Sequence record: PP496439.1
Direction: 5' to 3' (one strand)
DNA: 64,000 nucleotides
Shown: positions 1 through 64,000 of the stretch, piece by piece
Numbering within the stretch: position 1 is the stretch's first letter
How the letters are laid out: each line of letters opens with the position of its first letter
Program-made: the position numbers and the translations under genes
The notes under the pieces: generated by a model
Told to the model about the DNA's origin: nothing
What the model saw: the letters and a program-made list of their open reading frames with translations, nothing else
Databases searched by the model: none

Positions 1-11
1 CCGGAGGCTAC

Positions 12-755
12 ATGTCATCCCCGTATGGAAAGACAAGTGGCGGGTCAGACCAACCCGCCACCGCAGGATTCACCGACGAACAGGTGATGGACAGTTTGTT
101 CAACTCGTTCCGGCCTGTTCCGGTCAAATACACAGTGGAAGTAATCTCGCCCATATGGCTGCGCACCGAACCGGCTCACCCCTGTCTAGTTCCATGCGTG
201 CCCGTGATCCCGGCGCAGCCACTGGTGGGGGAGTACGAGGAAGCCCCCACAAGCTCGCAGGCGGACGATGAGGAGGATGACCCCGATGATGACCGGTTCA
301 AGCGGCTAGCGCTCGCCTATCCGGGGCTGACGCGCTCGGAACTGGAAGCCATTGAAGGTGAAATCGTTGACGTTCTGGATATCGATGAGGACTTCAGAGA
401 TGAGTTCCTTCGCGATACCCAAGATATGGCTACCAGTATCCGGGAATTCCTCTTCAAGCAAATCGCACCGATGGCTGTAGGTTCCAGTATTGCGTTCGAC
501 GAATTCAATCAGGAACTGTCTGCCGTCCTCGGGGACAAGAACGCCACTTCCAATTTCTCCACCGTCAAGCAGATGCTGGAGGACGCCATGACCATGAAGA
601 CTTTCGAGTTCCTGACCGAGCAGCTCAGCCTGTCGCCGGAAAGCTCGCGCCACGTTCTGTCGGTCTTCATGGCGAAGCGCATCTCCCCCGGAGGTAAGGG
701 CCGAAACACGGAGTCCTTGCTCAAGGATCTGCTTAACGCTACCAAAGGCGCATAA
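12..755 (+). CDS. Hypothetical acidic protein immediately upstream of TerL (possible small terminase or packaging partner)
   Basis: GGAGG RBS at 3-7; stop abuts TerL start; phage-like codon usage. Function is guessed from position only. Confidence 0.6.
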   Translation: MSSPYGKTSGGSDQPATAGFTDEQVMDSLFNSFRPVPVKYTVEVISPIWLRTEPAHPCLVPCVPVIPAQPLVGEYEEAPTSSQADDEEDDPDDDRFKRLALAYPGLTRSELEAIEGEIVDVLDIDEDFRDEFLRDTQDMATSIREFLFKQIAPMAVGSSIAFDEFNQELSAVLGDKNATSNFSTVKQMLEDAMTMKTFEFLTEQLSLSPESSRHVLSVFMAKRISPGGKGRNTESLLKDLLNATKGA

Positions 756-756
756 C

Positions 757-3138
757 ATGGCAGCCAAACCACCTGACAAGATCTCACGACGTAAGCTACA
801 GGAACTTCTGGACCGGAAGGAGGACCAACTAAAGTCTGATCGCCGATCCAAGAAGATCATCACCAAGCTCACGTCGTTCGAGAAGGCGAAAGCCGAAGCC
901 AGAGACATCACTAAGCCCTATCACAAGGAAGTGACTCTGGACGACATCATGGACCTTCGCGGAATGCTGGGCGGCAATCGCGCCATGGCCCCGTTGGAAG
1001 GTCAGTTCCTGATGACACCGGAGGAAGAACAGATCTCGGAACTGGGACTGTCGGAAACGCTGGATGAGATTTTCTCCAGTGGTATCGGCTTGCCTCCCGA
1101 CCTGAAGATCGATGACCGGGATCTGAAAGCGCTGCCCAACGTATTCGAGTGGACTACTTCGAAGATGGGCGCTAAGATGAAGCCGTACGCCCGGCAATAT
1201 GAGGTGATGATCAAGTCCTGCTCTGAGTGGTGCCCACCGTGCACTAAGAAGCGCTGGCCGAAACACAAGATGGGTTTCGCGAAATCGTTTCACTACTCGC
1301 CCGCTCTCCCCGTGGATTTTGACGTAGCCAACATTGACGACTACGTTCAGCACTTGGAGAACGGGCGTTGTCCGTGTTGCAAGAAAAGAAAATCGGAGTT
1401 GGTGCGCAGCGGGCAGTTGCCTCTGGTTACCGAACTGGACATGTGTCTGGGTCAACGGGCGGGTAAGTCTGCAACGATCTATTCCCTGATCCCCTATCTC
1501 ATTCACCGTTGGCTCAAGGTTCCTTCCCCGGTACAGGCGCTGGGACTGCTGGACAACACCCTGCTGTCTGGGGTAGTAGTAGCATTGACCTATGCCAAGG
1601 CCACGTCCCTTCTGTGGCAGCCGATCCACAACGCTATCTCGAACACCGGATGGTTCAAAGAGTACAACGCGCTGTTGAACCACTACCAAGAGTTCTACGG
1701 CGAGGAATTCTTCAAGCTGAAAGACTCGTTCGTGCAGTACGGCCACCGGAACATGATCTTCAGCCCCTCCGGCCCGAACAAGCGTACACTCCGGGGTGAG
1801 ACCCGTATCTGGACCGGCACGGACGAAATCGGTTTCTTCTACCATGGCGACGACGGCGACGACAAGGAACGTGCATCGGCCAACGAGGTATACGTATCGC
1901 TGGGTAACTCCCTGTTCACGGTTAAGAAGGCAGCGGAAACTGCCTTACTGTCCGGCATGGACGGTATCCCTATGACTCTGATGGCGAACATCTCCTCGCC
2001 ATCTAGCTACAAAGACAAGATCATGTCGCTGATCCGTGAGTTCGAGAACGAGCCCACCGTCGTGACCATGCACTTGCCCACCTGGGAGTTCAACCCCAAG
2101 ACCAGCAAAGGTGACTTCAAGAAGGAATATGCGGCTGATCCTGTCAAGGCAGACCGTGACTTCGGGGCTAACCCGCCGATGTCCGAGAACCCGTACCTTC
2201 CTGACCTCGAACCCATGAAGCGTCAGGTACTCAAGTCCCAGCGCAATATGGTAGAGTACGAATATAAGCTGATCAAGGCTACCAACGGTGCACCACAGCG
2301 CTATGCCAAGATCAAGCGACTCCGTGAGTTCATGGACAAGGTGCCGAAGCACGTGATGACCATCGACGCCGGGCACAGCAACAACTCCTTCGCCTTGACC
2401 GTTGGTTATCCAGAGATGTACCGAGGGAAGCTTCGTCTGGTGTGCACGGGTGTGGTGGAAGTGGCACCGACACATGGCCAGAACACTATAAACTTCACCA
2501 AGATCGCCAAGGAAATGATCTACCCATTGATTGAGCACTTCAACGTTGGTCTGGTGGTGACTGATCGCTGGAACTCTTTGAAGCTGCTGCATGACATCGA
2601 AGACGAGTACGGTATCTTCACGTTGCAGTACAGCTTGCGGCCTGACGACTTCAACTTCATCTACGACTACTACATGGATGAGGACTTCGCCTATGCCCGT
2701 ATTCCGGTGCCTGAGATTCCCATTGATCAGATCATGGACGTCGATATCGATGAGTACCCGAAGTGCTTCGGTCCCGGCAACAAGACCACGGGCAGGCCAA
2801 TGCCTGTAGCGCACATGATCCATCAGTCGCAAACGGTTCAGGTGAATAGCCGGGGCAGTGTGGACAAAGGCTTGGGTCTGACCGATGACATCTTCCGTGC
2901 GTTCAACTTGCTCACCTATGTCTGCGTGGATGAGGAATACGTGGAAGAATACATGCTGCTAACGGGTTCGGTCGCGGGTGAGAAGCGTGCCATTGGCGCC
3001 ATGGCAAGAGGTGGCATAACTCCGGGTAGTCGGGGCAGTGGGGGCAAGGCCATGACTACCTCCGTCGGTGCGGTCGCGGGGGCGAGCACAGCCTCCGGCA
3101 GCGGCGGGAACGGTGTATTCAGCCGTACGTCCCGCTAA
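757..3138 (+). CDS. terL: Terminase large subunit
   Basis: Walker A GQRAGKS, Walker B IWTGTDEIG, RNase H-type nuclease motifs VMTIDAGHSNNSF, VVTDRWNS, LTDDIFRA; followed by a portal-like gene. Confidence 0.9.
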   Translation: MAAKPPDKISRRKLQELLDRKEDQLKSDRRSKKIITKLTSFEKAKAEARDITKPYHKEVTLDDIMDLRGMLGGNRAMAPLEGQFLMTPEEEQISELGLSETLDEIFSSGIGLPPDLKIDDRDLKALPNVFEWTTSKMGAKMKPYARQYEVMIKSCSEWCPPCTKKRWPKHKMGFAKSFHYSPALPVDFDVANIDDYVQHLENGRCPCCKKRKSELVRSGQLPLVTELDMCLGQRAGKSATIYSLIPYLIHRWLKVPSPVQALGLLDNTLLSGVVVALTYAKATSLLWQPIHNAISNTGWFKEYNALLNHYQEFYGEEFFKLKDSFVQYGHRNMIFSPSGPNKRTLRGETRIWTGTDEIGFFYHGDDGDDKERASANEVYVSLGNSLFTVKKAAETALLSGMDGIPMTLMANISSPSSYKDKIMSLIREFENEPTVVTMHLPTWEFNPKTSKGDFKKEYAADPVKADRDFGANPPMSENPYLPDLEPMKRQVLKSQRNMVEYEYKLIKATNGAPQRYAKIKRLREFMDKVPKHVMTIDAGHSNNSFALTVGYPEMYRGKLRLVCTGVVEVAPTHGQNTINFTKIAKEMIYPLIEHFNVGLVVTDRWNSLKLLHDIEDEYGIFTLQYSLRPDDFNFIYDYYMDEDFAYARIPVPEIPIDQIMDVDIDEYPKCFGPGNKTTGRPMPVAHMIHQSQTVQVNSRGSVDKGLGLTDDIFRAFNLLTYVCVDEEYVEEYMLLTGSVAGEKRAIGAMARGGITPGSRGSGGKAMTTSVGAVAGASTASGSGGNGVFSRTSR

Positions 3139-3191
3139 TTCAGACCCTAATTAAAGCCATTAAACGGATAACCCGAGTCGGGAGACCTGAA

Positions 3192-3419
3192 ATGCTGAAC
3201 GTATTCGATTTGATCAAGAGTAAGATGCCTAACGTCCACATCGAAGAAGCCCGCGTGGCTGAGGAACGTGAGATGGCTACGGCAGGGCTGAGCAACGATG
3301 ACCCTCTGGTGTGCCCCGTGTGCAAAGAGCGGACCCAACCGATCATGGGGGGCAATAACGTACCCATGCTCATCTGCGAGAAAGACCGCGTAGCCATGCC
3401 TGTCCCTGAAGGGGTCTAA
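3192..3419 (+). CDS. Small Zn-ribbon-like protein between TerL and portal
   Basis: GGAG RBS; CPVC...LICEKD motif; tightly packed against the next gene. Confidence 0.7.
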   Translation: MLNVFDLIKSKMPNVHIEEARVAEEREMATAGLSNDDPLVCPVCKERTQPIMGGNNVPMLICEKDRVAMPVPEGV

Positions 3420-3420
3420 C

Positions 3421-5235
3421 ATGATCCGAATGAACAACCGCATGCGGTTATCAGACAAGAATGGTCGCATGACGACCATCGCGTCACCGCAGAGCATGAG
3501 TGGCAGCATGGGTGCAGGGGGTCACCCCATGACTCGCGCCATGGGTGGCAACGCGTCCACCCGAGACAGCCTGCTTGACGGCATCCTGAAGCTCGACCCG
3601 GATGTCATGCGTCAGATCTACATGGACATGTACCTGTTTGATCCGACCATCGGTGGTGCCACCGACTTGCTTGCCCAGAGCCCGTGGTCGGACTACGATC
3701 TGGTAGACGCTGAACCGGATCAACTGGACATCTTCTACCGGTCGATGGAACTGCTGAACTACCGAGAGCTGATGCCGGAGTTCACCATCGACTACCTGAC
3801 GCTGGGTGCTGCCGTAGGTACTCCGCTGTACAGCGTGTCGGAAAAGGCATTCACCGACATCATCCCGCACTCCATCGCCAGTATTCAGGTTCAGGAAGTT
3901 CCACTGTATTCCCAAGACCCAGTGCTGACGCTGCTGGTGCCGGAAGAAATGCGCACGTTCGCGACCAGTCAAGACCCGTACGTGGTCAAGATGCGGCAGC
4001 GTATGACACCGAAGATGGTGGAAGCGTTCCGAGCGCAGGAGGTTGCGCTTGATCCGGTGACCACGCTGTACGTACCCCGCACTTCGTTCTCGACAGTGCA
4101 GCAAGGCGTATCGCTGTACACCCGCTTGATCCCGATCTACTTGCTGGAACGTCTGCTGTACCGTGGCACGTTGACCGAGGCTACTCGCCGCCAGCGCTCT
4201 ACGTTGCACATTCAAGCTGGTGACGATCTGTGGAACCCGGACGACAATGAGCTGAACAGTCTGGTGCAGCTGTTCCTGCAAGCCGAGCAAGATCCAGTGT
4301 CGGCTATCGTCGCTACCCAGATGAACGTGCAGACTCAGGAGATTCGAGCTGCCGGTGACTTCTGGAAGTGGACGGATAACCTGGAGCAGTTCAACGACAT
4401 CAAGCTGCGAGGCATGGGGATCAACGAATCCTACATGTCAGGTGATGTGACCTACGACAACCTGAGTACCAGTGTTACCATGTTCCAAGAGCAGCAGGAC
4501 TCGCTCCGGGAAATGATGGTGCGTAAGACGCTGTACACCAAGGTGTTCCCGGTACTGTCGATCACCCACGACTTCCGCCGCAAGGAAGAGTCGAGTCATG
4601 CTCGCCGCGAGATGGCTACGGCCAAGGCTGCACAGAAGCGTACCCTGAACGATTCGTTCGCGTTCCAGGTGAACGACAAATCGTCGCTGGTCATCCCCAA
4701 AGTGGTGTGGCACAAGAAGCTGCGTTCCATGTACACCGAAGGTTCGTTCGACATCCTTGAGAAGCTGTCGGAAGCTGGTCTGCCGGTTACACTCCGGGCA
4801 TGGGCCGCTGCCGGGGGTTACGACCTGGATAGCGCCATGCAGGCAATGGCCGACGACGCCAAGCTGCGGAAGCAGGTGTCAGACTTCAAAGCCGAGAACG
4901 GTATCGACGCCGGTACGGAAAACGACTTCAACCTCGATGGTGATACTGAGCTGTCGATGGTCAGGTCCGCATCCGCGTTGCTGGACAAGGCAATGGGTGG
5001 CCGGGGTATGAAGCCGCTGGGTCTGCTGGGCCGTGAGTTCAGTGAGGCGGATTCCGAAGTGGTGCGCCATGATCACTCTGGCAAACGCAAGTGGGTTCCT
5101 GACCAGCACCGTGCCAAGCGAGAAGAGAACGACAAGGCAATGAAGGCTTTGAAGCAGTCCTCTGATCCGGACTTCCGTGCCAAGACGATTGCCGCCGTTA
5201 ACCGTAGACAAGGCGCGAGAAAGACTCGCGGCTGA
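3421..5235 (+). CDS. Probable portal protein
   Basis: 604 aa, mostly helical, directly downstream of TerL in a head module; N-terminal MYLFDP..IGGA.DL pattern seen in myovirus portals. No decisive motif. Confidence 0.65.
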   Translation: MIRMNNRMRLSDKNGRMTTIASPQSMSGSMGAGGHPMTRAMGGNASTRDSLLDGILKLDPDVMRQIYMDMYLFDPTIGGATDLLAQSPWSDYDLVDAEPDQLDIFYRSMELLNYRELMPEFTIDYLTLGAAVGTPLYSVSEKAFTDIIPHSIASIQVQEVPLYSQDPVLTLLVPEEMRTFATSQDPYVVKMRQRMTPKMVEAFRAQEVALDPVTTLYVPRTSFSTVQQGVSLYTRLIPIYLLERLLYRGTLTEATRRQRSTLHIQAGDDLWNPDDNELNSLVQLFLQAEQDPVSAIVATQMNVQTQEIRAAGDFWKWTDNLEQFNDIKLRGMGINESYMSGDVTYDNLSTSVTMFQEQQDSLREMMVRKTLYTKVFPVLSITHDFRRKEESSHARREMATAKAAQKRTLNDSFAFQVNDKSSLVIPKVVWHKKLRSMYTEGSFDILEKLSEAGLPVTLRAWAAAGGYDLDSAMQAMADDAKLRKQVSDFKAENGIDAGTENDFNLDGDTELSMVRSASALLDKAMGGRGMKPLGLLGREFSEADSEVVRHDHSGKRKWVPDQHRAKREENDKAMKALKQSSDPDFRAKTIAAVNRRQGARKTRG

Positions 5236-5259
5236 CAATTATATAACTGGAGAGCATAC

Positions 5260-6957
5260 ATGAAACACAATCCACAAGTCACGCGCCTTTCCGCCTTGGC
5301 TGCTGCCGGTATCAACGTCAAGTCAGGCTCGCCGGTAGATGTCGTGCACCAGCACACTCGCACTCTGGGCAACAACATCGACAAGTTGAGCACGCCTCGT
5401 CAGTGGGCCATTGCTCATCTGATGAACGAAGCGGCCGACCTGCTGGTTGTAGAAACTGGCAGCCTTCAAGACGACTACATCGACTACTTCAAAGGTGCAC
5501 TGGAGAAGTTCGGTGTGTCCTCCCCGGCGGAATTGACCCAAGAGAAGGCTTCCGAGTTCTTCAACTGGATCAGCGACAACTGGAAGAAAGGTGAAGGCCC
5601 GAAAGAAACGGCAGGCGCCTTCAACTCCGACAAGTCTCGTCGTACCCTTCGTGATCAGCTTACGGCGGTATTGAGTCTCTCCGGCTCGAAACGTAAGTCT
5701 TTTGTGGCGCAAGTACTCAAGACGGCCAAAGCTGAAGGCACCACTATCCCCGAGCCTCAGATGTATGATGATCGCGGGCTCACTGCGTGGATGAACTCGA
5801 AAGTAACTGATCTTCAGCTCACTCAAGATGTACTCACCGACATGGGTGTACTGAAGTGGGCAGAAGAGTCGGAAGCCAACGTGGAAGTTGAAACCGCCAG
5901 TCAGTTCTCCTTCGTCAAAGTCACCCAGAACGGTAACACGTATCGTCTGGAAGCGTCGGACACCGGTAACTTCAAATCCGTCATGATCTGGAAAGGCGGC
6001 ATGTGGACGAAGCCAGGTCCGGACGAAGCGTTCAAGGATAAAGAGCCACACCGCATGCTGGGTGCCCTGCGCACGCCCAACGGTGCAGAACTGGCTACCC
6101 TCAACCTGCCGGAAACCCCAGTGGCAAGCATGGAAGAGATGGCCGAGCTGTTCGGCGCCATGGGTATCGAAGAGAGCGAGATCCGTCGCTTCTACGGCGG
6201 TGGTCCAGAGTGGAATGATCGCAGCGTCTACGATGGCAACATCCCGAGCGTATCCCCGGCCAATCTGGGCGTGAGCCCAACTTACGCCTACACCGACATG
6301 CACCCGCTGCGTGCTTACGAGGCAGAGGACACCATCCGTATCAACGGTCTGGATGCCACGTTGCAATCCATCGACAACGGGCAGGCTGTGTTCACGGTTG
6401 ACGGCGTAGATACCACCACGGTGCCGCTGGACAACATCGTGGTCGCTGAAGGTGAAGCCTCGGTAGTAGCCACCGCCATGGTATCTCATCGCGTACTGGT
6501 CACTGCTGGTCACGAAGACCTGACTCAGTACAAGTCGCTGCGTCACGACTTCGAGGCTGTTACTGCGAACCACCAAGAGCTGTCACAAGTCAAGGTAGGC
6601 CCGGCGCTGCAAACCCTCGCCAAGGCGGGTAACCGTCGCGCTCTGGTACTGGCCCACGCCGGTGTGCAGCGTATCAACGAAGGTCATGCACTGCTCAAAG
6701 CCTCCATCGGATATGGCAAGGAAGCGGCGACCGCCAGTGTCATCACAGAGCTGGCCGATCTGAACAACCTGTGTGGCAAGGATCAGGTGTCGGCACAAGA
6801 CGTGATCGACTCCGCGCCGGTGGTCACTCATCTGAAGCAGGGCGAGTTCAAGGCCGACATGCCGGACGTGGTTGACTCTTCGGACTTCGAGCTGAACGAT
6901 CCGCAAGCCGAACAGGCGTCCACGCGCAAGAGCCGCTTCCCAAGCCGCAAGCGCTAA
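5260..6957 (+). CDS. Hypothetical head-module (probable virion) protein
   Basis: GGAG RBS; lies between portal and protease; several ETA(S/G)/ATA motifs shared with neighbours. Confidence 0.65.
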   Translation: MKHNPQVTRLSALAAAGINVKSGSPVDVVHQHTRTLGNNIDKLSTPRQWAIAHLMNEAADLLVVETGSLQDDYIDYFKGALEKFGVSSPAELTQEKASEFFNWISDNWKKGEGPKETAGAFNSDKSRRTLRDQLTAVLSLSGSKRKSFVAQVLKTAKAEGTTIPEPQMYDDRGLTAWMNSKVTDLQLTQDVLTDMGVLKWAEESEANVEVETASQFSFVKVTQNGNTYRLEASDTGNFKSVMIWKGGMWTKPGPDEAFKDKEPHRMLGALRTPNGAELATLNLPETPVASMEEMAELFGAMGIEESEIRRFYGGGPEWNDRSVYDGNIPSVSPANLGVSPTYAYTDMHPLRAYEAEDTIRINGLDATLQSIDNGQAVFTVDGVDTTTVPLDNIVVAEGEASVVATAMVSHRVLVTAGHEDLTQYKSLRHDFEAVTANHQELSQVKVGPALQTLAKAGNRRALVLAHAGVQRINEGHALLKASIGYGKEAATASVITELADLNNLCGKDQVSAQDVIDSAPVVTHLKQGEFKADMPDVVDSSDFELNDPQAEQASTRKSRFPSRKR

Positions 6958-7004
6958 TCATCTGGACAGGGGGATCGCAAGGTCCCCTCATCAGGAACTT
7001 GACT

Positions 7005-9026
7005 ATGACAATCAAGAGTGCTACGTTTGCGGAAGCTGAATCGCAAGCTCAAGGCCTAGCCAACTCCATGGGATGGCCGGGTGAGGTAATGGACAACGGT
7101 GACGGCACTGTCACTCTGTCGCCACCCGACGCATGGGACGATGAAGAGAACCCCGGCAAGGTGGCAGCGTCCAAGCTGACCGGCAACAAGGACTGTCACG
7201 TCTTCGCCAGTATGGTGGTGCCCAGTGAAGGTGAGTGGATGGCTGTCGTCATTCAAGGTACCCCAGCGCTGGTACTCATCGACCAAGGATCTGGTGAAGG
7301 CTGGTTGACCCTACAGGCCCCTGCGGACTTCGATGTCCCGGAGAGCGTGCTGATTCCTTTCCAACAACGCCTGACCCAAACGGAAACCGCTTCAATGGAT
7401 ATCGATCAAAACGTAGAACTGGCAGCAGGTAAGAAAGCGTCCGAGGTAGACGTATTGCTCAAGCTGCGCGCTGAGTACGACAGCATCAAGACGGCTAAGT
7501 CCCGCGTAGGAATCTTGCGCGCCAAGAAACCAGCCGAATACAAAAAGAAAGTAGCGGATCTGAACAAGCGGGAAGAAAAGCTGAAAGCTGCTATCGAAAA
7601 GATTATCCCGTCAGGCCGTATGCCTTCGCACGACAGTTTGGTTCGCCGTAAGGCAGCAGAGGCTGGCAAGCCCGTAGCGCCTGTTAAGCGGGTGAGTAAG
7701 GAGGATAAGGATAAGGCCGCGAAGGATCGAATCCACCAGAACATGCTTCAAGATTCCAAACGTACCAGCGATACGGTCAAGAAGCATGGTGTCTCCGAAT
7801 CAGAAGCCCGCACTTTGCACCGGGGCAAGTACCCCAAATCTTACATGCAGGCTGAAAAGGATCTGGATGAGCTTACCCACAAGCTAAAAGATCCGGACCT
7901 TACTGATGCGCAGGAAGCCAAGCTGGAAAAAGAGGTAAAGGAACGTCGGGCGCAACTGAAGTCGAAGAAAAAGAAATATGATGCCGTCCTCAAGGAAACA
8001 GAGGAATCCTCGGTTAAGCCGGTCACTCGTACTCAAGTTCTGGCTAACGTATCCAGCGACCCGGCCACTCCTGATTATCAGGAAGCCTCGATCACTGGTG
8101 TTACGCCGGAAGGTAACATCTCAGTAGCGTTCGCTGACGGTGACATCGGTGTGTACCAAGGTAAGTTCGACCCGGCTGGCCTTATGCCAATCGCGGAAGC
8201 GGCAGGCGTTGAAGTTGCCAGCTTCAAACACCACACCATGGTTCTGGCCAACGTTGGCACTGCGGCAGCACCTGAATACGCCGAAGCTGAGGTGGTTGGT
8301 TCCACCGAGGAAGGCCATCTGGAAGTCGCTTTCGCCGATGGTGACGTGGGTATCTACCGTTCCTTGTTCCACCCTACCGGTATCTTACCGCTGGGTGTGA
8401 CTGCCGAGACGGCCAGTGTGCTCATCGAGGTAGCTGCACGTACGGCAATGAGCCCGGAGCAGAAGCTCAAGCGTGCTGAGGACCTGCTCAAGCTGCGCAT
8501 CCTGCACGACAAGTACGAGACCAACACCGACGCCCTGAAAGGCAAGAAGGGTCCGGACAATAAAGCCAAGCGCGACAAGAACAACGCTGACAAGGTGAAG
8601 CTTCGTGCCAAGCTGGACAAGATGGGTGTCACGTCGCTGCCGAGCAAAGCTCACCTGCAGCGTACCATCAAGCAGCACAGCGATCTGCCGACTCGTATGC
8701 GTGCATCGGACAAGAAGCCAGCCGTCAAGCCGGGGGCTAAACCCGCTGCTAAGAAGCCAGCGGCTAAGAAAACTATCGTAAGCCTCAATGACGATATCAA
8801 GCTTGCCAAGTCACGGTTGAAGTCTGCCAAGTTAAGGGGGGATGAAAGTACCATCAAGCATGCAGAGGCTCAGATTGAAAAGTGGACCGACGAGCTGAAT
8901 GATCTGCTCAGGGCCAAAGGGCATGATATCCCTGTTCGCAAGAAACCAGCTGCAAAGGAAGCACCTGCCTCTAACACTCGGGAAGTTAACCGAATGGCCA
9001 AAATGATGAAGAAGTACAAAGGCTAA
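7005..9026 (+). CDS. Lys-rich putative internal head protein with two Tudor/SH3-like repeats (VLANV...VAFADGD)
   Basis: CAGGA RBS 8 nt before ATG 7005; internal repeat at 8025-8393; histone-H1-like KKPA tracts. Confidence 0.7.
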   Translation: MTIKSATFAEAESQAQGLANSMGWPGEVMDNGDGTVTLSPPDAWDDEENPGKVAASKLTGNKDCHVFASMVVPSEGEWMAVVIQGTPALVLIDQGSGEGWLTLQAPADFDVPESVLIPFQQRLTQTETASMDIDQNVELAAGKKASEVDVLLKLRAEYDSIKTAKSRVGILRAKKPAEYKKKVADLNKREEKLKAAIEKIIPSGRMPSHDSLVRRKAAEAGKPVAPVKRVSKEDKDKAAKDRIHQNMLQDSKRTSDTVKKHGVSESEARTLHRGKYPKSYMQAEKDLDELTHKLKDPDLTDAQEAKLEKEVKERRAQLKSKKKKYDAVLKETEESSVKPVTRTQVLANVSSDPATPDYQEASITGVTPEGNISVAFADGDIGVYQGKFDPAGLMPIAEAAGVEVASFKHHTMVLANVGTAAAPEYAEAEVVGSTEEGHLEVAFADGDVGIYRSLFHPTGILPLGVTAETASVLIEVAARTAMSPEQKLKRAEDLLKLRILHDKYETNTDALKGKKGPDNKAKRDKNNADKVKLRAKLDKMGVTSLPSKAHLQRTIKQHSDLPTRMRASDKKPAVKPGAKPAAKKPAAKKTIVSLNDDIKLAKSRLKSAKLRGDESTIKHAEAQIEKWTDELNDLLRAKGHDIPVRKKPAAKEAPASNTREVNRMAKMMKKYKG

Positions 9027-9047
9027 TCCCTCTGACTGGAGCAAGAC

Positions 9048-9806
9048 ATGAACGTGTTTGAAATGATTGCCCAGCAGAACGCCGCGATGAAACCCATCGA
9101 CGTGCACAAGCTGGTTAAAGGCAAGGATGTAGATCCAAAGCTCAAGGAGATGACCACAGCCAAAGTCGGTATGCCCGGCTTGGCCCAGGCCATTACGTTC
9201 GCGGAGTGGTTGCCGTTCGCGGCCAAGACGTATCACTGCTCGCCGGATCCGAAGGATTACATTCTGGTCCCGAACATCGTGATGCCATCGGAGATCCCCA
9301 ACCGGAATGGCGTGGGCTTCCCCTTGCAGCAACTGGTACGCTTCAACCCCGAGACTGGTTGCCAAGGCTTCCGTACGGCAGTCGGCAAGGGTACGTACGC
9401 GGACCACCAGAACAACACCGTCGCCCCGCTGGCGAAAGGCGTGATCGTGGATTCGTTCATGCGTCCGCTGGAAGGCTTCAAGGGCGGCGTGTGGAAGTTG
9501 CTGTTCCTCTTGGCGTACGACCGGTCCAAAGACCAAGCGCTCACCAACGCCATCTTGGCGGGCACTCGTACCAACTACAGCATGGGCGCCTACCTGACCA
9601 AGTACACGTGTTCCATCTGTGGCCGGGATCGGGGTCAGTGTGTGCACTTGAGCGCGCAGAAAGGTTCGGTGAACTTCCGCAAGGTAGGGAACCAGCTGGC
9701 GTACTCGCAGGCATACGAACCAATTTTCTTCGAGACGTCCTCGGTAGAAGATCCGGCTTTCGTATCGTCGATCACCGGCGCTGACCACCTGCTTATCACT
9801 CGGTAA
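9048..9806 (+). CDS. Probable prohead (maturation) protease
   Basis: YADH...GVIVD, NYSMG (candidate catalytic Ser), CSICG..C.H insert, FFETSSVEDPAF; position in the head module. Confidence 0.65.
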   Translation: MNVFEMIAQQNAAMKPIDVHKLVKGKDVDPKLKEMTTAKVGMPGLAQAITFAEWLPFAAKTYHCSPDPKDYILVPNIVMPSEIPNRNGVGFPLQQLVRFNPETGCQGFRTAVGKGTYADHQNNTVAPLAKGVIVDSFMRPLEGFKGGVWKLLFLLAYDRSKDQALTNAILAGTRTNYSMGAYLTKYTCSICGRDRGQCVHLSAQKGSVNFRKVGNQLAYSQAYEPIFFETSSVEDPAFVSSITGADHLLITR

Positions 9807-9838
9807 GCAGGAACCCCGTAAGAAGTAGAGGTAACATC

Positions 9839-9997
9839 ATGGGTATCACTACCATTCTCCTGATCGTGTTGATAGTTCTGCTCGTCTGCGGCTTGCCCGT
9901 GTTCCCGTACTCCACTGGTTGGGGCTACGGTCCATCTGGACTGCTCACGGTTATCGTCGTTATCCTGCTTATCCTCGTCTTGACCGGACGACTGTGA
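9839..9997 (+). CDS. DUF3309-family small membrane protein (52 aa; absent from the ORF track)
   Basis: Translated by hand: MGITTILLIVLIVLLVCGLPVFPYSTGWGYGPSGLLTVIVVILLILVLTGRL; GAGGT RBS; LP.(F/W)P.S..WGYGPSG signature; terminator follows. Confidence 0.8.
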   Translation: MGITTILLIVLIVLLVCGLPVFPYSTGWGYGPSGLLTVIVVILLILVLTGRL

Positions 9998-10002
9998 CAA
10001 CC

Positions 10003-10035
10003 GCCCGCTCTGGCAAACGCTGGGGCGGGCTTTTT
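10003..10035 (+). terminator. Rho-independent terminator
   Basis: GCCCGC/GCGGGC stem followed by TTTTT. Confidence 0.8.
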
Positions 10036-10083
10036 CGTATCTGCTAATTACAAAACATGGATAAATAAATTGGAAGATGGGAC

Positions 10084-11295
10084 ATGATCAAATTCGTGGA
10101 GATATCCGCACCTAGTTCGGACTTCGCCAAGACCCTCAAGAAAGGCATACGGGTCGTGGTTAACATGGGATCTACGAAGGAACCGTCCTATTGGATGGCG
10201 ACTGTAGCAAAGAACAATGCAGCGAAGGGCACCGTCAACCTGAACTTCGATGATGGAGACGTGGCCGAGTACAAAGCTATCAAGTCCAAGGTGGGTATTG
10301 TCGGGATCGGAGTTGCCAAAGTCCGCAAGACTGAAATCCCATTGTCTCAGGTTGGCAAGTGGCTTACTAGTGAGGAAACTACATCACCGTCCTCCTACCT
10401 GTCTGACCCTGTCCAGAAGTTTTTAGCTAAGTGGGTAGACTCCTTTGATAAGGACGGGGCCAATCCTTCAAATAAGAAATACTTGTTAAAGACAATGAAG
10501 GACTTATTACCTAGCATACCCGAAGAGTATAGAAAACATACGGGTATCCTTTTCCGAGGGGTTAGGCTACCAGTAGAAGCTGTAACTTCTATCCTCGCGG
10601 GTTCTCGACTAAAATTTAAAGATGAGTTCATTTCGTATTCCTCCGATAGAGATGCTGCTGTAAAATTTGCGGCCTACGTAGACTATGATAAAGGAAAAGA
10701 ACAAATAGGGATAGTAATAAAAGAGGATAGTAACTCTGTTGCGGTTAATATCTTTGAGGTATGGGATAACATCTCGTCAAAGTACAAAGATATACATTCT
10801 CAATCATTTGTAGATGAGGAAAAAGAAGTAGTACTTCAAAACTTCAACCTGGGACTAGCTACTTCACAGATTGATATGCTACTTATATCTAAAGGTAAAA
10901 TAAAATCATTAGGGAAGCAGGAGCCTCCCGGCTGGAATAAGTTTCTTAAATCAAGTGGAATACTTAAAGACATATATTGCATTCCCAACACTAAAGATAA
11001 TATTAAGGGTGTACAAGAAGTCCTTAGTTTGAACACGACAACTCTTATGAATCCGCAGAAGATGTCGGCTATACTAACCAAACTAGGATTTCCTAAATCT
11101 AACGGGGAAACATTTAGGACGGTGTACCTTCCTGACCTAGAGCTTTCTATAAAAGCGTCTATGGTTCCTCAAGGAATACTGTTCGAGACTGGTAAGGGCT
11201 GGCGATTTGCCAAGTTTGAGTATAAACAGGTAGGGATAGCAGAGGATGAAGCATCCGCTATCAATTTATTTAATATGATAGTCAAACAAAGATAA
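10084..11295 (+). CDS. Chimeric protein: N-terminal Tudor-like phage module plus R-S-E class ADP-ribosyltransferase domain
   Basis: LFRG, FISYSSDRDAA and EEKEVVL motifs; GC falls to about 30-38% in sampled lines after ~10420; N-terminus 68% identical (56/82 aa) to a segment of the next gene. Confidence 0.75.
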   Translation: MIKFVEISAPSSDFAKTLKKGIRVVVNMGSTKEPSYWMATVAKNNAAKGTVNLNFDDGDVAEYKAIKSKVGIVGIGVAKVRKTEIPLSQVGKWLTSEETTSPSSYLSDPVQKFLAKWVDSFDKDGANPSNKKYLLKTMKDLLPSIPEEYRKHTGILFRGVRLPVEAVTSILAGSRLKFKDEFISYSSDRDAAVKFAAYVDYDKGKEQIGIVIKEDSNSVAVNIFEVWDNISSKYKDIHSQSFVDEEKEVVLQNFNLGLATSQIDMLLISKGKIKSLGKQEPPGWNKFLKSSGILKDIYCIPNTKDNIKGVQEVLSLNTTTLMNPQKMSAILTKLGFPKSNGETFRTVYLPDLELSIKASMVPQGILFETGKGWRFAKFEYKQVGIAEDEASAINLFNMIVKQR

Positions 11296-11298
11296 TAG

Positions 11299-11328
11299 TT
11301 GCACGGGCTGTTTTGGGTGTGCTATAAT
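11299..11328 (+). promoter_or_regulatory. Sigma70-type early promoter (TTGCAC-18-TATAAT, extended -10)
   Basis: TTGCAC 11299-11304, TGC-TATAAT 11323-11328; near-duplicate of the promoter at 48888. Confidence 0.75.
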
Positions 11329-11381
11329 AGCACCATGGCACTATTCAAGCGCCGCCCACTGTCCCAATGAGGAAAGCAACC

Positions 11382-13034
11382 ATGGCCAGATTGACCCTAG
11401 CAACCGTTAACGCCGAGATCGCAAAGTCCGGTGGCAAAGAAACTCTGGTCAAGGGTAAGGCCTACTTCTACTGGATAGGTGGCCGTGCCGACGCCGATCC
11501 TCAAATCTGGACTTCCATTTACGTTGCTGCGCTAAACCAGATGACGCTGGCCCAGTGGCTGGAAGACTGGAAGCGCAATGACGACCAATACAACAAACCT
11601 ACTCCCGACAAGGAAACCCGCAAAATGGCTATCAGACACGTTCAGACCCTCGCAGCTCCTACTAAATCCGGTAAGACGGCATCTGCCAACCCAGCACTGG
11701 AAGCAGCCGAAGCTGAACTTAAAAAGGTTCAGAGCACCATTCAGGGTTTCAAAGCCCGTGGCCTGGTCCCTACTTCCCCGTGGGAAAGGAAACTCAAGGA
11801 CGCTAAGGCGGCTGTGTCCGCTGCCAAGAAAAAGAAGACCACTGCTGCTCCTGCACAGGAGACTGCTTCCCCGGCTACCGACTTCGCCAAGTCGTTGAAG
11901 AAGGGCGTTCGTGTACTGGTCAATCTCGGCAACACCAAAGAACCGTCCTACTTCCTCGGCGCCATCACCAAGAACAACGCCAGCAAGGGTTCGGTCAACG
12001 TGCTGTTTGACGACGGCGACGTTGCAGAGGTACGTGCGATCAAATCCAAGGTCGGCATCGTGGGCATCGCTATCGATAAGGTGCGCAAGTCGGAAGTTCC
12101 TGCTGCCCAGATCAGCAAGTGGCTGGCCGGTGCAACGCCAGCGACCAAGGTACCCGTAGAATTCATTCCGGTACCTACTCCGGTAGCTGAAATCCCCGAC
12201 GCAGGTCTGGAACAGGTTATTCAAGCCATACTCAAGCGTAGTGTATCGGGTGCCCTGTCAGTGGAGAAGACGCATAAAATGGACTTTACCAAAGAGGCCA
12301 TGCCTAAAGCTATGCGTACTAACTACCTGAGCGTAGCGAAAAAAGCAGGGGTGAAGACTGCTACCTTCGATAATAAATCCCAGAAGTGGGTACCAGATGG
12401 ACTTGCAACGGTTCCGGTTATCCCAAAAGCAGGTAAGTCCAAACCATTCAGCCCAGCGGAAGCCCGGAAGGTAATCGGTGCTATCCCCGGCTGGAAGGCA
12501 TCCAACGTGAAGAACAAAGCGTCGGCCACGTTCACCAAAGATTACCCGAACGGTGTAACTGCTACCGCATTGATCTTCCCGACTCACGTTACGTTCAATT
12601 ATCCTCAAGGTGAGAACGATCACGTCGGCGACTTGTCCAAGATCCCAGCCTATATCCAACAGATCGACGAGGATCAAGCCGCACCAGTAGAAGACGGCAA
12701 AGCACTGGATGATCTGGCCAAGGCATTGAAGGGCTGGCCGAACAAGGTCCTCCCACGGGATGCTGACGAAGACAACTTCCTGCTGCGCGGGTTTGAAGAT
12801 GATGACCTTCCGGCTGATGTGGAGCCAACCGCTGACGCCATCGAAGCACATGCAATCTCGATCTTCAAGAAGATGAAAAGTGTTGACAACTTCAAGAAGA
12901 GCAAGATGTACCACGGCGACAACACATACTCCTTCTCGGCTGGCGGCACCGTGGGCTACGTGTACTTCGATGAAGATGGCGTCGGCATGGTCCGGGCAAC
13001 CCCGTTCCAAGAGTCCACGCCGGGAAAGTCCTAA
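11382..13034 (+). CDS. Multidomain Lys/Ala-rich hypothetical protein containing the Tudor-like module
   Basis: GAGGA RBS supports ATG 11382; shared module at 11880-12125. Confidence 0.8.
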   Translation: MARLTLATVNAEIAKSGGKETLVKGKAYFYWIGGRADADPQIWTSIYVAALNQMTLAQWLEDWKRNDDQYNKPTPDKETRKMAIRHVQTLAAPTKSGKTASANPALEAAEAELKKVQSTIQGFKARGLVPTSPWERKLKDAKAAVSAAKKKKTTAAPAQETASPATDFAKSLKKGVRVLVNLGNTKEPSYFLGAITKNNASKGSVNVLFDDGDVAEVRAIKSKVGIVGIAIDKVRKSEVPAAQISKWLAGATPATKVPVEFIPVPTPVAEIPDAGLEQVIQAILKRSVSGALSVEKTHKMDFTKEAMPKAMRTNYLSVAKKAGVKTATFDNKSQKWVPDGLATVPVIPKAGKSKPFSPAEARKVIGAIPGWKASNVKNKASATFTKDYPNGVTATALIFPTHVTFNYPQGENDHVGDLSKIPAYIQQIDEDQAAPVEDGKALDDLAKALKGWPNKVLPRDADEDNFLLRGFEDDDLPADVEPTADAIEAHAISIFKKMKSVDNFKKSKMYHGDNTYSFSAGGTVGYVYFDEDGVGMVRATPFQESTPGKS

Positions 13035-13147
13035 GTCCCGCTAAGGGACAGACCCAAGACGAGCTGAAAGCTTTCTGTCGACAGATAGGGTTGTGGGTTT
13101 CCGGTTCTAGCGTAGCCCCTAGGAACTATCGTATCTACGACGGGGGT

Positions 13148-13339
13148 ATGGAAGGTAATAAGAAAGTGTTGGATGTAGTTCTGGGCGATGAGTTTATGGC
13201 TAACGCTGATGGATCAGGCAACAGTTATGATCGACTCCTCGATAAACTGAATGCCTTGAGCGACAAGAAGTTCATCGTCAGTCCTTGCGCTGGGGTGTAT
13301 GGAAACGTCGGTCAAGATCTGACCGGATTGTCCTACTGA
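13148..13339 (+). CDS. Small hypothetical protein (63 aa)
   Basis: GGGGG RBS-like run before ATG; protein-like composition; flanked by hairpin-rich sequence. Confidence 0.5.
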   Translation: MEGNKKVLDVVLGDEFMANADGSGNSYDRLLDKLNALSDKKFIVSPCAGVYGNVGQDLTGLSY

Positions 13340-13452
13340 GCCAGATACGGTAAATGATCCATGTATCGGAGGTACCGGGGCTAGATTCATAGCTGGTTCC
13401 GGGAGTCACCCTAAGAGGTGTAGGGTCAAAGGGTTTAACCCCCTTAGGTTTC

Positions 13453-13488
13453 GTCCGCGCTTTCCTTACCGATTGCGCGGACTTTTTT
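13453..13488 (+). terminator. Rho-independent terminator
   Basis: GTCCGCGC/GCGCGGAC stem plus T6. Confidence 0.8.
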
Positions 13489-13514
13489 ATCTGCAAAATA
13501 TATTCGAAAATAAA

Positions 13515-13544
13515 TTGTACACAATGATGCCCACGTGCTATACT
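13515..13544 (+). promoter_or_regulatory. Sigma70-type early promoter (TTGTAC-18-TATACT, TGn, AT-rich UP region)
   Basis: Direct inspection; GTGCTATA core shared with the promoters at 11299 and 48888. Confidence 0.65.
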
Positions 13545-13615
13545 GGAATCACGGGGGCGTGATGCCCCACCAATACCGGCCCGAACGGCCACCACTGTCC
13601 CAAGAGGAATGCACC

Positions 13616-13933
13616 ATGCCAGCGATGAAGCCTAAGACCACCCCAAGTGAACGCGACATCCAGATTGCGATCAGCCAACTGGAAAATTTGAAGCTGGTAG
13701 CGATGGGTGAGATGGATCCGGTATATCGCGATGATCTGCAGTCGTGGCTGGCCGACTGGTATCCAGACTTTTCGTGGAACCCTAACCAGTCAAGCGTTCA
13801 GATTCAAGCGATGGTTAGCCTTCCAGAGTTCGCTGACATCGAATTAAATCTTAACCGTCGGTATGATGTAGACTTCTACAAAGAGTTGGCTGACGGCGTA
13901 GCAGAGTCCTGTGACTATCCACTCTCGCGTTGA
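13616..13933 (+). CDS. Hypothetical early protein
   Basis: CACTGTCCCAAGAGGA leader/RBS before ATG 13616. Confidence 0.75.
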   Translation: MPAMKPKTTPSERDIQIAISQLENLKLVAMGEMDPVYRDDLQSWLADWYPDFSWNPNQSSVQIQAMVSLPEFADIELNLNRRYDVDFYKELADGVAESCDYPLSR

Positions 13934-13976
13934 CTCCCCGTTGTCCAATCAACCCTACCCCAAAGAGGAATGCACC

Positions 13977-14450
13977 ATGACTTTCAAGTACACTCCAGAC
14001 TTCGACGTTGCCAGCCGCACTTACCGTATCGAGTCTGACTTCGCTACCAAGGTGTTGACGTTCATTGAAACACTGTGGGGTCTGCCGGGCGCTGGTGGTA
14101 CGCCGATCATGGAACGCACCATCCAGATGTCCATGCAGAAGACCGAAAGCCACGAGATTCGTGTTACCAACTACTTCCAAGACAACACGCTGCTGAAGAC
14201 TGTCGTGGCCGTCCGTGCTTTCATGGACATGCGAGATGCGCCTAGCGCCGTGACCAATCACGTGTTCGTAGACGGGTTTGTCCCGAGCGAATCGTGGGGC
14301 TCAGACATCATGAGGACCTTCAACTCGATCATCATGGACGCCAACAAGTGGATGCGGGTAGCCGCTGAGATTGGTGTGGATCAGAGCATCCACTTGAATG
14401 AACTCCAGATGGACATGCAGGACAAGATGAACAAGGCCACTGGGCTCTGA
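13977..14450 (+). CDS. Hypothetical early protein
   Basis: CCCCAAAGAGGA RBS before ATG 13977. Confidence 0.75.
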   Translation: MTFKYTPDFDVASRTYRIESDFATKVLTFIETLWGLPGAGGTPIMERTIQMSMQKTESHEIRVTNYFQDNTLLKTVVAVRAFMDMRDAPSAVTNHVFVDGFVPSESWGSDIMRTFNSIIMDANKWMRVAAEIGVDQSIHLNELQMDMQDKMNKATGL

Positions 14451-14510
14451 TCCACAACCGGGACCGCAAGGTCCCACCCCAACTTCAATATCCCTAAGAG
14501 GAACGCAACA

Positions 14511-14996
14511 ATGAACAAGCACAATCTCGCAACTGGCTCCCTGATCCTTCTCGTCACCGGCTTTCTGATGGCAGGTGTTGTAACTCAAGCAAGCGCCGCA
14601 ATGATCGCTCCCCCGGTCCTCCAGACGAATGGTAATGGTCCGGCACCGTCCGCCAACTTCGCCCGCAACGAAGAGATGTTCTGCAAGAAGCTGGGCCGCG
14701 TGTCGTTCACCGCCGCACAGATGCGTGACGTGGACGCAACACCGGAAGAGACCACAGCTGCGGTAGACATGATGACTACCACGCTGCGCCCAGATACCCG
14801 TGAGATGATGCGCTCCGTGGTGTCGGCAGTGTACGGGGATGCGCAGAAGCTCAAGCCGGAAGAGATATCGCTGAATTTGTTCTCTAATTGTATGGGACGC
14901 GTTGATCCCGCAACCACGTACACCCAGAACGGACGCCCACCGGTACAGCAAGCACCGACAGCGGTTTCCACTACGCCCAGACCCATCACCCATTAA
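14511..14996 (+). CDS. Exported hypothetical protein (signal peptide, two Cys)
   Basis: GAGGA RBS; N-terminal hydrophobic segment ending QASA. Confidence 0.75.
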   Translation: MNKHNLATGSLILLVTGFLMAGVVTQASAAMIAPPVLQTNGNGPAPSANFARNEEMFCKKLGRVSFTAAQMRDVDATPEETTAAVDMMTTTLRPDTREMMRSVVSAVYGDAQKLKPEEISLNLFSNCMGRVDPATTYTQNGRPPVQQAPTAVSTTPRPITH

Positions 14997-15025
14997 CTCA
15001 CGCTGACCGCGTAAGGTAGACTACC

Positions 15026-15334
15026 GTGAAAGACAAAATCGCCCTCGTACTTTTTGCCGTGTATCTGATGTTCGTGCCAATCGCACAGGCCGCAGACACC
15101 AACGTCATCGGTACTGAATACGAAACGTGGGAGAAAGGTGTTGCCGCTTGCCTTCGCACTCAGGTGGTGGGTGGGTACGGATGCGACAACGGCAATGGCG
15201 TCAAGCTGTTCTCGCAGTTCGTGCAAGCGATTTTGGAGAGTAACGGGCGGGAAGCCTACAAGAGTAGAGTAGTCGCGCTGGACTATAGAGGTGATGGCGC
15301 GATTATCATCCACTACGTGTTCACTGGCAAGTAA
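15026..15334 (+). CDS. Small exported protein (signal peptide, Cys pair); probable paralog of 19487-19843
   Basis: AAGGT RBS, GTG start, AQA signal-peptidase-type site. Confidence 0.7.
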   Translation: MKDKIALVLFAVYLMFVPIAQAADTNVIGTEYETWEKGVAACLRTQVVGGYGCDNGNGVKLFSQFVQAILESNGREAYKSRVVALDYRGDGAIIIHYVFTGK

Positions 15335-15338
15335 CGTC

Positions 15339-15372
15339 AAGCCCGCCCGGATAGCCCCGAGGTGGGCTTTTT
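15339..15372 (+). terminator. Rho-independent terminator (near-duplicate at 30151-30180)
   Basis: AAGCCC...GGGCTT stem plus T run; both copies share GCCCGCCC..TAGCCCCGAGGTGGGCTTT. Confidence 0.75.
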
Positions 15373-15413
15373 CGTTTCCGGAGCACCATCGATGCTGGGA
15401 TATCGGCATCGCA

Positions 15414-15435
15414 CCGCCTGCGTGATCCTACGCGG
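15414..15435. repeat. 22-nt exact direct repeat, copy 1 (CCGCCTGCGTGATCCTACGCGG)
   Basis: Identical to 56359-56380. Confidence 0.85.
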
Positions 15436-15602
15436 TCGGGTACACTGCCAGTCGGGCACTGATCAACGTGGCTAAGGGCTAATTTAATCGGTAAATGATT
15501 GACAGTCCCACCAAGAACCATCCTACCTAAATGCATCTTGCAGGTAAGCACCGCCATTAATTCAAGGGGTCTGCGGCCCCACCGTTTCGGAGCACAAACA
15601 GA

Positions 15603-16781
15603 ATGACGAAGAAGATTGGTACAGCACTGGCCGTATTGGTGTGCATGTTGACACTACAAGGTCAGGCCCATGCCGACTACGACACCAAGGCTTGCAACGT
15701 GTCGTTCACGGAAGAGCAGGAACGAATACTGGGGACCGCCCATCAGGTAGGTTCCCCGGTCAACTTCGGAGTGACTCTCCAAGCCATTACATGGAAAGAG
15801 TCCTTTGTCGGGGACAAGGTAGTTCGCGCTAACCCAACCGACGGGCGTTACGGTTCTTATGGCATCACCCACGTGCAGCTCTCGACGGGCGCATGGATGC
15901 TTGACCAGAAGCCCACCAAACCATTCCGAACAGGTCTTCGTAACGATCTAGTCACCGACGACAGCTATGCGCTCCAGTTCGCTGCGGCCTATCTGGTGCA
16001 CACGGAAACCATCGCCAAGAAAATCACCCGTGACGGTAACCGCCAGTGGCGCGTCACAGTAGCATCTTACAACGGATCAGGTGCCCAAGCGCGCCGCTAC
16101 GTGGAAGACGTTGCCGACAAAGTATCCTACCTTAAATCATGTGGGTTGACCAAGACCATGAAACGAATCAGTACCCCTCTGGTTGCTTCCGATAGCACTG
16201 CCAAGAAGTCTGCCAAGCAGAAGCTGCGGGATCGACTTGCCGAGAAGCGAGCGGCCACATCCGTTGCTGAGACCAAATCCAAGCGCCCCAACACCAAGTC
16301 TCGCAAAGTGGCGGATGAGCCAGTTAAGGTGAAGCGTGCCCGTGACGTACTGGCCGACGCCGGGGCACTCCCGCGCAAGTCTCCGAAGTCAGTATTGCGT
16401 AACGCTGACCCTCTGACCAAAGAGTACATCCAGAAGAAGACGATGGACATCTACACCCGTGCACTCAAGCGCGCCAAAGGTGATCCTACCGTAATCGCAT
16501 GGGCCAAGGGGATGGCGGTCAAGCACATCAAAGATCCACTGGATCAACAATTCATGTTCTCAGTGCACACGCTGGCGGCATGCTGTGTTGCCGGTGGGCA
16601 GACGAAGTTTCAAGCCGATCTGGACTTCCTCAACTTGATGCTGGCAACCTATCTGAACCCGAGCGTGGCACTGGTGTTCAAGAACGGCAAGTTCGACGCC
16701 GCACTGGTCAGTAAGGAAGAAGCCGCCGAGCGCATGCACAACGAAGACGGCATCAGCGTCATCTACAGCGTTATCGTATAA
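15603..16781 (+). CDS. Exported lytic transglycosylase (SLT-like) fused via a Lys-rich linker to an unknown C-terminal domain
   Basis: Signal peptide; AITWKES (catalytic Glu), YGITHVQ, ASYNG motifs. Confidence 0.75.
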   Translation: MTKKIGTALAVLVCMLTLQGQAHADYDTKACNVSFTEEQERILGTAHQVGSPVNFGVTLQAITWKESFVGDKVVRANPTDGRYGSYGITHVQLSTGAWMLDQKPTKPFRTGLRNDLVTDDSYALQFAAAYLVHTETIAKKITRDGNRQWRVTVASYNGSGAQARRYVEDVADKVSYLKSCGLTKTMKRISTPLVASDSTAKKSAKQKLRDRLAEKRAATSVAETKSKRPNTKSRKVADEPVKVKRARDVLADAGALPRKSPKSVLRNADPLTKEYIQKKTMDIYTRALKRAKGDPTVIAWAKGMAVKHIKDPLDQQFMFSVHTLAACCVAGGQTKFQADLDFLNLMLATYLNPSVALVFKNGKFDAALVSKEEAAERMHNEDGISVIYSVIV

Positions 16782-16791
16782 GGAGAGCATC

Positions 16792-16962
16792 ATGGCAAGT
16801 TCCGCTAAGAAAGACAATTACCAAGACATTGACGTGGAACTTGCCATTCTCACCACGGTCAAGACGGTAACGACGGGGAAGCAGCTGACGGACAAAGTGC
16901 GAGAGGCGTTCCCTGACCTCTCTGCCGAACAACTCAAACGTTGCCTGAACAAGTTCTGCTGA
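16792..16962 (+). CDS. Small hypothetical protein (56 aa; absent from the ORF track)
   Basis: AGGAG RBS; MASSAKKDNYQDIDVELAIL...LKRCLNKFC fills the gap between neighbours. Confidence 0.7.
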   Translation: MASSAKKDNYQDIDVELAILTTVKTVTTGKQLTDKVREAFPDLSAEQLKRCLNKFC

Positions 16963-16971
16963 GAATATCCT

Positions 16972-17247
16972 ATGATGACCCCTATCCCTGCTAATCAGGT
17001 AACTGCACATTGCACGTGCAACCGTGACTGGATCTTCAGGCATACCAGCCACGCCCCAGATGGTGATCCGTTGGGCGGCAAGCTTACCTGCTACACGTGT
17101 GGGTTGACCACAAGGTTTGACTACTCCTTCCGGGAGTCAAGGCGTATAATATGGAAGCATGAGAGCCTTGGCAACGGTGTATGGCCGATACCTGATGATG
17201 TGTGGGTGGAATTGCAAAAGATGAATGCCCAGCGCGGGAAGAAGTAA
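16972..17247 (+). CDS. Small Zn-finger-like hypothetical protein
   Basis: HCTC...TCYTCG motifs. Confidence 0.6.
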   Translation: MMTPIPANQVTAHCTCNRDWIFRHTSHAPDGDPLGGKLTCYTCGLTTRFDYSFRESRRIIWKHESLGNGVWPIPDDVWVELQKMNAQRGKK

Positions 17248-17272
17248 CTACCCTAATCCGAGATACCCTACC

Positions 17273-18253
17273 ATGAAATACATCATCTTCGACGTGACGG
17301 TGAGCAAAGGGGTAAAGAAGAAGGTTCCTGTGATCTTCGATGAGTTCCTTGTGCACGCGGATGTCGCCCGTAAGCTTCAAGATGTATCCAAGCCGCTGAA
17401 GCTGCGCCCGGCCACGGCAGGCTTTATCGACTTCGATGTCAAGCAGACGTACGGGAAGTCTACGTCATTGGGTATCGGTATCGGTATCGATGATTGCGAG
17501 ATCATCGAGCGTATGTATCTCACCAAGGGATATCAGAGCCCGGAAATGGATGATTTGATATCCAGTCTGGTCAGCAAAGCGGAAGCGGTCGCCAGTAAGA
17601 TGGTAGGTAAGGTAGCCAACGACAACGGCCCGTTGATTTGCCCGGTGTGCACGCGCCCAGATAATCGTCCGCATGAAGGTTGGCACACTATCTACAACTG
17701 CCACTTCGACTGCATCGAAGGTTATGAAGCACTGGCGGAAGGCCAACCGCTCGCGCCACCAGCCAGCGTACCCAATCTCATGGCTGCCGCACGGCAAGCT
17801 CTTGACCAGTCCCGTGCGGCGAAGCAAGAGCCTACGCTGGCCCATGCGTTCACCCATACCTGCCAACTCCCCAGCGTGGTGCCGAACGTCCAGATGGACA
17901 CACGCACCGCCAAGCCGCTGCTATTCACATGCCAGCGAGCCGTCCAGGCGCTCGTTGCAGCGCGTCCGGCCAGCCCCCTATTCAAACGGGCGCACTGGCA
18001 CTCCAAACAAGCCCTGATGGCTTCACAGCGCTTCACACAAGCATACCTGTTCCATGCGTACCAGCTCGCGGCGATGTCGGCGTGGGAGGATAACGCGGAG
18101 AAGATCGAGTGCATGACCTTGATCAACTTGGTGCAGACCATGGACCCGCACAATGAATTACGTGACAAGGTTTTCACGGTAAATACTCAACATGGAACAG
18201 TGACTACTCACTCTCTATCCCAAGCTAAATCCTTTGCTAGCAGGCAGGTTTAA
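17273..18253 (+). CDS. Multidomain hypothetical protein with a central CPVC...H...CHFDC metal-binding motif
   Basis: ORF with phage-like codon usage; start chosen at MKYIIF. Confidence 0.7.
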   Translation: MKYIIFDVTVSKGVKKKVPVIFDEFLVHADVARKLQDVSKPLKLRPATAGFIDFDVKQTYGKSTSLGIGIGIDDCEIIERMYLTKGYQSPEMDDLISSLVSKAEAVASKMVGKVANDNGPLICPVCTRPDNRPHEGWHTIYNCHFDCIEGYEALAEGQPLAPPASVPNLMAAARQALDQSRAAKQEPTLAHAFTHTCQLPSVVPNVQMDTRTAKPLLFTCQRAVQALVAARPASPLFKRAHWHSKQALMASQRFTQAYLFHAYQLAAMSAWEDNAEKIECMTLINLVQTMDPHNELRDKVFTVNTQHGTVTTHSLSQAKSFASRQV

Positions 18254-18254
18254 A

Positions 18255-19457
18255 ATGACCACCAAGACAATGCTGTTGAACAACGTCACCGCCATCGATG
18301 TAGGCTTCCTGACCGCCCAAGGCGTGTTCGGGGCCAGCGTACGCCCTTCGTTCCTTATCACCGGCGAGATGTCCGAGGACGAACAGGTGGTTGTGGATTT
18401 CTCCACGATCAAGAAGTCTATCAAGGAACTGATCGACCACAAAGAGCTGGGCATCGATCACAAGACCATCGTCATCGGTCCAGCGTTTCCAAAACCTGAA
18501 GATGACGATAACTTCACCGTCACTATGGGCGGTCCTGTGGGCGGTTCCGTTCGCATGACTGCCCCGGAAGACGCTTTCGTGTTCTTGTCCGAACGTTGCC
18601 CCCACGCACTCAGCGAAGACTGGAACACCAAGGGTAAGCTGCTGTCCGATTGCGTTGTAGTAGATCGTCACGGCGGGCTGGTATCCCCAGAGCGCTTCGT
18701 CATTCCGTTGGTGCAAGAACTGCTGAGCCGCGAACTGCCAAAGCTCTTCCCCCCGTTGACCGACATCAAGGTGTTCTACAGCAAAGACGTCACAGCGCCG
18801 TTGCAACCTAGCCACATCCGTGTGGGCGCCATGTTCAGGGGTGCAGACCATGATCCGATGATGGACACGCTGGTGGAAGACAACATCCGCCTCACCTACT
18901 CCCACGGTCTGCCCCGCTCCACTAGCTGGGGCTGCCAGAACATCCTGCACGGTCACGTCAGCGTCGTGACACTGGCTATGCCTCATTCCCGAGCGGACCA
19001 CACCCAGGCTATCCTGCTGGAAATTCGCCACGATCTGGCGGGCAAGTACCTGGTGGCCGAACGCGACGTACTCCCGGCGGATGATGAACCGTCTGTACTG
19101 GACGACGAAGATGCCGTATTGGAAGGCACCGACGAAGATCAGGACGCTAACTCCGACGATCTGATGGACGCACATACCATGTCTGAAGACGATGCGCCGG
19201 ACGAAGTTGACGACGTAGCTATCCAAGGTACGAACATCGGGTTCGAGTCTATGTCTCGCGGCTCGTTCAGCCTGTTCCTGCCACACGGCAGCACCCAGAT
19301 CAAAGTGATGCCGACGGACACCACCGTTGAAAACATCGCCCAGTACATCTGGGACACTCACGTCCAGCCCGCCATCGAAGCCTACGAACTGACCGACGTA
19401 TCCATGTACGTCTCGGAAGGCTTGGACAAAGGCGCATTCATCCGTCAGCAGGTATGA
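18255..19457 (+). CDS. queD: Tandem T-fold QueD-like (6-carboxy-tetrahydropterin synthase-like) protein with an acidic insertion
   Basis: VVDFSTIKK..K.LIDH...IDHK in domain 1; YSHGL...GCQNILHGH and TDTTVENIAQYI...EG in domain 2 match the long gammaproteobacterial QueD-like form. Confidence 0.75.
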   Translation: MTTKTMLLNNVTAIDVGFLTAQGVFGASVRPSFLITGEMSEDEQVVVDFSTIKKSIKELIDHKELGIDHKTIVIGPAFPKPEDDDNFTVTMGGPVGGSVRMTAPEDAFVFLSERCPHALSEDWNTKGKLLSDCVVVDRHGGLVSPERFVIPLVQELLSRELPKLFPPLTDIKVFYSKDVTAPLQPSHIRVGAMFRGADHDPMMDTLVEDNIRLTYSHGLPRSTSWGCQNILHGHVSVVTLAMPHSRADHTQAILLEIRHDLAGKYLVAERDVLPADDEPSVLDDEDAVLEGTDEDQDANSDDLMDAHTMSEDDAPDEVDDVAIQGTNIGFESMSRGSFSLFLPHGSTQIKVMPTDTTVENIAQYIWDTHVQPAIEAYELTDVSMYVSEGLDKGAFIRQQV

Positions 19458-19486
19458 GCATGCTTGCACAACTCCGAGGTAACACC

Positions 19487-19843
19487 ATGATCAAGTTGGC
19501 GCTGGCCCTGCTGATGACAATGGGGGCCATGTACGGCCTTCCGATGGCACAAGCTTCCGAACCGTTACAAGGTAAGTACGAAGGTTATCAGTTCGGTGTT
19601 ACTCGGTGCGACGCCCGCAACATGTCTGACCTCGGTCAGGGTTGCATCATGCGTGAGAGCATGTTTGAAGCGCGTGCTTTCAACTGGTCCGACTGGATCG
19701 TTCGGCTGACCCAGAACCGAACGGCTATCGTCACCGACATCCGGTATCAAGACGGTAAGTCTGGCGCTGATCCTTTCATCAACGTCTATTACATCTACGA
19801 CCCGCACGCTCGGTACGATGAGTTGGCACCCAAGAAGGAGTAG
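19487..19843 (+). CDS. Small exported protein (signal peptide, Cys pair)
   Basis: GAGGT RBS; AQA cleavage site; weak paralogy to 15026-15334. Confidence 0.7.
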   Translation: MIKLALALLMTMGAMYGLPMAQASEPLQGKYEGYQFGVTRCDARNMSDLGQGCIMRESMFEARAFNWSDWIVRLTQNRTAIVTDIRYQDGKSGADPFINVYYIYDPHARYDELAPKKE

Positions 19844-19847
19844 TACC

Positions 19848-20420
19848 ATGATCATCTTTCCGCCGGGACTGGACGTAACCCAACGAGACAGCGCCGAGTG
19901 CGCCTATAATCGTCTGATGTTGCAGCTGGACTTAATGGAAGACGACAACGATCATACGCTCGAAATGGAGCAGATGCTGGCCGAACACCGTCAGCAATTG
20001 GAACTGTGGATCTGCATGTTCATGGAGAAGATTGCACTGGGGTTGCACTCCAGCCCGGTGTGGCAAGAGGCCGCAGTGCTGAACATGCAACAGATCCAAT
20101 CCATCCTCGACATTATGGTCGTCTTGGTTGGTAGCCTTGATCCCAAGGAGAAGATGGAGGGTGAGTTCCCGGAACGGCGGGCAAGATCATTAGCGTTGGC
20201 GCAAGCCTTTGAGAAACAACGCCGGTACAAGAACTACTTCGTTAGCACGGTAGAAAGTTTCTTTTGCTCATTGTTCCTAGCCGTATACCGATACAACTGG
20301 CCTTACGTGGGCAAGCTATCTCCCGAAGACGTTCGACTGGAACATCTGCTGGAAGAAGGGAAACGCTACGTACGTGCGTTGGAGATCAATCAAAGTCAGA
20401 TGAATAATGCTCGGGTCTGA
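19848..20420 (+). CDS. Hypothetical helical protein
   Basis: AGGAG RBS before ATG 19848. Confidence 0.7.
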   Translation: MIIFPPGLDVTQRDSAECAYNRLMLQLDLMEDDNDHTLEMEQMLAEHRQQLELWICMFMEKIALGLHSSPVWQEAAVLNMQQIQSILDIMVVLVGSLDPKEKMEGEFPERRARSLALAQAFEKQRRYKNYFVSTVESFFCSLFLAVYRYNWPYVGKLSPEDVRLEHLLEEGKRYVRALEINQSQMNNARV

Positions 20421-20521
20421 CTGTACTTTTCTACCTTTTCCTCCCGACTTACTACCCCTTGGGCAAGCTAATTCCAAGCATGTCCAACGAAATATATAAC
20501 CTGCTTTAGGAGTGCTACCAG

Positions 20522-23395
20522 ATGTATGTAATCCGCCGAGACGGAAGTCGTTCCTTGTTCCAGAGCGAAAAAATCCGGGCTGCTATTGAGCGAGCCTTCT
20601 TCGCGGTACACGGTCGTGATGCTGATATTCCCACACAGACTGGCCGTGTCACTCAGGCAGTAGAGTCTGGCTTATCCAGTCAAGAATCTGTCCACATCGA
20701 AGTCATTCAGGAAGGCGTACTCGCTGCGCTGATCGCGGAAGGCCACCCCCGCGTCGAGCATGCCTACCGCGTGTATCGAGACGCCCGCACTGCCCAGCGT
20801 GAGCTGCCCCAGGCTTACACTGACGAGAACGGTACTGCTATCAGCATCCCGGCTCTCACCGACATCCTCGCCCGCGTATCCTTCCGCCTGCCCTACGACG
20901 TGACGGTTCACTTGGACCTGGTGGCCGTGGCGCGCTCGGCGTTCCTGCAGATGTTCAACGGGATCAAGGCAGCTGACGTGCACAACGCACTGATCTTGGC
21001 AACCCGTGCGTTCATCGAGCGTGCCCCGGAGTACAGCAATCTGGCAGCGCAACTGCTGCTGGCCCAGACGGCGCGTGAAGTGTGGGACCTTGACGCCACC
21101 ACGTACCCCACCGCCGATACCTACGCCAAGTGCTACAAGCAGGATACCGTAAGGCTTCTGATTGTCGGCGTGAAAGACGGCATCTACGATCCCAAGCTGA
21201 CCACTGGTGGCAGATTAGGATTTGACTTGGACCTCCTCCGGTCAGCAATCAAACCGGAACGTGACCTGCAGTTCGACTACTTGGGTTTGCAGACCCTGTA
21301 CGACCGTTACTTCATCCGCCGCGCGGGCGAAGGCGTTCGTATCGAAATGCCACAGACGTTCTTCATGCGGGTGGCCATGGGTCTGGCGATCCTTGAAAGC
21401 GATCCAACGTCAGCGGCGCTTGAGTTCTACGATGTGCTATCCACGTTCGACTACATGGCCTCAACCCCCACCCTGTTCAACGCAGGCACCACCCACAGCC
21501 AGATGTCGAGTTGCTACTTGACCACTGTGCCGGACGACCTGCTGGGCATCTACGGCGCCATTCAAGACAACGCCATGCTGTCCAAGTACGCTGGCGGTCT
21601 GGGCAACGACTGGACGCCGGTGCGTGCACTGGGTAGCCTGATCAAGGGCACCAACGGCAGGTCGCAAGGCGTGGTCCCGTTCCTCAAGGTGGTTAACGAC
21701 ACCGCCGTCGCCGTGAACCAAGGCGGAAAGCGCAAGGGTGCCGTGTGTGCATATCTTGAAACGTGGCACATGGACATCGAAGAGTTCACCGAGCTGCGCA
21801 AGAACACAGGTGATGATCGTCGTCGTACCCACGACATGAACACCGCCAACTGGGTTCCTGACCTGTTCATGGATCGCCAGATGAAGGACATGGATTGGAC
21901 CTTGTTCACTCCGTCGGAATGCCCTGACCTCCATGAGATGTACGGCGAGGCTTTCAAAAACCGTTACGAGTTCTACGAGGCGGAAGCTGCCGCTGGCCGT
22001 ATCCAGACCTTCAAGACCGTGCGCGCCAAGGACTTGTACCGCAAGATCCTGTCCATGATCTTCGAAACCGGCCACCCGTGGATCACGTTCAAAGATCCGT
22101 GCAACATCCGCAGCCCGCAGCAACACGTCGGCGTCGTGCACAGCTCCAACCTGTGTACTGAGATCACCCTGAACACGAAGTCCTCCGCGCCTGAACTCAA
22201 GGACGGCGAGACGGCAGTGTGCAACTTGGGTTCGATCAACCTGCCGCGCCACTTGAAATACGTGGGCGAAGGTGGGCAGTCTCTGGACATCGACCACGAG
22301 AAGCTGAAACGCACCGTTACTCTGGCCGTGCGTATGCTGGACAACGTGATCGACATCAACTTCTACCCGACCAAGGAAGCGAAGAACAGCAACATGCGCC
22401 ACCGTCCGATCGGTCTGGGTGTCATGGGCTTCCAAGACGTGTTGTACGCCAACAACGTCGGCTATGACAGCGAGCTGGCTACGTTCTGGGCGGGCTACTT
22501 CCAGCGGTCCATCGCCTTGTACGCCATCAACGCATCATGTGATCTGGCCCAACTACGCGGTGCGTACGAATCATTCCAAGGTTCGGATTGGTCGCTGGGT
22601 GTTCTTCCAGTTCACACGTTCCAAACCCAGATCGATATCCGTCGTCGTCAGGGCTTCAAGGTGGAAGCAGCGCAGAAAGCCCAAGATCATGCGTACTTTA
22701 TCGGCAAAACCAAGATCAACGGCAAGACGCTGAACGAGTTGGAAAGCCAATTGGCGAACAAGGTAACTCACGGCATGCGTAACAGCAACGTGATGGCGAT
22801 TGCGCCGACGGCTACCATCTCGAACATCGTGGGTGTGACTCAGAGCATCGAGCCTACGTACGAGCAGGTGTTCGTCAAGGACAACCTGAGCGGCAAGTTC
22901 ACCGTGATCAACCGCTTCTTGGTTGAGCAGCTGCGTAATTGCGGTCTGTGGGACTCGGACATGCTCGACCAGCTCAAGATGAAAAACGGATCCATTCAGG
23001 GCATCCCTGAAATCCCGGAAGGCATCAAGGACGTGTATCGCACTGCGTTCGAGTATGAGCCTGAGGTGCTGATCAACTGTGCCATCCAGCGTCAGATCCC
23101 AATCGATCAGGCACAGTCGCTCAATCTGTACATGGCGAACCCGTCGGGTAAGAAGCTGGCGAACACGTACGACTACGGCTTCGAGATTGGGTTGAAGACC
23201 ACGTATTACCTCCGCGCCAAGGCTGCGTCGTCCATCGAGAAGTCCACCAGTCGTACCGGCGGCGAGTTGAACAGCGTCAAGAACGCTGCGAAGGTAGAAG
23301 CCCCCGTTGCTGCTCCAATGCCGGAAGCTGAAGGTGCTGCATGCTTCCTGCGTCCAGGTGATCCGGGCTTTGCAGAGTGCGAAAGCTGCCAGTAG
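20522..23395 (+). CDS. nrdA: Class Ia ribonucleotide reductase alpha subunit with N-terminal ATP-cone(s)
   Basis: YVIRRDG ATP-cone, TPTLFNAG, SSCY, SNLCTEI, CNLGS, TTYYLR and C-terminal CESCQ. Confidence 0.97.
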   Translation: MYVIRRDGSRSLFQSEKIRAAIERAFFAVHGRDADIPTQTGRVTQAVESGLSSQESVHIEVIQEGVLAALIAEGHPRVEHAYRVYRDARTAQRELPQAYTDENGTAISIPALTDILARVSFRLPYDVTVHLDLVAVARSAFLQMFNGIKAADVHNALILATRAFIERAPEYSNLAAQLLLAQTAREVWDLDATTYPTADTYAKCYKQDTVRLLIVGVKDGIYDPKLTTGGRLGFDLDLLRSAIKPERDLQFDYLGLQTLYDRYFIRRAGEGVRIEMPQTFFMRVAMGLAILESDPTSAALEFYDVLSTFDYMASTPTLFNAGTTHSQMSSCYLTTVPDDLLGIYGAIQDNAMLSKYAGGLGNDWTPVRALGSLIKGTNGRSQGVVPFLKVVNDTAVAVNQGGKRKGAVCAYLETWHMDIEEFTELRKNTGDDRRRTHDMNTANWVPDLFMDRQMKDMDWTLFTPSECPDLHEMYGEAFKNRYEFYEAEAAAGRIQTFKTVRAKDLYRKILSMIFETGHPWITFKDPCNIRSPQQHVGVVHSSNLCTEITLNTKSSAPELKDGETAVCNLGSINLPRHLKYVGEGGQSLDIDHEKLKRTVTLAVRMLDNVIDINFYPTKEAKNSNMRHRPIGLGVMGFQDVLYANNVGYDSELATFWAGYFQRSIALYAINASCDLAQLRGAYESFQGSDWSLGVLPVHTFQTQIDIRRRQGFKVEAAQKAQDHAYFIGKTKINGKTLNELESQLANKVTHGMRNSNVMAIAPTATISNIVGVTQSIEPTYEQVFVKDNLSGKFTVINRFLVEQLRNCGLWDSDMLDQLKMKNGSIQGIPEIPEGIKDVYRTAFEYEPEVLINCAIQRQIPIDQAQSLNLYMANPSGKKLANTYDYGFEIGLKTTYYLRAKAASSIEKSTSRTGGELNSVKNAAKVEAPVAAPMPEAEGAACFLRPGDPGFAECESCQ

Positions 23396-23479
23396 TCTGA
23401 TCCAGCTGTAATGTAAATGATAGGGCGGGCAGGCAACTGTTTCCGCCCTATTTCATCTGTTGCACATGGGGCTTACCTT

Positions 23480-24265
23480 ATGAGTGCTGTACCTAATCGT
23501 GTGTCCCTAGTGGACAAGCGCATCTTCAACGGAAAGGCTGATGTCAACGCCTTGCTACCGCTTCGGTATCCGTGGGCCTATGACGCCTACGTGAACGCGA
23601 ACAAGAACCACTGGCTTCCCGGCGACATCCACCTCGATCTGGATCGAGTCAACCATGAACATCAGTCGTACTGGCCTGCTGTCAGCCGGTTCCTGATCAG
23701 CGTAGCCCAGCGCGCCGAGATCGATCGACAGCACATGCTCTTCGTGTATCGGGCCACCACGGCGCCCGAGGTTCGTCAGCGCTTCCTCCGCATGGGGCAG
23801 GAAGACACCATTGCCATCATGCTGGCGCAAGACATGGGGCTGGCACTGGAAGACTTCATCCCGTCTCCAGAGGTGGTGTTGTACAAGACGGAGAAAGCCT
23901 ATCTGGCCGGGCTCATGGAACTGATCGAGCGTAAGCTCTTGTCCGTGGCCGAAGGCAAGTACATCCTCGAAGAAGTACCGGGGGTGCACCAGAATATACG
24001 CAAAGCAGTTGAGAACATCCACCGCGACGTGGACTCTCAGTTGGACTTCCTGTTCACCCTGCTGCGCACCTTCCTTGGCGAATGCGAGGTCAGCTCCTAC
24101 CGGGGTTGCAACACGCAAGCGTTCTGGCAGAGCAGCAACCAGTACCACGCCCACCTGAACTCGATTGTTCTGAACGTTCTGACGGGGGCGCCGGTTACCC
24201 CTACGCCGTATCAGACACAGGTGGTCGCAGACAACCAAACCAAAGACACACTGACCTGGGACTGA
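23480..24265 (+). CDS. Degenerate NrdB paralog (beta-prime): metal ligands and radical Tyr lost, L-x-W-D tail kept
   Basis: NHWLPGDI matches NHWLPQEI; EEAFHTESY becomes EDTIAIMLA; RDESGH becomes RDVDSQ; ends TLTWD versus GLEWD. Confidence 0.8.
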   Translation: MSAVPNRVSLVDKRIFNGKADVNALLPLRYPWAYDAYVNANKNHWLPGDIHLDLDRVNHEHQSYWPAVSRFLISVAQRAEIDRQHMLFVYRATTAPEVRQRFLRMGQEDTIAIMLAQDMGLALEDFIPSPEVVLYKTEKAYLAGLMELIERKLLSVAEGKYILEEVPGVHQNIRKAVENIHRDVDSQLDFLFTLLRTFLGECEVSSYRGCNTQAFWQSSNQYHAHLNSIVLNVLTGAPVTPTPYQTQVVADNQTKDTLTWD

Positions 24266-24267
24266 CT

Positions 24268-25242
24268 ATGACCGTTCTTACTCACGTAAACCCGCACGAA
24301 CATGAGTGGGCGTTGGAAAAGACCTTGGCGTCAAACTCGAACCATTGGTTGCCCCAAGAGATTGGACTGTCCACCGACATCCTGCAATGGAAGACCGGAC
24401 AGTTGAGCGACGACGAGATGCGCATGGTCAAGCGTAACCTCGGGTTCTTCTCCACCGCTGACTCGCTGGCCGCGAACAACATCATTCTTGGCACTATACG
24501 CCACATAAAGAACCGTAACTGTCGCCACTACCTGTTCCGACAAGCGTATGAAGAGGCATTCCACACGGAGTCCTACGCGTACGTGATCGAGAGCCTTGGT
24601 TTGGATCAGGGTGAGATCTTCAACGCGTACAACGAGATCGACTCGATCCGGGCCAAGGACGAATTCCTTCTGCCGTACATCGAGGTGCTGACCGATCCGG
24701 CGTTCCAAGCGGACACCATCGAGAACGTCCAGATCCTGCTCAAGTCACTTTTCGCTTTCGCGTGCATTATGGAAGGTCTGTTCTTCTACGTCGGCTTCGT
24801 CCAGATGCTGTCTCTGGGCCGTCGCAACAAGCTGCCCGGCTCCTCGCAAGAGTTCCAGTACATCCTGCGCGATGAGAGCGGCCACTGCAACTTTGGCATC
24901 GACCTGATCAACACGATCAAGCGCGAGTACCCAGGCGTGTGGACTGCGGAACTCCAGAAGGAGTGCACCGACATGTTGCGCACCGGCGTTGACCTGGAGC
25001 AAGCCTATGCGGTAGATACCCTGCCCAACGGTGTGCTGGGTCTGAACGCGGACAACACACGCCAGTACCTGGAGTTCATCGCGGACCGCCGCTGCATTCA
25101 GGTGGAGCTGCCAGTACAGTACAACCAGAACGACAACCCGTTCCCGTGGATGTCGGAGATGGTTGACTTGAACAACGAGGAGAACTTCTTCGAGAAGAAG
25201 GTGCTGGCATACCAGCAAGCCGCCGGACTGGAGTGGGACTAA
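24268..25242 (+). CDS. nrdB: Class Ia ribonucleotide reductase beta subunit
   Basis: Full ligand set: STADS, EEAFH, radical Tyr (HTESY), IMEG, RDESGH; C-terminal AYQQ...LEWD. Confidence 0.95.
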   Translation: MTVLTHVNPHEHEWALEKTLASNSNHWLPQEIGLSTDILQWKTGQLSDDEMRMVKRNLGFFSTADSLAANNIILGTIRHIKNRNCRHYLFRQAYEEAFHTESYAYVIESLGLDQGEIFNAYNEIDSIRAKDEFLLPYIEVLTDPAFQADTIENVQILLKSLFAFACIMEGLFFYVGFVQMLSLGRRNKLPGSSQEFQYILRDESGHCNFGIDLINTIKREYPGVWTAELQKECTDMLRTGVDLEQAYAVDTLPNGVLGLNADNTRQYLEFIADRRCIQVELPVQYNQNDNPFPWMSEMVDLNNEENFFEKKVLAYQQAAGLEWD

Positions 25243-25243
25243 C

Positions 25244-25345
25244 ATGATCTATACGTGTCCGAAGTGTAACCGGTTGCATTCAGATGGGACAAGCAACTTC
25301 GAGCTAGTCGTTCTGTGCCGGTATTGCAACCCACTGAAGGGGTAA
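25244..25345 (+). CDS. 33-aa Zn-ribbon micro-protein (absent from the ORF track)
   Basis: MIYTCPKCNRLHSDGTSNFELVVLCRYCNPLKG; GGAG inside the nrdB 3' end; two CxxC motifs. Confidence 0.55.
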   Translation: MIYTCPKCNRLHSDGTSNFELVVLCRYCNPLKG

Positions 25346-25357
25346 TACGGTCCGGTA

Positions 25358-25390
25358 AATAGGGGAGTGAGCAATCGCTTCCCTATTTTT
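25358..25390 (+). terminator. Terminator-like hairpin with GCAA loop
   Basis: AATAGGG...CCCTATT stem plus T run. Confidence 0.65.
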
Positions 25391-25407
25391 ATGTCTGGAG
25401 TTTGATA

Positions 25408-25650
25408 ATGGCTACCGAGACTAACGACATCTTCGTTGTAATGGCAGACGTGCAGTATGAATCGTCCACACCGGTTAAAGCCTTCCGGGTAAAGCGTACC
25501 GCCGAAGCCTTCCGCAAGAAATGCGAGAAGTATCAGGAGGGTTATTCCGCTGGATTCAATGATCAGAAGTGGAAGGACAAACACCCGGCAGGTATCAACA
25601 ACTACAACGCCGACAGCTACTCACTGGAAGTTATCCCCTTCGTGGGCTAG
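25408..25650 (+). CDS. Small hypothetical protein, paralog of 26506-26805
   Basis: GGAG RBS; shared FVV.A...YE...P.K.FR.K and W...HPAG....AD motifs. Confidence 0.75.
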   Translation: MATETNDIFVVMADVQYESSTPVKAFRVKRTAEAFRKKCEKYQEGYSAGFNDQKWKDKHPAGINNYNADSYSLEVIPFVG

Positions 25651-25659
25651 GAGTCTTCT

Positions 25660-26094
25660 ATGAAGCGGCCAGTGTGGATCACTTTGACCGGTAAGACCAA
25701 GAAGCACAACGTCCCCTACCTGATTGATCAGCGCTACGTGCGTGAGTGGATGCACTGGGGACTGAAGATGTATCCCACGCAATTCCCACCTCCACCGGAT
25801 ACACTGGTAGGTTCCCAATCTACTTCGTGGAAGTTCTGGGACATTCGCAAGTTCTACCTGTGGAGCGTTAAGTGCACTTGCATCTACACCGGTGAAGTGC
25901 ACCACCTTGGCGGCGGTTCGTGGCTGACCAAATCTCAAGCGAAAGTCCTGCAAGACGATGGGATCGAGCTGGGCATCTTGTTGAATACCATTCCAGAGTG
26001 GGTGGTAGATATGGGACTGCTCAAGACTTGGTGCTTCGTACAGGACCTGTTCGCGTTCCGTAATCCCTTCCCTCAACGGGAGAAGAACAAATGA
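25660..26094 (+). CDS. Trp-rich hypothetical protein
   Basis: AGGAG RBS; overlaps the next start (ATGA). Confidence 0.75.
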   Translation: MKRPVWITLTGKTKKHNVPYLIDQRYVREWMHWGLKMYPTQFPPPPDTLVGSQSTSWKFWDIRKFYLWSVKCTCIYTGEVHHLGGGSWLTKSQAKVLQDDGIELGILLNTIPEWVVDMGLLKTWCFVQDLFAFRNPFPQREKNK

Positions 26095-26321
26095 CTGCTC
26101 GTTCAGGCATTACCCATTCCTACAAGGAAACCAAGACGGTAGACATCACTAATCTGGAGTCCCCCGGTCGTGCCATGTCCAACGGCAAGATCGTGATCAG
26201 TGTGACGGATAAGGGAGAGTCCACCATCGAGTGTACCTTTGGTGGGCATCAGTGTGGTATGGTGACTGATAAGTCTTCACTCTACCAACTGCGAGACGCC
26301 CTTACTGATCTTCTGGACTAG
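26091..26321 (+). CDS. Small hypothetical protein
   Basis: Translationally coupled to the upstream gene. Confidence 0.7.
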   Translation: MTARSGITHSYKETKTVDITNLESPGRAMSNGKIVISVTDKGESTIECTFGGHQCGMVTDKSSLYQLRDALTDLLD

Positions 26322-26328
26322 GTGATCT

Positions 26329-26502
26329 ATGACCAACATAGTCAACTTCCCGAAGAAGGATACCACTGAGCCGGAGAGTACTGAGCTTGTGCTGAACGAT
26401 CAGCAGATGGATGAGTTCGAACGTAATCTGGAGCAGCGGCCTCCCGAAACCAATCTGTCACTTCAGCGCTTGCTAAGGCGCCCTACCCGCTGGAAGGAGT
26501 AG
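26329..26502 (+). CDS. 57-aa protein resembling only the C-terminal toxin-binding half of TacA/AtaR (DUF1778) antitoxins (absent from the ORF track)
   Basis: AGGTGA RBS; LVLNDQQMDEFERNLEQRPPETNLSLQRLLRRPTRW; no RHH domain; no GNAT toxin nearby. Confidence 0.7.
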   Translation: MTNIVNFPKKDTTEPESTELVLNDQQMDEFERNLEQRPPETNLSLQRLLRRPTRWKE

Positions 26503-26505
26503 ATT

Positions 26506-26805
26506 ATGCCGGACTGCTTTGTGGTACATGCCGAAGCGATGTACGAAGCCCCTGTACCCATCAAGGTGTTCCGGCGCAAGTACAAAGCCAAACTCTTCAT
26601 CAAAGAACTACGCGCGTATCATGCGCAGCGTCCCGTCTTACCCTCCACGTTCAACGAGTTAGGTGTGGGGTATCCCGAAAGCATCTACGCCGCGCACATG
26701 GATGCGTACCACATGGATCACATGGACTGGTCTAGTTCCCATCCGGCGGGTATGGCCGGAGAAGGTGCTGACGACTTCACATTCACCCAATTACCTTTGG
26801 AATAG
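26506..26805 (+). CDS. Small hypothetical protein, paralog of 25408-25650
   Basis: AGGAG RBS; shared motifs as above. Confidence 0.75.
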   Translation: MPDCFVVHAEAMYEAPVPIKVFRRKYKAKLFIKELRAYHAQRPVLPSTFNELGVGYPESIYAAHMDAYHMDHMDWSSSHPAGMAGEGADDFTFTQLPLE

Positions 26806-26808
26806 AAA

Positions 26809-27906
26809 ATGAACGATGATCTGAAAATCACAGAGGTTAACTCTGTGAAGGAATACGATGAACACGTAAGAAACCTGCTGGTTACCTTGTTGGGGCTCGG
26901 TTCTTCCGCCACCCGCAACGATCAAGGTACCCGCAAGCTCGGCGCCACGTCGATCAGCTTCAACCTGCTGTCGATGTACCCCTCGATCCCGATGACCACG
27001 CTACGCCCGATCTCGTGGGCCAGTATCCTCGGTGAGATGCTGGGTTTCATCCGGGGTGAGACCAATGTCGAAGCGTTCAAAGAACTGGGCACCAAAGTCT
27101 GGAATGCTAACGCTAAGGAACCCGCGTGGAAGAGCAATGCACTCGCACCTAACGAAGGTGACCTCGGACCAATCTATGGCAAGCAGTGGCGCAAGTGGGA
27201 TGACATCAAGGTAGCCCCCTATGACACTGATCTGTCCACGCTGGGCTACACAAAGATGGGCCGTCTGGACGATGAATTGGGATGGGAGACCGTAGGACTA
27301 CCGCTTAACGCGGTGTGGCGTCGTGAGGTTGACCAGTTGATGGAAGCCTTGAACCGCATCAAGGCCAACCCCAACGACCGCCGTGCCGTCATCTCGGCGT
27401 GGAATCCCGGTGACATGGATTTCATGGCTCTGCCACCCTGCCACGTGATGATGCAGCTGACCACGGTGCCTTACGCCCAGCACAAGTACGGCAGCTACAC
27501 AGATGGGGTCAACGAATACGAAGCTGACATCGAGGTAGTACCCGAGTTCGTACTCAATCTGGTCGTGACCCAGCGCAGCCAAGACACTCTGCTCGGTCGA
27601 GCGTACAACATCCCGGCGTATGCTACCCTGCTTCGCCTGTTCGCTCACCTGTTGGAAATGGCGCCGGGCAATCTGGAGTTCAACGTCGGCGACCAGCACC
27701 TGTACAGCAACCATGGGGCAGCCGCCGACGAGGTAACTTGCCGAGAAAGTCTGGACAAGGATGAGGAAGGCGAAAAGCTATTCCAACTCTCTATCGTCGG
27801 CGTGGACAAGTTCGAAGATTTGGACACCCTCACCGCCGACAACTTCATTCTGACTAATCAGGTTACGCATGGTAAGTTGGAATCCGACACCAAGATGACT
27901 GTGTAA
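26809..27906 (+). CDS. thyA: Thymidylate synthase
   Basis: DLGPIYGKQWR, NPNDRR, ALPPCH, QRSQD...YN (dUMP-specific Asn), GDQHLY. Confidence 0.93.
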   Translation: MNDDLKITEVNSVKEYDEHVRNLLVTLLGLGSSATRNDQGTRKLGATSISFNLLSMYPSIPMTTLRPISWASILGEMLGFIRGETNVEAFKELGTKVWNANAKEPAWKSNALAPNEGDLGPIYGKQWRKWDDIKVAPYDTDLSTLGYTKMGRLDDELGWETVGLPLNAVWRREVDQLMEALNRIKANPNDRRAVISAWNPGDMDFMALPPCHVMMQLTTVPYAQHKYGSYTDGVNEYEADIEVVPEFVLNLVVTQRSQDTLLGRAYNIPAYATLLRLFAHLLEMAPGNLEFNVGDQHLYSNHGAAADEVTCRESLDKDEEGEKLFQLSIVGVDKFEDLDTLTADNFILTNQVTHGKLESDTKMTV

Positions 27907-27917
27907 GGGGAATCGCC

Positions 27918-28655
27918 ATGAGCACCAATCCACCAATCAACGCCCGTATCCTCAACCTGAAACCCCGTTCCGTTCAAGTCTACGACTTGATTCTGGACGA
28001 CACGGATGATCGCACACTGCCCGAACAGATGCGAAGCGTGCTTCAAGGCATCTTCGACGACCATCCTGTAACCGAATATGGTGAGAAGAGTACGGTTATC
28101 GACACCGAGCACCTGACCAAAGCAACCATCGTCGCCGTGATCTACGACCCGAGCATCCGCGTCGCCTATTTGGTCGGGCAAGAGCGTCGGGACGAAATGA
28201 TCTCCGGCGTGTTCCCCGGTTCGCCGGCTAACCCTGACTTCTATCTGAGCACCGACGCTCAAGAGTGGACGTCGGCCTTCTTCAACATCAACGGCAACTG
28301 CCTGAAAGAACTGACCGAAGACACGTTGTTCGGCTGGTTCGCCAACGCCATCGAGCGTGGCAAGTCAGACGGCATCAGCGATACCTACAACACGCTGGGT
28401 ATCGTTCAGCCCGGCCTGCAAGGTATAAAGAAGGGCATCCCGCTGATGTCCCTGATCGAGGCCGGCATCATTCCGCACACTGCGTACTGGTCTGATCCGC
28501 AGGCGCCTGAATACGTCAAGTGGCTGGAGAAGCAAGGCCGGGTCGCTAAGCTCTGCGCACACGCCGACGCCATTGCGGCAGACGGCGCGGCAGCCCTGCT
28601 CGACGAGAAGCAGTCGTACGAATCTATCAACCCAAAGGAAGAGAAGGAGTCCTGA
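27918..28655 (+). CDS. Hypothetical protein
   Basis: GGGGA RBS; strong phage-like codon bias. Confidence 0.75.
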   Translation: MSTNPPINARILNLKPRSVQVYDLILDDTDDRTLPEQMRSVLQGIFDDHPVTEYGEKSTVIDTEHLTKATIVAVIYDPSIRVAYLVGQERRDEMISGVFPGSPANPDFYLSTDAQEWTSAFFNINGNCLKELTEDTLFGWFANAIERGKSDGISDTYNTLGIVQPGLQGIKKGIPLMSLIEAGIIPHTAYWSDPQAPEYVKWLEKQGRVAKLCAHADAIAADGAAALLDEKQSYESINPKEEKES

Positions 28656-28657
28656 TT

Positions 28658-29668
28658 ATGCAACAGTCATCTGGCCGTCAAGAGTTGTTCCTGACCCGCC
28701 CGGAAGAAGTACGGGTCCATTACATCGCCAACGGTGAGTCGGTAGACGAAGCCATGGTCGAAGTCCGGAAGATGTACCCCGGCATTCGGTCCCCGGACTA
28801 CTGGGTCACCCCCGGAGAAGACGCCACAGTTATCCTGATCTATATGCGCAGTGGTCAGGTAATCGTGGTGGACAACGAACATCTGCCGCGCTTCGTTATT
28901 CAGATTCCGCTGCGCGCAGACGGGTGCTTCGCCGTATCCCCAGACCATATCAATGGTATCGTCGAAGACCACGGGATCATGTTCGGTAACTTCGAGAACA
29001 ACACCGTCGCCAGCCTCAAGGTGAAAGGCACCGCGTTCCGAGTCCAAGGTGAATCCGGCTGCATTGATCCTGCTGCGTTCCGACATGACCTCGGTGAAAC
29101 GTACGCCATCGAGAATGCCAAGGACAAGATGTATGCGCTGGAAGGTTATGCGCTGGCACGCATGCTGGGGCTGGCCGGATTGACCACGGTGGATACCACT
29201 GCCGAGTACCAGACGGGCTTCACCCTCGATGGCAAGCAACAGATCATGTTCCCCGACTACGCCACACGGGAACCAGACGGGGGTATGGACATGGACGAGG
29301 TGGAAGAAGGCATTGATCAGACTACCGAGTGTCTGAACGCAATCGTCCGAGCGGCTGAGAAGTGCTGGAGCGCAACGGTAGAGAGCGGCGGCGACCGGAT
29401 GACGCAGGCCGTGGTGTTCCCCGGATTGCACGATGAATTGCTTCAGAAGGAAATGGGCACCTATCTGCTTGACCTAAATGGTCGCGTGCAGGAAGTCACT
29501 GAGAACAAAGCCATGTTCTTCCAGTGCACCATCCCCGGCAGGCACGGTATCCATCTGGTCCTGATGAACAAGGAGATCGGTGCGACGATGTATCCCGGCG
29601 AAGATGGCTACTTCCAGTTGTCTCGGAACTTCCCGATGACCAACTGCTTCGTTACTGACCTGCCGTAA
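28658..29668 (+). CDS. Multidomain protein with a central N4 Gp49/Sf6 gp66 (PF13876)-like domain
   Basis: VSPDHINGIV...FRVQGESGCIDPAAFRHDLGETYAIENAKDKMYALEGYAL fits GES.C..P..F...G...A..NA..K...LEGY.L. Confidence 0.75.
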   Translation: MQQSSGRQELFLTRPEEVRVHYIANGESVDEAMVEVRKMYPGIRSPDYWVTPGEDATVILIYMRSGQVIVVDNEHLPRFVIQIPLRADGCFAVSPDHINGIVEDHGIMFGNFENNTVASLKVKGTAFRVQGESGCIDPAAFRHDLGETYAIENAKDKMYALEGYALARMLGLAGLTTVDTTAEYQTGFTLDGKQQIMFPDYATREPDGGMDMDEVEEGIDQTTECLNAIVRAAEKCWSATVESGGDRMTQAVVFPGLHDELLQKEMGTYLLDLNGRVQEVTENKAMFFQCTIPGRHGIHLVLMNKEIGATMYPGEDGYFQLSRNFPMTNCFVTDLP

Positions 29669-29727
29669 TAGGCCTGTTCTAGCTACTTCCAAGTATTGAA
29701 TGAATAGTTTTTCACTTGGAGGTAGCT

Positions 29728-30138
29728 ATGAAAAGCCGGGTAGGGATTCCGGTCGGGGAAACCTTGGTTTTCGAAGACAGGACCAATGCCAACAATCTTG
29801 GTCAGCTCTATAAGATCACCGTTAAGAATGTGACATTCCACCACATTCAAGGTGAACTTGCCCGGACCGTCGAATTGTGTATGGAGATTGTGGATGGGAA
29901 AGGTGTTGTCGCTCGGCAACAGACTTTCTTCACCCAGCAGAACAGTCCTTTCCCGTTTGGTAAGCTCTCGCTAACCGTGGGGATGGTCAGCAAGTCAAGA
30001 GTCAGCAAGTCCATGGTAATCCTGGCCTGCATTCACCCGCACTGGATGAAAGTGTACCCGGAGAACCAAAGCTTCCCGCTCACCACGCGGGACGTGATCA
30101 ACCATGAGCCTGAGTTGAAAGCCCACGCATGTGTATAA
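29728..30138 (+). CDS. Beta-rich hypothetical protein with weak CsrA-like segments
   Basis: GGAGG RBS; PVGETLVFED and VILACIHPHWMKVYPEN are reminiscent of CsrA ends. Confidence 0.65.
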   Translation: MKSRVGIPVGETLVFEDRTNANNLGQLYKITVKNVTFHHIQGELARTVELCMEIVDGKGVVARQQTFFTQQNSPFPFGKLSLTVGMVSKSRVSKSMVILACIHPHWMKVYPENQSFPLTTRDVINHEPELKAHACV

Positions 30139-30150
30139 GCAGCGACCCAC

Positions 30151-30180
30151 GCCCGCCCCGGTAGCCCCGAGGTGGGCTTT
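30151..30180 (+). terminator. Terminator-like hairpin, near-duplicate of 15339-15372
   Basis: GCCCGCCCCGGTAGCCCCGAGGTGGGCTTT. Confidence 0.6.
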
Positions 30181-30219
30181 CCCGTTTTAGGGTCTTGGAA
30201 AATATTTTATACTGCCCAC

Positions 30220-30248
30220 TTGACACTATGAAATATACCTGACATAAT
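30220..30248 (+). promoter_or_regulatory. Sigma70-type early promoter (TTGACA-17-CATAAT, TGn)
   Basis: Direct inspection; AT-rich upstream region. Confidence 0.75.
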
Positions 30249-30337
30249 GGTGCCATGCTGGGGCTTCATGGGCTGGTAAACAATGATGCCAGCAACCCCA
30301 CCATCACCACTACCGATGTCCTTTAGGAGATGCACCG

Positions 30338-32260
30338 ATGTCCAATACTTCCAAGGTTACCGCGCTGTCCACCTTCAAGATTTCCAAACTGACCCAATCG
30401 ATTTTGGATATCCTGAAGAAAGATGGCTCGATGTCGCTCAGCGAATACGGCGAGCTGCCGTTGCAGGTGGGTTTGGCAACCGAGGTATTGCTTCACGCTG
30501 ATTGCCCCGCCAATACAGTGTTCAGCATCAAGGGCCGTTCCGTCGGTCGCTACGTTGAACTGACTCATCTCGATGTGGCCGACAAGATCAAGCCGGACCC
30601 ACTCGCCAGCATCGGTGCCACCAGCGCCGCTCAGGTACCCGCAGCATTCGACGGCGAAATCAAACTGATGTATCTCGCCATCCCTACTACCACCGAAATG
30701 GATGCAGACGGCCTGCTCGAATACGTCGAAGAGATGATCGACACCATTCGCGAATCGCTCGTTTCCGAAGGCTACTCCCCCGAGGAGCGTGAGACGCTGA
30801 TCGGCGTGCACAAAGACTTCGTCGAGCATACCAGTGAAGTGCACGTGTTCATCGATCTGGACATCCTCGAAGATGCGAAGTACAGCGTCACTCTCGATGA
30901 GTACTTCGAAGCTGATGCCTACGAGAAGTTCGACAGCGACGAGTACGACGAGAAGTATCGCTTGCCTGAACTGTTGCGCGGCCTGCCAGATGACGTCATG
31001 CTGCAACTGGCGGCGAAGCTCGACATCAAGAAGGGCACCACCAAGAAGTCGAAGCTGACCACGGCCAGCATCACCGAGGCCATCCTCAAGCTCGACACCG
31101 AAGTCGTCAAAGCGGCCATCTCCGAGCTGATCGATCCGGCTGCTGTCGAAACCACGGAAGGCGCCGACGCCGACTTGGCCGAGACCCTCAGCGGCTTGAC
31201 GGCCAAGCAACTGCGTGAGGTGGCAGAGCACATGGAGCTGGAAGTCGGCAAGAAGGACAAGTCCGAAGCCATCACCACGCTGATCCTCGCCGAAGAAGAA
31301 GGCGACGTGATCGATGCACTGGACGCACTGGGCTTGCTGGAAGATGAGACCCCGGAAGGCGGCGGTGTTTCCGAGGAAGAATCGTTGGAGGACATCCTGA
31401 AAGGTCTGGACGACGCCGACGTTCGTGCCACGGCCAAAGCGTTGAAGCTGACCGTGCCGAAGAAGACAACGCTGGAAGGTGTTATCGCCCTGTTGCTGGA
31501 AGAAGATGCGAACGACGTAGCGGAAGCGCTGGTTGATCTGGGCTTCGTCGAAGCGGAGGAAGAAGAGGAGCAACCGGAAACTCCACCGGCTGACGACGAG
31601 GAAGAAGAGGAGCAGGAAGAAGAGGAGGAAGAGGAACTCGACACCGTGGAGCTGGAGAACGCACTGGCCGAGCTGGACGTTGACCAGATGATCGAAGTGG
31701 CCGAGACGATGGAGCTGGAGCTGCCGAAGAAATCGACACTGGCAACCCTGACCAAGGTGATCATGGACTCCGTGACCGACGCTGCAACGCTGGAAGCGGC
31801 GACCGATGCAGTGGGCGAAGCGGCTGGCGAGGGTGAGGAAGGTGAGGGTGAGGAAGGTGAGTCGCTGGAAACGTTGTACAGCGTGCTGGCCGATCTGAAG
31901 GCAACCCGTGGCAATGCGGCAACCCGTAAGGAAGCACTGGCCGAGATGTCGGAAACCGACTTGACCGAAGCCAAGCGCAAAGACGTGGTCGCCCTGTTCG
32001 CCATCGCCGAGATGACCGAGCTGGACGAAGACGCTCAGGAGTTGATCGCTCGACTGGCCGGTGAAGAGTCGGAGCTGAACGAAACCGTGCTGGGTTACTT
32101 CACCAAGGTGTTCGCCAAGCTGATCGCTGACGACGCCCCGGAAGAAGTGGCAACGCCGAAGCCGACTGGCAAAGGTAAATTGGCAGGCACTGTCACTGCC
32201 AACGCAGCCAAACCGGCGGGCAAGGGTCCAACCACCCGCAAGCCAGCCAGCAAGAAGTAA
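30338..32260 (+). CDS. Very acidic 640-aa protein with 4-5 helix-extension-helix (Rho-N/SAP/LEM-like) repeats
   Basis: Repeats such as LSGLTAKQLREVAEHMELEVGKK, LKGLDDADVRATAKALKLTVPKK and LAELDVDQMIEVAETMELELPKK; poly-E linkers; AGGAG RBS. Confidence 0.85.
   Translation: MSNTSKVTALSTFKISKLTQSILDILKKDGSMSLSEYGELPLQVGLATEVLLHADCPANTVFSIKGRSVGRYVELTHLDVADKIKPDPLASIGATSAAQVPAAFDGEIKLMYLAIPTTTEMDADGLLEYVEEMIDTIRESLVSEGYSPEERETLIGVHKDFVEHTSEVHVFIDLDILEDAKYSVTLDEYFEADAYEKFDSDEYDEKYRLPELLRGLPDDVMLQLAAKLDIKKGTTKKSKLTTASITEAILKLDTEVVKAAISELIDPAAVETTEGADADLAETLSGLTAKQLREVAEHMELEVGKKDKSEAITTLILAEEEGDVIDALDALGLLEDETPEGGGVSEEESLEDILKGLDDADVRATAKALKLTVPKKTTLEGVIALLLEEDANDVAEALVDLGFVEAEEEEEQPETPPADDEEEEEQEEEEEEELDTVELENALAELDVDQMIEVAETMELELPKKSTLATLTKVIMDSVTDAATLEAATDAVGEAAGEGEEGEGEEGESLETLYSVLADLKATRGNAATRKEALAEMSETDLTEAKRKDVVALFAIAEMTELDEDAQELIARLAGEESELNETVLGYFTKVFAKLIADDAPEEVATPKPTGKGKLAGTVTANAAKPAGKGPTTRKPASKK
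31829..31861 (+). repeat. 15-nt in-frame tandem repeat (GAGGGTGAGGAAGGT x2.2, EGEEG)
   Basis: Direct inspection. Confidence 0.8.
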
Positions 32261-32280
32261 CTGACTGACCCGCAGCAACG

Positions 32281-32307
32281 TGCCCCGGTTTCGACTGGGG
32301 CATTTTT
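32281..32307 (+). terminator. Rho-independent terminator
   Basis: TGCCCC/GGGGCA stem plus T5. Confidence 0.8.
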
Positions 32308-32340
32308 CTCTCAAGCCCAACTGTCCCATTGAGGTGATCC

Positions 32341-32754
32341 ATGTTCAAGCATTATGTGTCTGGTCCTAGCAGTAACGAAACCGCCGATCTTCCCCCTCAC
32401 CTGGATCACTGGTATAAGCACTCGATCAAGGTGCTGCGCATGCTGTGGACGGTTAAGTCAACCCCCGAGCAGATGAAGGAGCGTCGGGTAGCTCATGGAT
32501 CTATCGAGCTGACGGAACTGAAATCTCAGGAAGGCGAAGAGGTAGGAATCCACGGGTACACGTACCCGATGCCAGACCGCTACCTGATTCACATAGGTAA
32601 CTGGGCGGTGTATCGCGGCAAGCATCCGAGCAACGAGATCAGGGATTGGCTGCACCCGGACCATTCCCATGAGGTGTACGAGTTCACCACGATCAATGAA
32701 GCATTTGCCTTCCTCGCCCTTTTCACCGCCGACAAGATCTGCGTCCAACGCTGA
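32341..32754 (+). CDS. Hypothetical protein
   Basis: CTGTCCCATTGAGGT leader/RBS. Confidence 0.75.
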   Translation: MFKHYVSGPSSNETADLPPHLDHWYKHSIKVLRMLWTVKSTPEQMKERRVAHGSIELTELKSQEGEEVGIHGYTYPMPDRYLIHIGNWAVYRGKHPSNEIRDWLHPDHSHEVYEFTTINEAFAFLALFTADKICVQR

Positions 32755-32783
32755 TCCACTCCCTGTCCCAATGAGGTGTCACC

Positions 32784-33020
32784 ATGCCAATGTCATTCCC
32801 AGATATGCAGTCCCTGATCAACCGTGCCGAACAACGAGGCTTCCGTCGCCCGCTCAAAGCGGAAACCGAAGAGGAGTTCCGCAACGCGCTGGCAGACCAC
32901 ATGCTTCACATCGACCGGGTGGAATCCGCGGAGATCCGTTCGGGCAAAGGCTGGGACCAGCAAGACCAGCGCTCCATGCTGTCGGCCATGGGAATCGATC
33001 TCAAGGATTTTGAGCTGTGA
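32784..33020 (+). CDS. Small hypothetical protein
   Basis: CTGTCCCAATGAGGT leader/RBS. Confidence 0.75.
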   Translation: MPMSFPDMQSLINRAEQRGFRRPLKAETEEEFRNALADHMLHIDRVESAEIRSGKGWDQQDQRSMLSAMGIDLKDFEL

Positions 33021-33310
33021 TCCGGGCGCTGCTGGTGCTGGCATTGGCTGGCGTACTGGCGGGCTGTGCGGGCAACCAATACGAGCCGTCGCAGGCGGCC
33101 GTTTACGGGGATTGCCGGACCCAAACCATACCAACGGTGGGCCATGGGCGGTACGAAGCGCCTGCGACGGCTCAGGAGCCCGTGGGCGGCGTGTACTATG
33201 ACCCGGAACTGGTCGCCATGCGCCCCAGCTTCGGCACTTCCGAGACCATGCGGCGTGTCCTGCCACTGATCCGCATCTTGATCGGTCCGACTTCCGACAT
33301 CTATTTTTGA
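33017..33310 (+). CDS. Small lipoprotein
   Basis: MIRALLVLALAGVLAG-C lipobox. Confidence 0.75.
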   Translation: MIRALLVLALAGVLAGCAGNQYEPSQAAVYGDCRTQTIPTVGHGRYEAPATAQEPVGGVYYDPELVAMRPSFGTSETMRRVLPLIRILIGPTSDIYF

Positions 33311-33318
33311 GGTGACAC

Positions 33319-34539
33319 ATGAACAACAATTCTGAATCTTTCGCTTTCGCGGAAGGCGGTGCAGACGAGCTGGCTAGGCTGATCAACCAAGAGATCGCGG
33401 AATGCCAGTCCATGGGCGCTGATGAAGGTTCGTTCGCCATTCACACGGTGGGACGCTATCAGGTACAGATTCGTGTCACCCGCGAATACGACAACAAGCT
33501 CGACACTCTTATGCCGGGTGTGGCAGTCCCCGCGTCGGACGAAGCCGAAGAATCGGATGACGACGAGGAAGAAGATGACGATGCGGACAACGAGGAAGAG
33601 CTGGCCGCATTCATCAAGGACGACGAAGATCGGGAGGAACGTGAAGAAGAGGAAGCGTTCGACCGGGAAGTGCATGACGAGATCATGGCCGGTCAGGACA
33701 GTCGGAACGTGGAAGAGCTGCGCACACCGCTGCTGGAACTGTCCATGCTAGGTCTTGTGACGTTGCGTAACCATCTGGAAAAGTCTGTAGGGAAACAATC
33801 CACTGCCGGGCTCTTCTTCACCCTCATGGGCAAGGAAGACCGTGTGGATGCAATTCTTGACTCCTACACGTCCGAGCAGATCACCGCAGCACTCGAAGCC
33901 GTTGGGCTGACTAAACCTCACCCTGACCGTGACGTAGAAGAACTGTTCGGGGAGACGGAAGACCTGGCGGCTGGAATCCAGAGCGAGGAAGAACTGGAGC
34001 GTCTGGAGGAAGCCCAGTACAGAGAGTTCCCTTCGCCCGAGGGTTACAACAAGGAGCAGACCGAGATTGCTGACATGCTGGTCAATAAGTCGGGTTCTAC
34101 CTTGAACTTGATCCACCGTGGCCTGAAGACGATGAGTCTGGATGAGTCGCCGTTTGACCCCATGACCAAGGTGAAGCGGATTCGTGCCATCCTTGCATAT
34201 CCAGTAGGTCATATCCGGGCTGTGATTAGATCTAGCAATCTGGATACGCGGACCGACTTCGAACGCCACGACCCGGACCACGCTCTGGTCACCAGTGCCA
34301 CCCGCACCAAAGAGCGGTGTGTCCAGTTGGCTAAGCTATCCCGTGAAGACCTGTTTCGACTAATCGAACTTATCGAGCAAGGCGAGGGTCAGGCAGGTAT
34401 CGTCACAACGGCGGGCACTCATATCTCCACACTCATCGATCATCTGGTGGACTACTACACCCACGCTCAGGTGCAGTCTGCGGCTAAGGAACTGGGCATC
34501 AAACTGGCGTCGGCCCCCGTAAAGGGTTCAGAGCTGTGA
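33319..34539 (+). CDS. Acidic multidomain hypothetical protein with HEH-like helical units
   Basis: GAGGT RBS; D/E-rich linker. Confidence 0.75.
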   Translation: MNNNSESFAFAEGGADELARLINQEIAECQSMGADEGSFAIHTVGRYQVQIRVTREYDNKLDTLMPGVAVPASDEAEESDDDEEEDDDADNEEELAAFIKDDEDREEREEEEAFDREVHDEIMAGQDSRNVEELRTPLLELSMLGLVTLRNHLEKSVGKQSTAGLFFTLMGKEDRVDAILDSYTSEQITAALEAVGLTKPHPDRDVEELFGETEDLAAGIQSEEELERLEEAQYREFPSPEGYNKEQTEIADMLVNKSGSTLNLIHRGLKTMSLDESPFDPMTKVKRIRAILAYPVGHIRAVIRSSNLDTRTDFERHDPDHALVTSATRTKERCVQLAKLSREDLFRLIELIEQGEGQAGIVTTAGTHISTLIDHLVDYYTHAQVQSAAKELGIKLASAPVKGSEL

Positions 34540-35084
34540 ACAGTAGAGGGAAGCAACTCATTCGGGCGATCACTCTGATCGAGATACGTAGAAGCCGAGA
34601 GTACCAGTTGATCAAGAAAGCCTACGGTACTCAAGTGGCACATCGTAGTCAGGTACCGTTGACCAATCATATCGACGAGGGTTTGCAGGTGTTATACGAT
34701 CTGCATGCGGACCCACATACCATGAAAGCGTTCTGCTTGCATCCGTTGCTGCAAGACTACGACATGCTGGAGCTGCACTGGCGCAAGCTGACAGGTGACC
34801 GACTGGTTAGCCGAGAAGCTCTAGTGTTGGCAATGGAGTATCGGCGTGCGGCTAACACGTATCTGTGCAGGCCAGAGACCGATGGGTATTCGTTGGAGGA
34901 CGCTCAAAAGGCTATCGGGTTGTTGCTCCCCGAAGTGAGACAGATGCTGATAGCGGACAAGCGACAGAATCAAAAGGACTTCCTCATTCATCACGCGGAG
35001 ACCCACCCACGTCGGAATCAGCTTGACGTCTACTTCAAACGATGGTTACTTATCTTGGAGGGACCACCCAGTGGAAAGCCCTGA
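34536..35084 (+). CDS. Divergent HD-domain protein, possibly RelA/SpoT-hydrolase (SAH/Mesh1)-like
   Basis: AYGTQVAHRSQVPLTNHIDE, AFCLHPLLQD and LIADKRQN loosely fit the HD_4 layout; canonical HD is replaced by HP. Confidence 0.5.
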   Translation: MNSRGKQLIRAITLIEIRRSREYQLIKKAYGTQVAHRSQVPLTNHIDEGLQVLYDLHADPHTMKAFCLHPLLQDYDMLELHWRKLTGDRLVSREALVLAMEYRRAANTYLCRPETDGYSLEDAQKAIGLLLPEVRQMLIADKRQNQKDFLIHHAETHPRRNQLDVYFKRWLLILEGPPSGKP

Positions 35085-35274
35085 CCTTATCTTCCCCGAC
35101 GGAATGCCCACCACGCCGCAAGGTTGGGACTGCTACATTCTGATGCTTCGGATGTTGATGACCCGACAGGAGGTGGCAATGGAAAAGGAAATGAAGGCAC
35201 TGCGCCGCCATCGGGCATTAACATATGCCGAAGAACCGATGTTCCCCGTTTACGACCCTGCTGATCACTATTGA
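35071..35274 (+). CDS. Small hypothetical protein
   Basis: GGAGGG RBS before GTG 35071. Confidence 0.6.
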   Translation: MESPDLIFPDGMPTTPQGWDCYILMLRMLMTRQEVAMEKEMKALRRHRALTYAEEPMFPVYDPADHY

Positions 35275-35283
35275 TCGAACCTG

Positions 35284-35315
35284 AACCCGCCGGTCCCAAG
35301 CCGTGCGGGTTTTTT
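35284..35315 (+). terminator. Rho-independent terminator
   Basis: AACCCGC/GCGGGTT stem plus T run. Confidence 0.8.
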
Positions 35316-35368
35316 CGTCTCCAGCGTCCGGTAAATGAGACGTATAAATCCACACTGGAGTCAATACA

Positions 35369-35563
35369 ATGAGACGTCCTTGGCGATTCATCGGTGCCTT
35401 ATTTTTCACCTTCTGCTTTCTCCTCTTTGCCATGGGCATGGGGTCTGCCATCACAACAGCGGGTTCTGAATACCCCAAACTGATAGGGATTACCTTTTCC
35501 CTTTTAACGACAACCCTGATTGCCATCTTGTGGCAGTACGTCCGTGACGGGGAGGACTTATGA
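35369..35563 (+). CDS. Small two-TM membrane protein
   Basis: GGAG RBS; two hydrophobic segments. Confidence 0.65.
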   Translation: MRRPWRFIGALFFTFCFLLFAMGMGSAITTAGSEYPKLIGITFSLLTTTLIAILWQYVRDGEDL

Positions 35564-35751
35564 AGCGCTTTCTAGTCATCATGATCTTTACGATAGGCTA
35601 CCCTCTGTTCCTCGAAGCATTAGTGGAAGCAGACGGGACTGTCGTGCACGTACCCTTTCTCTTGAAGCTGGTACTGCAAGTTGTTGTGTTCTTCCACGCG
35701 GCTAGTTCTTATGACATGCTGTTTCCAGAGGGTAGAGTCCGTGGCCGTTAA
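35560..35751 (+). CDS. Small two-TM membrane protein
   Basis: GGAGG RBS; overlapping start and stop. Confidence 0.65.
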   Translation: MKRFLVIMIFTIGYPLFLEALVEADGTVVHVPFLLKLVLQVVVFFHAASSYDMLFPEGRVRGR

Positions 35752-36811
35752 AGAGACCAGTGTCGTACATATCGGTGACCTTCACCTGAACAAGCTGGAC
35801 CGGGTGTTCGGCGACAAGTCACTGGACTACCAGTTCGCCGAGATCAGGAAGCCGCTCGACTACGCCGTGGAGAAGGGCATCAAGCATGTCATCTTCCTCG
35901 GCGACATCGCCGACAAGCCCCGCATGACAGAGGAAGCCTTGATCCGGCTGGTGCTCCTGCTCCGAGAATACACCGACAAGGATCGCGTCCTCCATCTGAT
36001 CAAGGGGAATCACGATGTCGAGAACAAGGAACGTCACTCGCTGCGCGGGCTGGAAGACCTGTGCAAAGCGGGCATGCTCCCCAATGTTCACATCTACACC
36101 GACCCCGCGCTGGTATGGATCGATGGCTGCCCGATCAACTTCGCCCCGTTCCCGTCCACAAGCGCGCAGGCGGACGCTTTGAACATCGGCCACTTCGATA
36201 CCCCCGGCACCATCCGGGATAACGGCCACGTGGCGCCTGGGGACTTGCCGCCCGCACGTGATCAATGGGTGATAGGCCATCTGCACACGCCGCAGGAAGG
36301 GAACCGCAGGCACTACGCGGGGACCTTGTACCAACTCAGCCGGGCCGAGCAGCGGATCAAGAGCTTCACCGTCAGCCGTCTCAAGTACGACACTAAAGCC
36401 AAGGTGGGTAGCCGACTGACCGTACGCCACCAGCGCGTACCTGTTACTCCCGAATTCCAGTTCGTCAACGTTGAGGTTGTTCGCCTACGTGACCTCGAAC
36501 AAGTGACGGACAACCCTTTGCATCTGCACACGGTGTGGGTAAAATCCAAGGTGGAACTTCCGGCCACGTGGTTGCAGCAACACCCCAACGTTATTGACCT
36601 GATCCCGTACAGCAACAAGAAGCAGCTCAAGGAACTCCAGAGTACGGGCATCGAGAAAGTAGACCTTGAGCTGGACAAGATGTTCGATCAATACGTCACC
36701 GATAAGTTCTCCCTGACTCCCCAAGAGTTGAAATTCGCTCAGTACACGGTGAACAGGTACCATGGTCAGATTACAAAGAGTACCCTATCTGATATTTCAT
36801 CAGAAGGTTAA
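35741..36811 (+). CDS. sbcD: SbcD/Mre11-like metallophosphoesterase nuclease subunit
   Basis: GDLH, GDIADK, GNHD, GHLH and YAGT motifs; SbcC partner at 43398. Confidence 0.88.
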   Translation: MAVKETSVVHIGDLHLNKLDRVFGDKSLDYQFAEIRKPLDYAVEKGIKHVIFLGDIADKPRMTEEALIRLVLLLREYTDKDRVLHLIKGNHDVENKERHSLRGLEDLCKAGMLPNVHIYTDPALVWIDGCPINFAPFPSTSAQADALNIGHFDTPGTIRDNGHVAPGDLPPARDQWVIGHLHTPQEGNRRHYAGTLYQLSRAEQRIKSFTVSRLKYDTKAKVGSRLTVRHQRVPVTPEFQFVNVEVVRLRDLEQVTDNPLHLHTVWVKSKVELPATWLQQHPNVIDLIPYSNKKQLKELQSTGIEKVDLELDKMFDQYVTDKFSLTPQELKFAQYTVNRYHGQITKSTLSDISSEG

Positions 36812-36939
36812 GGCTTGCAAGGTACAGCGTCCGGTGCCAATGGGCCGGGAATACGTCAATAAGAAAGGTGAGGTTGTTGGACTGGCTGAATACCATCGCC
36901 ATGACAGACCCATCTACTACATACCAATTGAGGTTAGCG

Positions 36940-37521
36940 ATGAACAGAACAGTAGTCAAGCTCGGGATTCGGGCGCTCAAGCTGCGAGAGATGTATACGT
37001 CGAGTGACTGGCACGTCTCGTTCGACTTGAAACTCGCCAAAGATTTCCTTGATAAGCAGGCTACGGAAACCTACATCAAGCTGGCGCAGTCAGTAGAAGG
37101 TTGCTACTTCCTCGACGTAGCGGAAGACGGGAACCCTATCAAGCAGGTTGATCCGGTGTACGTAGAGCTTAGTCTGGCAATTAAGTCTACAGCAATCATT
37201 TCGTTCGCCAAGGCACTGATGGCTACGGAAGGTAATCTGTTCAGTGGGATACTGGCCGAGCTTCAGAACATGGGGTTGATTGCGTTCGGGATGGTACAGA
37301 TTCCTGATCCTAGGTTCCTCATCACCCGGCCCACGCTGGACGAAGGTGAAGTGCCGGAAGGTAAGGTGTACTTGCTTCAAGGTCACGGGACGAAGCTGTT
37401 CAAGAAGCTTAGTATCGCCACCACGATCCCTGTAGACCCACAAGGTAATCCGATAGGTCTCGCGGAACCCGTGCACGTAAACTGGCCTGCTCAACTACTT
37501 GAGGTGCACTTCGATGACTGA
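36940..37521 (+). CDS. Hypothetical protein
   Basis: GAGGT RBS before ATG 36940. Confidence 0.7.
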   Translation: MNRTVVKLGIRALKLREMYTSSDWHVSFDLKLAKDFLDKQATETYIKLAQSVEGCYFLDVAEDGNPIKQVDPVYVELSLAIKSTAIISFAKALMATEGNLFSGILAELQNMGLIAFGMVQIPDPRFLITRPTLDEGEVPEGKVYLLQGHGTKLFKKLSIATTIPVDPQGNPIGLAEPVHVNWPAQLLEVHFDD

Positions 37522-38494
37522 GACATGGGAACAACGCCGCCGCCGAATCATGGCGGAGATCAATGCGGAGGAATCTGCCAAAGAGCAGGACCGCCAGAAG
37601 GTGACCGTCAAGCATACGAAGTGGATGCCGCCAGCAGGTATGGTTCGGGGTAGTCTGGCCAATCATACATTGTCGCCGCAACCGTTCAATCCCCAGGCCA
37701 ACGTTCACAAGCTGATCCATGTCTTGACTCATGCCAAGGAAGAGATCAAGCGCTCGGATCGACTGGTAACCCTGTTCCTACCCGGCGACAACACGACCCG
37801 AATGCTGGAGCGGGATGCCGCACTTACCTGCCTGCGTAGCAATGAGGAAGGTTTCCCTTTCGTACGAGGTCTGGTGCACAGTACGCCCGAGTTCGAGATT
37901 GACTTCTTATCCCTTCGGCTTGACGAATCTAGTCAGCAAGCGGCTTACGATAAAGGTGTGATCACTCCCGTATATCATCTCAGCCTAAAGGACAAGGCTA
38001 GTGTGTCGGGGTATTCGATCTACTCCGATGAGGATGTGATCACACCGTCGGTAGAGATTATCTACTGCATGGCTCGCTGTGTGTCGGCGATGTTCCGCAA
38101 GATCGTGGAACCTATCCTGACCGTGGATATGAAAACACTGATGCTGGCTATCAATGCCTTCACGGATGAGTTCAACAGGCTGATAGCCCATCGGTACATG
38201 CAAGGCTGGGCGGCGCGCTACGAATTGAAAGGGTATGAGATAGTTATTCGACTGGTGCACGAAAAGGCATTCAAGTCGTACACGCTCAATCTGGCGTTCG
38301 AACGGTCGGGTGTCCTGCTCCATCTGGTCACGCCCAACGACATCCTGACGGTCAACACCTACCGGTTGTTACTGGCGCTGCTCTATCCCGAGGTAAAGAT
38401 GCCAGCGATCCTGCGCCGGGATCAGACCACGGCGGGAGTCATGCCCTACTACTTCAACATCTTGCCCAGCGCCGGTTTCGAGCTGGATCTGTAA
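37514..38494 (+). CDS. Hypothetical protein
   Basis: GAGGT RBS; overlaps the upstream stop. Confidence 0.75.
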   Translation: MTETWEQRRRRIMAEINAEESAKEQDRQKVTVKHTKWMPPAGMVRGSLANHTLSPQPFNPQANVHKLIHVLTHAKEEIKRSDRLVTLFLPGDNTTRMLERDAALTCLRSNEEGFPFVRGLVHSTPEFEIDFLSLRLDESSQQAAYDKGVITPVYHLSLKDKASVSGYSIYSDEDVITPSVEIIYCMARCVSAMFRKIVEPILTVDMKTLMLAINAFTDEFNRLIAHRYMQGWAARYELKGYEIVIRLVHEKAFKSYTLNLAFERSGVLLHLVTPNDILTVNTYRLLLALLYPEVKMPAILRRDQTTAGVMPYYFNILPSAGFELDL

Positions 38495-38540
38495 ATAACC
38501 AGCAGCAAGCTTACACACCTACCGAATAAGGATCAGACAG

Positions 38541-39740
38541 ATGGCTCGCAGTAGCGAAGTAACCGTACCCAAGAAAGCAACGATCAAGGAGCGCCAGCTC
38601 GATCTCAAGTACCGCCCATGGCAGTGGTCTGACGTCGTTGGGCATGCACCCGTTCTCAACGAACTTAAGACCATCGTCAAGAATTCAGGCAAGCAGTTGC
38701 CAGCGGTACTGGGGTTCTTCGGTGAATCCGGTCGCGGTAAGACCACACTGGCCCGCATGATGGCGACCTACCTGAACTGTGCGACAGATGACGCGTGTGG
38801 GGAGTGTGAGTCGTGCACCTTGATGATCGACAACCGGCATCCCGACTACAAAGAAATCAACATGGCCGAGATCGGCACTGACGAAGTGGGCGCCATCGTC
38901 AACAACGCCAACTTCAAGCCTCGGTTCAAAACCCGCATCATCTTCCTCGACGAAATCCACAAGATCAAGTCTCAGGCCGCGATGGATAAGCTGCTCAAGC
39001 CGATGGAAGAACCGCCGGTTGGCACCATGTGGATCATCGCGACCAACCTGCCGGAAAAGATCCCGAACAACAAGGCAGTGATCGGTCGTGCACTGTCCCT
39101 CTGGCTGAATGCCCCGACGCCGGAAGAAATCTCCAAGCGCTTGCTGGCGATTGCCAAGCTGGAGAAGGTGGCGTGGATCACCAGTGAAATGACCAACACG
39201 CTGGCGCAGAATTGCAACGCCCAGGTACGTAACTCGGTCAAGTCGCTGGAACGTCTGATCAACGCCGGTACGGAGTTCTTCTCCAATGATCGCAAGGCCA
39301 AGCGTACCGGGAAGATCGACAAGAAGTCGCTGGATGTCATGCTCAGCAGCATCACGTCTGCGGGTATCGGTGAGGACGCCGAGGTCAACCAGCTGGCATC
39401 CGATCTGTTGATGGCGTTGTACACCAGTGATCCGGGCAAGGCCATGGTCGCCATCATGTCCAGCAAGGATCAGGTGAAGCTGGTCAACTCCATGATGTAC
39501 CTGAACCAGTACGTGATGGCCGTGCAGTTCACGCAGCGCTGCCCCGGCATCTGGCATTCGGACACCAACAAGGCGTTCGCGGCACTGGTCAAGAAAGTAT
39601 GCAAGGCAATACCGGCCAACGAGCTGGGCATGCTGCACAAGGCAATCATTGACCTGCGCATGGCAGTGGTCAGCGGCAACGTAGACGCCACCCAGCATAT
39701 GATCGCCGGTTGCATGAACCTGATGCTTCCACCGGAGTGA
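38541..39740 (+). CDS. dnaX: DNA polymerase III gamma/tau-like clamp-loader ATPase
   Basis: LKYRP...VVGH, GESGRGKTT, LNC...CGECESC Zn module, IIFLDEIH, LLKPMEEPP. Confidence 0.9.
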   Translation: MARSSEVTVPKKATIKERQLDLKYRPWQWSDVVGHAPVLNELKTIVKNSGKQLPAVLGFFGESGRGKTTLARMMATYLNCATDDACGECESCTLMIDNRHPDYKEINMAEIGTDEVGAIVNNANFKPRFKTRIIFLDEIHKIKSQAAMDKLLKPMEEPPVGTMWIIATNLPEKIPNNKAVIGRALSLWLNAPTPEEISKRLLAIAKLEKVAWITSEMTNTLAQNCNAQVRNSVKSLERLINAGTEFFSNDRKAKRTGKIDKKSLDVMLSSITSAGIGEDAEVNQLASDLLMALYTSDPGKAMVAIMSSKDQVKLVNSMMYLNQYVMAVQFTQRCPGIWHSDTNKAFAALVKKVCKAIPANELGMLHKAIIDLRMAVVSGNVDATQHMIAGCMNLMLPPE

Positions 39741-39744
39741 GGCC

Positions 39745-39828
39745 ATGGATTGGTTATACCTAATAGGTATGCTCGCAGTAATTCTTGCCGGTTGCTACCT
39801 TCACGCCAACTGGTATCCGGGTGACTGA
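39745..39828 (+). CDS. 27-aa hydrophobic micro-peptide (absent from the ORF track)
   Basis: MDWLYLIGMLAVILAGCYLHANWYPGD; GAGG RBS; fills the gap exactly; LAGC lipobox-like motif but no basic N-region. Confidence 0.45.
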   Translation: MDWLYLIGMLAVILAGCYLHANWYPGD

Positions 39829-39829
39829 C

Positions 39830-40330
39830 ATGATCGCCGCACTGCATGTGAGTAAAGACGGGACAAATGAGATCCCAAAAGATGATGATGACTTCGGTTT
39901 GGTAAACCTTCGACATAATCACCCGAAGACAGGCCGAAGTGTTGCGTTCACTATCTCACGGGATGTGAACTACTTCTGGGTTAACATCCTGCCGTCAAGG
40001 CATAACGATCCGGGGTTGATCCCCCGGTTGACCGACTATTTGCGTTGCCGATTGAACGGAATGCAGACGTACCATTGGATATCAGGGTTCAAGATTCACG
40101 TCTTCGATAGCTACCGCGTCAAGCGGCATGGACCTCTGCGTGCTGATATCGAGTTCACCTGTTCGGAAACGGGATTGACGGTCACTAAGGCTTTCTTTGC
40201 CAGCACCGGGCGGCTGTTGAACTCTGTGGCGACTCACGCAATCGCCCGAGGCTACACCGTGATCGAATTCAGCCGGGACTATGAGCTAGACCGGCACTTC
40301 GTTCACCTCAACTTGATCGGGGAACTGTAA
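39830..40330 (+). CDS. Hypothetical protein
   Basis: ORF coupled to its neighbours. Confidence 0.65.
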   Translation: MIAALHVSKDGTNEIPKDDDDFGLVNLRHNHPKTGRSVAFTISRDVNYFWVNILPSRHNDPGLIPRLTDYLRCRLNGMQTYHWISGFKIHVFDSYRVKRHGPLRADIEFTCSETGLTVTKAFFASTGRLLNSVATHAIARGYTVIEFSRDYELDRHFVHLNLIGEL

Positions 40331-40800
40331 TGGCAGATGAATTGAAACGTGAGATGGTACCCGCGTACAAGTTCGATACGCTGGTGGCTCACGCGCAGGC
40401 GCAGGAAGAGACGATCGCCAAGCTGACTGCGCGCAACAACCACCTGGAGCTGTACGCCCGCGACGACGTATGGCATTGGCAGAAGGACGGCGGCAACTTC
40501 CTCAAGAGTTTGACGTGCCCCGTGGTGATCGACCCAGCTGAACTGCGAGCCTTCCTGCTTGAGAACAATCACGCTGCTCGCTTGAAGAGTGTCGCTGACC
40601 AGTTCGAAGCGTTCCTGTCAGAGGAGAAGCTTAAAAAGGAGGACCTTCAGGAACGGTTGACCCGACTGGCTACTCTGGCCAATACGTTGGTGGAATCAGG
40701 GGAGCCCCACGCCCACCCGGACTTTCCAGAGTTGCTGGATGCCATAGAGGGAGCGATCCCGAGTAAACTGGTCCCTAAGAATCCACCGAAGGGAAGATGA
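40330..40800 (+). CDS. Hypothetical protein with a DVWHWQ.DG.N.L.SL.CPVVI phage motif
   Basis: GGGA RBS; motif recognised from other phage accessory proteins. Confidence 0.75.
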   Translation: MADELKREMVPAYKFDTLVAHAQAQEETIAKLTARNNHLELYARDDVWHWQKDGGNFLKSLTCPVVIDPAELRAFLLENNHAARLKSVADQFEAFLSEEKLKKEDLQERLTRLATLANTLVESGEPHAHPDFPELLDAIEGAIPSKLVPKNPPKGR

Positions 40801-40801
40801 C

Positions 40802-41005
40802 ATGAGCAATCAAAAGATCTTCGAGGCTGCACAGGAATCTGCAGCTCAGCACCAACGTAACCGTCCGGCGCCAGAATCAAAGCTGGATCGTGTTCGGCAG
40901 GCTATGAGTTGGTGGAACGCCCAGACAATGGACGTACGTGAGGTATTGCGGGCTCACTCCAATCTGATCACATCCACCGATATAACCAGCTTCTACTGGG
41001 GATAA
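40802..41005 (+). CDS. Small hypothetical protein
   Basis: Tight packing and RBS. Confidence 0.65.
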   Translation: MSNQKIFEAAQESAAQHQRNRPAPESKLDRVRQAMSWWNAQTMDVREVLRAHSNLITSTDITSFYWG

Positions 41006-41007
41006 GC

Positions 41008-41490
41008 ATGACCATCAAGATTGGGGAATTCGAGGTACGATCCAACCAATGGGTGTGCCATCCAGAGACGTGTAACCACGACAGCCACCCGGCGTATATG
41101 ATCACCTACCGGGGTAAGTCGTATCGGAACGCTGACTCGGAGGAAGAGGCCCGGAAGCTCATAGAGTCTGACATCGCGAATGGTGCTGAGAAGGTGTTGG
41201 ACAGCCTATTCCATAAGGGTGTTCATATCTACCCGCAGGAAGACCTCAAAGGGTTCGTATGGGAGTCAGTAGCCCAACCGGAGTCTACTCACCTGAAACC
41301 GAGTCCACTGTCCTTTTACGAGAAGGAGGTGGTTAGTCTGCTAGCGGAGGCGTGGAACAAGTTCATGTTGCTCCCAGAGGAGCACCCCAACGACCGACAG
41401 ACTTTCTGCGACCGGATCAATGAACTCCAGAACATGGTCATGTGCCGCCCGGTGCGGCGAATAGGTTGGACGAAAAAGGAAGACGTATGA
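41008..41490 (+). CDS. Two-domain hypothetical protein (C-terminal LAEAWN.F..LP.EHP.D helical hairpin)
   Basis: ORF coupled to DHFR. Confidence 0.7.
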   Translation: MTIKIGEFEVRSNQWVCHPETCNHDSHPAYMITYRGKSYRNADSEEEARKLIESDIANGAEKVLDSLFHKGVHIYPQEDLKGFVWESVAQPESTHLKPSPLSFYEKEVVSLLAEAWNKFMLLPEEHPNDRQTFCDRINELQNMVMCRPVRRIGWTKKEDV

Positions 41491-42047
41491 AGATCAGCAT
41501 TATTGCAGCAATGGGTAAGAACCGCGTAATCGGCAAGGACAACACGCTGCCGTGGCACGTACCCGCCGACCTGAAACGCTTCAAAGAACTGACCATGGGC
41601 AAGCCGGTGGTCATGGGGCGCAACACCTGGGACTCCCTGCCGGACAAGGTACGCCCACTTCCCGGACGTCTCAACATCATCCTGTCCAACACCCTCCCAG
41701 CGGGAACAGACATCCACGGCACGGTGGTGTGTCCCGACTTTTCAGGTGTACTCCGACACCTACAGGTACTAAAGGACAAGTATCACTCAATGCAAGTTGA
41801 CCCTGAGATCCTATATGCGTGGAACCTGTCCGAAGTGTTCATAATCGGTGGTGCTCAGGTATACAGTCACCTACTGGAATACGATCTGGTGGACAAGATG
41901 TACTTGACGTTCGTAGAACAGGACGTGCCGGACGGCGACGCCTTCTTCCCCGAGTTCAACCGGATGGACTGGCTCGTCACGGAATCCGATGTGGACTATT
42001 CTGACCGCACCCTGTTCAAGGTGTTCGAACGCCGGGGCGAGCGATGA
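41487..42047 (+). CDS. folA: Dihydrofolate reductase
   Basis: IAAMGKNRVIG...LPWHVPADLKRFK, VMGRNTWDSL, PLPGRLNII, IIGGAQVY, GDAFFP. Confidence 0.95.
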   Translation: MKISIIAAMGKNRVIGKDNTLPWHVPADLKRFKELTMGKPVVMGRNTWDSLPDKVRPLPGRLNIILSNTLPAGTDIHGTVVCPDFSGVLRHLQVLKDKYHSMQVDPEILYAWNLSEVFIIGGAQVYSHLLEYDLVDKMYLTFVEQDVPDGDAFFPEFNRMDWLVTESDVDYSDRTLFKVFERRGER

Positions 42048-42358
42048 AAAAGGAGATCCTTGACCGTATTCTGGCACAGACTTCCATGTTCCAGCATTCC
42101 CAAGAGATGGATAGGTTGAACGCCACCATCGAGCACAACGATCTGAAGTTCCTGTTCAACTTCAAGACCAAGGAACTTCAGGTTGTCAACGCCGACGAAC
42201 TGGCTACCATCTTCGCCAGCCGTAAGCATTCATGGGTAGTCTTGCACAATTTCCCGGAATACCTGCGGCTGCTTCGAGACAATAGCAAGTTCGAAACCCT
42301 CTGGCCCGTGATCAAGGCTATCCTTGACCGCTACCCACCACCGCCACATAAGAGCTAA
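42044..42358 (+). CDS. Hypothetical protein
   Basis: ATGA overlap with folA. Confidence 0.7.
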   Translation: MKKEILDRILAQTSMFQHSQEMDRLNATIEHNDLKFLFNFKTKELQVVNADELATIFASRKHSWVVLHNFPEYLRLLRDNSKFETLWPVIKAILDRYPPPPHKS

Positions 42359-42362
42359 TCTC

Positions 42363-42962
42363 ATGATCAACGACTGGATCATCACTCATTCTGGCAAGCG
42401 CTTCGAACTGGCCGACCCCAGGCCGGAGATGGTGTGCATCGAAGACATTGCCATCGCGTTGGCCCGTCAGACCCGCTTCAACGGGCACTGTGACCGGTTC
42501 TATTCCGTGGCTATGCACTCGTACATCATCTCCAACCATCTTCCCAAGCACTTGCGACTGGAAGGTTTGTTGCATGACGCGGCGGAGGCCTATATCGGTG
42601 ACATCAGCAGCCCGCTCAAGAAGATCATCAAGGCACATTGGCCGGGGTTCAAGGCATTCGAAACCCGTATCGAGGAAGTCATCTTCGATGCGTTGGGCGT
42701 GCCGTTGACCAATGATCCGATGATCAAGGAATACGATCTACGCATGCTGGCCGTGGAACATCGTGACCTGATGCCTAAGACGGAACATGAATGGTCTATG
42801 TTGGTGGGTGTTAAACCCTTGTCCGATGTATTCCCTGAAAGGGAATCACTCGACGCGCAGCTAACGTCTCGATCTATGTACCATCCGGAGGTTATGGCTC
42901 CGACTTTTATCAAGACGTTTAACTATCTGAAAGCCAAGGGTTGGCACTTACCTAAAATCTAG
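42363..42962 (+). CDS. HD-domain 5'-deoxynucleotidase (YfbR/YfdR-like)
   Basis: IEDIAIALARQTRFNGH...YSVAMHS, LLHDAAEAYIGDISSPLK. Confidence 0.88.
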   Translation: MINDWIITHSGKRFELADPRPEMVCIEDIAIALARQTRFNGHCDRFYSVAMHSYIISNHLPKHLRLEGLLHDAAEAYIGDISSPLKKIIKAHWPGFKAFETRIEEVIFDALGVPLTNDPMIKEYDLRMLAVEHRDLMPKTEHEWSMLVGVKPLSDVFPERESLDAQLTSRSMYHPEVMAPTFIKTFNYLKAKGWHLPKI

Positions 42963-42972
42963 GGGAGCTTCT

Positions 42973-43182
42973 ATGTGGCGCAAGATCCTAGTCGTGATAG
43001 GCCTGCTGCTGGTTATGAGCGGGCTTGTCTACGCCAACACCATCTTCGGTGGGGCATCCAGCATCGGGACCGTGATAGTCTCCCTACTGTTCACCATTGC
43101 CGCCGTCTCAGCCATCCTCGTTACGGAAAAGGTATGGATGGATATTGACAAGAGTAAGGATAAGCGTAATGGGAAAAGCTAA
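42973..43182 (+). CDS. Small two-TM membrane protein
   Basis: GGGGAG RBS; two hydrophobic segments. Confidence 0.65.
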   Translation: MWRKILVVIGLLLVMSGLVYANTIFGGASSIGTVIVSLLFTIAAVSAILVTEKVWMDIDKSKDKRNGKS

Positions 43183-43363
43183 GTGGATTATCTGTTCGAT
43201 TGGGGTGCTAGTCGTTTGTCTCATCCTGTACCTTGTCCACGTAAAGGTTGATCTTGACACGAATAGAGGTCAAGTGGCTAGCTTGTTCTTCCTGATAGCC
43301 ATGGCCATGACCCTTATCTCCACGTTGAAGGCACTGGAACTGGTTGACGAAATGCGCCGGTAA
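43169..43363 (+). CDS. Small two-TM membrane protein
   Basis: AAGGA RBS; two hydrophobic segments. Confidence 0.6.
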   Translation: MGKAKWIICSIGVLVVCLILYLVHVKVDLDTNRGQVASLFFLIAMAMTLISTLKALELVDEMRR

Positions 43364-43397
43364 ATAAGCCGTATATGATTCATCTTAGGATAGTGCC

Positions 43398-45863
43398 GTG
43401 AACACTCTTCATTCGCTCGAACTCAACAACGTCATCTACATCGAGGAAGCCACGCTTGATCTGGATTACGAAGGCATCACTTGGATCACCGGTAAGAACC
43501 TGAACGCCAAGCTCAAAGGCCGGAACAACGGTGCGGGCAAATCTCTGCTCGTATCCCCACTGGCCCAGCTGATGGCTAACAGCCTGCCGACGCAGGAAAA
43601 GGGTCAACGGTCTTCCAAGAACGCCTTTTACCAAAACGGCACCTCGACCATCCTGACTCAGACCGTCAAAGGAATCACCTATCGTTCCACGAAGTCCATG
43701 GCCAAGAACAAGGTGTCGTGGACCGTGGCGCAGAAGAACGGTGCCGGTAAGTTCGTAGATATGGAATTCGCAACCCCAAGCAAGGCGGAAGCTTTCGCGT
43801 TGGGGCTTTGTGCGTTGTCCAATGAAGAAGTGTTCAGCACTGTATACCTGGATAGTCGTAAGCCCTTCGTGATGGTCACCGGCACACCGACCGAGCGCTT
43901 TAACTACATCTCCAACTTGTTCCGGTTGGAAGACTATGATCGGGTTCGCCAGATGGCACTGGACGACTTGGCCGCAGTCAACAAGCAAGAGGTGGAGCTT
44001 ACCGCCCTGCGTGAGACGTACGAAGGCACCGTTGTCAACCCCGCTGACCTGCGCAAGTGGAGGAAGCTGCATACCCGCAAGTTGGCGGAAGCAACGGCAG
44101 CGCGTGCAGAGGCCGACACCTTACGATCCCACGTTGACGCAATCAAGGTGTACCTCAAGTACAAGGACGACATCGAACTGCTCGACGTTGACCTGAAAGC
44201 GTTGAAACGTCAGTGGGCCAGCCATACGAAGCAGAAGCGCGCGTACGAAGACTACCAGTCCGTCATGGCCGAGGGCAAGACCGCCAAGCGCTCGCTAGAA
44301 AAGCTGGAGCGTAAGGAAGGTGAGTTCCTCATTCGTCTGAAGGAACTGTGCAACCGGGTGTCAGTACCCTTCTCGTTGAAGGATGACCCGCAGGAGGTCA
44401 TGAACGCACTGGTCAAGGTGTTGGATACCGCCCACAACCTGATGTGCGATCAGGAAGAGTTGGTCGGGACGCTGGACGACGAACGGCTGAGGATGGAAGC
44501 AGGCTACCTCAAAGTGCAGGACGCCGACAAGGCTCTGCGCATTGCCAAGCGCAAGCTGAAGGGTAAGCCTACGCATAAAGAGGTGTATGGCGAGCAACGG
44601 GTGACAGAGCATCGTATCGTGGAGCTGCGCAAGCATCTCGATGCCCACAACGATGGCAAGTGCACCACCTGCGGACACTCGTACCCGGCCCGGAAAGCCA
44701 AGAAGGACCTGCGGGTGCTGGAGGATCGACTGGCCGAACTGGATCTGTTGGCACGTCAGCACGACAAGTACGAAAAGGCGAGCAAGGAACGCGACAAGCT
44801 GTACGAAGGTACTGCCAAGCAGTTAGACTCTGAACTGGACAAGCTGGTTGAGAGTCTGGTAGTGGCTCAGAGTGTGCTGAACAAGATGAAGGATGAGCTG
44901 GCCGCTTCCGGCTGGGAATCCTTTGCAGTCGCCGCAGATACAGTCAACGCCGACTGGCAGGACGACTGGGAAGACATTGCCAAGGACAAGGCCGCGCTGA
45001 CCAAGCAGGCCCGTGCTGCGCGTAAAGCGACCAAAGTGGAGAAGCCTTCCACGGACCGCAAGCTGAAAGACACAATTATCCGTGCCGATAAGGTGCAGGA
45101 TCACGCTGACCTCATTCGCTCCGGTGCGTCAATCGCCCAAGAGTACGAAGTGTCCGGCAAACCAATCTCCAGTATCCTGCGTAGTCTTGAGCGCGGCGTC
45201 AAACTGGCTGAGAACAAAGTCGCCAGTGCCAGCGTCAACGCGGGTAAATACGAAACGAAAGTGATGGAAGGTCAGCGCACCATCCGTCAGCTCGCCAAGG
45301 TCAAGCACCGCATCCGTGAACTCCGTGAGAACGTGAAGTTCAAGCGTAGTTATGAAGCAGTGGCAGATGCCTATGGCAAGAATGGGGTGAAGATGTCCCA
45401 CGTGGATATCCTCTGCCAACGTATCAGTTCCAATCTGAACAAGTACTCCCATCTGTTGTTCCCGGAGAAATTCGAGTTCCAGATCGTGGTTGCTCCTAAC
45501 ACCTTCGACGTATTGGTCAAGCGCCCTACAGGTGAGGGACCAGCCAAGGTGTCGGACGCACTGCACTTATCCGGTTCGGAAGGTCGTTCGTTCCAGCTGC
45601 TATGGCTTATCTCCGTGTTGCCGTTCCTGCCCGCCGAGCGTAGGTACAACGTAGCCATCCTCGACGAGATGGAAGCGACCATGGATGAACCGAGCCGAGA
45701 GCTGATGATCCGTGACTTCCTGCCGGTGTTGAACAAGATCATTCCGCATATCGTCTTCATTAGTCCCAACTCTGACAACACGCCGGGTCACAACTACCGT
45801 CATCTGGAAGTGGTCAAGAAGGGTAAAACTTCCACCGTACACCTTATCAACGAGGTAGCCTGA
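43398..45863 (+). CDS. sbcC: SbcC/Rad50-like SMC ATPase
   Basis: Walker A NNGAGKS, coiled coils, Zn-hook CTTCG, signature LSGSEG, Walker B ILDE. Confidence 0.92.
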   Translation: MNTLHSLELNNVIYIEEATLDLDYEGITWITGKNLNAKLKGRNNGAGKSLLVSPLAQLMANSLPTQEKGQRSSKNAFYQNGTSTILTQTVKGITYRSTKSMAKNKVSWTVAQKNGAGKFVDMEFATPSKAEAFALGLCALSNEEVFSTVYLDSRKPFVMVTGTPTERFNYISNLFRLEDYDRVRQMALDDLAAVNKQEVELTALRETYEGTVVNPADLRKWRKLHTRKLAEATAARAEADTLRSHVDAIKVYLKYKDDIELLDVDLKALKRQWASHTKQKRAYEDYQSVMAEGKTAKRSLEKLERKEGEFLIRLKELCNRVSVPFSLKDDPQEVMNALVKVLDTAHNLMCDQEELVGTLDDERLRMEAGYLKVQDADKALRIAKRKLKGKPTHKEVYGEQRVTEHRIVELRKHLDAHNDGKCTTCGHSYPARKAKKDLRVLEDRLAELDLLARQHDKYEKASKERDKLYEGTAKQLDSELDKLVESLVVAQSVLNKMKDELAASGWESFAVAADTVNADWQDDWEDIAKDKAALTKQARAARKATKVEKPSTDRKLKDTIIRADKVQDHADLIRSGASIAQEYEVSGKPISSILRSLERGVKLAENKVASASVNAGKYETKVMEGQRTIRQLAKVKHRIRELRENVKFKRSYEAVADAYGKNGVKMSHVDILCQRISSNLNKYSHLLFPEKFEFQIVVAPNTFDVLVKRPTGEGPAKVSDALHLSGSEGRSFQLLWLISVLPFLPAERRYNVAILDEMEATMDEPSRELMIRDFLPVLNKIIPHIVFISPNSDNTPGHNYRHLEVVKKGKTSTVHLINEVA

Positions 45864-45864
45864 T

Positions 45865-46161
45865 ATGGCCCACCCCAAAGAAACAAAACCGGATCCACGG
45901 TTAGTGGATGACCTGGCCCGTCACTTGATCGCATTTTCACGGGAACAAAAGAACCCGGTGCGGCTGGTCGGAAACCTGCACGGGCGTAACTTCGTGTGGA
46001 CACCGGGTGGTACCCTGTTCTGGATACAGACTCCCGGAGCTACTATGCCGCGAGGGGAGTCCAAACTGATCGTGGATGGGGATACCCTCGACGGCTGGAT
46101 GCGCATGAAGGTATGCAAGGACGGACACGCCACCGTGGATCAGGAGTCTAGTCATGGCTAG
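45865..46161 (+). CDS. Hypothetical protein
   Basis: GAGGT RBS. Confidence 0.7.
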   Translation: MAHPKETKPDPRLVDDLARHLIAFSREQKNPVRLVGNLHGRNFVWTPGGTLFWIQTPGATMPRGESKLIVDGDTLDGWMRMKVCKDGHATVDQESSHG

Positions 46162-46330
46162 ACATCGCGGTCGTACCCAACCTGAACCCCGCCGCCCAGC
46201 GTCTCCCAAGATGAGTGAATTGCTCACCCTGAGCTATGCGCGTCCGGGCAGCATCACCCTCATCTGCCGTTTCCGTGAGATCTTCGGCATGAACTACAAG
46301 GAGGTAAAAGATGACCAACGCAAACGCTGA
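46154..46330 (+). CDS. 58-aa basic hypothetical protein (absent from the ORF track)
   Basis: CAGGAG RBS; fills the gap and overlaps both neighbours. Confidence 0.5.
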   Translation: MARHRGRTQPEPRRPASPKMSELLTLSYARPGSITLICRFREIFGMNYKEVKDDQRKR

Positions 46331-46754
46331 AGCTCCAGACGGGTGCGGTGTCCTTCTTCTGGATGTCACTAACCCGGACTTCTTCAAGTTTATGAGCTGC
46401 GGCCTGCGCTTCCTACGCGAAGCCCGCCAGATCACGTTTCCCACTAAAGCGCTGTGGGAACAGTTCTGCTTGGGTGAAGGCCGTCCATTCACTCCGTGGG
46501 TGTCTTGGTTGCCGGAGCCCATGGCAGAGATTCAGAAACTGGTCACGGGTAAGGTGGTAGCCACTGGCATCTTCGATACCCGGTCGTTCATCGAGGTACG
46601 TAAAGTTCCCGGTCTTCAGGAAAACTGGATGCGCGTCATGTACGCCGAGAGCAAAGCCCGGACGTTCAACAGCCGGATCGAAGCTCTGCGTGAATGCGGC
46701 ACCAAACGGGACGACTGGTGGGATGAGGTTGTTGTCGGCTGGAAGGAGGCGTAA
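46311..46754 (+). CDS. Hypothetical protein
   Basis: GGAGGT RBS. Confidence 0.75.
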   Translation: MTNANAEAPDGCGVLLLDVTNPDFFKFMSCGLRFLREARQITFPTKALWEQFCLGEGRPFTPWVSWLPEPMAEIQKLVTGKVVATGIFDTRSFIEVRKVPGLQENWMRVMYAESKARTFNSRIEALRECGTKRDDWWDEVVVGWKEA

Positions 46755-46756
46755 CC

Positions 46757-47287
46757 ATGGCTAAAGGAAAGACTGTCAAGTTCTACTTGGCCACCTCGTA
46801 CGAGCTGCATGCCTCCGCCGAACTATACGTGGACTGGATTCAGAACCATACGGATACCCAGCTCAAGAATACTGCGCGCTGGATCTGGGATGAAAACGAT
46901 ACCGACCACGTGGCGCAGAAAGCCAAGATGGACTTCGAGGACATCGACAAGGCAGATGCCCTGATCGCCTTCTGGCCGTTCGGCAAAGGAACCAGCGCCG
47001 AGATTGCCTACGCATACGCCAAGGGTTTGCAGATCATCATGTACATCCCGGAGGACTTCTACGACGAAGGGAAGATTGCGTGCATGCCGGTTGGCCTTGG
47101 TATCCCACTGGAATACGCGGAGTGGCATACAGGTGACGGTGGACCGGATGAAAGCTCAGAGCCGTGGGCGTCCGCTCGATACCACCCCTGTCACTACAGC
47201 AAGAAACTCCTACCCACCGAGCCGGTGATCGTCCACAACCTGAAGGGGCTGTCGTTCGCTCTAACGCTCCTTACCAAGAGACAGTAG
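46757..47287 (+). CDS. Nucleoside 2-deoxyribosyltransferase / dNMP N-glycosidase family protein
   Basis: KFYLA, DFEDIDKADALIA, GTSAEIAYAYA (catalytic Glu). Confidence 0.8.
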   Translation: MAKGKTVKFYLATSYELHASAELYVDWIQNHTDTQLKNTARWIWDENDTDHVAQKAKMDFEDIDKADALIAFWPFGKGTSAEIAYAYAKGLQIIMYIPEDFYDEGKIACMPVGLGIPLEYAEWHTGDGGPDESSEPWASARYHPCHYSKKLLPTEPVIVHNLKGLSFALTLLTKRQ

Positions 47288-47289
47288 CC

Positions 47290-47760
47290 ATGACCACCCG
47301 AGTCCGGCCACAAGGTACAGACATTCCGTTGTCCATTCGCTTCGGCGTGCGGGCAACCCTCTTGATGAACAACGTTGCAGCCGCTCTGGTTAAGTACCGC
47401 AACAATGTCGTAGCTCTAGCCTTCGCCGGACTACTCGCGACGTGTACTTACCTGTATCTGGATAACAGCTGCATGCGCCGCTGGGAAGGTGTACCGGTAC
47501 AGACCCGCTGGGCATGGGGTGAGTGCCAAGTCAAGGTAGATGAGCTGTGGCGTGAAGAAGGGTTCGCCGTCAACTACCTGAAAAGCAAGTTCGCAAGGGA
47601 CGGGTTCTTCATCCTGTCCAGTAGTGCCATCTACTCCGAGGAATTCCAAGAGCTGGATGTGCACAGCCGGGGAAAACACCTGGCACCCGATGTAACCCCG
47701 GAACACTCACCTACCGATAAACCCGCAAAGGAACAGACCAATGCTTCTTCAAAACACTGA
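47290..47760 (+). CDS. Single-TM membrane protein
   Basis: VVALAFAGLLATCTYLYL hydrophobic segment. Confidence 0.65.
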   Translation: MTTRVRPQGTDIPLSIRFGVRATLLMNNVAAALVKYRNNVVALAFAGLLATCTYLYLDNSCMRRWEGVPVQTRWAWGECQVKVDELWREEGFAVNYLKSKFARDGFFILSSSAIYSEEFQELDVHSRGKHLAPDVTPEHSPTDKPAKEQTNASSKH

Positions 47761-48829
47761 TAGCATTCACGAACAGATGGGCGAGACTGCTGAATCTCGC
47801 GTCCAGCACCTGATCACAATGCTGACCATGCAGTACGCTAATAACCAGATCCAGCACGACCCTTGCTGGGCGCACTTCGACAACTCGGTTCGCGCCGATT
47901 ACCGCATGGCTCTTATCGAACTGGGTGAAGTGTGGGATCACCTGCCGTCCGGCCAATGGTGGAAGAAGGGCGACCAGACCGAAGCTTTCCTCAATCTGGA
48001 GCAACGTGATCAAGCGGCGCTGGAGATCGTGGATGCGATGCACTTTGCTCTAAGCCACACCATCCGCAACTACATCGACGACCCAGACCACACCGTGATG
48101 GCCGAGGTCATCCCTGACATCGCCTCGTTGATCGCCAGCGTCAGCATGCAGGCATCGGTCGTGTACGAAGACTTCCTGCGCGGTGACTTCACCGTTGAAC
48201 AGATCATGGGTGAGTTCAACTCTCTGATCGACACGGCCATCATCAATACCAACTTCGAGGTGTTCCCGCTGGACTCGGTTATCGTGCCGTCCAACCTGTT
48301 GGGTAACGGCACGCACCAGAGCTTCACCAACTTCTGGTCGAGCGTGTTCCTCGCACTGCATCTGCTGGACTACAGCTTCGAGCAGGTCGTCGCGCTGTAC
48401 GTCACCAAGAACCGCCTCAACACCTTCCGCGTTAAAAACGGTTACACCAAGAAGGCCGGTGAAGACCGTTATATCAAGTTGGCGTATGATGGAGGTTCTG
48501 ATACCGTCCCAGTCGAAGACAACCATCACGTCCCGGCCATGGCCCGTTCGGCAGCAGAGGCTACTGCACTGCGCGGCAGCGACTTGACGATGGAGATCGA
48601 CAACGCCATCATTGCGATGTACCGTAACCGTCTGGCGCAGGTGTGGGGCGTGATCGATGCTATCTCTAGTCGCTCAATTGCTGCGACTCAGGATGCCTTC
48701 CCCGCTCATTGGCTGTTGCCAGTCGGTGGCTGGAACCTGGTTAACACCCAAGATGGCTTGGGGTATCACAATACTGATACGGAAGAGACGATCGTGTACC
48801 AAGGCGTGCACCCGCACTTCGTCAAGTAA
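47741..48829 (+). CDS. Dimeric (all-alpha) dUTPase family protein
   Basis: MQYANN, IELGEVWDH...WWKK, LEIVDAMHFALS, YVTKNRLN.FR..NGY. Confidence 0.85.
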   Translation: MLLQNTDSIHEQMGETAESRVQHLITMLTMQYANNQIQHDPCWAHFDNSVRADYRMALIELGEVWDHLPSGQWWKKGDQTEAFLNLEQRDQAALEIVDAMHFALSHTIRNYIDDPDHTVMAEVIPDIASLIASVSMQASVVYEDFLRGDFTVEQIMGEFNSLIDTAIINTNFEVFPLDSVIVPSNLLGNGTHQSFTNFWSSVFLALHLLDYSFEQVVALYVTKNRLNTFRVKNGYTKKAGEDRYIKLAYDGGSDTVPVEDNHHVPAMARSAAEATALRGSDLTMEIDNAIIAMYRNRLAQVWGVIDAISSRSIAATQDAFPAHWLLPVGGWNLVNTQDGLGYHNTDTEETIVYQGVHPHFVK

Positions 48830-48887
48830 GCTCTGATCCACCGAAGCGACAAAGGAACCCCGTGTAAAACTATCTGTCAAATGGTAG

Positions 48888-48916
48888 TTGCACGGGGTTT
48901 TTTCGTGTGCTATAAT
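48888..48916 (+). promoter_or_regulatory. Sigma70-type early promoter (TTGCAC-17-TATAAT, extended -10)
   Basis: Near-duplicate of the 11299 promoter, including the downstream GCACCATGGCAC. Confidence 0.8.
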
Positions 48917-48983
48917 GGCACCATGGCACCAGCCATGCCCGGAAACATTGAACTTCCGGCCACTGTCCCAAGAGGAACGCACC

Positions 48984-49472
48984 ATGATCAATCAAGACTT
49001 GCAAGTAACTGGCACCACTCCAGCCGTGGACGGGTATCAGGTTGAAGTGAACGACACCAAACATGGTTTCCGCTTTCGTCTGCGCCACATTCCTACTGAC
49101 CGGGTAACTCACTGGGCAGGTTACCAGAGCATCGTCATGCTGGACGACATCGCCGCGACCACCGGCTATTATGGCGGCGCCGGTGAAGATCTGGTCCCCC
49201 GTTCCGCTGCAGACATCCTGCGTCAGTTCGCTGTGCAAGACGTCACCATCAAGTTCGGCGATGAGTTCACCGAAGCAGGTGATGCGGTTGCCGACGCCAA
49301 AGTGTCTCTGTTGGACACTGACGAAGTGGAAGAGATGCAACAGTCGTTCACCGAGTCACTGGCAGGCGCCCTTCGTGGTTCCGGTGACTTGCTGGAGAAC
49401 ATGTCTGACGACGACTTCGCCGCTGGCATGAAGGCTTTCGACGCAGCTACTCCGCTGACGAAGAAGAACTGA
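48984..49472 (+). CDS. Acidic hypothetical early protein
   Basis: CACTGTCCCAAGAGGA leader/RBS. Confidence 0.8.
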   Translation: MINQDLQVTGTTPAVDGYQVEVNDTKHGFRFRLRHIPTDRVTHWAGYQSIVMLDDIAATTGYYGGAGEDLVPRSAADILRQFAVQDVTIKFGDEFTEAGDAVADAKVSLLDTDEVEEMQQSFTESLAGALRGSGDLLENMSDDDFAAGMKAFDAATPLTKKN

Positions 49473-49516
49473 TAACCACGGGGATCGAAAGGTCCCCGAC
49501 CCTAAGAGGGTGTATC

Positions 49517-49876
49517 ATGAAGCCTGAGTATTGCGACTACTGCGATCTAGACACCAGCTCGGAGGAACTCGAGACCGTTGTGGAGGGCAAACACACTGTC
49601 TTCCCCGTGACGGGTAGCAAGAGCAAACAGTTCCCGGATGCACAGCCCGTTGAAGTTGTCGCCGGTCTGGAACTTTCGTACCGCAACTGGTCGATCATCC
49701 GCAATAGCAGAAATGACGTATGGGAGATATTTCACCCGGATACGCCAGACAGTACTGAAGATGAGTATCCACGTGTCTGGGACTGCATGCGTTGCATAGA
49801 CAAAGAGATTGAAGACGGTCGCCATCTTGGCGATGCCATCACCCCCGAAACTGAAGACTGCGTACTCCGAGCCTAA
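49517..49876 (+). CDS. Hypothetical protein
   Basis: CCCTAAGAGGG RBS. Confidence 0.7.
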   Translation: MKPEYCDYCDLDTSSEELETVVEGKHTVFPVTGSKSKQFPDAQPVEVVAGLELSYRNWSIIRNSRNDVWEIFHPDTPDSTEDEYPRVWDCMRCIDKEIEDGRHLGDAITPETEDCVLRA

Positions 49877-49920
49877 GCTACTTCTTGAGAGTTCGCCCCT
49901 ACCCCAAAGAGGATTGTACC

Positions 49921-51075
49921 ATGGCCCGAGTCAATACCGCCCGCTACGCTTCCCAACTCCTTAATCTGGAAGGCGTCACTATTAAGATCGTTCCATTGGG
50001 CGAAGCAGGGGATAAAGCCCCCGTCAGTCCGATGATGGACGCGTACTTCTGGACCCGCAAGCTTCCAGACAACGCCACGCTGCGCCAGTTGATCAACCGC
50101 ATTCGTACTTCGTCTGGTCACGTCAAACAAGGTGACGAAGCACAAGGGGCACCGGGCAACGTCTTGTTGGTCGGTAAGCATACATGCCAGCTGCAGGTGT
50201 TCACGGCCAAAGGTTCGCCGTTGACCAAGAAAGAGATGTCGGTCGCCACTATCACCATGGGCCAGTTACGAAAGCAGGCACCAGCCAAGGTCATGCGTAA
50301 AGATCACGTCGCGTCGGCCAAAGGATCGATGGAACAGATAAAGAAAGACGATCCAGAGCTGTATGCAGCAGCGACCGGCAAGACGTTCGATCCGGCCAAA
50401 GCCCAGACGGCAGCGAAAGCTTCGACGATGGACGCCATCACCGGCATGCTCGCCCAGTTCTCTAACAAGCCCCGCAAGGGTGAGAAGAAAGCTGACACAC
50501 TGCCGACCGACCCCAAAGAAGCCGTGCAGTTCCTTCTACAGCACTGGCACAACACCGGTGGCCCGAAAGAGGTTAGCACCACGGTGTCGAAGGAAGGTGC
50601 CCAGTTTGTCGATGACATGTACAACAGCTCGTATCCAGAGATGATGCAGGACGTAGGCCACCCGCCTACTGAATACCTTCTCAAGTTCTGGGAAGTGAAC
50701 CGCTACCGCTTCGGCATCGGCCACCCGGTTAAGATTCCACCCGCTGATCTGCCGGTCAAGTCCACGATGACGGGTAAGGTGTTGTGGCTGGGTGGTAAGC
50801 AGAAGAGCGTGATCAAGAAAGTCGTATCGCGTCAGCTACCGGGTCGTCCAGAGGGTGAGCGTACCGAGTTCGCCATTACGGTGTCGGGTGAAGAGGTGCA
50901 AACCCGTCATCTGATCAAGCACAAGGGCGACTCGTACCAGATCAATGACTTGGCAATCATCTCGGATGGCATCCTCCGTCCTGAGACGTCAACGGTCACC
51001 CCGAAGCCCGGCCCGACCAAACCGAAGAAGCCCGCGCTGGAAATCAAAGCCAAGAAGAAAGGTAAGACGAAATGA
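49921..51075 (+). CDS. Basic multidomain hypothetical protein
   Basis: CCCCAAAGAGGA RBS before ATG 49921. Confidence 0.8.
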   Translation: MARVNTARYASQLLNLEGVTIKIVPLGEAGDKAPVSPMMDAYFWTRKLPDNATLRQLINRIRTSSGHVKQGDEAQGAPGNVLLVGKHTCQLQVFTAKGSPLTKKEMSVATITMGQLRKQAPAKVMRKDHVASAKGSMEQIKKDDPELYAAATGKTFDPAKAQTAAKASTMDAITGMLAQFSNKPRKGEKKADTLPTDPKEAVQFLLQHWHNTGGPKEVSTTVSKEGAQFVDDMYNSSYPEMMQDVGHPPTEYLLKFWEVNRYRFGIGHPVKIPPADLPVKSTMTGKVLWLGGKQKSVIKKVVSRQLPGRPEGERTEFAITVSGEEVQTRHLIKHKGDSYQINDLAIISDGILRPETSTVTPKPGPTKPKKPALEIKAKKKGKTK

Positions 51076-51317
51076 GTCGGTTCAAGATGATGTACGGTAA
51101 CGTCAAGGTGTGGGGCATGTTCATTCTGGCTATCCTCCTTGCCGTGATCGCCGCCGTCATATGGCTGATTGGTGCCGGTATGGTGCTCGTAGGACGCGCA
51201 GGCCGGGTTTTGCAGCGCATCGGTGCCGGGAGTTGGGGCGCGAGCGCTAATGCCAGTGAGCACAGCCTCAGCATATACAACCGTATCCGGCCTAAGAAGC
51301 CTAACGACCCGTCTTGA
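51072..51317 (+). CDS. Small membrane protein
   Basis: Long hydrophobic segment; ATGA overlap. Confidence 0.65.
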   Translation: MSRFKMMYGNVKVWGMFILAILLAVIAAVIWLIGAGMVLVGRAGRVLQRIGAGSWGASANASEHSLSIYNRIRPKKPNDPS

Positions 51318-51375
51318 CCCCATCCACTAAGACACCGGTAAATGAGCCGGTGTCCTACCGCTTACCGAGGTAACC

Positions 51376-51699
51376 ATGAGTACGCCAGACACTGACCAAA
51401 CCACTGCGGATGTCGAGGCAGTTGTTGTTCGACTTGAACGTGGGAATGATAAAGACGGAAACCCCGTTCATTACTTCCTGACGTACCGAGGCAAGGATGT
51501 TCCGATGGGTGAACGTGAGGTTCGTACCACGGCCAACATCAAGCACGCCTTCCGCTTCAACACGGAAGATGAGGCAGTCGCTGCCACGCAGTCGGAAGGC
51601 TTCCAGCAGTTGGTCGCCAAGATCAACCGGTCCGGCCCCGGTGTCACCAACGTGACAACGCCGAAGATGAGCATTCGTTACGCTCTGCTTCCTGAATAA
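51376..51699 (+). CDS. Hypothetical protein
   Basis: GAGGT RBS. Confidence 0.75.
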   Translation: MSTPDTDQTTADVEAVVVRLERGNDKDGNPVHYFLTYRGKDVPMGEREVRTTANIKHAFRFNTEDEAVAATQSEGFQQLVAKINRSGPGVTNVTTPKMSIRYALLPE

Positions 51700-51749
51700 C
51701 CAAACCCAATCTCAATAGCAACGTCTAAAGTCCCGATAGGAGTTACACC

Positions 51750-53402
51750 ATGACCGTTCCAGCACGATTCGCAGCAGCAGAAGCAAAACTTTACGTCGGC
51801 AACAAGGCTGACAACATCCGTATCCAGCTGAAAGGCAACGTTGCCTTGATTCAAGGCTGGAAGGACGACAAGGAAGATACCGAAGTTGCCCGCGAGGAAT
51901 TCAAGACCGCCAAGGATTTGACTGACCTGATCAAGTCGGCCCGCAACGAAGTCAATGCCCCCGACGGCCAGATTCGTGTGGTCAGTGACGACGCCAGCAT
52001 CATCGTCATCGATCTGGATACTGAAGCGGAAGAGATCCGTAGCTTCGGCAAGTCTGGAGCCAAGCTGTTGGACGCTCTGATCACGCTGGCTAAAGCGGAA
52101 GAAATCGAAGGTGAAGCGGCTCGCGGTCAACTGGCAGATAAATTGGCCGAAGCGTTGGCTAAGCCTGAGTCGGACCAAGGTGAAACCGCTGTGGAAACCG
52201 TAGCAGGCAAGCTGACCACTGCACCGGCCACTGGCACTGACCTTGTCGGAACTCCGCTCAACTCCCCGGTACAAGGCGCGGGTATTGAGTTGAAACAGGA
52301 AGCTGATGCACAGGGTGACGAACTCGGTCTGGTCGAAACCATGGAAGAACAATTCCAGCATCCCGGTCTGGTTCACCGCTTTGGTTTCCCGGCTGGCATC
52401 ACTCTGGGTGGCGCCGTGGATGTGACCCTGCCAGATGGTAGCGTTACCGAGCACTACACTTTCTCTGACATGGACGGTGACCCCGCCGACGACAGCGCTG
52501 AAGGTACCGTGTTCGTCGAAGTGCGTACCTACGCCACGGATGCAGACGAGGAAGCGGAAGACGATCGCATCTCGCTGGAACTGCCGACCCTCACCGCGAT
52601 CAATCGTCTGCTCAACCTGATCGAGACGTACGGCGACGAACTGAAATTCAACATGGTGTCTTTGCTAACGCTGGACGTGCCCGCCCTGGAACTGGAGTAT
52701 CGCTACGCCCCGGACAAAGGCAAGCTGACCAGCAAGATCCGTGTCGAGTTCGCCGAAGCCTTCATCGCAGACCTTCGCGCCATAGCTGTACCAACGTACA
52801 CCCCGTTCGATCTGCGCATGCACGGCGAGTTCAGCTACGAAGACTTCGCCCACGTCACCAGCAACTACGCAGCCTCGTTGAGCGCCCGCTGCCGCAACTC
52901 TTCCCCGGCAGCTGTCCTGACCGGCAAGATCGAACTGATCGGCTGGGCAACGCTGGTGGTAGATGGTGAGCCCGTCACTCTGATGTTCGATGGTGCATCC
53001 GCCAGCAACTCCCAAGGTGATGAAGTTACCATGCAGGTAGCAGTGGCCCAACTGCTCGCCGCCGACAAGATCACGTTCTTCCCCGACACCCGCTTGATGA
53101 AGATCGCCAAAGCGTCCACCGCCAAGGACAAGTCTTTCGGCCCGGAAGCACTGACAGGTATGGCGGTCAAGCTTAACGGCAAGGATGAAGGAATCATCTA
53201 CACCACCAAGGGCTTGGGCACCCTGCTCAACAACTTCCATCAGACCCAAGTGGCCGCAGTCACCGAGGAAGTGAAGAAGGTGAACGAGCTGGTTGATACC
53301 GAACTCAGCATCGTCTTGAGCGAGCTGATGGTTGATCTGCCGCAGGACGTCCCTGAGAAGAAGATTAAGTCGGTCCAAACCAAGCCTCGCATCATTAAGT
53401 AA
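51750..53402 (+). CDS. Large acidic hypothetical protein
   Basis: AGGAG RBS; strong high-expression codon bias. Confidence 0.85.
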   Translation: MTVPARFAAAEAKLYVGNKADNIRIQLKGNVALIQGWKDDKEDTEVAREEFKTAKDLTDLIKSARNEVNAPDGQIRVVSDDASIIVIDLDTEAEEIRSFGKSGAKLLDALITLAKAEEIEGEAARGQLADKLAEALAKPESDQGETAVETVAGKLTTAPATGTDLVGTPLNSPVQGAGIELKQEADAQGDELGLVETMEEQFQHPGLVHRFGFPAGITLGGAVDVTLPDGSVTEHYTFSDMDGDPADDSAEGTVFVEVRTYATDADEEAEDDRISLELPTLTAINRLLNLIETYGDELKFNMVSLLTLDVPALELEYRYAPDKGKLTSKIRVEFAEAFIADLRAIAVPTYTPFDLRMHGEFSYEDFAHVTSNYAASLSARCRNSSPAAVLTGKIELIGWATLVVDGEPVTLMFDGASASNSQGDEVTMQVAVAQLLAADKITFFPDTRLMKIAKASTAKDKSFGPEALTGMAVKLNGKDEGIIYTTKGLGTLLNNFHQTQVAAVTEEVKKVNELVDTELSIVLSELMVDLPQDVPEKKIKSVQTKPRIIK

Positions 53403-53460
53403 TTCAAGCAAGGACAATCAGGCCATGGATGGCACTCACGGACAACGCAGGGTTAGTAAA

Positions 53461-54213
53461 ATGAAGGTTTCTACGAAACGACGTATTCTCTACTGGGCAC
53501 CATCGGTACTGGTTCTGCTGGCGTCAATGTCACTGGTCGGTCTCGCTGCCCACGCCAACACCGCGCGAGCTGATGAGATGGCGCCACCTATGAACTCTGA
53601 AGTTCACCGGGCAGCAATGTCGGTACAAGCGGCGCAGGGGTTCAATGGTAATGCCAGCCCACTGACGCTGGATCGCCAGGCCTATCCGTCGGACGTCAAA
53701 GCCAAGATGGACGAAGTGATGCGTCAGTGTCCAGTGGACGGCTCGCTGAAACAGGTGCGACTGTTCCGCTATTCGGAAGGTGAAGTCCCCTCCCCGAGTA
53801 TGTTCGACGCCATCTGTAGTTTGCTGGTTCTGCCACCCGACGTGTACCACAAGACTGATCCGATGCAGTGGCGCAAGTTTACGCAGAAGGTTACCCCGGT
53901 CAGCGCCGAGATCCTGATCGAAGTGGATTCGAGCAAGCCTCAGGATGAGAAGGCGCGCTTCCTGTTTCAGCAGGTGCTGAACAATCCCGACTGGTTCCAA
54001 CTGGTCGAAGTGAAAACCATGAAGGTGAAGGGCACTGCGCTGGAGCGTACGGTGATCTTCCAGATCCAGCAATCGGTAGGTGTGTATTACGACATGCTGG
54101 CGGCGTACGTTAGCCAACAAGGTAAGCCTGTCGTCGAACCCATCCCGACTATCCAGAGCGGGAGCCGCAGCACGGACAACCGACCCATCACCATGTTGAC
54201 CGAACAGAAGTAA
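53461..54213 (+). CDS. Exported hypothetical protein
   Basis: Basic N-region, hydrophobic core and AHA/ARA cleavage site; alternative start at 53425. Confidence 0.7.
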   Translation: MKVSTKRRILYWAPSVLVLLASMSLVGLAAHANTARADEMAPPMNSEVHRAAMSVQAAQGFNGNASPLTLDRQAYPSDVKAKMDEVMRQCPVDGSLKQVRLFRYSEGEVPSPSMFDAICSLLVLPPDVYHKTDPMQWRKFTQKVTPVSAEILIEVDSSKPQDEKARFLFQQVLNNPDWFQLVEVKTMKVKGTALERTVIFQIQQSVGVYYDMLAAYVSQQGKPVVEPIPTIQSGSRSTDNRPITMLTEQK

Positions 54214-54248
54214 CCTGAAACACCCACTGTCCCAATGAGGTATCTACC

Positions 54249-54611
54249 GTGAATAAGTTTACCGATTTCAAGAAAGAAGGTCAGATAGTACGTATGCTCC
54301 CCGACTGGCCTGCTAAGCCTGCGTTCGTTCGTCTAAAGGAAAGACCGGATACAGATGATCTAATCCCTGTTGACTTCTCCTGTACACTGATGTCACTGCC
54401 TAAGTCTTTCACCCTCCCGATTGTGACTGAAGATGGTAGCCACCACGTACTACGAACGGGCATCAAGGCCTACGCTCGCATCGCCGCTTTCATTCAGATG
54501 AGTGGCCCCTTCAAGGGTAAGGATGTGGGCTTCCGTGCGCAGGCTGATCAAGCCCGTGCTTTCAAGCTGGCCGACCTGGTACAGCGCAACATGATCAAGT
54601 ACGGGAAATAA
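54249..54611 (+). CDS. Hypothetical protein
   Basis: CACTGTCCCAATGAGGT leader/RBS, GTG start. Confidence 0.75.
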   Translation: MNKFTDFKKEGQIVRMLPDWPAKPAFVRLKERPDTDDLIPVDFSCTLMSLPKSFTLPIVTEDGSHHVLRTGIKAYARIAAFIQMSGPFKGKDVGFRAQADQARAFKLADLVQRNMIKYGK

Positions 54612-54614
54612 GAC

Positions 54615-55646
54615 ATGCGCAATCAAGACATGGACAAAGTGGAACTGCACGTAGCCGTGACCGATGAGATTCAAGGTGCTTTCACCGACGGCACAAAAGA
54701 TTACCGGGGTTGCACACGCGAACGTATCGAAGATACCCGTGCCCTGATCAAACGGTCTTACGTGTCGCTGCGTGAGGTTGGTTACTGGCTGGTCAAAGCG
54801 TTCGGTGTGGAGACTGCCCATGACAAGAAGGAGCGTGTCTACCGCTTCACCGAGGAAGCTCTGGAGCTGGGGCAAGCCACGGGACTGACAAAGGAAGAAG
54901 CACTGGCGCTGGTGGACTACGTATTCGAAAGGCCTGTCGGGGAAATCAAACAGGAGGTAGGCGGCGTGATGACCACTCTTGCGGCACTGTGCTTCGCCCA
55001 CGAGATAGATCACCACGAATGCGGGCGCATCGAGCTGGACCGTGTTCAAGATCCTGCTGTACTGGAAAAGATAAGGATCAAGCAAGCCAACAAGAAGATT
55101 CGCAGTCCGCTGCCGGGCATCGTGAAAGAAGAGTGCCAAGCGGAACCGTCACTCAAAGGTTTCGATCCAGTGTGTTCCTGCAAGGAGTGCGAGGTTATTC
55201 GATACGGCCATCGACACTCTCAACCGCAGAAACAAGCGGTGTCCTACGTGGAAGACGTGATCGACAAGTTGAAAGCCGATCAGGTGGCTGGGCACACCGG
55301 GGTTACTCTGGTGGTCGTCCGCACCCTGATGGCGATTAACCGGATCAGGGAAGCCATGGACGATAAGGGCACCGTGTGCGTCGTAAGAAAGATGGGGGAC
55401 TTTGAAGGCGCAATGGGCAGTGTTGAAGGGTTAAGGGAAGGAGAGCAACTGTACATCGTAGGCACCAAGGGTATACTGTGTGCCGGATGGTCGCTGATCA
55501 CCCCCTTCGATGTTCGCGTGTACAGCACCTGCCCGCTAGGGGATGACCACTACGTCCAGCTGATGGCGCGCTGGTTCAAAGACGGAGTGCGGACACTTCC
55601 GGTCTACCACTATGTTCCGGGCCGCACAGACAATCCCGGACTGTAG
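54615..55646 (+). CDS. MazG-like NTP pyrophosphatase domain protein with a C-terminal accessory domain
   Basis: ERVYRFTEEALELGQ...LVDYVFERPVGEIKQEVGGVMTTLAAL. Confidence 0.75.
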   Translation: MRNQDMDKVELHVAVTDEIQGAFTDGTKDYRGCTRERIEDTRALIKRSYVSLREVGYWLVKAFGVETAHDKKERVYRFTEEALELGQATGLTKEEALALVDYVFERPVGEIKQEVGGVMTTLAALCFAHEIDHHECGRIELDRVQDPAVLEKIRIKQANKKIRSPLPGIVKEECQAEPSLKGFDPVCSCKECEVIRYGHRHSQPQKQAVSYVEDVIDKLKADQVAGHTGVTLVVVRTLMAINRIREAMDDKGTVCVVRKMGDFEGAMGSVEGLREGEQLYIVGTKGILCAGWSLITPFDVRVYSTCPLGDDHYVQLMARWFKDGVRTLPVYHYVPGRTDNPGL

Positions 55647-55701
55647 TTCTTAATTACAGCGGTCCACTACGGGCTTTATACAATCCGATGGAGATAAGAT
55701 C

Positions 55702-56220
55702 ATGGCTTCGAAAAAGCGTGGCAACACCCCCGTTGCAGAATCCACTGGCGCTGGTACGCCGGTCACCGAAAACGAAAAGACTTCACCCAACCTGATTCAG
55801 ACCCAGATTCCTTCGGCTGAGTCCAGTGCGGAGAAGATCGCTGAGTCCGATGTTGCGCCGACCGGTGAACCCGTTCAAGAGCGACACGAAGGCCAGCACG
55901 AAGATTCGGTCAGCTCGGAACAAGTTGGTGATCTGGCTTCCATCATGGGCAACGGAGACACCGCCAAGCAAGACGCCCCAGTGGAACAGGATCAGTCCGA
56001 GGACACCCAATCGGAACCGCGTCAAGAAGCTACCGAAGCCGGTATCGCACTGGCCGACAAGATCTCGGAACTGGAAACCAACGGTGACACCGCTGAAGAG
56101 CTGCGCCACAAAGTCAGCGGCGAAGGTGGCATCATGGATCAGTTGAACAAGCTGGCTGAAGGTAGCGAGCGTGAAGAGCTGACCCAGCGTGCACAAGCAA
56201 TTCTGGTTAACCGCGTCTAA
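55702..56220 (+). CDS. Acidic, largely disordered hypothetical protein
   Basis: GGAGA RBS. Confidence 0.8.
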   Translation: MASKKRGNTPVAESTGAGTPVTENEKTSPNLIQTQIPSAESSAEKIAESDVAPTGEPVQERHEGQHEDSVSSEQVGDLASIMGNGDTAKQDAPVEQDQSEDTQSEPRQEATEAGIALADKISELETNGDTAEELRHKVSGEGGIMDQLNKLAEGSEREELTQRAQAILVNRV

Positions 56221-56233
56221 ATCTTCGGCGCGC

Positions 56234-56275
56234 AAAAAACCCCACTCGCGTACATCACGGGTGGGGTTTTGTTTT
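56234..56275. terminator. Bidirectional terminator between convergent genes
   Basis: AAAAAACCCCAC...GTGGGGTTTTGTTTT. Confidence 0.8.
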
Positions 56276-56358
56276 ATCTACAGTACGGCTTCGCAGGCTA
56301 GCGTGTGGGCGCGTTGGCTATCCCAGCCCGGTCGATATGGCCCCAAGCCGGGGTAAAC

Positions 56359-56380
56359 CCGCCTGCGTGATCCTACGCGG
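56359..56380. repeat. 22-nt exact direct repeat, copy 2
   Basis: Identical to 15414-15435; overlaps the endolysin stop codon. Confidence 0.85.
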
Positions 56381-57047
56381 CCAGTGCGGCAGCGGCGATA
56401 TCCCACAAACGCTTCCGGTCGTCCGCGCCGATCTGACCGCCGTTGATGGCCTGGGTCACATCGAAGAAGCGCCCGGCATCAGCCAGCTTGTTGCAGTTGT
56501 TCTCATCCCAGTAGTCGGCAGCTGCCATGAAGCCTGCTTCGGGCAACGCCAGCAGATCCGGGTTGTTGATGAGTGGGATACCCAGCTTGTTCTGCAACTT
56601 GAGGTACTCCGCTTTGCCGGTACGCATGATCGGGCAACGACCTCGGTACTTCCACCCGTCACCACTCGCCTCGTCGCCGTTACCCATGCGGTTCGCATAA
56701 CAGTTGTTGGCGATGGCCTGGGGTTTGCGCGCCAGCTTGATCGCCAGTGCGTTAGGTGCAACGCGTACTTGCCCTTTGTCGTTGGTTATCTTGACGCGCT
56801 TGCCATTAGCGTCTACCAACCCGTAGCGAGTCGGCCAGGTGTTTGCCAATCCGTCGGCGCTGTAGTTCAAGCCTTCCTCGAACTTGGCAAGGTCACCCGA
56901 CTCATGGTCGATCTGGCCGAGGAACATCGCCATGCGTTGCTTGTTAAGGCTGATCAGGTACTTGTCCATGGCAGCTTGCAGTGGCTTAAGATAAGCCATG
57001 GGCGCCGACGGGAAGATTTTCTTGAATTGCAATTCAGTAAGCAGCAT
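56373..57047 (-). CDS. Glycoside hydrolase family 19 endolysin
   Basis: FLGQIDHESG, EGLNYS, YANRMGNGD..SGDGWKYRGR, INGG motifs; GGAG RBS favours ATG 57047 (57062 alternative). Confidence 0.9.
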   Translation of the reverse strand: MLLTELQFKKIFPSAPMAYLKPLQAAMDKYLISLNKQRMAMFLGQIDHESGDLAKFEEGLNYSADGLANTWPTRYGLVDANGKRVKITNDKGQVRVAPNALAIKLARKPQAIANNCYANRMGNGDEASGDGWKYRGRCPIMRTGKAEYLKLQNKLGIPLINNPDLLALPEAGFMAAADYWDENNCNKLADAGRFFDVTQAINGGQIGADDRKRLWDIAAAALAA

Positions 57048-57375
57048 GGGGTACATCTCCATTGTTCAGGGTAGACAACATTGCCTGCCAGTCTCCGGTG
57101 TTGGGCATTCCATCTTCATGGAACCGGAGGGGCACGACGGGGTGAATGGATAAGGCGTGGTCACGCATTCGCAGCAGAATGGTATCGATGGCCGTGTCAA
57201 CGGACTCACCTCGGTATTCCATTCGTTGCAGTATCTCTTCCCGGAACATACGGAACTGCTCCGGTGGGAAGTTGTACTCAAGACATCGGGCGTGGATGTC
57301 AGCCTTATTCCTCTGGTAGTACGTGACCATTGCGGTAACCCTCGGACATCTGGGGGTGTTGCGTGTTTTGCTCAT
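57034..57375 (-). CDS. Hypothetical protein co-transcribed with the endolysin
   Basis: GGAGAGGGAG RBS on the minus strand; overlaps the endolysin start; no TM segment. Confidence 0.7.
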   Translation of the reverse strand: MSKTRNTPRCPRVTAMVTYYQRNKADIHARCLEYNFPPEQFRMFREEILQRMEYRGESVDTAIDTILLRMRDHALSIHPVVPLRFHEDGMPNTGDWQAMLSTLNNGDVPHAAY

Positions 57376-57507
57376 TGCTCCCTCTCCATGAGGTGTGCTA
57401 AGTGGATGACGGACAGATTAATAATTATTTTGATGTCGCTCGGAATTACGCAAATGGCAGGCTGTAAATAGCTGTAAAATCCAACCACCAATAGCAAGGA
57501 CCTTAGC

Positions 57508-58275
57508 ATGGGCTCTATTCTCTATACCCACCGTCAGATCGTCAATACTCCCAACCTCCGTAAGGAAGCCCGTGAAAGCAAGAGCTTCAAGGAGTACAGC
57601 AAGACCGTCGCGAAGAAAGCCAAGCGCTTGCCGATTCCGGTCCTGTATGTAGACGGCACCCCTACCACCGAACAATTCAGCCGCCTGCTGAATGACCGCT
57701 TGATCTTTCTGGTGTGCTTGTTCCCCCCGACCGCCAGCATCGAGAAGCTTACCGAGCTGTCCAAGGTGTTCAGCAGCCAGCCGTGGTATCTGAACATCAA
57801 CAAGATCAAGGTGTACCAGCTGGACGGCTGCATGGTGACGCGCACCAACCAGACCACCAAAGAAACCACCGAAGAGTTCGACTTCCGTACTGCGCAGATG
57901 TACGCCGTGCAAGAGATCGACAAACTGCTCAACACGCAGGAAGGCCAGATTCTGGCGGCGGCTCAATGCCGTATCGTACCAGAAGGCCAGCCGGACACAT
58001 GGGCACAAGGCGGTGGTGTCACCACGAAGCTGCAAGGCGCACCCGCTGACCAGCAAACCAGCCTGAGTGTTGGTGGGAAGTCGGCGGCAGAGATTCAGGC
58101 GGGTGTGTCCGAAGGTGAAGCGCAGGATGAAACGGAGTATCTGCTTAGCACTCCGGCTAACGCTGAACGTCTTCGCCGGTCCATCGCTGAATTGAGCCGT
58201 AAACCTATTCGCGGTCTTGACGGCAAGTTCATCAAGATGGACCAATCTTCGTTCAAGAAGGAGGACGGGGAATGA
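57508..58275 (+). CDS. Hypothetical protein carrying a C-terminal YefM-antitoxin-like segment
   Basis: AAGGA RBS; ETEYLLSTPANAERLRRSIAEL at 58129-58194. Confidence 0.8.
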   Translation: MGSILYTHRQIVNTPNLRKEARESKSFKEYSKTVAKKAKRLPIPVLYVDGTPTTEQFSRLLNDRLIFLVCLFPPTASIEKLTELSKVFSSQPWYLNINKIKVYQLDGCMVTRTNQTTKETTEEFDFRTAQMYAVQEIDKLLNTQEGQILAAAQCRIVPEGQPDTWAQGGGVTTKLQGAPADQQTSLSVGGKSAAEIQAGVSEGEAQDETEYLLSTPANAERLRRSIAELSRKPIRGLDGKFIKMDQSSFKKEDGE

Positions 58276-58685
58276 GCCTGAGTTACCGTCCCGGCATTAC
58301 CCAAGCGCTCAACCTGCTGGATACGTACCCGGCGGACCGTGACCCACTGGAGGTACTGACCGAATACCGCGAGATGTTGGTAAAGGAACTGGACGACAAC
58401 CTGCCGACCCTGAAAGAGGTACAGGATTGGATGAGTCGCGTCCTGTATCAGAACCATGGCAATCCGTCGCGATCAGAATTTGAGCGCCGGGCTAAGGAAG
58501 AACTGGGTATGGACTTCAGGTTCACTCATGCAGATCGTACGGGCGCGGGTAAGCTCATCGCCGCCCTCACCTGCAAACGCCGCACGGTAAATATCACACT
58601 GGAACCTACCAAGGTACCTCCACGCGGTCAGATGTCCGAGGGCCGGGAACGGCTCCAGATTACCGCAATCAATGTAGAGGAATGA
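58272..58685 (+). CDS. Hypothetical protein
   Basis: GGAGG RBS; ATGA overlaps at both ends. Confidence 0.75.
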   Translation: MSLSYRPGITQALNLLDTYPADRDPLEVLTEYREMLVKELDDNLPTLKEVQDWMSRVLYQNHGNPSRSEFERRAKEELGMDFRFTHADRTGAGKLIAALTCKRRTVNITLEPTKVPPRGQMSEGRERLQITAINVEE

Positions 58686-59629
58686 CCATGGCCTTAGCAG
58701 CCAAGAAAAAGATCCGTCTGAAACGGCGGGATCGGGACAAGGCGGAGCAGCCACCGGTCGAGTCCACCAAGGCCTCGGTGCGCAACATCGTTGGCATCTG
58801 CAACCACAACCCGTATCAGGTAGGCCAGCTGTTGCCTAGCGAGCCTGCGGTTATGGGAATGGACGGGAAGATCACGGGTGCACGTCGCGCCCAATACCTG
58901 TTTGTGCCATATGTCGCCACTCTGCTCCAGTTCCGGGATACCGTGCTGGCGTTCAAAGGGACCGTGATCGTCTTCGATGATCCGGTCAAGCTGGACCACG
59001 TGCTTCAGATTGGTAACGTGCTGGACATCGTGACCAAGAACCATAGCTACCAGTACACCTTCGGCCCGCTTACTTCGGCCAAGCTGGTAGCCGCAGACGA
59101 GCCCCGGCGCCCAATTATGATCGATCAGGAACGGGTCAACGTTCTGCCGAACATGATCAATGCGGTGCAGGGCAGTATCGCTCAAGTTATTATGGAAGCC
59201 ACGCAGAGCCTGATCCCGACCGTCAAGTCGGATGTGCTCAAGACCATCTTCTCGTGGATCAGCGAGTCCGACTTGACCCCGGATCTGCTGTTGCAGGAAC
59301 TGGAAAGGTTGAACGTGGAGGATCCTGAGGTTATGATGGCGCCGTTGCTGGCGTTCCTTGGCACCGAGCAGGGTCAGAAGACATGCAAAGCTTTCGCAAT
59401 GGTGGCAGATTACAAGGCCAAAGGGAAAAGCGTTCCGTATCCGAAGATTGAAAAGGCGACCGGTGTTCCGTCATTCGATCTGCAGTTTGCCATTCGCTAC
59501 ATTCGCCGGACAACCTCTGTGCGTCGGCCAGGTATGACGTTGAGTCAGATCCATGCGGCGCGTAAACTCAAATCCAACAATGATGTTCTGGGCGGGATCG
59601 ATGATCCCGAGGACGAAGAAGATGTTTGA
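58682..59629 (+). CDS. Hypothetical protein
   Basis: GAGGA RBS; phage-like codon usage. Confidence 0.8.
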   Translation: MTMALAAKKKIRLKRRDRDKAEQPPVESTKASVRNIVGICNHNPYQVGQLLPSEPAVMGMDGKITGARRAQYLFVPYVATLLQFRDTVLAFKGTVIVFDDPVKLDHVLQIGNVLDIVTKNHSYQYTFGPLTSAKLVAADEPRRPIMIDQERVNVLPNMINAVQGSIAQVIMEATQSLIPTVKSDVLKTIFSWISESDLTPDLLLQELERLNVEDPEVMMAPLLAFLGTEQGQKTCKAFAMVADYKAKGKSVPYPKIEKATGVPSFDLQFAIRYIRRTTSVRRPGMTLSQIHAARKLKSNNDVLGGIDDPEDEEDV

Positions 59630-60536
59630 GACAATTATGCGAGGGGGCTTAGCATCCTTCATCTACATCGCGATTATCATCGTGGTTATCGTCTGGGTGG
59701 TCAATTCGATATACCGACAGAAAAAGATTGCCCAGATCCGGCAGCACGAACGGCAAGTCAAGCAGACGGAGCAGGACCGCAAGGACGTAATCTCCGACGC
59801 TGAAGACGCCCGTCCCATCGAATACGTGACAGAAGACACGGGCATGTCGGTTCCCAACTTCTTCCTGTCCAAGTTCATCGAAGAGCTGGCGCTGGTCACC
59901 AGTGCGTCGGTGCGCAGGCTCAGCCCGGTGGCCGGTGCAGAAAGTCTGGAGGACTTGCGAGTTGAGTTCTCCCGGCTGCAAGCGTTGCTCCACCTTCAGT
60001 TCGAGCAAGTCGTTGGTCCCGTTCTTGAAGAAGAGATGCGGTCCACGTACGAACGGGTTGAAGCAGCGTTGGCCGACGCCAAGGCGAAAGGCATGGTGCG
60101 AGGCGAACGTGAATTCGGTAGCCTGCCGCATACGCAACCGCCGCGTGAGTATCGCACCTACACCAATGAACGACTGGGTATCCGCGTGCACAGCACCATG
60201 TCGGACATCGAGGTTGCGGAAGCAGTAAAGTGGTCAGAGGGGTTGGTAATCGCGCCCGCTTCGGAAGCTGACAGGGTGGATAAGTTCCGTGAACTCTTGC
60301 AGCAGGGTCAGGTCAACGAAGTAAAGGTTGAACTGATCAATTCCCCGGAACCGCAGATCTATCGTCATCGGTTCGAAGGCTTGAACGTAACCACTACGCT
60401 GCCCCGTGAAGAGGTGGCCGCTGTGGTAAAACCCTATCTGGGGATGGCGGTCACCGAGTCGGTACTGGAAGAGATTAAGTTCATCCTCCAGCAGAAGACC
60501 AGTGACGCAGTAATCGTCGATACAGACGCTACGTAA
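59622..60536 (+). CDS. N-terminally membrane-anchored protein with two short C-terminal repeats
   Basis: TM segment LASFIYIAIIIVVIVWVV; repeats ERLGIRVHSTMSDIEVAEAVK and FEGLNVTTTLPREEVAAVVK. Confidence 0.75.
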   Translation: MFETIMRGGLASFIYIAIIIVVIVWVVNSIYRQKKIAQIRQHERQVKQTEQDRKDVISDAEDARPIEYVTEDTGMSVPNFFLSKFIEELALVTSASVRRLSPVAGAESLEDLRVEFSRLQALLHLQFEQVVGPVLEEEMRSTYERVEAALADAKAKGMVRGEREFGSLPHTQPPREYRTYTNERLGIRVHSTMSDIEVAEAVKWSEGLVIAPASEADRVDKFRELLQQGQVNEVKVELINSPEPQIYRHRFEGLNVTTTLPREEVAAVVKPYLGMAVTESVLEEIKFILQQKTSDAVIVDTDAT

Positions 60537-60541
60537 TACTC

Positions 60542-60570
60542 AGGGTGTTCCTTTCTGGAACACCCTTTTT
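60542..60570 (+). terminator. Rho-independent terminator
   Basis: AGGGTGTTCC/GGAACACCCT stem plus T run. Confidence 0.85.
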
Positions 60571-60585
60571 CATTTGGAGATCGTA

Positions 60586-60822
60586 ATGGCTAAAGCAACC
60601 TGCTACGGAATCTGCCCACAATGCGGCAGCGATGTCACCAAGGTGAACTTCCGCGATGACACCATGACCTGTTTAGGTGGGCACCAGTGCACCTTCGAGC
60701 GTATGATCAGTCTGGTGGGTGTAGTGGACGAACCACCTACGGCGGAACTGATTGACATGGCACAGAACGCCCACGTGTTGCGACCACCCTCTTGCTACGC
60801 ACGACTGCTTACTCGGGATTGA
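60586..60822 (+). CDS. Small Zn-ribbon protein
   Basis: GGAGA RBS; CPQCG...CLGGH. Confidence 0.7.
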   Translation: MAKATCYGICPQCGSDVTKVNFRDDTMTCLGGHQCTFERMISLVGVVDEPPTAELIDMAQNAHVLRPPSCYARLLTRD

Positions 60823-60884
60823 CAGCTCTGGTAAATGATGTCATACTAGTGGCAAAGCCACGTACTGCGCGGGAGCAGTGAGCC

Positions 60885-61283
60885 ATGAGTAAGCAACGCA
60901 CCACCAAGAAGCAACGCGAAGAACAGCAGGCACGACAGCGGGAGGAAGCCCGCCTGAAGAAGGAACGGGATCACGCATTCCGTCCACTCTTTGGGACTGG
61001 CGGTTCCGGGCGTAAGACACCTAACCGGGTGCCTACGCTGGAGACTCCAGTGTACGCCAAAGACAGCAAGCACGTACCCTCGCTGATCACGGCCAAGCCG
61101 TTCAACAATCAGGTGCCGGTCCAGTACGATGAAGAGATGTCGGTACGGGAAGCCGCTGCCCAAGTAGAGATTGCACAGAAACGCAAGCGGGTCGCGGTCG
61201 TCTGCCACAAGTCTGGCTACCAGTATGTCGGTGAAGCGGAAGATCCGAAAACGTTCGGCAAGAAATCTCAAGCACTGGAGTAG
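60885..61283 (+). CDS. Basic conserved-looking phage hypothetical protein
   Basis: EMSVREAAAQVEIAQKRKRVAVVCHKSGYQYV resembles a common myovirus family; not named with confidence. Confidence 0.75.
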   Translation: MSKQRTTKKQREEQQARQREEARLKKERDHAFRPLFGTGGSGRKTPNRVPTLETPVYAKDSKHVPSLITAKPFNNQVPVQYDEEMSVREAAAQVEIAQKRKRVAVVCHKSGYQYVGEAEDPKTFGKKSQALE

Positions 61284-61284
61284 G

Positions 61285-61446
61285 ATGATGGACAGTGAAG
61301 ACAGGCAACCGTGCCCTAACAGAGAGTGTCAGCACAAGACTTACGAGTCACACACCTGCCCGTACAAGGAAAGTGTGAATGACGATACAGAGTCCCTGTG
61401 CCATTGCTGTGAGAACTGCAAACAACAATGTGCGGAGGACATCTGA
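61285..61446 (+). CDS. 53-aa Cys-rich protein
   Basis: HTCPY...LCHCCENC...C; GGAG RBS. Confidence 0.65.
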   Translation: MMDSEDRQPCPNRECQHKTYESHTCPYKESVNDDTESLCHCCENCKQQCAEDI

Positions 61447-61862
61447 TGCTAGAAGTTCTTATGTGGGTCGTGGGAATAGTCGCATCTGTATGCGCGTTCC
61501 CCTTCGTGTTCATCTGGACTCATGATCTGTTAGTCAAGCCCACGACGAACAATAGAACCATCGACGGAGGGCATAGCTGTCCGTACGCGAACATGACGGA
61601 TGAAGAGTTGTACGACTTCGAAGCAGATTCCTTTCATGGTATCAAGCCAGAGAATCGTACATGGCCGACACTGGCAGCCTTCCTGATGTATCAAGACCGT
61701 AAGTCTGCATCGAAGGAGCTAGCAGTGGCGACGGAACCGCTGGAAGGTGAGTTGCTTTATCCCGAGATGGAAGTCAGGGAGAACACTGCGGTTATTGCTA
61801 ATGATGCCTGGCTAGCTACCAAAGGAATATACCGGGACCGAGATCCCAAGTGGCCCCACTAA
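61446..61862 (+). CDS. Membrane-anchored hypothetical protein
   Basis: GGAGG RBS; N-terminal TM segment. Confidence 0.65.
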   Translation: MLEVLMWVVGIVASVCAFPFVFIWTHDLLVKPTTNNRTIDGGHSCPYANMTDEELYDFEADSFHGIKPENRTWPTLAAFLMYQDRKSASKELAVATEPLEGELLYPEMEVRENTAVIANDAWLATKGIYRDRDPKWPH

Positions 61863-61894
61863 TCCTCTACACGCTGGCCTGATAGGAGATCCAC

Positions 61895-62371
61895 GTGAAC
61901 AAGATTGATGATGACATGCGACTGGCTCACGAACTGGCCGAGGTAATAGCGTCAGTTCCTTCCAGCTGCGAAAGAGTGGTTGTCTTGGTCCCTGACCACT
62001 ATGAAGCTCTGGGTAAGTCCAGCGTGCTGCTGGACACTGTAGACCGGCTACGGAATGCAGGTATCGTGGTGGACGTTATGAGCCCCGGAGATGTCCGTAA
62101 GCTGGAGGGGGTGGAGTCCAACCCCTTGGATGGTGTTCATCTTCCAATGGATTTCTCCGCCCTAGAGGAACGGGCAGCTCGGTCTATGTTCTTCGACTCC
62201 TATCAGGATCTGTCGGGTACGGATACCGGTTCAGACAGGAATCAGTTCAGACATACGCCGACCGCCCGCATCACCTCGCATCCGTTGAGAGCTCTGGACT
62301 ACATCCAGAAGGGCAGCGGCAAACTTTCCAAGGGCATGAAACTCATGCTGAAAAAGCAAAGGGGTTGGTAA
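61895..62371 (+). CDS. Hypothetical protein
   Basis: AGGAG RBS, GTG start. Confidence 0.7.
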   Translation: MNKIDDDMRLAHELAEVIASVPSSCERVVVLVPDHYEALGKSSVLLDTVDRLRNAGIVVDVMSPGDVRKLEGVESNPLDGVHLPMDFSALEERAARSMFFDSYQDLSGTDTGSDRNQFRHTPTARITSHPLRALDYIQKGSGKLSKGMKLMLKKQRGW

Positions 62372-62372
62372 C

Positions 62373-63002
62373 ATGATCATCAATACTGCGAAGAAGATAC
62401 TGGAGCAGGAAGTTCAGCCTGCTTTGTGTAAGCTCAACCTGTCGGACCGTACCGACATCGGCTGCTTCCTCCTGAATGATCTGGGAAGGATCAACGCCAA
62501 TCACGACATGATCATTGGTGGCCTGTTCAACCAAGAACTGTGTCTGGCTTTCTACATGTTGCTGAATTCAGATGTGGCGACTTCGCTGGAACAGGCTGTC
62601 AGTGCTGACGTGATCAAAGAAATCAATACCATGAAGGCGTATATCTATCACCAGAAGGGTTTGATCGGCGGGCGACTTCCCGAACCAACCTTGCTGTTAC
62701 GGGCACTGACCAACCCTCTGGTATCCCCTGCCGTGCGTGATCCATTCTTCAGTGGGCAGCGACATTATCAGACGTGTAGCGATACCCGGTTTCGCTTCAA
62801 TGCTCAACACGCCAAAGCACCGGAAGGGTCAGTAAAAGAACTGGCTGCGAAGTACGGGGTGTCGATCAGTGAGGTGCGCCGGTTGAAAGCTGCGGGCCAA
62901 CTACATACCCTCGGCCAGTCAGCCGAACCCCAACCAGACGCGGCTGCCGACGAACAAAAGGTAGCCCAAACCAAAGCCCTGCTTGAGAGCTTACTGCCAT
63001 GA
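62373..63002 (+). CDS. Hypothetical protein with a C-terminal helix-turn-helix
   Basis: SVKELAAKYGVSISEVRRLKAAG HTH pattern. Confidence 0.7.
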   Translation: MIINTAKKILEQEVQPALCKLNLSDRTDIGCFLLNDLGRINANHDMIIGGLFNQELCLAFYMLLNSDVATSLEQAVSADVIKEINTMKAYIYHQKGLIGGRLPEPTLLLRALTNPLVSPAVRDPFFSGQRHYQTCSDTRFRFNAQHAKAPEGSVKELAAKYGVSISEVRRLKAAGQLHTLGQSAEPQPDAAADEQKVAQTKALLESLLP

Positions 63003-64000
63003 CAGATGCAACGTTGGACACGTACGGTGACCTGCTGGTCGAAAATGCTACCAAGATCGTTGCTGATTTCTTGGAGAACGTGATCACTCCGGTTACACTG
63101 GCGTTGGAGAAAGACTACCCGGCCAAGTTCAAAATCCTCAAGACCAGGCTGGCTCAAATGGCTGGCAGCGCAATGAGCCTCCCCGTAGCCGTTGTGGCAA
63201 TGCGTAACCTTCCGTTCTACGTGTTGCTGAGTTCACCGCGTCAGGTCAGTCACATCATCACTCTTGCCAAAGCCATGATGCCCGAAGGATTGCCGTTGAA
63301 GGCTCTAGGGGCCAAGTACCACGAAGACGTTATTGCCGCTCTGACTAGGGTACTGGTTGAACGTGGTGTAGGTGACATGTTTCTCGGCAATCGAATAGCT
63401 GATCTGCCCAAGTCGCCGGTAACGGAAGCCGAACGGAAGGAAGATCCATTCGCCAACGTAGATCACGACTCCGATCACGTGCATGAATTGAGCGAGATGC
63501 TGTCTCCGGCTGGCGTCCCATGGTACATCTCCAACGACCGGATCAAAGCCGACCGCAAGGACGCAGGCGGTGCGATGGACGCTGCCATGGTGATGGTTAG
63601 CGAGCGCCACGCCAAACGACACCTGGTCGAGCTGGTGAACGCTGCGCTGCTATTCAAGCCGCCGGTCAAGCACCCGTACCCTATCTCGGAGTATTCCGCC
63701 GAAGATTGGTGGGTGAAAGAGATTGAGGGCATTGCGTCGTCTCTGGTGCCGTTGACTGCAGATCAGTACCGCGCTATCCACATCGCCCGGAACTTCGCCC
63801 GTCTGGTGTTCGACACCGTAGCGGCACCTAGCGATGACCAGATCGTTTATCAGTTCCGCTCGCGCTGGGAAAAGGAAGGAGAGTGGACTGACTGGATGAC
63901 CGCCCGGAAGGAAGATTTCGATACGCTAAAGAAGAAGTTCGCCGAAGACCTAGCCCTAAAGCTGTACGAGTTCCGTCTCCTGCGCGTTATTCCTGAGGTG
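62999..64000 (+). CDS. Hypothetical protein, truncated by the window end (absent from the ORF track)
   Basis: ATG overlaps the upstream TGA; frame checked open for 334 codons to 64000. Confidence 0.75.
   Translation, partial: MTDATLDTYGDLLVENATKIVADFLENVITPVTLALEKDYPAKFKILKTRLAQMAGSAMSLPVAVVAMRNLPFYVLLSSPRQVSHIITLAKAMMPEGLPLKALGAKYHEDVIAALTRVLVERGVGDMFLGNRIADLPKSPVTEAERKEDPFANVDHDSDHVHELSEMLSPAGVPWYISNDRIKADRKDAGGAMDAAMVMVSERHAKRHLVELVNAALLFKPPVKHPYPISEYSAEDWWVKEIEGIASSLVPLTADQYRAIHIARNFARLVFDTVAAPSDDQIVYQFRSRWEKEGEWTDWMTARKEDFDTLKKKFAEDLALKLYEFRLLRVIPEV

What the first reader, a model, noticed from the sequence alone, without database searches (positions are those of the whole stretch)
10084..11295. 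Low-GC ADP-ribosyltransferase grafted onto a native phage module
Seen: the first ~95 codons are phage-like (~52% GC in a sampled line) and duplicate a module of the next gene. From ~10420 the DNA drops to ~30-38% GC with A/T-ending codons and encodes R (LFRG), S-x-S (ISYSS) and E-x-E (EEKE) motifs. Known: R-S-ExE ARTs (cholera-toxin-like; T4 Alt/ModA/ModB) usually modify Arg, and Alt is virion-injected. Inference: recent in-frame capture of a foreign effector behind a loading module, making this a swappable effector slot for host takeover or anti-defence.
Basis: partly seen in the sequence, partly recalled or inferred. Interest (0 to 1): 0.7.

Follow-up and report, generated by a model that had tools for sequence, protein, structure and literature searches.

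The report
Mosaic phage gene with ADP-ribosyltransferase fold
A Pseudomonas putida jumbo phage carries a recently acquired, low-GC accessory gene in its head-assembly gene block; it joins a small module shared with its neighbour genes to a probable NAD-dependent protein-modifying enzyme, a new variant of the known theme of phages that carry such enzymes with their head genes.

Summary
The window is Pseudomonas phage vB_PpuM-Amme-1 (PP496439.1). ORF 10084-11295 (Amme1_00010, 403 aa, intact) has an N-terminal ~95-aa module that is 57% identical to residues 165-260 of the next gene. Its remaining 299 codons are 38.6% GC against 55.0 +/- 2.7% for the window.

The cargo matches no Pfam, NCBIfam, PHROG, PADLOC or PDB sequence model. 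Its few distant relatives conserve [YF]-R-G, S-x-[ST]-[ST] and E-x-E. In a moderate-confidence AlphaFold model these lie on strands 1, 2 and 5. About 47 of the 50 best PDB fold matches are ADP-ribosyltransferase-superfamily proteins.

The whole gene, N-module included, is a ~1.25 kb insert between a terminator and the next promoter. Four of nine sister phages carry it, and presence varies within one species.

The N-module is an old paralogue of the neighbour's module (62% nt identity), not a fresh copy. No alternative cargo occupies the slot.

Two of three distant homologues also lie in the terminase-portal-protease block. One of them carries a different N-module that again matches its downstream neighbour.

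Verdict: probable divergent ART effector, plausibly head-associated. It is a new variant of a known kind. Enzyme activity and packaging were not tested.

The parts
9048..9806 (+). Head maturation protease gene (backbone context; upstream neighbour of the slot)
   Evidence: PHROG 18299, E 5.9e-62. It is 38% identical (E 2e-57) to the gene directly upstream of cargo homologue P0002 in L005.
10003..10030 (+). Intrinsic-terminator-like hairpin plus T-run after gp9; backbone, conserved in all relatives compared
   Evidence: 12-bp stem with 9 GC pairs. The sequence is identical in carrier and non-carrier phages.
10039..11295 (+). Insert of about 1.25 kb that replaces about 33 bp found in non-carrier phages (junctions are fuzzy by a few bases)
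   Evidence: DNA alignments of Amme-1 and SKa-4 against KoPa-5 and Peetri at both junctions. No flanking direct or inverted repeats.
10084..11295 (+). gp10 CDS (Amme1_00010), 403 aa, intact
   Evidence: Intact in all four carriers, with 13 variable residues.
10099..10383 (+). N-terminal beta-rich module (residues 6-100), paralogous to the gp11 module and the gp6 repeats; near-native GC
   Evidence: The AF2 model has five strands with core pLDDT 65-75. Weak Tudor-type Pfam hit, E 0.033. Fold search inconclusive.
10402..10923 (+). ART-fold-like catalytic domain (residues ~107-280), low GC; R158 at 10555-10557, S184 at 10633-10635, E248 at 10825-10827
10924..11292 (+). C-terminal tail (residues 281-403), low GC; residues ~331-386 (11074-11241) resemble a cassette in Pori-4 gp11
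   Evidence: BLASTP E 1e-5, 37% identity over 59 aa. Local phmmer E 0.005. Model confidence is low here.
11299..11328 (+). Promoter-like element of gp11 (TTGCAC, 18-nt spacer, TATAAT), backbone; starts 3 nt after the gp10 stop
   Evidence: A second copy lies at 48888-48916.
11382..13034 (+). gp11 (Amme1_00011), carrying the paralogous module at 11859-12146
   Evidence: The module is under strong purifying selection (pN <= 0.023, pS up to 0.27).
8013..8399 (+). Two tandem diverged copies of the same module inside gp6 (8013-8195 and 8205-8399)
   Evidence: hmmsearch E 8.4e-7 for the whole ORF. BLASTP E 8e-5 to gp10. Alignment A5.

Best explanation
gp10 is an intact, recently acquired accessory gene of a subset of the Amme-1-like jumbo phages. 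It encodes a three-part mosaic protein. The first part is a ~95-aa beta-rich module of the kind found in the neighbouring gp11 and gp6 proteins. The second is a ~175-aa domain of a rare, phage-restricted, highly divergent family with the ADP-ribosyltransferase fold and an R / S-x-S / E-x-E active site. The third is a tail containing another small gp11-type cassette. Most likely the enzyme uses NAD+ to ADP-ribosylate a host macromolecule early in infection; the E-x-E form suggests a protein arginine. The shared modules most likely tie it to the same partner or assembly as gp11 and gp6. Given its position in the terminase-portal-protease block, that assembly is most plausibly the prohead interior, so the enzyme would be ejected with the DNA. 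Shown: composition shift, mosaic structure, insert boundaries, patchy distribution, remote homology, and the predicted fold with motif placement. Inferred: catalysis, target, packaging and timing.
For: Composition and mosaic structure. Insert boundaries. The gene is present in 4 of 9 phages and varies within species cluster 3A (bioRxiv 10.1101/2024.03.26.586772). It is intact with invariant motif residues in all carriers. Synonymous divergence is 0.010-0.041 in gp10 against 0.068-0.132 in gp9 and the protease. Distant relatives P0002-P0004 keep R-G, S-x-[ST]-[ST] and the catalytic E. The AF2 model places R54, S80 and E144 (cargo numbering) on strands 51-59, 78-82 and 144-148. In the Foldseek PDB search, about 47 of the top 50 hits belong to the ART superfamily (PltA, pertussis-like S1, Tpt1/KptA, TreX, Vis, ScARP), with probabilities up to 1.0. 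The Foldseek viral library gives a phiN3 protein at E 5.7e-7 plus named ModB, Alt, 'ADP-ribosylase' and minor-capsid fusion proteins. hhalign links the family to the phiN3/phiM12 proteins at probability 95.8%, E 7.8e-9, with the motifs aligned. Context: P0002 lies directly after the protease homologue, and its N-part is paralogous to the next gene (E 7e-12). P0003 lies directly upstream of the portal gene. Published survey: phage ARTs are often encoded beside terminase, portal and capsid genes or fused to head proteins, and about 44% lie in contexts that suggest head packaging (PMC9503650).
Against: No curated sequence model of any ART family matches, even at E <= 10. The model has mean pLDDT of only 61.7 and comes from a 4-sequence alignment. 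No PDB fold hit reaches E < 1e-3. There is no virion proteome for these phages. gp11 and gp6 have no characterised homologues, so their being head proteins is itself an assumption. gp11 has a consensus-like sigma-70-type promoter, which is unusual for a late structural gene. gp10 lies between a strong terminator and that promoter, with no recognisable promoter of its own. In Vibrio phage GR7B the module-bearing genes lie far from the portal gene. pN/pS in the cargo is about 0.2-1 from small counts, which is weaker constraint than in the protease.
Confidence: 0.55

Rival explanations
1. It is an ART-fold enzyme, but it is not packaged. It would be made inside the infected cell like the later T4 Mod enzymes. 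The shared N-module would serve for target recognition or for complex formation with gp11 rather than for head loading.
For: gp11 has a sigma-70-type consensus promoter. In Vibrio phages the module-bearing proteins lie beside DNA ligase and NudI genes, far from the portal gene, and one carries an SprT-like protease. P0004 lies beside topoisomerase genes. P0003 and P0004 have no long N-module.
Against: Three of four cargo-family members lie inside the terminase-portal-protease block. The phiN3 relative lies beside baseplate and tail-tube genes. The published trend is for head-cluster ARTs to be packaged (PMC9503650).
Confidence: 0.27
2. It has the ART fold but a different chemistry. It would modify DNA, RNA or a small molecule, or simply hydrolyse NAD+, rather than ADP-ribosylate a protein arginine.
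For: Fold matches include Tpt1/KptA RNA 2'-phosphotransferases, the guanine-specific ScARP and a DarT entry. P0004 has N-K-E instead of E-x-E.
Against: Three of four family members, and the phiN3/phiM12 proteins, keep E-x-E. The best PDB hits are protein-modifying toxin subunits.
Confidence: 0.15
3. It is a selfish or decaying passenger. On this reading the gene is a recently recombined moron with little or no function in these phages, possibly not expressed.
For: It lies between a terminator and the next promoter with no promoter found. It is dispensable in 5 of 9 phages. pN/pS reaches about 1 in some pairs.
Against: The gene is intact in all four carriers, and the catalytic residues and the N-module are conserved (N-part pN <= 0.008). 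The same architecture is maintained at native GC in a distant phage.
Confidence: 0.1
4. It is not an ART at all. The three short motifs would be coincidental and the fold matches an artefact of a low-confidence model.
For: No sequence-model hit. Mean pLDDT is 61.7 and PDB E-values are >= 4e-3.
Against: The motifs are invariant columns across lineages below 30% identity. ART-superfamily proteins fill almost the whole hit list in two independent libraries.
Confidence: 0.15

Closest known systems
Phage T4 Alt (head-packaged, injected ART) and the related ModA/ModB enzymes
   Same: It is a phage-encoded R-S-E-type ART fold. ModB, Alt and 'ADP-ribosylase' entries of T4-like phages appear among the fold matches. 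The proposed mode of action is the same: delivery with the DNA and modification of host proteins (PMC9503650).
   Different: There is no sequence-level similarity; fold hits are only E 3.7e-3 to 3e-2. The N-terminal part is different, the phage lineage is different (PaBG/Lu11/phiRSL1-related), and packaging was not shown here.
ART domains fused to head proteins: MuF-fused polymorphic toxins (PMC5576092) and polyvalent proteins (PMC5512222)
   Same: The architecture is an N-terminal virion-associated module followed by an exchangeable C-terminal enzyme. A 'minor capsid protein' and a 'head morphogenesis domain' protein are among the fold hits.
   Different: There is no MuF domain (Pfam gave no hit) and no downstream immunity gene inside the insert. 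The phage is a lytic jumbo phage, not a temperate one. There is only one enzymatic domain. The N-module here is a paralogue of the neighbouring gene.
Sinorhizobium phage phiN3 / phiM12 167-aa hypothetical proteins (PHIN3_124, SmphiM12_169)
   Same: These are the closest detectable family: Foldseek E 5.7e-7 with TM 0.62, and hhalign probability 95.8%, E 7.8e-9, with the three motifs aligned. Their gene is also located among structural genes.
   Different: They are stand-alone catalytic domains with no N-module or tail. They are themselves uncharacterised and match no Pfam ART model.
Metagenomic homologue P0002 on contig L005 (Logan SRR26188684, 150 kb)
   Same: Same cargo family (E 6e-18). Same position directly after the head maturation protease. 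Its N-terminal part is paralogous to the next, large gene.
   Different: The N-module is unrelated in sequence to the Amme-1 module. The gene has native GC (57% against 58.5%). It lacks the long C-terminal tail.

Membership tests
R-S-E (cholera-toxin-like) ADP-ribosyltransferases | Split beta-sheet ART core fold | tested here: met
   In the AF2 model (core pLDDT 73-83) about 47 of the top 50 PDB matches and many named viral matches are ART-superfamily proteins. Confidence is moderate: PDB E-values are >= 4e-3.
R-S-E (cholera-toxin-like) ADP-ribosyltransferases | Arg on strand 1, S-x-S/T on strand 2 and (Q/E)-x-E at the start of strand 5, in that order | tested here: met
   R158, S184-x-S186 and E246-x-E248. 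R, the first S and the last E are invariant columns in alignment A3 and align with the phiN3/phiM12 family. They fall on strands 51-59, 78-82 and 144-148 of the cargo model.
R-S-E (cholera-toxin-like) ADP-ribosyltransferases | Significant match to a curated ART sequence model or to a solved ART by sequence | tested here: not met
   Pfam, NCBIfam, PHROGs, PADLOC and PDB sequence and profile searches returned no ART hit. The only traces are Exotox-A_cataly at E 0.044 for P0002 and DRAT at E 0.16 for the phiN3 protein, both below threshold.
R-S-E (cholera-toxin-like) ADP-ribosyltransferases | NAD+ binding and ADP-ribosyl transfer | not testable with these tools
   No biochemical data exist for this protein or for any member of its family.
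Head-packaged, injected phage ARTs (T4 Alt type) | Protein present in purified virions and processed during head maturation | not testable with these tools
   The description of these phages contains no virion proteome.
Head-packaged, injected phage ARTs (T4 Alt type) | Homology to Alt/VIP2-type ARTs | tested here: inconclusive
   Fold-level hits only: ModB E 3.7e-3, Alt E 2.9e-2. No sequence-level hit.
Head-packaged, injected phage ARTs (T4 Alt type) | Gene embedded in, or fused to, head morphogenesis genes (criterion used in PMC9503650) | tested here: met
   The gene lies between the head maturation protease and gp11 in the terminase-portal-protease block. The same holds for P0002 and P0003.
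MuF-fused polymorphic toxins of temperate phages | N-terminal MuF (SPP1 gp7-like) domain | tested here: not met
   No Pfam hit to any MuF model. The N-module is a ~95-aa beta-rich domain.
MuF-fused polymorphic toxins of temperate phages | Cognate immunity gene immediately downstream | tested here: not met
   The insert carries only gp10. The backbone gp11 promoter starts 3 nt after its stop.
Tudor/SH3-like small beta-barrels (for the N-module) | Five-stranded barrel with a significant match to a Tudor-type model or structure | tested here: inconclusive
   Five strands are predicted. Pfam BAHCC1-like Tudor hits are E 0.033 and 0.016, below the cut-off. The best Foldseek E is 0.018 to unrelated folds, and the SMN Tudor domain ranks 42nd with TM 0.65.

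The most novel reading that the evidence does not exclude
In the PaBG/Amme-like large phages, the proteins encoded around the portal and prohead protease may share short exchangeable 'address' modules that specify co-assembly with a resident neighbour protein. Any enzyme domain that acquires the locally valid module would then be recruited. The module differs between phages but always matches the downstream neighbour: Amme-1 gp10/gp11, and L005 P0002 with its 827-aa neighbour. This would be a general plug-in code for loading foreign effectors, distinct from MuF or portal fusions.
Probability: 0.22. Interest if true: 0.7.

Novelty: new variant of a known kind. Interest (0 to 1): 0.48.

Why it matters
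Phage ARTs reprogramme or disarm the host in the first minutes of infection, and head-cluster-encoded ARTs are thought to be injected with the DNA. This locus adds an ART-like family that every curated sequence library misses. It also offers a natural comparison, because near-identical phages exist with and without the gene. Finally, it gives a hint, repeated in a distant phage, that such effectors are recruited through a module copied from a neighbouring protein. If that holds, it would explain how large phages take up foreign effector domains, and it would give a rule for finding hidden cargo proteins in unannotated jumbo-phage genomes.

Tried and rejected
Sequence-model searches of the whole protein and of its pieces found nothing usable: Pfam at E <= 10, NCBIfam, PADLOC, PHROGs, and PDB by phmmer and by profile. 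A PADLOC ZorE/HNH trace at E 0.032 was judged to be noise.

Three IMG/VR scans found no relatives.

The N-module fold search was inconclusive, so I keep 'Tudor-like' as tentative.

I looked for signatures of insertion and found none: no flanking direct or inverted repeats. I looked for a promoter carried by the insert and found no sigma-70-like site, and the AT-rich motif at 10060-10070 does not recur in the window.

I looked for a recent-duplication origin of the N-module and rejected it: 62% nt identity, pS 0.85. I looked for alternative cargo behind this exact module in 5.8 billion proteins and found only gp10 and gp11 homologues. I looked for characterised homologues of gp11 and gp6 and found none.

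I considered a homing-endonuclease or mobile-intron explanation for the low-GC island and rejected it, because there is one continuous ORF with an ART-like core.

The pattern searched was copied from the window itself.

Full report
IDENTITY AND OBSERVATION

The window is the left end of Pseudomonas phage vB_PpuM-Amme-1 (PP496439.1, 202 kb, host P. putida), and window coordinates equal record coordinates. It belongs to the 'G3' jumbo-phage cluster described in bioRxiv 10.1101/2024.03.26.586772. By portal similarity, the cluster is distantly related to the Vibrio phage GR7B, PaBG, Lu11, phiRSL1 and Erwinia/Dickeya jumbo phages.

The finding's ORF, 10084-11295 (+), is annotated as hypothetical protein Amme1_00010 and is called gp10 here (403 aa).

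- Residues 6-110 align to residues 165-271 of the next ORF (gp11) at 57% identity, E 7e-38.
- Codons 1-100 have 50.0% GC (GC3 0.62). Codons 105-403 have 38.6% GC (GC3 0.37).
- 900-bp windows across the 64 kb average 55.0% with SD 2.7%. The cargo is the lowest by far; the next lowest window is 49.4%.

WHAT THE INSERT IS

DNA alignments with sister phages show that the whole gene, N-module included, is an insert of about 1.25 kb (about 10039-11295). It replaces about 33 bp between the conserved gp9 terminator (hairpin 10003-10030) and the conserved gp11 promoter-like element (11299-11328), which starts three bases after the gp10 stop. There are no flanking repeats.

Four of the nine sister phages carry the gene at 97.5-100% protein identity: Amme-1, Pori-4, SKa-4 and Illi-2. 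Five lack it: KoPa-5, Voja-6, Aura, Lauda and Peetri. Aura is placed in the same species cluster (3A) as the carriers Illi-2 and SKa-4. The carriers also fall on two different gp11 backbones, each shared with non-carriers.

Synonymous divergence among carriers is lower in gp10 than in most flanking genes:

- gp10: 0.010-0.041
- gp9: 0.087-0.132
- protease: 0.068-0.096
- gp11 module: 0.055-0.208
- first 95 codons of gp11: 0.023-0.078, which overlaps the gp10 range

Together with the un-ameliorated GC, this supports a recent arrival that has spread by recombination. The counts are small.

The gene is intact in all four carriers, and the motif residues are invariant.

THE N-MODULE

The module also occurs as two tandem, more diverged copies in gp6 (8013-8195 and 8205-8399). 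It occurs at 36-47% identity at several places in the Vibrio phages GR7B and GR11A.

In the nine gp11 homologues it is almost invariant at the protein level (pN <= 0.023 while pS reaches 0.27), although the segments on both sides are swapped cassettes.

The gp10 copy is only 61.8% identical in DNA to the resident gp11 copy, with saturated synonymous divergence (pS 0.85). It is therefore an old paralogue, or comes from an unsampled related phage. It is not a fresh copy of the neighbour, and where the fusion arose cannot be told.

A search of 5.8 billion proteins found the module only in gp10 and gp11 homologues.

Its fold is unresolved. The AlphaFold model shows five strands with core pLDDT 65-75. 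Two sub-threshold Pfam Tudor-type hits were found. The fold search was inconclusive.

THE CARGO

No curated library recognises the cargo. A full HMMER scan of 1.84 billion cluster representatives found only the Pori-4 orthologue and three metagenomic proteins, at 27-29% identity in that scan:

- P0002, E 6e-18
- P0003, E 3e-7
- P0004, E 3e-4

In their alignment the invariant columns include R54-G55, S80 and E144 in cargo numbering, which are R158, G159, S184 and E248 of gp10. The motifs read [YF]-R-G, S-x-[ST]-[ST] and E-x-E; P0004 has N-K-E.

An AlphaFold model built on these four sequences has mean pLDDT 61.7, with 73-83 over the core. It puts the Arg on strand 51-59, the Ser on strand 78-82 and the Glu at the start of strand 144-148, preceded by two helices.

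- Foldseek against the PDB returned about 47 ART-superfamily entries among the best 50: PltA, pertussis-like S1, Tpt1/KptA, the Rhs toxin TreX, Vis, cholera-like A1, ScARP and a diphtheria-toxin homologue. Probabilities reached 1.0, but E-values were only 4e-3 or weaker.
- Foldseek against the viral library gave a 167-aa protein of Sinorhizobium phage phiN3 at E 5.7e-7 (TM 0.62). It also gave named ModB, Alt, 'ADP-ribosylase', a Gordonia-phage ART, and minor-capsid and head-morphogenesis fusion proteins.
- P0002 independently hits the same phiN3/phiM12 proteins weakly by sequence.
- A profile-profile comparison of the two families gives probability 95.8%, E 7.8e-9, with all three motifs in register.

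I conclude that the cargo is very probably (about 0.8) a divergent R-S-E-type ART-fold domain of a rare, phage-restricted family. Catalysis has not been tested.

THE TAIL

Residues 281-403 are poorly modelled. Residues ~331-386 resemble a cassette present only in Pori-4 gp11 (BLASTP E 1e-5; local phmmer E 0.005). That cassette has native GC. So gp10 is bracketed by gp11-type pieces on both sides, which points to a related, lower-GC phage as the donor rather than a bacterium.

CONTEXT IN DISTANT PHAGES

On the 150-kb contig L005 (GC 58.5%), P0002 lies directly after a homologue of the Amme-1 head maturation protease (38% identity, E 2e-57). The gene order there is the same: portal, protease, then cargo.

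The N-terminal part of P0002 is unrelated to the Amme-1 module, but it is paralogous to residues 477-540 of the next, 827-aa gene (E 7e-12). Its GC is native.

On L006, P0003 lies directly upstream of the portal gene (E 1e-105 to the Amme-1 portal). P0004 lies beside topoisomerase genes. The phiN3 relative lies beside baseplate and tail-tube genes.

In Vibrio phage GR7B the Amme-type module precedes an SprT-like metalloprotease domain (Pfam E 2.5e-9), far from the portal gene.

MECHANISM

The best-supported reading is a phage ART effector that acts on a host macromolecule early in infection. It would be tied by its shared modules to the same partner as gp11 and gp6.

Head loading and injection is the most plausible route. 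It is favoured by the position in the head-gene block in three independent lineages, and by the published survey showing that phage ARTs are often encoded beside terminase, portal and capsid genes or fused to head proteins (PMC9503650).

Several points argue against it:

- There is no virion proteome for these phages.
- gp11 and gp6 are uncharacterised.
- gp11 has a consensus-like sigma-70-type promoter.
- gp10 itself sits between a strong terminator and that promoter, with no promoter I could recognise.
- The Vibrio-phage module genes are not near head genes.

The rivals are a non-packaged intracellular ART, a different substrate chemistry, a poorly expressed passenger gene, and no ART at all. 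Each is scored in its own section.

COMPARISON AND NOVELTY

Head-associated phage ARTs (T4 Alt), ARTs fused to MuF or portal domains, and polyvalent proteins are established kinds (PMC9503650, PMC5576092, PMC5512222).

This case differs in four ways. Its ART family escapes all curated models. It has no MuF domain and no immunity gene. Its N-module is paralogous to the neighbouring gene. And a distant phage repeats that last arrangement with a different module. I rate it a new variant of a known kind, of moderate interest.

The 'swappable slot' idea is not shown at this locus, which is only filled or empty.
Noticed in passing
window 7005-9026 (gp6); repeats at 8013-8195 and 8205-8399: gp6 holds two tandem diverged copies of the gp10/gp11 module and Lys/Ala/Pro-rich low-complexity stretches. 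Its length varies from about 465 to 735 aa among the nine sister phages.
   Followed up: partly
window 11382-13034 (gp11); alignment A4: gp11 homologues combine conserved N- and C-terminal domains and a near-invariant module with swapped cassettes on both sides of the module. Pori-4 has an extra ~125 aa, part of which resembles the gp10 tail.
   Followed up: partly
window 11299-11328 and 48888-48916: A nearly identical promoter-like element (TTGCACGGG ... TGTGCTATAAT) occurs twice in the window, against 0.02 expected by chance. It lies before gp11 and before Amme1_00061.
   Followed up: partly
L008 6836-8785 (Vibrio phage GR7B_00088): The same small module (residues 56-145) is fused in front of an SprT-like metalloprotease domain (Pfam E 2.5e-9). 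The module occurs at 3-4 places per Vibrio phage genome.
   Followed up: partly
window 13035-13933 and the homologous spots in L002, L003, L004, L009: The gene after gp11 differs between sister phages: a 105-aa gene in Amme-1 and SKa-4, and a 164-aa gene in KoPa-5, Peetri and Pori-4. It is preceded by a ~580-bp stretch with no annotated gene. It is not strictly linked to gp10 presence.
   Followed up: no
window 5260-6957 (gp5): gp5, between the portal and gp6, also varies strongly in length among the sister phages (roughly 476-731 aa). It has a weak match to Vibrio phage GR7B_00089.
   Followed up: no
L005 12816-14741; L006 5712-7574; L008 10085-11983: An NAD-dependent-type DNA ligase gene lies a few genes downstream of the cargo or module locus in L005, L006 and both Vibrio phages. 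Whether this is more than conserved gene order is unknown.
   Followed up: no
L013 4935-5438 (Sinorhizobium phage phiN3 PHIN3_124) and L014 235-738 (phiM12): These 167-aa hypothetical proteins, encoded beside baseplate and tail-tube genes, appear to be unannotated stand-alone ART-fold proteins with the same R / S-x-T / E-x-E motifs.
   Followed up: partly

Follow-up and report, generated by a model that had tools for sequence, protein, structure and literature searches.

A cofactor-deficient NrdB paralog encoded in tandem with nrdB is a candidate partner subunit of a phage ribonucleotide reductase

In a 64,000-nucleotide stretch of sequence record PP496439.1, referred to here as the window, the gene lying between nrdA and nrdB encodes a homolog of the ribonucleotide reductase (RNR) small subunit R2 (NrdB) in which the metal site and the radical tyrosine have been lost. 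We call this protein beta-prime and, on the basis of sequence comparison and of analogy with known systems, propose with a probability of roughly 0.55 that it is a functional, non-catalytic RNR small-subunit paralog that serves the phage's own class Ia reductase and is paired with NrdB as a beta/beta-prime heterodimer. Bacterial and phage class I reductases are regarded as beta2 homodimers.

Organization of the nrdA/beta-prime/nrdB locus

The region matched PP496439.1, the record of Pseudomonas phage vB_PpuM-Amme-1, at 100% identity, and the coordinates of the window and of the record agree. This phage is a jumbo myovirus that infects P. putida and has a genome of 202 kb. The following features make up the locus:

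20522..23395 (+), nrdA, RNR large subunit, 957 aa, with ATP-cone, all-alpha and barrel domains (Pfam PF03477/PF00317/PF02867)
23419..23452 (+), G+C-rich hairpin in the 84-nt spacer between nrdA and beta-prime (RNA fold)
23480..24265 (+), beta-prime, R2/NrdB paralog without metal site or radical Tyr, 261 aa (homology, fold, ligand mapping)
24268..25242 (+), nrdB, canonical RNR small subunit, 324 aa, with six ligands and the radical Tyr and without the N-terminal arm (Pfam PF00268, 264 bits)
25244..25345 (+), unannotated 33-codon ORF with two C-x-x-C pairs, zinc-ribbon-like, starting 1 nt past the nrdB stop
25357..25388 (+), terminator-like stem-loop, a 14-pair stem followed by a T-rich tail (terminator scan)

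The large subunit scored 1224 bits on NCBIfam NF005544 (cutoff 965), in agreement with the annotation of PP496439.1, in which nrdA and nrdB are named on either side and the ORF between them is deposited as a 'hypothetical protein'. As the preliminary description of this DNA had stated, the ORF is intact over 261 codons. It occupies 23480-24265, and its stop lies 2 nt ahead of the nrdB ATG at 24268. In two related records a start further upstream, the ATG at 23417, has been annotated for beta-prime; this longer frame reads through the spacer hairpin and is unsupported by those homologs that begin at the shorter position. Production of a fused beta-prime/NrdB protein by frameshifting was set aside: beta-prime ends in a stop, nrdB has an ATG of its own in another frame, and the two-gene layout is found in every relative.

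Folding of positions 23396-23482 yielded -32.5 kcal/mol (z = -3.5), and none of 200 shuffled sequences was as stable. A simple terminator scan made no call on the hairpin at 23419-23452, which could act in transcription attenuation or in transcript stabilisation. The 33-codon ORF is identical in eight and 97% identical in one of the nine related phages, is missing from distant relatives, has no PHROG match and is possibly the last gene of the operon. Judged from its sequence features, the stem-loop at 25357-25388 likely marks the end of the nrdA/beta-prime/nrdB transcription unit.

Several further observations concern mobile elements at this locus and other parts of the window. A free-standing HNH endonuclease gene is located between nrdA and beta-prime in one of the nine close relatives (Peetri, L002:4506-5207), and an HNH gene also occupies this junction in two very distant metagenomic relatives (L017:1265-1996 and L192:5307-6011). 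The three HNH proteins are 45-49% identical, indicating that the same homing-endonuclease family appears sporadically at one junction. The nrdA of L192 (L192:1356-5246) encodes 1296 aa, with a faint intein-splicing match that splits the barrel domain; such an intein would bring the mobile elements of that RNR operon to two. Positions 10001-12000 of the window have a G+C content of 0.46 compared with about 0.55 elsewhere, and the low-G+C stretch covers hypothetical genes at 10084-11295 and 11382-13034, just past the head maturation protease. Finally, ARAGORN called a tRNA-Gly (GCC) at 8184-8261 (+) within an annotated 2-kb coding gene (7005-9026); either the call is false or the two annotations conflict.

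Beta-prime is a full-length R2 homolog

That the ORF aligns with NrdB had been proposed from three NrdB-like motif pairs, all of which were found in the sequence as quoted. Direct BLASTP comparison of beta-prime with the neighbouring NrdB aligned the N-H-W helix only. A phmmer search against the PDB returned the R2 entry 6y2n (5e-12) and Chlamydia R2c (1e-09), while the match to NCBIfam NF005550 reached E = 6e-17 with 61.5 bits, below the 309-bit threshold, and that to Pfam PF00268 reached 21.6 bits, below the gathering score of 33.6. When the beta-prime family was aligned to the adjacent NrdBs by hhalign, a probability of 97.6% was obtained over 247 columns. The top PDB matches of an AlphaFold monomer model (pLDDT 86, pTM 0.84) were all R2 structures, with 6y2n and Chlamydia R2c first. 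A second monomer model, built from beta-prime sequences alone (pLDDT 79.5), possessed the same helices and gave the same PDB matches, indicating that the R2 fold assignment is independent of canonical sequences. Query-normalised TM-scores of the two models reached up to 0.70. No other domain or family was matched in Pfam, PHROGs or NCBIfam, and PHROGs contained no family corresponding to beta-prime. The phmmer, NCBIfam, hhalign and AlphaFold results extend the proposed similarity to the whole protein and confirm beta-prime as a true R2 homolog over its full length.

A nearby homing endonuclease, and a function distributed over two polypeptides, recall split or mobile-element-invaded phage RNR genes such as the fragmented nrdA of an Aeromonas phage (PMC3045599). 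However, in contrast to a split gene, the N-H-W helix and those that follow it occur in beta-prime as well as in NrdB, so that cutting of nrdB in two by a homing endonuclease is excluded and duplication followed by divergence is indicated. Another superficially similar case, the 'short nrdB' copies of Candidatus Liberibacter, was rejected as a parallel because these are recent partial duplicates and represent a different phenomenon (PMC5154197).

In a neighbour-joining tree, the adjacent NrdBs formed one clade nested among arm-bearing NrdBs, and the beta-primes formed one long-branched clade whose internal branching followed that of the NrdBs beside them. The length of the beta-prime branch makes the placement of its root unreliable. 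This pattern fits one old duplication that was followed by joint inheritance and complementary degeneration. Judged from its NCBIfam and fold matches, beta-prime descends from a PRK07209-type bacterial/phage NrdB and not from a eukaryotic lineage.

The metal site and the radical tyrosine are lost throughout the family

The ligand columns were mapped via a profile alignment of eleven beta-primes against eight adjacent NrdBs. The six ligands and the radical Tyr were invariant in all eight NrdBs. By contrast, five of the six metal ligand positions (both His, the Asp and two Glu) were replaced by non-ligand residues in the beta-prime family. The Asp position is occupied by A, S or H and the first His position by A, W, C or S, the second His position is Q in ten of the eleven proteins and M in the remaining one, and hydrophobic or small residues stand at the second and third Glu positions. 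The first Glu position remains acidic in 8 of 11, being Asp in the window protein. The position of the radical Tyr, four residues past the first His, falls into a gap of the beta-prime profile alignment with no Tyr nearby. Two residues that canonical R2 conserves, the N-H-W Trp and the Asp that follows a conserved Arg, are invariant in the beta-primes. The preliminary description had listed both His, one Glu and the radical Tyr as lost; these losses are real and their extent had been understated, because the Asp and a second Glu are gone too. The loss of ligands and Tyr leaves beta-prime unable to bind a dinuclear metal cofactor or to carry a tyrosyl radical.

These losses also separate beta-prime from the R2 types that are non-canonical at the radical site. 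In the class Ic protein R2c of Chlamydia, only the radical Tyr is replaced and the Mn/Fe ligands are intact, the protein still bearing a cofactor (PDB 2ani is the F127Y mutant), and a class Ic identity was excluded because beta-prime has lost the ligand set. The class Ie metal-free R2 retains the radical-site Tyr and converts it to a DOPA radical; this identity was excluded because Tyr is absent from the radical site of beta-prime. R2lox was excluded as well by the lost dinuclear ligand set, and R2lox models matched the canonical NrdB only, and weakly.

Beta-prime is conserved under purifying selection next to nrdB

Beta-prime was intact, at exactly 786 nt, in all nine related phages, and 38 synonymous and 18 non-synonymous differences separate the Amme-1 and Peetri copies. 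The dN/dS ratios of informative pairs (Nei-Gojobori) were 0.05-0.12 for beta-prime, 0.05-0.18 for nrdA and 0.02-0.05 for nrdB. Comparison of dN/dS and synteny among relatives, which had been suggested in the preliminary description, returned purifying selection on beta-prime and conserved tandem synteny, and in none of the nine related phages was the ORF absent or frameshifted.

The family is small and distinct, being known from about 15 protein clusters, all of them on phage or phage-like contigs. Among 1.84 billion representative proteins searched with a profile, about eight full-length clusters ranked above canonical NrdBs, and in a 5.8-billion-protein collection eleven proteins were found at E<=1e-89, the next match being a canonical NrdB at 1e-34. 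A scan of IMG/VR with the beta-prime profile returned no family member, one-genome-per-species bacterial contigs returned canonical NrdB genes only (the best match, L019, being an ordinary 379-aa NrdB), and the best 80 matches of a metagenome scan, ranked by the N-terminal third of the window protein, were canonical NrdBs only.

A tandem of a ligand-deficient R2 and nrdB was found in ten independent lineages (window, L004, L005, L006, L015, L016, L017, L018, L192 and L191), and beta-prime lineages diverge to about 27-30% identity with motifs and position kept. In every beta-prime member whose contig was readable, the gene lay directly upstream of a canonical nrdB, the two genes overlapping by up to 10 nt or standing up to 6 nt apart (window, L004, L005, L006-L008, L015-L018 and L192). 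Most loci had nrdA upstream and were situated in phage-like replication modules with genes for a clamp-loader-like AAA protein, DNA polymerase A and topoisomerase I. Two R2-like proteins, P0012 (L191:6001-7005) and P0013, fall outside the core family and have partly degenerate metal sites; a canonical nrdB begins 7 nt downstream of P0012, a ligand-deficient R2 more distant than the family members. Cofactor-less R2 partners may be wider spread than the beta-prime family as defined here.

The N-terminal arm is kept in beta-prime and reduced in the adjacent NrdB

Conservation among beta-primes peaks in the N-terminal arm (residues 6-30), the first helix, residues 93-118, part of the helix at 171-201 and the last five residues, while the protein is variable elsewhere. 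The arm, the N-H-W helix, the 93-118 segment and the C-terminal L-x-W-D tip, all retained in beta-prime, are shared with NF005550 (PRK07209) NrdBs, with Chlamydia trachomatis R2c (PDB 1syy, 4m1i) and with 6y2n, which differ from beta-prime in keeping a complete metal site. In the beta-prime-only AlphaFold model the arm was placed at low confidence, as would be expected of a segment that packs against a partner and equally of a shallow alignment.

In NrdBs encoded next to beta-prime, this arm is either shortened and degenerate or missing. The window NrdB scored 501 bits on NF005550 with a match starting only at profile position 64 of 383. Complete absence of the arm is limited to the window's clade and L004, for which the initial statement that the active NrdB lacks the arm holds; it fails for the more distant relatives, where the arm is shortened or degenerate. 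On the beta-prime profile, adjacent NrdBs reached 31-54 bits, L006 giving no match at E<=1e-5. By contrast, ten IMG/VR relatives of the phage NrdB (48-60% identity) carried a full arm and reached 108-135 bits, and an eleventh (L188, 39% identity) had a shorter, divergent N-terminal region and reached 69 bits; no beta-prime was present within 4 kb of any of the eleven. Thus, the arm is degenerate or missing in beta-prime-adjacent NrdBs and full in their closest beta-prime-less relatives, which is a new observation. Given that most adjacent NrdBs retain a shortened arm, complementation between the two copies is possibly partial. The earlier view that the tandem represents a partition of functions rather than decay is borne out by purifying selection, tandem synteny, co-divergence with nrdB and this complementary arm loss.

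At the other end, beta-prime terminates in a disordered tail with an invariant L-x-W tip. Retention of the L-x-W-D tail had been recognised correctly as far as the tip is concerned, but the tip is not special to the phage, because an L-x-W-[D/E] tip is common to all canonical NrdBs of the subclass, including the phage's own. Beta-prime is without the segment preceding the tip, which carries the conserved tail Tyr in canonical members, and without the helix region between residues 119 and 137, and these two losses may alter the dimer interface and NrdA docking.

Discussion

We infer that a tandem duplication of nrdB was followed by complementary degeneration of the two copies, and that their products assemble as a heterodimer; the pairing is suggested by gene spacing, co-divergence and complementary arm loss. 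NrdB would contribute the cofactor, the radical and the radical-transfer tail, and only this protomer would make and deliver the radical. Beta-prime would bring in the arm, offer NrdA a second tail to dock with, and perhaps help in folding or cofactor loading. Class Ia RNR is an asymmetric, half-sites enzyme and as such is compatible with one active beta per dimer, so that a dimer with a single active protomer can work; PDB 6w4x was listed among the fold matches of beta-prime. Going further, the enzyme might be an obligate alpha2-beta-beta-prime reductase in which the ancestral parts are split and NrdB is unable to homodimerise functionally or to mix with host subunits. We regard this extension as tentative, with the odds leaning slightly against it.

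Instead of pairing with NrdB, beta-prime alone, as a monomer or homodimer, could bind NrdA via its C-terminal tip and tune the phage enzyme. The invariant tail tip and the heavily trimmed R2 core would suit such a regulator, and yeast Rnr4 is also able to homodimerise (PDB 1sms). However, this explanation accounts neither for the loss of the arm from NrdB only alongside beta-prime nor for the almost complete lack of spacing before nrdB throughout the ten lineages, and we consider it unlikely.

Host NrdA is another conceivable target, with beta-prime acting as a decoy whose tail fills the beta-binding cleft and thereby stops or redirects host dNTP synthesis. Given that the L-x-W-D tip is generic among bacterial NrdBs of the same subclass, cross-binding is plausible and binding to host NrdA would be equally possible, and beta-prime would be unable to deliver a radical there. 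But the phage NrdB has the same tip, so that a tail decoy would compete on the phage's own NrdA, and conservation of the arm and core would be superfluous for it. The slow evolution of beta-prime and the embedding of its gene between nrdA and nrdB, and not among early host-takeover genes, likewise speak for a subunit of the phage reductase, as far as gene arrangement and rate can tell, and leave the decoy improbable.

Gain of a new, non-RNR activity in the remodelled interior of the helical bundle appears more improbable still. Polar residues at or near the former metal site have been kept in the family (D183 and E108 are invariant and Q187 nearly so), but the Asp and the N-H-W Trp are conserved in canonical R2 too, no other domain or family was matched, and the strict linkage to nrdB points to a role in RNR. 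Finally, a functionless, decaying nrdB duplicate, to which the lost catalytic residues and the Pfam score under the gathering threshold could be ascribed, is refuted by a frame that is intact in every genome seen, by a dN/dS of about 0.1, and by distant tandem loci in which gene, motifs and position are kept down to 27-30% identity, and its probability is negligible.

The proposed beta/beta-prime heterodimer has an established counterpart in yeast, where Rnr4 plays the beta-prime role with Rnr2 (heterodimer, PDB 1jk0; Rnr4, PDB 1sms). Like Rnr4 of S. cerevisiae, the phage protein is a ligand-deficient R2 paralog that stands beside an active R2 and has been retained by selection. Unlike Rnr4, its origin is independent, with 1sms and 1jk0 ranking 40th-49th among its fold matches, and its loss is more complete, with five of six ligands and the Tyr gone and the core cut to 261 aa. 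The comparison with Rnr4 made in the preliminary description is therefore valid as a functional analogy and not as common descent, the nearest relatives being PRK07209-type NrdBs. Rnr4 (Y4) is without key residues of the diiron centre and is a possible chaperone in an alpha2-beta-beta-prime holoenzyme, and secondary R2 polypeptides are usually the N-terminally shorter ones (PMC3824934). By contrast, it is the active phage NrdB and not the secondary copy that is shortened N-terminally. A second non-canonical R2 beside a canonical one also occurs in Apicomplexa as R2_e2 (PMC3824934), which differs in belonging to a eukaryotic lineage, in lying outside an operon and in its ancestry. In the full texts searched, a set that lacks most subscription journals, no such ligand-deficient R2 was described in a phage or bacterium, in agreement with the initial remark that no phage case was known; the paper on the phage collection of vB_PpuM-Amme-1 leaves ribonucleotide reductase unmentioned.

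If the obligate alpha2-beta-beta-prime enzyme exists, the phage reductase would be insulated from that of the host, and its small subunit would be the first heterodimeric one outside eukaryotes, having arisen independently of yeast Rnr4. A conserved phage beta-prime would mean that the solution of a cofactor-less partner evolved more than once. The lineages provide a natural series in which the division of arm, metal site and tail between the two copies can be read from sequence, and they would offer a compact system for asking what purpose a second protomer serves in the small-subunit dimer of RNR and how the N-terminal arm functions in this NrdB subclass. About 15 protein clusters that now stand as 'hypothetical protein' or, wrongly, as active RNR beta subunits become correctly annotatable.

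Follow-up and report, generated by a model that had tools for sequence, protein, structure and literature searches.

The window analyzed here, a stretch of 64,000 nucleotides, corresponds to bases 1-64000 of Pseudomonas phage vB_PpuM-Amme-1 (PP496439.1), to which it is 100% identical with coordinates unchanged. This phage is a 202-kb myovirus whose isolation host is P. putida KT2440/PaW85. Among tightly packed plus-strand genes, flanked by those for the ribonucleotide reductase small subunit and thymidylate synthase, lies a 57-codon gene, Amme1_00029, which GenBank labels as a hypothetical protein. We refer to it as the arm gene, after the putative antitoxin arm that makes up most of its product. 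The features discussed below are the following:

26091..26321, plus strand: Amme1_00028, a 76-aa ORF homologous to the N-module of a two-module phage family (BLASTP to the relative P0002, alignment A2)
26320..26327, plus strand: AGGTGATC, the Shine-Dalgarno sequence of the 57-aa ORF, from reading of the sequence
26329..26502, plus strand: Amme1_00029, the arm gene, with an ATG start, 57 codons and then a TAG stop that lies inside the range
26329..26379, plus strand: leader of Amme1_00029 (codons 1-17), predicted to be disordered from AlphaFold2 (AF2) pLDDT
26380..26499, plus strand: antitoxin-arm-like segment (codons 18-57), from hhalign with its shuffle control, AF2 and mapping onto KacA

In AGGTGATC, the first two bases double as the last two of the stop codon of Amme1_00028, and the AGG core is spaced 6 nt from the ATG of the 57-aa ORF. 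Amme1_00028 and Amme1_00029 are thus separate ORFs, in different reading frames and with 7 nt between them. An earlier note made from the letters alone had described a 57-aa ORF with a good ribosome-binding site at this place, which stands. It had also called the ORF missed, which is true of the ORF track that accompanied the sequence; the public record, on the contrary, annotates it. The description of the ORF as stand-alone agrees with its being separate, but not with the nature of its neighbor, since the adjacent 76-aa ORF is homologous to a module that is fused with the arm in relatives.

Conservation and purifying selection of the arm gene

The arm gene is present in four of nine related P. 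putida phages. The copies of Amme-1 and Pori-4 are identical in nucleotide sequence, whereas 14 of the 56 codons shared with Voja-6 and KoPa-5 differ, 11 of them synonymously and 3 nonsynonymously. The three nonsynonymous differences to Voja-6 all fall within codons 1-16. On the contrary, codons 17-56 carry nine synonymous differences and no nonsynonymous one, although about 76% of the single-base changes possible in these codons would be nonsynonymous. With this expectation, a simple binomial calculation based on two sequence types gives P values of 2.7e-6 for codons 17-56 and 1.6e-5 for the whole ORF. Furthermore, the AGGTGA core 5' of the ATG is also conserved in Voja-6 and KoPa-5, despite a different preceding gene; these two phages have the arm gene and no N-module gene. 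Amme1_00029 is a real gene, and its arm is under purifying selection.

Beyond the four P. putida phages, no arm was found among 50,697 cultured phage records. Other phage records hold a few DUF1778 matches, and these span the part of the antitoxin that contains the ribbon-helix-helix (RHH) domain. In Rhizobium phage P9VFCI, a tblastn match (E 5) runs antisense to the annotated genes, and matches in Sinorhizobium and Rhizobium plasmids lie within an MFS transporter gene; all were treated as chance.

Relationship of the arm to DUF1778 antitoxins

Against Pfam, the 57-aa protein gave a single, sub-threshold match to PF08681 (TacA1), with an E-value of 0.075 and a score of 13.4 bits, where the cut-off is 21. 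The match places residues 17-51 on positions 44-77 of the 80 in the profile, that is, on its C-terminal part, and the Voja-6 copy scored 13.1 bits. Searches of PHROGs, NCBIfam, PADLOC and the PDB with the single 57-aa sequence returned nothing relevant, and a word-indexed search of 5.8 billion proteins returned the query itself only. An exhaustive search with phmmer, which covered 1.84 billion representatives, yielded one informative relative, P0002 (115 aa; E 6.2e-5 library-wide). The match to P0003 (2137 aa, ten matched stretches) was taken as repetitive or of low complexity. Using P0002 as the query, and then a family profile, led to a small family. All four matches of this profile outside the family, among 5.8 billion proteins, were PF08681 antitoxins (P0018-P0021; 26-27 bits), whose own Pfam E-values for that entry range from 6e-25 to 2e-21. 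The final ~38 residues of these antitoxins are collinear with the phage module, and both end at the C-terminus. Pairwise E-values between the phage module and the antitoxins were 9e-8, 3e-8 and 4e-7, for matches selected out of billions of sequences whose database-wide E-values (1.5-3.2) are not significant alone.

Because the antitoxin matches were non-significant database-wide and had been picked from billions of sequences, an independent hhalign test was run. The template consisted of five diverse plasmid DUF1778 antitoxins (from Methylococcus, Rhizobium, E. coli, E. marmotae and K. michiganensis), which were picked for similarity to P0018 instead of the phage module, and all of which lie outside the P0018 subfamily. 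A profile of 13 phage arms matched it with 95.2% probability, a P value of 2.6e-8 and a score of 41.25. The alignment covers 36 columns, at template positions 63-98 of 99, the extreme C-terminus. As controls, 200 column shuffles scored 9.9 +/- 2.3 and at most 20.0, and the reversed alignment scored 8.4. In alignment A5, nine invariant positions are common to the phage arms and the P0018-type antitoxins. That a profile built from A5 reaches antitoxins in the PDB is trivial, as A5 includes genuine DUF1778 rows. The family profile A1 did not reach the solved antitoxins in the PDB. Within A1, seven of the eight metagenomic relatives had no match to PF08681; two matches were reported, the second with no sequence named.

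These searches bear on whether a short, helical and charged peptide could resemble a DUF1778 tail by accident or convergence. The sub-threshold Pfam score, the database-wide E-values of the antitoxins and the failure of the family profile to reach a solved antitoxin would be expected under such a resemblance. However, the hhalign score is about double the highest of the shuffles and was obtained with antitoxins chosen independently of the phage module. Moreover, about 36 columns are co-linear and end at both C-termini, and the four twilight matches all come from one family. Chance resemblance is thereby largely refuted, and the window protein is very probably homologous to the C-terminal region of DUF1778. 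Judged by these alignments, the gene either descends from the toxin-neutralizing arm of DUF1778/TacA-type antitoxins or has a common ancestor with it. The C-terminal DUF1778 likeness read from the letters by the earlier note was therefore borne out by the profile comparison. The lack of any profile match to DUF1778, which the same note had named as evidence against its proposal, was not observed, the profile-profile match being significant.

The antitoxins also provide a structural frame for the arm. P0018 lies in a canonical operon, where a 174-aa GNAT gene overlaps the P0018 gene by 4 nt, and it matches the following solved chains:

7zg6_A: DUF1778 protein, E 5e-22
7f37_C: DUF1778 protein, E 1e-18
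7ak7_C: deposited as 'CopG family transcriptional regulator', which we take to be a TacA, E 2.5e-14
6ajm_C: deposited as 'DUF1778 domain-containing protein', which we take to be AtaR, E 8e-8
5zgn_A: KacA, E 5e-5
7ak8_G: 39-residue 'TacA1 antitoxin peptide', matching P0018 residues 61-96, E 0.07

The last of these is of particular relevance, since P0018 residues 61-96 are equivalent to window residues about 20-56, that is, the arm segment itself. A peptide of such a length has therefore already been deposited as an antitoxin fragment by itself. The TacA1 peptide and the window arm represent the same segment, the former as a laboratory fragment of a full antitoxin and the latter as a natural gene. 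We take 7ak8 to be the toxin-peptide complex of Grabe et al. 2021, a study cited in PMC9431474.

In KacA, strand B (52-56) and helix C (57-70) of the arm are joined by a PPAP linker (71-74) to helix D (75-86), and the arm wraps KacT in a high-affinity interaction (PMC6698736). KacA was mapped onto the window protein through the ungapped KacA/P0018 offset and then alignment A5, with the following equivalents:

Residues 18-22: strand B
Residues 23-36: helix C
Residues 37-41: proline linker
Residues 42-53: helix D
Codon 55: invariant Trp of the tail

The contacts named for KacA (PMC6698736) then find their counterparts as follows: N57 in window N23, E58 in D24, S60 in Q26, W61 in M27, V64 in F30, A67 in N33, I68 in L34 and P72 in P39. 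The polar cap keeps its chemical character, as do the proline and three hydrophobic positions, in a mapping that depends on the alignment, as the two gaps of the BLASTP alignment fall differently in helix C. AF2 predicts for the 57-aa protein two helices (24-36 and 43-50), split at the prolines, with a mean pLDDT of 67.6 and values below 50 at residues 1-4 and 8-14. The two helices of the arm recur, at low confidence, in the model of P0002. Two helices with low confidence elsewhere are consistent with an arm that would fold upon binding.

The 57-aa ORF contains no RHH domain, as the earlier note had stated: positions 1-43 of the PF08681 profile are unmatched, and just ~17 predicted-disordered residues stand before the arm. 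The alignments show no homology of this leader to DUF1778, nor to the linkers of the fused relatives. P0018 and similar genuine members, on the other hand, also have RHH_1 and NikA-like matches below the Pfam cut-offs, whereas the 57-aa ORF has none. The window protein is like the DUF1778 (PF08681) antitoxins TacA, AtaR and KacA in the order of strand, helix, proline linker and helix, in the prolines and hydrophobic contacts, and in the near-terminal Trp. It differs from them in having no RHH domain for DNA binding and dimerization and no adjacent GNAT gene, in being encoded by a phage and in scoring below the Pfam gathering threshold. Its closest subfamily also comes from elsewhere: in a scan of 185,579 representative genomes, the nearest antitoxin tail (P0018-type) was found only in a Nitrospira MAG, and not in Pseudomonas. 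Because it falls below the Pfam threshold, lacks the RHH domain and has no toxin operon, it is not a DUF1778 member as the family is defined.

Two-module relatives and their phage carriers

The relatives place the arm gene in a wider phage family, which the earlier note did not include: the arm is part of a two-module family, and the N-module is encoded just upstream of it in the window. P0002-type proteins (106-120 aa, nine clusters at 90% identity) consist of an N-module and a C-module. The C-module of P0002 is the arm, with 56% identity to the window ORF (pairwise E 3e-15), and its N-module matches the 76-aa ORF Amme1_00028 with 37% identity over 46 aa (BLASTP E 4e-10), the 76-aa and 57-aa ORFs having been compared with the fused relatives separately and never joined. 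Thus, unlike in P0002-type proteins, the two modules are not in one polypeptide in the window. AF2 models the N-module of P0002 with strands at residues 2-6, 22-29, 34-40 and 43-49 and a helix at 51-68, at a pLDDT of about 80-93. With this model, Foldseek found nothing significant in the PDB (best E 0.06, to strand-helix shapes like Pur-alpha or the XRCC4 head), and in BFVD it found only uncharacterized small phage proteins (best E 2.5e-4).

Both modules also occur apart from each other. N-module-only genes form four protein clusters with the same end point as the 76-aa ORF. At three loci such a gene stands in tandem just upstream of a 115- or 118-aa gene, which we take to be a fused family member. 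A weak partial match (E 0.02) was also seen in jumbo phage PaBG. The arm, in turn, is borne by two further unrelated N-termini (P0016 and P0017) and also occurs alone. Its carriers belong to three unrelated backgrounds, namely ~200-kb P. putida myoviruses, contigs of 136 and 277 kb that include an IMG/VR UViG, and a contig of the P22/lambda-like kind, which carries genes for pRha, NinB and a tailspike. IMG/VR contributed one carrier contig only. Wherever the context allows a judgment, the carrier is a phage or phage-like; at 983 bp, the P0016 contig is too short for one. No GNAT or acetyltransferase gene adjoining the arm was called in the flanks of the relatives' loci examined.

It is important to consider whether the arrangement in the window reflects decay, in which a once-fused gene was split by a frame change and the 57-aa ORF is functionless. 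The existence of fused relatives of 106-120 aa, together with the position of the window modules in different frames and so close to each other, would suit such a history. Nevertheless, the substitution pattern described above (11 synonymous against 3 nonsynonymous differences, with none of the latter in the arm) is at odds with a functionless remnant. The same holds for a start codon and a strong ribosome-binding site of its own, kept in two contexts, for the natural recurrence of N-module-only genes in four clusters and for the persistence of the arm alone in Voja-6 and KoPa-5. We therefore regard decay as highly improbable. The split modules look like a modular architecture rather than simple decay, because N-module-only genes recur, the arm stands on P0016 and P0017, it is found without the N-module in Voja-6 and KoPa-5, and the carriers with an informative context are phages or phage-like.

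The same relatives raise a stronger alternative, namely that the arm descends from an antitoxin arm and now binds a partner other than a GNAT toxin. The partner could be a host or phage protein or the upstream N-module protein, and the two-module function would then be unrelated to toxin-antitoxin systems. Such an exaptation could account for the fusion of the arm, in most relatives, to a conserved N-module of four strands plus a helix that has no detectable function. It could also account for the phage arms forming their own tight family with invariant positions, and for a laboratory host with no reported target toxin. On the contrary, the equivalents of the KacA toxin contacts retain their chemical character, and the arm is under purifying selection in Voja-6 and KoPa-5, both of which are devoid of the N-module gene. 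Furthermore, at least three unrelated N-termini are combined with the arm, and a portable binder of an external target therefore fits better than the partner of a single N-module. We consider exaptation toward another partner unlikely, if still a serious alternative to an arm that would bind GNAT toxins.

Toxin partners and a putative counter-defense function

If the arm binds a GNAT toxin, this toxin is not encoded nearby. As the earlier note had claimed, there is no GNAT gene in the window: a tblastn search with the GNAT partner of P0018 gave a best E-value of 0.35 over 25 aa, and the annotation of bases 1-64000 contains no acetyltransferase. The whole Amme-1 genome encodes one acetyltransferase, Amme1_00177 (274 aa; record positions 150662-151486), about 125 kb from the arm gene. 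In principle, the arm could regulate this protein, the two forming a split, phage-internal pair of the toxin-antitoxin kind, and Amme1_00177 does have a GNAT domain (PF00583, E 8.8e-14). However, it is a generic GNAT that is closest, among solved structures, to RimI-type and N-terminal acetyltransferases, and comparison with solved chains gave no match to TacT, AtaT or KacT. With the toxin GNAT it has the acetyl-CoA motif alone in common (E 0.01 over 18 aa). Moreover, Amme1_00177 occurs in nine of nine related phages (partially in one), irrespective of the arm gene, which is found in four, and the two genes are not adjacent. An internal pair of this kind is accordingly quite improbable, and a host toxin is the better candidate for the target of the arm.

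In the laboratory host KT2440, 15 toxin-antitoxin loci have been predicted, none of them described as GNAT, acetyltransferase or DUF1778 (PMC7280312), and the chromosomal toxin-antitoxin systems of P. putida have been reported without a role in phage defense (PMC7616413). No PADLOC model was matched by genuine DUF1778 antitoxins or by a GNAT toxin, and our literature search found no report linking GNAT-DUF1778 systems to phage defense. Pairs of GNAT and RHH proteins are mostly cognate-specific, with occasional cross-neutralization at about 34% antitoxin identity (PMC9431474); therefore, a mimic should require a closely matching toxin. An accessory counter-defense against toxins of natural hosts agrees with the occurrence of the arm gene in only four of nine related phages and with a laboratory host that has no reported target, and the rival explanations agree with both equally well.

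Under the best-supported reading, to which we give a probability of about one half, Amme1_00029 would encode the orphan arm of an antitoxin, which plugs a GNAT toxin of the host and has no repressor function. In such a mechanism, a short and largely disordered peptide would be made from a packed gene block amid the phage genes for nucleotide metabolism. The peptide would fold onto a tRNA-acetylating GNAT toxin of the host as the antitoxin arm does, and the toxin would be held inactive once the labile antitoxin of the host disappears in infection. Lacking the RHH domain, the peptide would be an orphan antitoxin or mimic unable to repress the host operon. That the peptide binds a GNAT toxin, that this toxin belongs to the host and that the phage gains from it are what we infer. 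More tentatively, and with somewhat less than even odds, the arm may be a portable 'GNAT-toxin plug' that unrelated phages shuffle onto various N-termini or express alone, and DUF1778-GNAT modules may act as an abortive-infection defense in nature.

Among phage-encoded antagonists of toxins, T4 Dmd, which counters RnlA and LsoA, and pseudo-ToxI are antitoxin substitutes. Known phage orphan antitoxins or mimics also include AdfB of ICP1 and DarG-like enzymes against DarTG (PMC11481870, PMC11825919). Phage-encoded, related to antitoxins and without a cognate toxin, the predicted product of Amme1_00029 shares these traits with this class. It would likewise be an antidote without a poison against a toxin-antitoxin defense of the host, and it is similarly accessory and patchy among related phages. 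The cases just named have been shown experimentally and concern other toxin families, whereas the counter-defense role of the Amme-1 arm is putative. It also differs in that the binding arm is all that is kept of a type II antitoxin, and in having as its putative target a family with no documented defense role. A precedent at the level of annotation comes from the lytic Klebsiella phages vB_KpnM_VAC13 and VAC66, for which remote DUF1778-like proteins were tabulated under 'TA system' with an E-value of 3.1e-05 (PMC10100988). These are table entries, compared here by their description, for which the paper gives neither an architecture nor a test. In the literature searched, no earlier description of an arm-only, RHH-less and domain-shuffled version was found.

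The GNAT-DUF1778 modules rank with the most abundant toxin-antitoxin systems of type II, and their biological role is still debated. In the literature searched, they are treated under persistence, stress responses and plasmid biology. An arm-only gene that is under purifying selection and occurs in unrelated phages is indirect genomic evidence that phages meet GNAT toxins. If this is true, the family of tRNA-acetylating GNAT toxins would be tied to phage defense, and a natural peptide of 40 residues would offer a concrete handle for identifying the toxins involved. If the arm indeed plugs such toxins, phages would counter DUF1778-GNAT defenses by means of arm-only decoys that escape the autoregulation of the operon. 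The gene would thus illustrate a minimalist route to counter-defense, in which the neutralizing arm is captured and the DNA-binding domain is left out.

The variable slot and its nucleotide-metabolism neighbours

The slot that runs from the ribonucleotide reductase small subunit gene to the thymidylate synthase gene (25243-26808) is variable, and we compared its content in Pseudomonas phage vB_PpuM-Amme-1 with that of loci L002, L004, L005, L006, L025 and L026. The features discussed in and around it are as follows.

Features in and around the variable slot
23480-24265, +, hypothetical gene, 261 aa, between the genes for the large and the small subunit of ribonucleotide reductase
25357-25388, +, terminator-like hairpin in the window sequence, 14-bp stem followed by a T-run
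25408-25650 and 26506-26805, +, small genes on either side of the three-gene cassette (144-aa, 76-aa and 57-aa ORFs)
26809-27906, +, thymidylate synthase, 365 aa, Pfam match over residues 33-358

Five small genes occupy the slot in Amme-1 and Pori-4 and two in Voja-6 and KoPa-5, where the arm gene (the 57-aa ORF in Amme-1) carries a different 6-residue tail. An unrelated 109-aa gene replaces the 76-aa and 57-aa ORFs in Aura, Peetri and Illi-2, and a stop-plus-AGG ribosome-binding-site motif recurs at the slot junctions. BLASTP identifies the two genes flanking the cassette as paralogs (E 9e-12). Each matches the function-unknown families phrog_37665 and phrog_10284, and the pair could have promoted gain and loss of the cassette among the related phages. 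The hairpin lies within a 165-nt gap 3' of the reductase small-subunit gene, immediately ahead of the block of small genes. Across 24900-28000, no sequence resembling a sigma-70 promoter was detected.

Upstream, the mechanical ORF of the reductase small subunit reaches back to 24082 and overlaps the 261-aa gene in another frame. Because residues 33-358 of the thymidylate synthase cover just 245 positions of the Pfam profile, about 80 extra residues are present as insertions; the length of this gene ranges from 1098 to 1167 nt among the related phages.

The arm and the N-module in other phages

Homologs of the arm, and of the N-module represented by the 76-aa ORF, were located in phage contigs.

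Loci in phage contigs
L033 5001-5303, P0017, arm on a different N-terminus, P22/lambda-like phage contig
L009 and L010 6001-6562, L012 3001-3577, L031 1357-1614, N-module-only gene and longer gene in tandem, large metagenomic phage contigs

The P0017 gene belongs to the early accessory part of its contig, where it follows pRha, Gp157 and NinB-like genes; this contig is a third, unrelated phage background of the arm. At the tandem loci, the N-module-only gene (74-76 aa) lies directly 5' of a 115- or 118-aa gene and overlaps it by about 11 nt; we read the longer gene as a complete family member with both modules. This arrangement looks like a tandem duplication in which one copy lost the arm. 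The 85-aa gene PaBG_00293 of jumbo phage PaBG gives a weak partial match to the N-module (E 0.02).

The Amme-1 genome beyond the window

An acetyltransferase gene is encoded elsewhere in the genome.

Feature outside the window
PP496439.1 150662-151486 (L030 662-1486), -, acetyltransferase Amme1_00177, GNAT domain

Its GNAT domain is confined to residues 133-233, and the N-terminal region of about 130 residues ahead of it had no Pfam match. All nine related phages conserve the protein (the Peetri match is truncated), and its gene is followed by one for a DUF5406 protein.

Also outside the window, jointly at about 158682-197668 and 86902-88002, PP496439.1 carries, by annotation only, QueC-like, QueE-like and GTP cyclohydrolase genes and a "CRISPR/Cas system associated protein". 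The former annotations suggest 7-deazaguanine DNA modification in Amme-1, and both this and the "CRISPR/Cas system associated protein" may be relevant to anti-defence.

Follow-up and report, generated by a model that had tools for sequence, protein, structure and literature searches.

Phage proteins that counteract toxin-antitoxin (TA) systems have been described in several forms, among them Dmd of phage T4, which blocks a host TA toxin released in infection. An antitoxin mimic of phage ICP1 counters DarTG (PMC11481870), and the T-even phages encode AdfN, an experimentally proven orphan homolog of the DarG1-like NADAR antitoxin; the 2025 study of AdfN, which presents it as the first case of a lytic phage using an antitoxin homolog for counter-defence, also describes orphan type II antitoxins as difficult to detect by bioinformatics (PMC11825919). 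Among type II systems, the one closest to the locus described here is YefM-YoeB (Phd/YefM, PF02604). In its solved complexes (PDB 2a6q, 6l8e), helices α3 and α4 of YefM fold on the concave β-sheet of YoeB and cover the catalytic site.

The window analysed here comprises 64,000 nucleotides, bases 1-64000 of Pseudomonas phage vB_PpuM-Amme-1 (PP496439.1), a lytic phage of Pseudomonas putida with a genome of 202 kb. A preliminary description had read this DNA as holding antitoxin tails within phage proteins, together with an SAH-like HD protein and a signal sponge. As a whole, that reading is partly supported: one YefM α3-α4 cassette stands, and recurs in other Pseudomonas myoviruses, whereas the TacA mimic, the SAH and the sponge do not. 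The cassette resides in Amme1_00073 (57508..58275, plus strand), an annotated CDS of 255 aa with orthologs in all nine sister phages. The N-terminal α/β domain of this protein (residues ~1-151, 57508..57960, plus strand) is near-invariant in the sister phages, matches no Pfam or PHROG family and has a homolog in Vibrio phage vB_VcorM_GR11A (tblastn E=1e-5); over codons 1-150, Amme-1 and Peetri differ by 37 synonymous and 14 amino-acid-changing codons. It is followed by a Gly/Gln/Ala-rich linker (residues ~152-199, 57961..58104, plus strand) that has a pLDDT <50 and no secondary structure in an AF2 model of low confidence (mean pLDDT 41.6); the model suggests that the linker, and the long tail of the protein in general, is probably disordered. 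The cassette itself (residues ~200-231, 58105..58200, plus strand; ~31 residues, with boundaries uncertain by about one codon) corresponds to helices α3-α4, the YoeB-binding segment in YefM, and the same low-confidence model places one helix at 208-212 and another at 216-230. The terminal tail (residues 232-255 and the stop, 58201..58275, plus strand) lies outside the cassette, is part of the recipient protein and is retained in the cassette-less sisters Aura and Illi-2.

Several searches connect the cassette to YefM. Amme1_00073 aligns to Pfam PF02604 at profile positions 43-73 of 74 (E=0.0015; 18.7 bits, below the cutoff of 29.8), and to NCBIfam YefM likewise only at positions 43-73 (E=9e-4; 19.3 bits, cutoff 121). 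The best six matches in a PDB search were all YefM chains, and a separate search with just the C-terminal 63 aa yielded 13 word-sharing proteins, each of them a PF02604 antitoxin, with a best E of 3e-3 for the full database of 5.8 billion proteins. Our own YefM subfamily HMM, aligning at HMM positions 42-74 only, gave the Amme-1 cassette 48.9 bits, a score biased in favour of Amme-1 because the HMM was built from sequences chosen for sharing the motif. In an alignment with ten YefM proteins, 14 consecutive residues of the cassette are unvarying. At the level of individual contacts, the PDB-search alignment places E208, T209, Y211, L212, L222, I226 and L229 of Amme1_00073 on the core contact residues E50, T51, Y53, L54, L64, I68 and L71 of Staphylococcus aureus YefM, with identity at all seven, and the conserved Glu whose salt bridge links YefM to YoeB is also kept (contacts from PMC7544224). 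Five of the 11 named polar contacts are identical, and the β4 strand of YefM, likewise a YoeB contact, is missing. The relatives of the cassette pair with YoeB, since a YoeB ORF lies immediately downstream in 41 of the 45 closest bacterial loci; among plasmids, the matches listed (25 of 176) fall almost without exception in Phd/YefM antitoxin genes, many of which adjoin Txe/YoeB toxin genes. On these alignments, the homology of residues 200-231 to the part of YefM that grips the toxin is clear, and we take it that the cassette stems from the antitoxin of a YefM-YoeB module.

Homology to a YoeB-binding segment might nevertheless coexist with a different partner, such that the segment binds another RelE/ParE-fold protein, or acts as a dimerisation helix, instead of binding YoeB. 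Phd/YefM antitoxins pair with several toxin folds, and both the missing β4 and the differing polar contact positions would fit such a change, as would the contribution of α3 to dimerisation in S. aureus YefM (PMC7544224). Given that it is YoeB with which the closest relatives pair and that the salt-bridge Glu has been retained, we consider this quite unlikely. The donor is a separate matter: the tails had been proposed to derive from host antitoxins, and the closest sampled YefMs, which come from Rhizobiales, Chloroflexota, Methylococcaceae and Verrucomicrobia, include none from Pseudomonas and reach a DNA identity of at most 78%. The GC3 of the cassette is 0.50, against 0.70 for the whole gene, which also speaks for a cassette.

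What accompanies YefM in bacteria is missing from the phage. The N-terminal dimerisation and DNA-binding domain (profile positions ~1-41) is absent from Amme1_00073, and none of the remaining ORFs in the 202 kb matches it, in line with the earlier observation that the YefM-like segment lacks its repressor domain. Nor does any of the six frames of the whole genome contain a YoeB-like ORF (best E=1.6 with a YoeB HMM whose positive control scores E=7.5e-42). The downstream neighbour, Amme1_00074 (137 aa, 58272..58685, plus strand), overlaps the Amme1_00073 stop by 4 nt, and an annotated gene occupies its position in every sister locus fetched, whether the cassette is present or absent; it is without a Pfam, NCBIfam, PHROG or meaningful PDB match, is negative with the YoeB HMM and is not recognisable as a toxin from its sequence. 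As far as these profiles can tell, the cassette is an orphan, a toxin-binding part of YefM without a phage yoeB gene, adjacent or distant, and the claim that no cognate toxin is encoded is borne out over the 202-kb genome for YoeB-like and ItaT-like ORFs alike, the sole annotated GNAT being RimI/YpeA-like.

The cassette is present in four of the nine sister phages (Amme-1, Voja-6, KoPa-5 and Peetri) and missing from the other five (Aura, Illi-2, Lauda, Pori-4 and SKa-4), and its presence or absence amounts to a clean 93-nt in-frame indel; the cassette-less Aura ortholog does not score with the YefM HMM. The cassette thus behaves as a portable unit inserted in frame, and it is dispensable, because five of the nine sisters lack it. 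This patchy distribution could also be that of a neutral relic, a cassette brought into the disordered tail by illegitimate recombination and since maintained there without function. The tail is indeed prone to indels, with a tandem duplication of ~17 codons in the Peetri linker and a deletion of the terminal tail in Lauda, Pori-4 and SKa-4 that has a 5-base microhomology at its junction, and the cassettes of Amme-1 and Peetri differ by 7 amino-acid-changing and 4 synonymous codons, which could reflect relaxed constraint. Against a relic, all seven core contacts are conserved in Peetri despite the 7 other cassette residues that changed, and the 14-residue core is likewise invariant between these most distant carriers.

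A relic also has to be reconciled with the occurrence of similar YefM segments in two other groups of Pseudomonas myoviruses, in ~125 records. The first comprises ~120 Pseudomonas phage records of 90-95 kb, of which the two inspected, EM_124 and PS3, are Pakpunavirus; the second consists of four 96-kb P. putida phages, including Amme-3. With the YefM HMM, EM_124 scores 26.6 bits, PS3 29.8 bits and Amme-3 24.7 bits. The α3-α4 motif is common to these proteins and that of Amme-1, whereas the flanking sequences and domains are unrelated in each phage group: in Amme3_00072 an N-terminal dATP/dGTP diphosphohydrolase domain (PF18909) is joined to the segment, and the EM_124 protein, annotated as a 'YoeB-like TA antitoxin', has a match that reaches into the YefM N-domain (HMM positions 13-74). 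No yoeB ORF was found within 1.2 kb on either side of the EM_124, PS3 and Amme-3 segments. Since the same part of YefM recurs in three unrelated protein contexts, a one-off accident is no sufficient explanation, and we regard a functionless relic as unlikely. It is conceivable, although we would advance this only tentatively, that Pseudomonas myoviruses have repeatedly transplanted just the helices with which YefM grips YoeB into unrelated phage proteins, and that such portable 'antitoxin tails' form a class of anti-TA counter-defence that is invisible to whole-domain annotation. The putative grafts sit at different places: in Amme-1-like phages within a conserved protein's tail, in Amme-3-like phages ahead of a nucleotide hydrolase domain, and in Pakpunavirus inside a ~200-aa protein.

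Our preferred reading is that Amme1_00073 is a conserved phage protein whose YefM-derived tail acts as a toxin-binding antitoxin mimic, to which we assign a probability of roughly one half. The host P. putida carries a lethal yefM-yoeB pair, PP_2940-2939 (PMC7280312). When the phage shuts down host expression, the labile host YefM would no longer be replenished, and the tail of Amme1_00073 may then bind the free YoeB-type toxin in the infected cell, substituting for the host antitoxin. Toxin neutralisation, and with it a counter-defence role of the cassette, is what we infer from the sequence. Plating data bear on this role, and are a further point in favour of the relic, in that no plating phenotype was tied to TA systems: all 67 phages tested plate equally on the wild type and on a strain lacking 13 TA systems, yefM-yoeB included, and these phages, which were isolated on the TA-free strain, comprise five cassette-less sisters (bioRxiv 10.1101/2024.03.26.586772). 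Since the cassette-less sisters plate equally, YoeB does not restrict them in this host and under these conditions. The host strain, the 13-TA-deletion strain and all phages are already available (bioRxiv 10.1101/2024.03.26.586772). One could also speculate that the graft mimics the protease-labile, disordered region of YefM, either competing for the protease by which the host degrades YefM or shortening the life of the phage protein. Its location within a tail that the model suggests is probably disordered would suit such a decoy or degron, yet the conserved residues are those of the toxin interface and form no known degron, and no protease is indicated by these data; we consider this explanation very improbable.

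The second antitoxin segment that had been proposed, a TacA-like one, did not hold up in the way the YefM-like segment did with its Pfam, NCBIfam and PDB matches. It corresponds to Amme1_00029 (57 aa, 26329..26502, plus strand), which, as judged from codon comparison, is a real small gene under selection; it is present in four of the nine sisters and differs between Amme-1 and Voja-6 by 11 synonymous and 4 amino-acid-changing codons. TacA1 is its sole Pfam match at E<=1 (E=0.075, 13.4 bits, cutoff 21; profile positions 44-77, the C-terminal part), and this is within chance because E=0.075 applies per protein and ~50 proteins were scanned. Neither NCBIfam nor a single-sequence PDB search yielded a match, and a family profile had no PDB match at E<=10. 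By hhalign against the ItaR (DUF1778) family, the last 18 residues fall on the C-terminal end of ItaR with a probability of 8.8%, and the ItaR-family HMM left Amme1_00029 unmatched at E<=10 while an antisense ORF, taken as control, reached E=0.0045. An exhaustive search of 1.84 billion proteins returned a single outside relative, P0018 (E=6e-5), a single 115-aa ORF on a metagenomic phage-like contig that has no TacA match. It is tiled jointly by Amme1_00029 and the adjacent Amme1_00028, which lies in a different frame (pair at 26091..26502, plus strand); in blastp its N-part matches Amme1_00028 (E=1.6e-6) and its C-part Amme1_00029 (E=1.7e-11). In Voja-6 and KoPa-5, the small gene is kept without an upstream partner of the Amme1_00028 type. 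The last ~35 residues of Amme1_00029 are weakly and non-significantly co-linear with the C-terminal toxin-binding part of TacA/ItaR (DUF1778, PF08681). Those antitoxins, however, have an N-terminal ribbon-helix-helix domain and a GNAT toxin as partner, and Amme1_00029 contains no ribbon-helix-helix; for the N-domain of P0018, a low-confidence model predicts a helix and three strands. The genome lacks a TacT/ItaT-like GNAT: the ItaT HMM has a best E of 0.22, the neighbours of Amme1_00029 are unrelated small ORFs and ThyA, and the sole annotated GNAT, the RimI/YpeA-like Amme1_00177, is 125 kb away. Likeness to TacA is therefore unproven, with a sub-threshold Pfam match, a blank ItaR HMM and an antisense ORF that scores higher.

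The remaining components fared no better. The HD-domain protein Amme1_00051 (42363..42962, plus strand), tried as a small alarmone hydrolase, gave no RelA/SpoT or Mesh1 match at the thresholds used; it matches the dNMP phosphatase family phrog_318 at E=2e-58 and PDB 2gz4 at E=1e-11, is weakly YfbR-like and HD_3-like, and sits among DHFR, ThyA and RNR genes. By these matches it is a nucleotide-metabolism enzyme, a dNMP-phosphatase-type HD hydrolase. For the signal sponge, Pfam gave zero sponge-family matches in the ~45 proteins between 25.4 and 61.3 kb. Nor do the cassette and the 57-aa gene co-vary among the sisters as members of one system would: the latter is carried by Amme-1, Pori-4, Voja-6 and KoPa-5, and since the carrier sets differ, the two are independent accessory features. 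A coordinated repertoire, in which mimics of the TacA and YefM tails would join a small alarmone hydrolase and a signal sponge in one counter-defence strategy, can draw on the real YefM part and on the sole Pfam match and hhalign placement of the 57-aa protein, but with chance-level TacA evidence, a P0018 tail attached to a domain that the low-confidence model predicts to be other than ribbon-helix-helix, a phosphatase, no sponge match and independent distributions, three of its four parts are largely refuted, and we judge it most improbable.

If the segment binds YoeB, counter-defence modules can be far below domain size and hidden in "hypothetical proteins". This might help explain the frequent lack of anti-phage effect of chromosomal TA systems, yet the cassette-less sisters are equally unaffected here. 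Compared with YefM, an antitoxin of ~84 aa, the Amme-1 cassette shares α3-α4 and the seven core contacts, but it is without the N-domain, β4 and a yoeB partner and lies inside a 255-aa phage protein. Dmd and the ICP1 mimic bind and block a host toxin, the mode of action proposed for the cassette; to our knowledge, neither has recognisable homology to the cognate antitoxin, which the cassette does have. Like AdfN, it is a piece of a lytic phage that is homologous to a bacterial antitoxin and lacks its own toxin gene. AdfN, however, comprises an entire enzymatic domain and undoes the toxin product, following a type IV logic, whereas the cassette is a short segment of a type II antitoxin with a putative binding role. 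Both toxin-blocking phage proteins and an orphan antitoxin present as a complete domain are thus already known; what is new here is a type II antitoxin reduced to a binding segment of ~31 residues, in frame within a phage protein. Naturally occurring sister phages differ by precisely this cassette, and ~125 other Pseudomonas phage genomes offer parallels.

The lytic myovirus vB_PpuM-Amme-1 (PP496439.1; 202,198 bp; origin Estonia), which infects P. putida KT2440/PaW85 and whose bases 1-64000 match the window at 100% identity, carries an annotated gene, Amme1_00073 (57508-58275), encoding a 255-aa protein in whose C-terminal tail a preliminary description had recognized a segment resembling the antitoxin YefM. 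This segment, here termed the cassette (residues ~200-231), proved to be real, as searches of the Pfam, NCBIfam and PDB libraries converge on the same region. Residues 201-231 match positions 43-73 (of 74) of Pfam PhdYeFM (E=0.0015; 18.7 bits, short of the 29.8 cutoff) and the NCBIfam YefM equivalog (E=9e-4), and the top six matches in a PDB sequence search are all YefM chains, matched each time in their C-terminal part and including one chain of 38 residues. At the level of sequence, we regard as the decisive test of YefM homology a search with the last 63 residues alone, in which all 13 word-sharing proteins among 5.8 billion searched are PF02604 antitoxins of 84-108 aa (best E=3e-3, whole-database). 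When the segment is aligned with ten YefMs, 14 residues in a row are invariant. On plasmids, where 176 records matched, nearly all of the 25 matches listed lie in annotated Phd/YefM antitoxin genes, many of them adjoining Txe/YoeB genes. The closest YefM relative has neighbouring genes with PF06769, and a YoeB-like ORF lies directly downstream at 41 of the 45 closest bacterial-genome loci; gene neighbourhoods thus mark YoeB as the partner of the segment's closest relatives.

To cover the genome rather than the window alone, we ran HMMs built from bacterial YoeB and YefM genes on all six frames of the 202-kb sequence, the toxin screen comprising the YoeB and ItaT families and the record's own annotation. 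Since sharing the motif was the criterion for choosing its members, the YefM HMM is biased in favour of Amme-1, and it served for exclusion and for other phages, not to prove homology. Its sole match in the genome is Amme1_00073, and neither a YefM N-domain nor a YoeB-like ORF (best E=1.6; positive control, E=7.5e-42) was found in the six frames, which bears out the earlier view of a YefM segment stripped of its DNA-binding domain and lacking a cognate toxin. A promoter and terminator scan around the gene gave nothing beyond shuffled expectation. As a side observation, the 20-kb record of the Synechococcus 'phage' Ssp-JY41 holds a complete YefM/YoeB pair (L012:1480-1994, coordinates within that stretch of the record) beside ParA and a RepA-like initiator, and resembles a plasmid more than a phage.

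Eight sister phages share 87-97% DNA identity with Amme-1 (Lauda, Pori-4, Voja-6, KoPa-5, Aura, SKa-4, Illi-2 and Peetri), and the nine orthologs of Amme1_00073, aligned as protein and as DNA, fall into three forms. Amme-1, Voja-6, KoPa-5 and Peetri have both the cassette and a final 24-residue tail; Aura and Illi-2 keep the final tail and lack the cassette, with 93 nt missing in frame; Lauda, Pori-4 and SKa-4 lack the cassette and have most of the final tail deleted, with a 5-base microhomology at the deletion junction. All nine phages share an N-terminal domain that hardly varies and for which tblastn gave one homolog, in Vibrio phage GR11A; the cassette has therefore been added to a protein that has a function of its own. 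IMG/VR and metagenome scans gave no relatives of the N-domain. Third-position GC is 0.50 in the cassette and 0.70 in the whole gene, which, with just 32 codons, is a weak hint of foreign origin. The best match in a search for a DNA-level donor was no higher than 78% over 63 nt. In Peetri, the ortholog (L014:1110-1445, within a stretch of that record) has a tandem duplication of ~17 codons in the Gly-rich linker immediately upstream of the cassette.

A second antitoxin tail, a TacA-like one, had been proposed in the 57-aa ORF Amme1_00029 (26329-26502). The annotated gene is genuine and under selection, with 11 synonymous and 4 amino-acid-changing codons relative to Voja-6, and it is accessory, being present in four of the nine phages. 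The likeness to TacA is not confirmed: it comes from one Pfam match, to positions 44-77 of the 80 of TacA1 (13.4 bits, E=0.075), which is within chance because ~50 proteins were scanned. NCBIfam has no family for the protein, the PDB no match to its single sequence or family profile, and a word-index search returned only the protein itself. An exhaustive search of 1.84 billion proteins gave one meaningful outside relative (E=6e-5), a 115-aa protein from a phage-like metagenomic contig, P0018, which has no Pfam match whatsoever; the only other listed match, a 2137-aa protein aligning over ten short stretches, was disregarded. IMG/VR and metagenomes, scanned by pattern, yielded no relatives, and tblastn matches in a Rhizobium phage (on the non-coding strand) and in plasmids (in the in-frame C-terminal tails of MFS transporters) were attributed to chance.

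As the reference DUF1778/GNAT pair we took ItaR/ItaT of E. coli BL21(DE3), using the locus tags of PMC6125619. By hhalign, the 57-aa family and the ItaR family are joined over 18 residues at both C-terminal ends with 8.8% probability, and the ItaR HMM, run on the six-frame genome, did not report Amme1_00029 at E<=10. The tail of this HMM matched, at E=0.0045, a 74-codon frame (genome 171006-171227, minus strand) antisense to the Amme1_00201/00202 region; we attribute this match to chance, and it serves as a control on the TacA claim. It shows that a Leu/Arg-rich helical tail of this kind readily attracts spurious matches. The TacA test thus consists of Pfam and one subfamily, because two ItaR-seeded IMG/VR scans for a broader DUF1778 profile gave only close relatives (66-83% identical). 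[quoted passage not shown]

The N-terminal half of P0018 is homologous to Amme1_00028, the gene adjacent upstream, and its C-terminal half to Amme1_00029, so that two adjacent Amme-1 ORFs in different frames tile a single ORF of the relative; if counted as one gene, the pair is interrupted once. In Voja-6 and KoPa-5 the small gene occurs alone, and since it is also under selection it may work independently of Amme1_00028. For the N-domain of P0018, a model of low confidence (pLDDT 50.6) predicts three strands plus one helix, not a ribbon-helix-helix; from this model and that of Amme1_00073, only secondary structure was used, because fold matches from such low confidence would be meaningless. 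Between thyA and the gene for the RNR small subunit (window 25408-26805; L066-L070 in the records compared), the phages form a mosaic of three arrangements. Amme-1 has genes of 80/144/76/57/99 aa, Voja-6 has 80/62 aa, and Lauda, Aura, SKa-4 and Peetri have 144/109/99 aa; the 109-aa gene is not related to the pair of 76 and 57 aa.

The remaining parts of the proposed repertoire fared no better. The range concerned contains a single HD-domain protein, Amme1_00051, which had been likened to SAH alarmone hydrolases. It matches phrog_318, a deoxyribonucleoside 5'-monophosphate phosphatase, at E=2e-58, with weak matches to YfbR-like and HD_3 and a PDB match to 2gz4 (E=1e-11), and its neighbours are DHFR, ThyA and RNR genes. 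In agreement with the depositors' annotation, it is an enzyme of nucleotide metabolism and no alarmone hydrolase. A Pfam scan of ~45 proteins at 25.4-61.3 kb gave no candidate for the suggested signal sponge. The 57-aa gene and the cassette co-occur in three phages, and each is also found alone, the former in Pori-4 and the latter in Peetri; they do not form a system. Elsewhere in the genome, at ~158-198 kb (L003, L004), two QueC-like genes, a QueE-like gene and a GTP cyclohydrolase gene are annotated; these suggest 7-deazaguanine modification of the phage DNA, which fits the many genes for nucleotide metabolism, that of the HD dNMP phosphatase among them. Amme1_00060 (window 47741-48829; 362 aa) has a dUTPase_2 (all-alpha NTP pyrophosphohydrolase) domain (E=1e-15), and its neighbour Amme1_00058 weakly matches nucleoside 2-deoxyribosyltransferase. 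Amme1_00033 (window 28658-29668), annotated as hypothetical, matches Pfam Phage_gp49_66 (N4 gp49 / Sf6 gene 66 family) at residues 110-168 (E=5e-11). At window positions 10001-12000 the GC content is 0.46, compared with ~0.55-0.57 in the rest of the window, and this stretch may be of foreign origin.

The YefM-like segment recurs beyond this group. By tblastn, the 36-residue cassette region matched 134 of 50,697 phage records, 129 of them from Pseudomonas phages: four Amme-1-like carriers, four 96-kb P. putida phages of the same collection (Amme-3, KoPa-4, Roomu-2 and NoPa), and ~120 further records, mostly, among those listed, P. aeruginosa phages of 90-95 kb. The two of the latter that were examined, EM (L090:907-1500) and PS3 (L091:901-1542), are Pakpunavirus and hold the segment inside proteins of 197 and 213 aa, respectively. 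The depositors annotated EM_124 as a "YoeB-like TA antitoxin", and its match extends into the YefM N-domain (HMM positions 13-74). In Amme-3, which was examined from among the four 96-kb phages, the 217-aa Amme3_00072 (L092:988-1641) consists of an uncharacterised N-terminus, a YefM-like alpha3-alpha4 segment (residues ~61-102) and, after it, a PF18909 dATP/dGTP diphosphohydrolase N-terminal domain (residues 111-215, E=4e-19), an odd predicted fusion of an antitoxin piece to a nucleotide hydrolase. PS3, EM_124 and Amme-3 score 29.8, 26.6 and 24.7 bits against the YefM HMM, and the cassette-less Aura ortholog does not score. The flanks in the three protein contexts (Amme-1, Pakpunavirus and Amme-3) are unrelated in sequence, and the 1.2 kb to each side of the segment contain no YoeB ORF in EM, PS3 or Amme-3. 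We found no published description of these recurring segments, and their recurrence in other Pseudomonas phages is new.

The host has a yefM-yoeB pair, whose antitoxin resisted deletion (PMC7280312). The phages were isolated on a strain without 13 TA systems, and all 67, including the cassette-less sisters, plated equally on the wild type and the 13-TA mutant (bioRxiv 10.1101/2024.03.26.586772). Under those conditions the cassette is thus dispensable against the YoeB of this host, and a benefit, if there is one, would have to be sought in other hosts or conditions.

In S. aureus YefM, residues 1-40 form the DNA-binding domain, and residues 41-83 (alpha3, alpha4 and beta4) wrap around YoeB, blocking the catalytic site; E50 makes a conserved salt bridge with YoeB, and T51, Y53, L54, L64, I68 and L71 are the named hydrophobic contacts (PMC7544224). 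The cassette has no counterpart of beta4. In the AlphaFold model of Amme1_00073, whose confidence is low (mean pLDDT 41.6), a long stretch lacking structure is followed by helices at 208-212 and 216-230. In the HMMER alignment, E50 and the six hydrophobic contacts of S. aureus YefM correspond to E208, T209, Y211, L212, L222, I226 and L229 and are all identical, as are 5 of the 11 named polar contacts. The cassettes of the two most distant carriers, Amme-1 and Peetri, differ by 7 amino-acid-changing and 4 synonymous codons, with all seven contact residues unchanged. From the homology and the retained contact residues, we favour a mechanism in which the Amme1_00073 tail, like its counterpart in YefM, would bind YoeB, here freed during infection.
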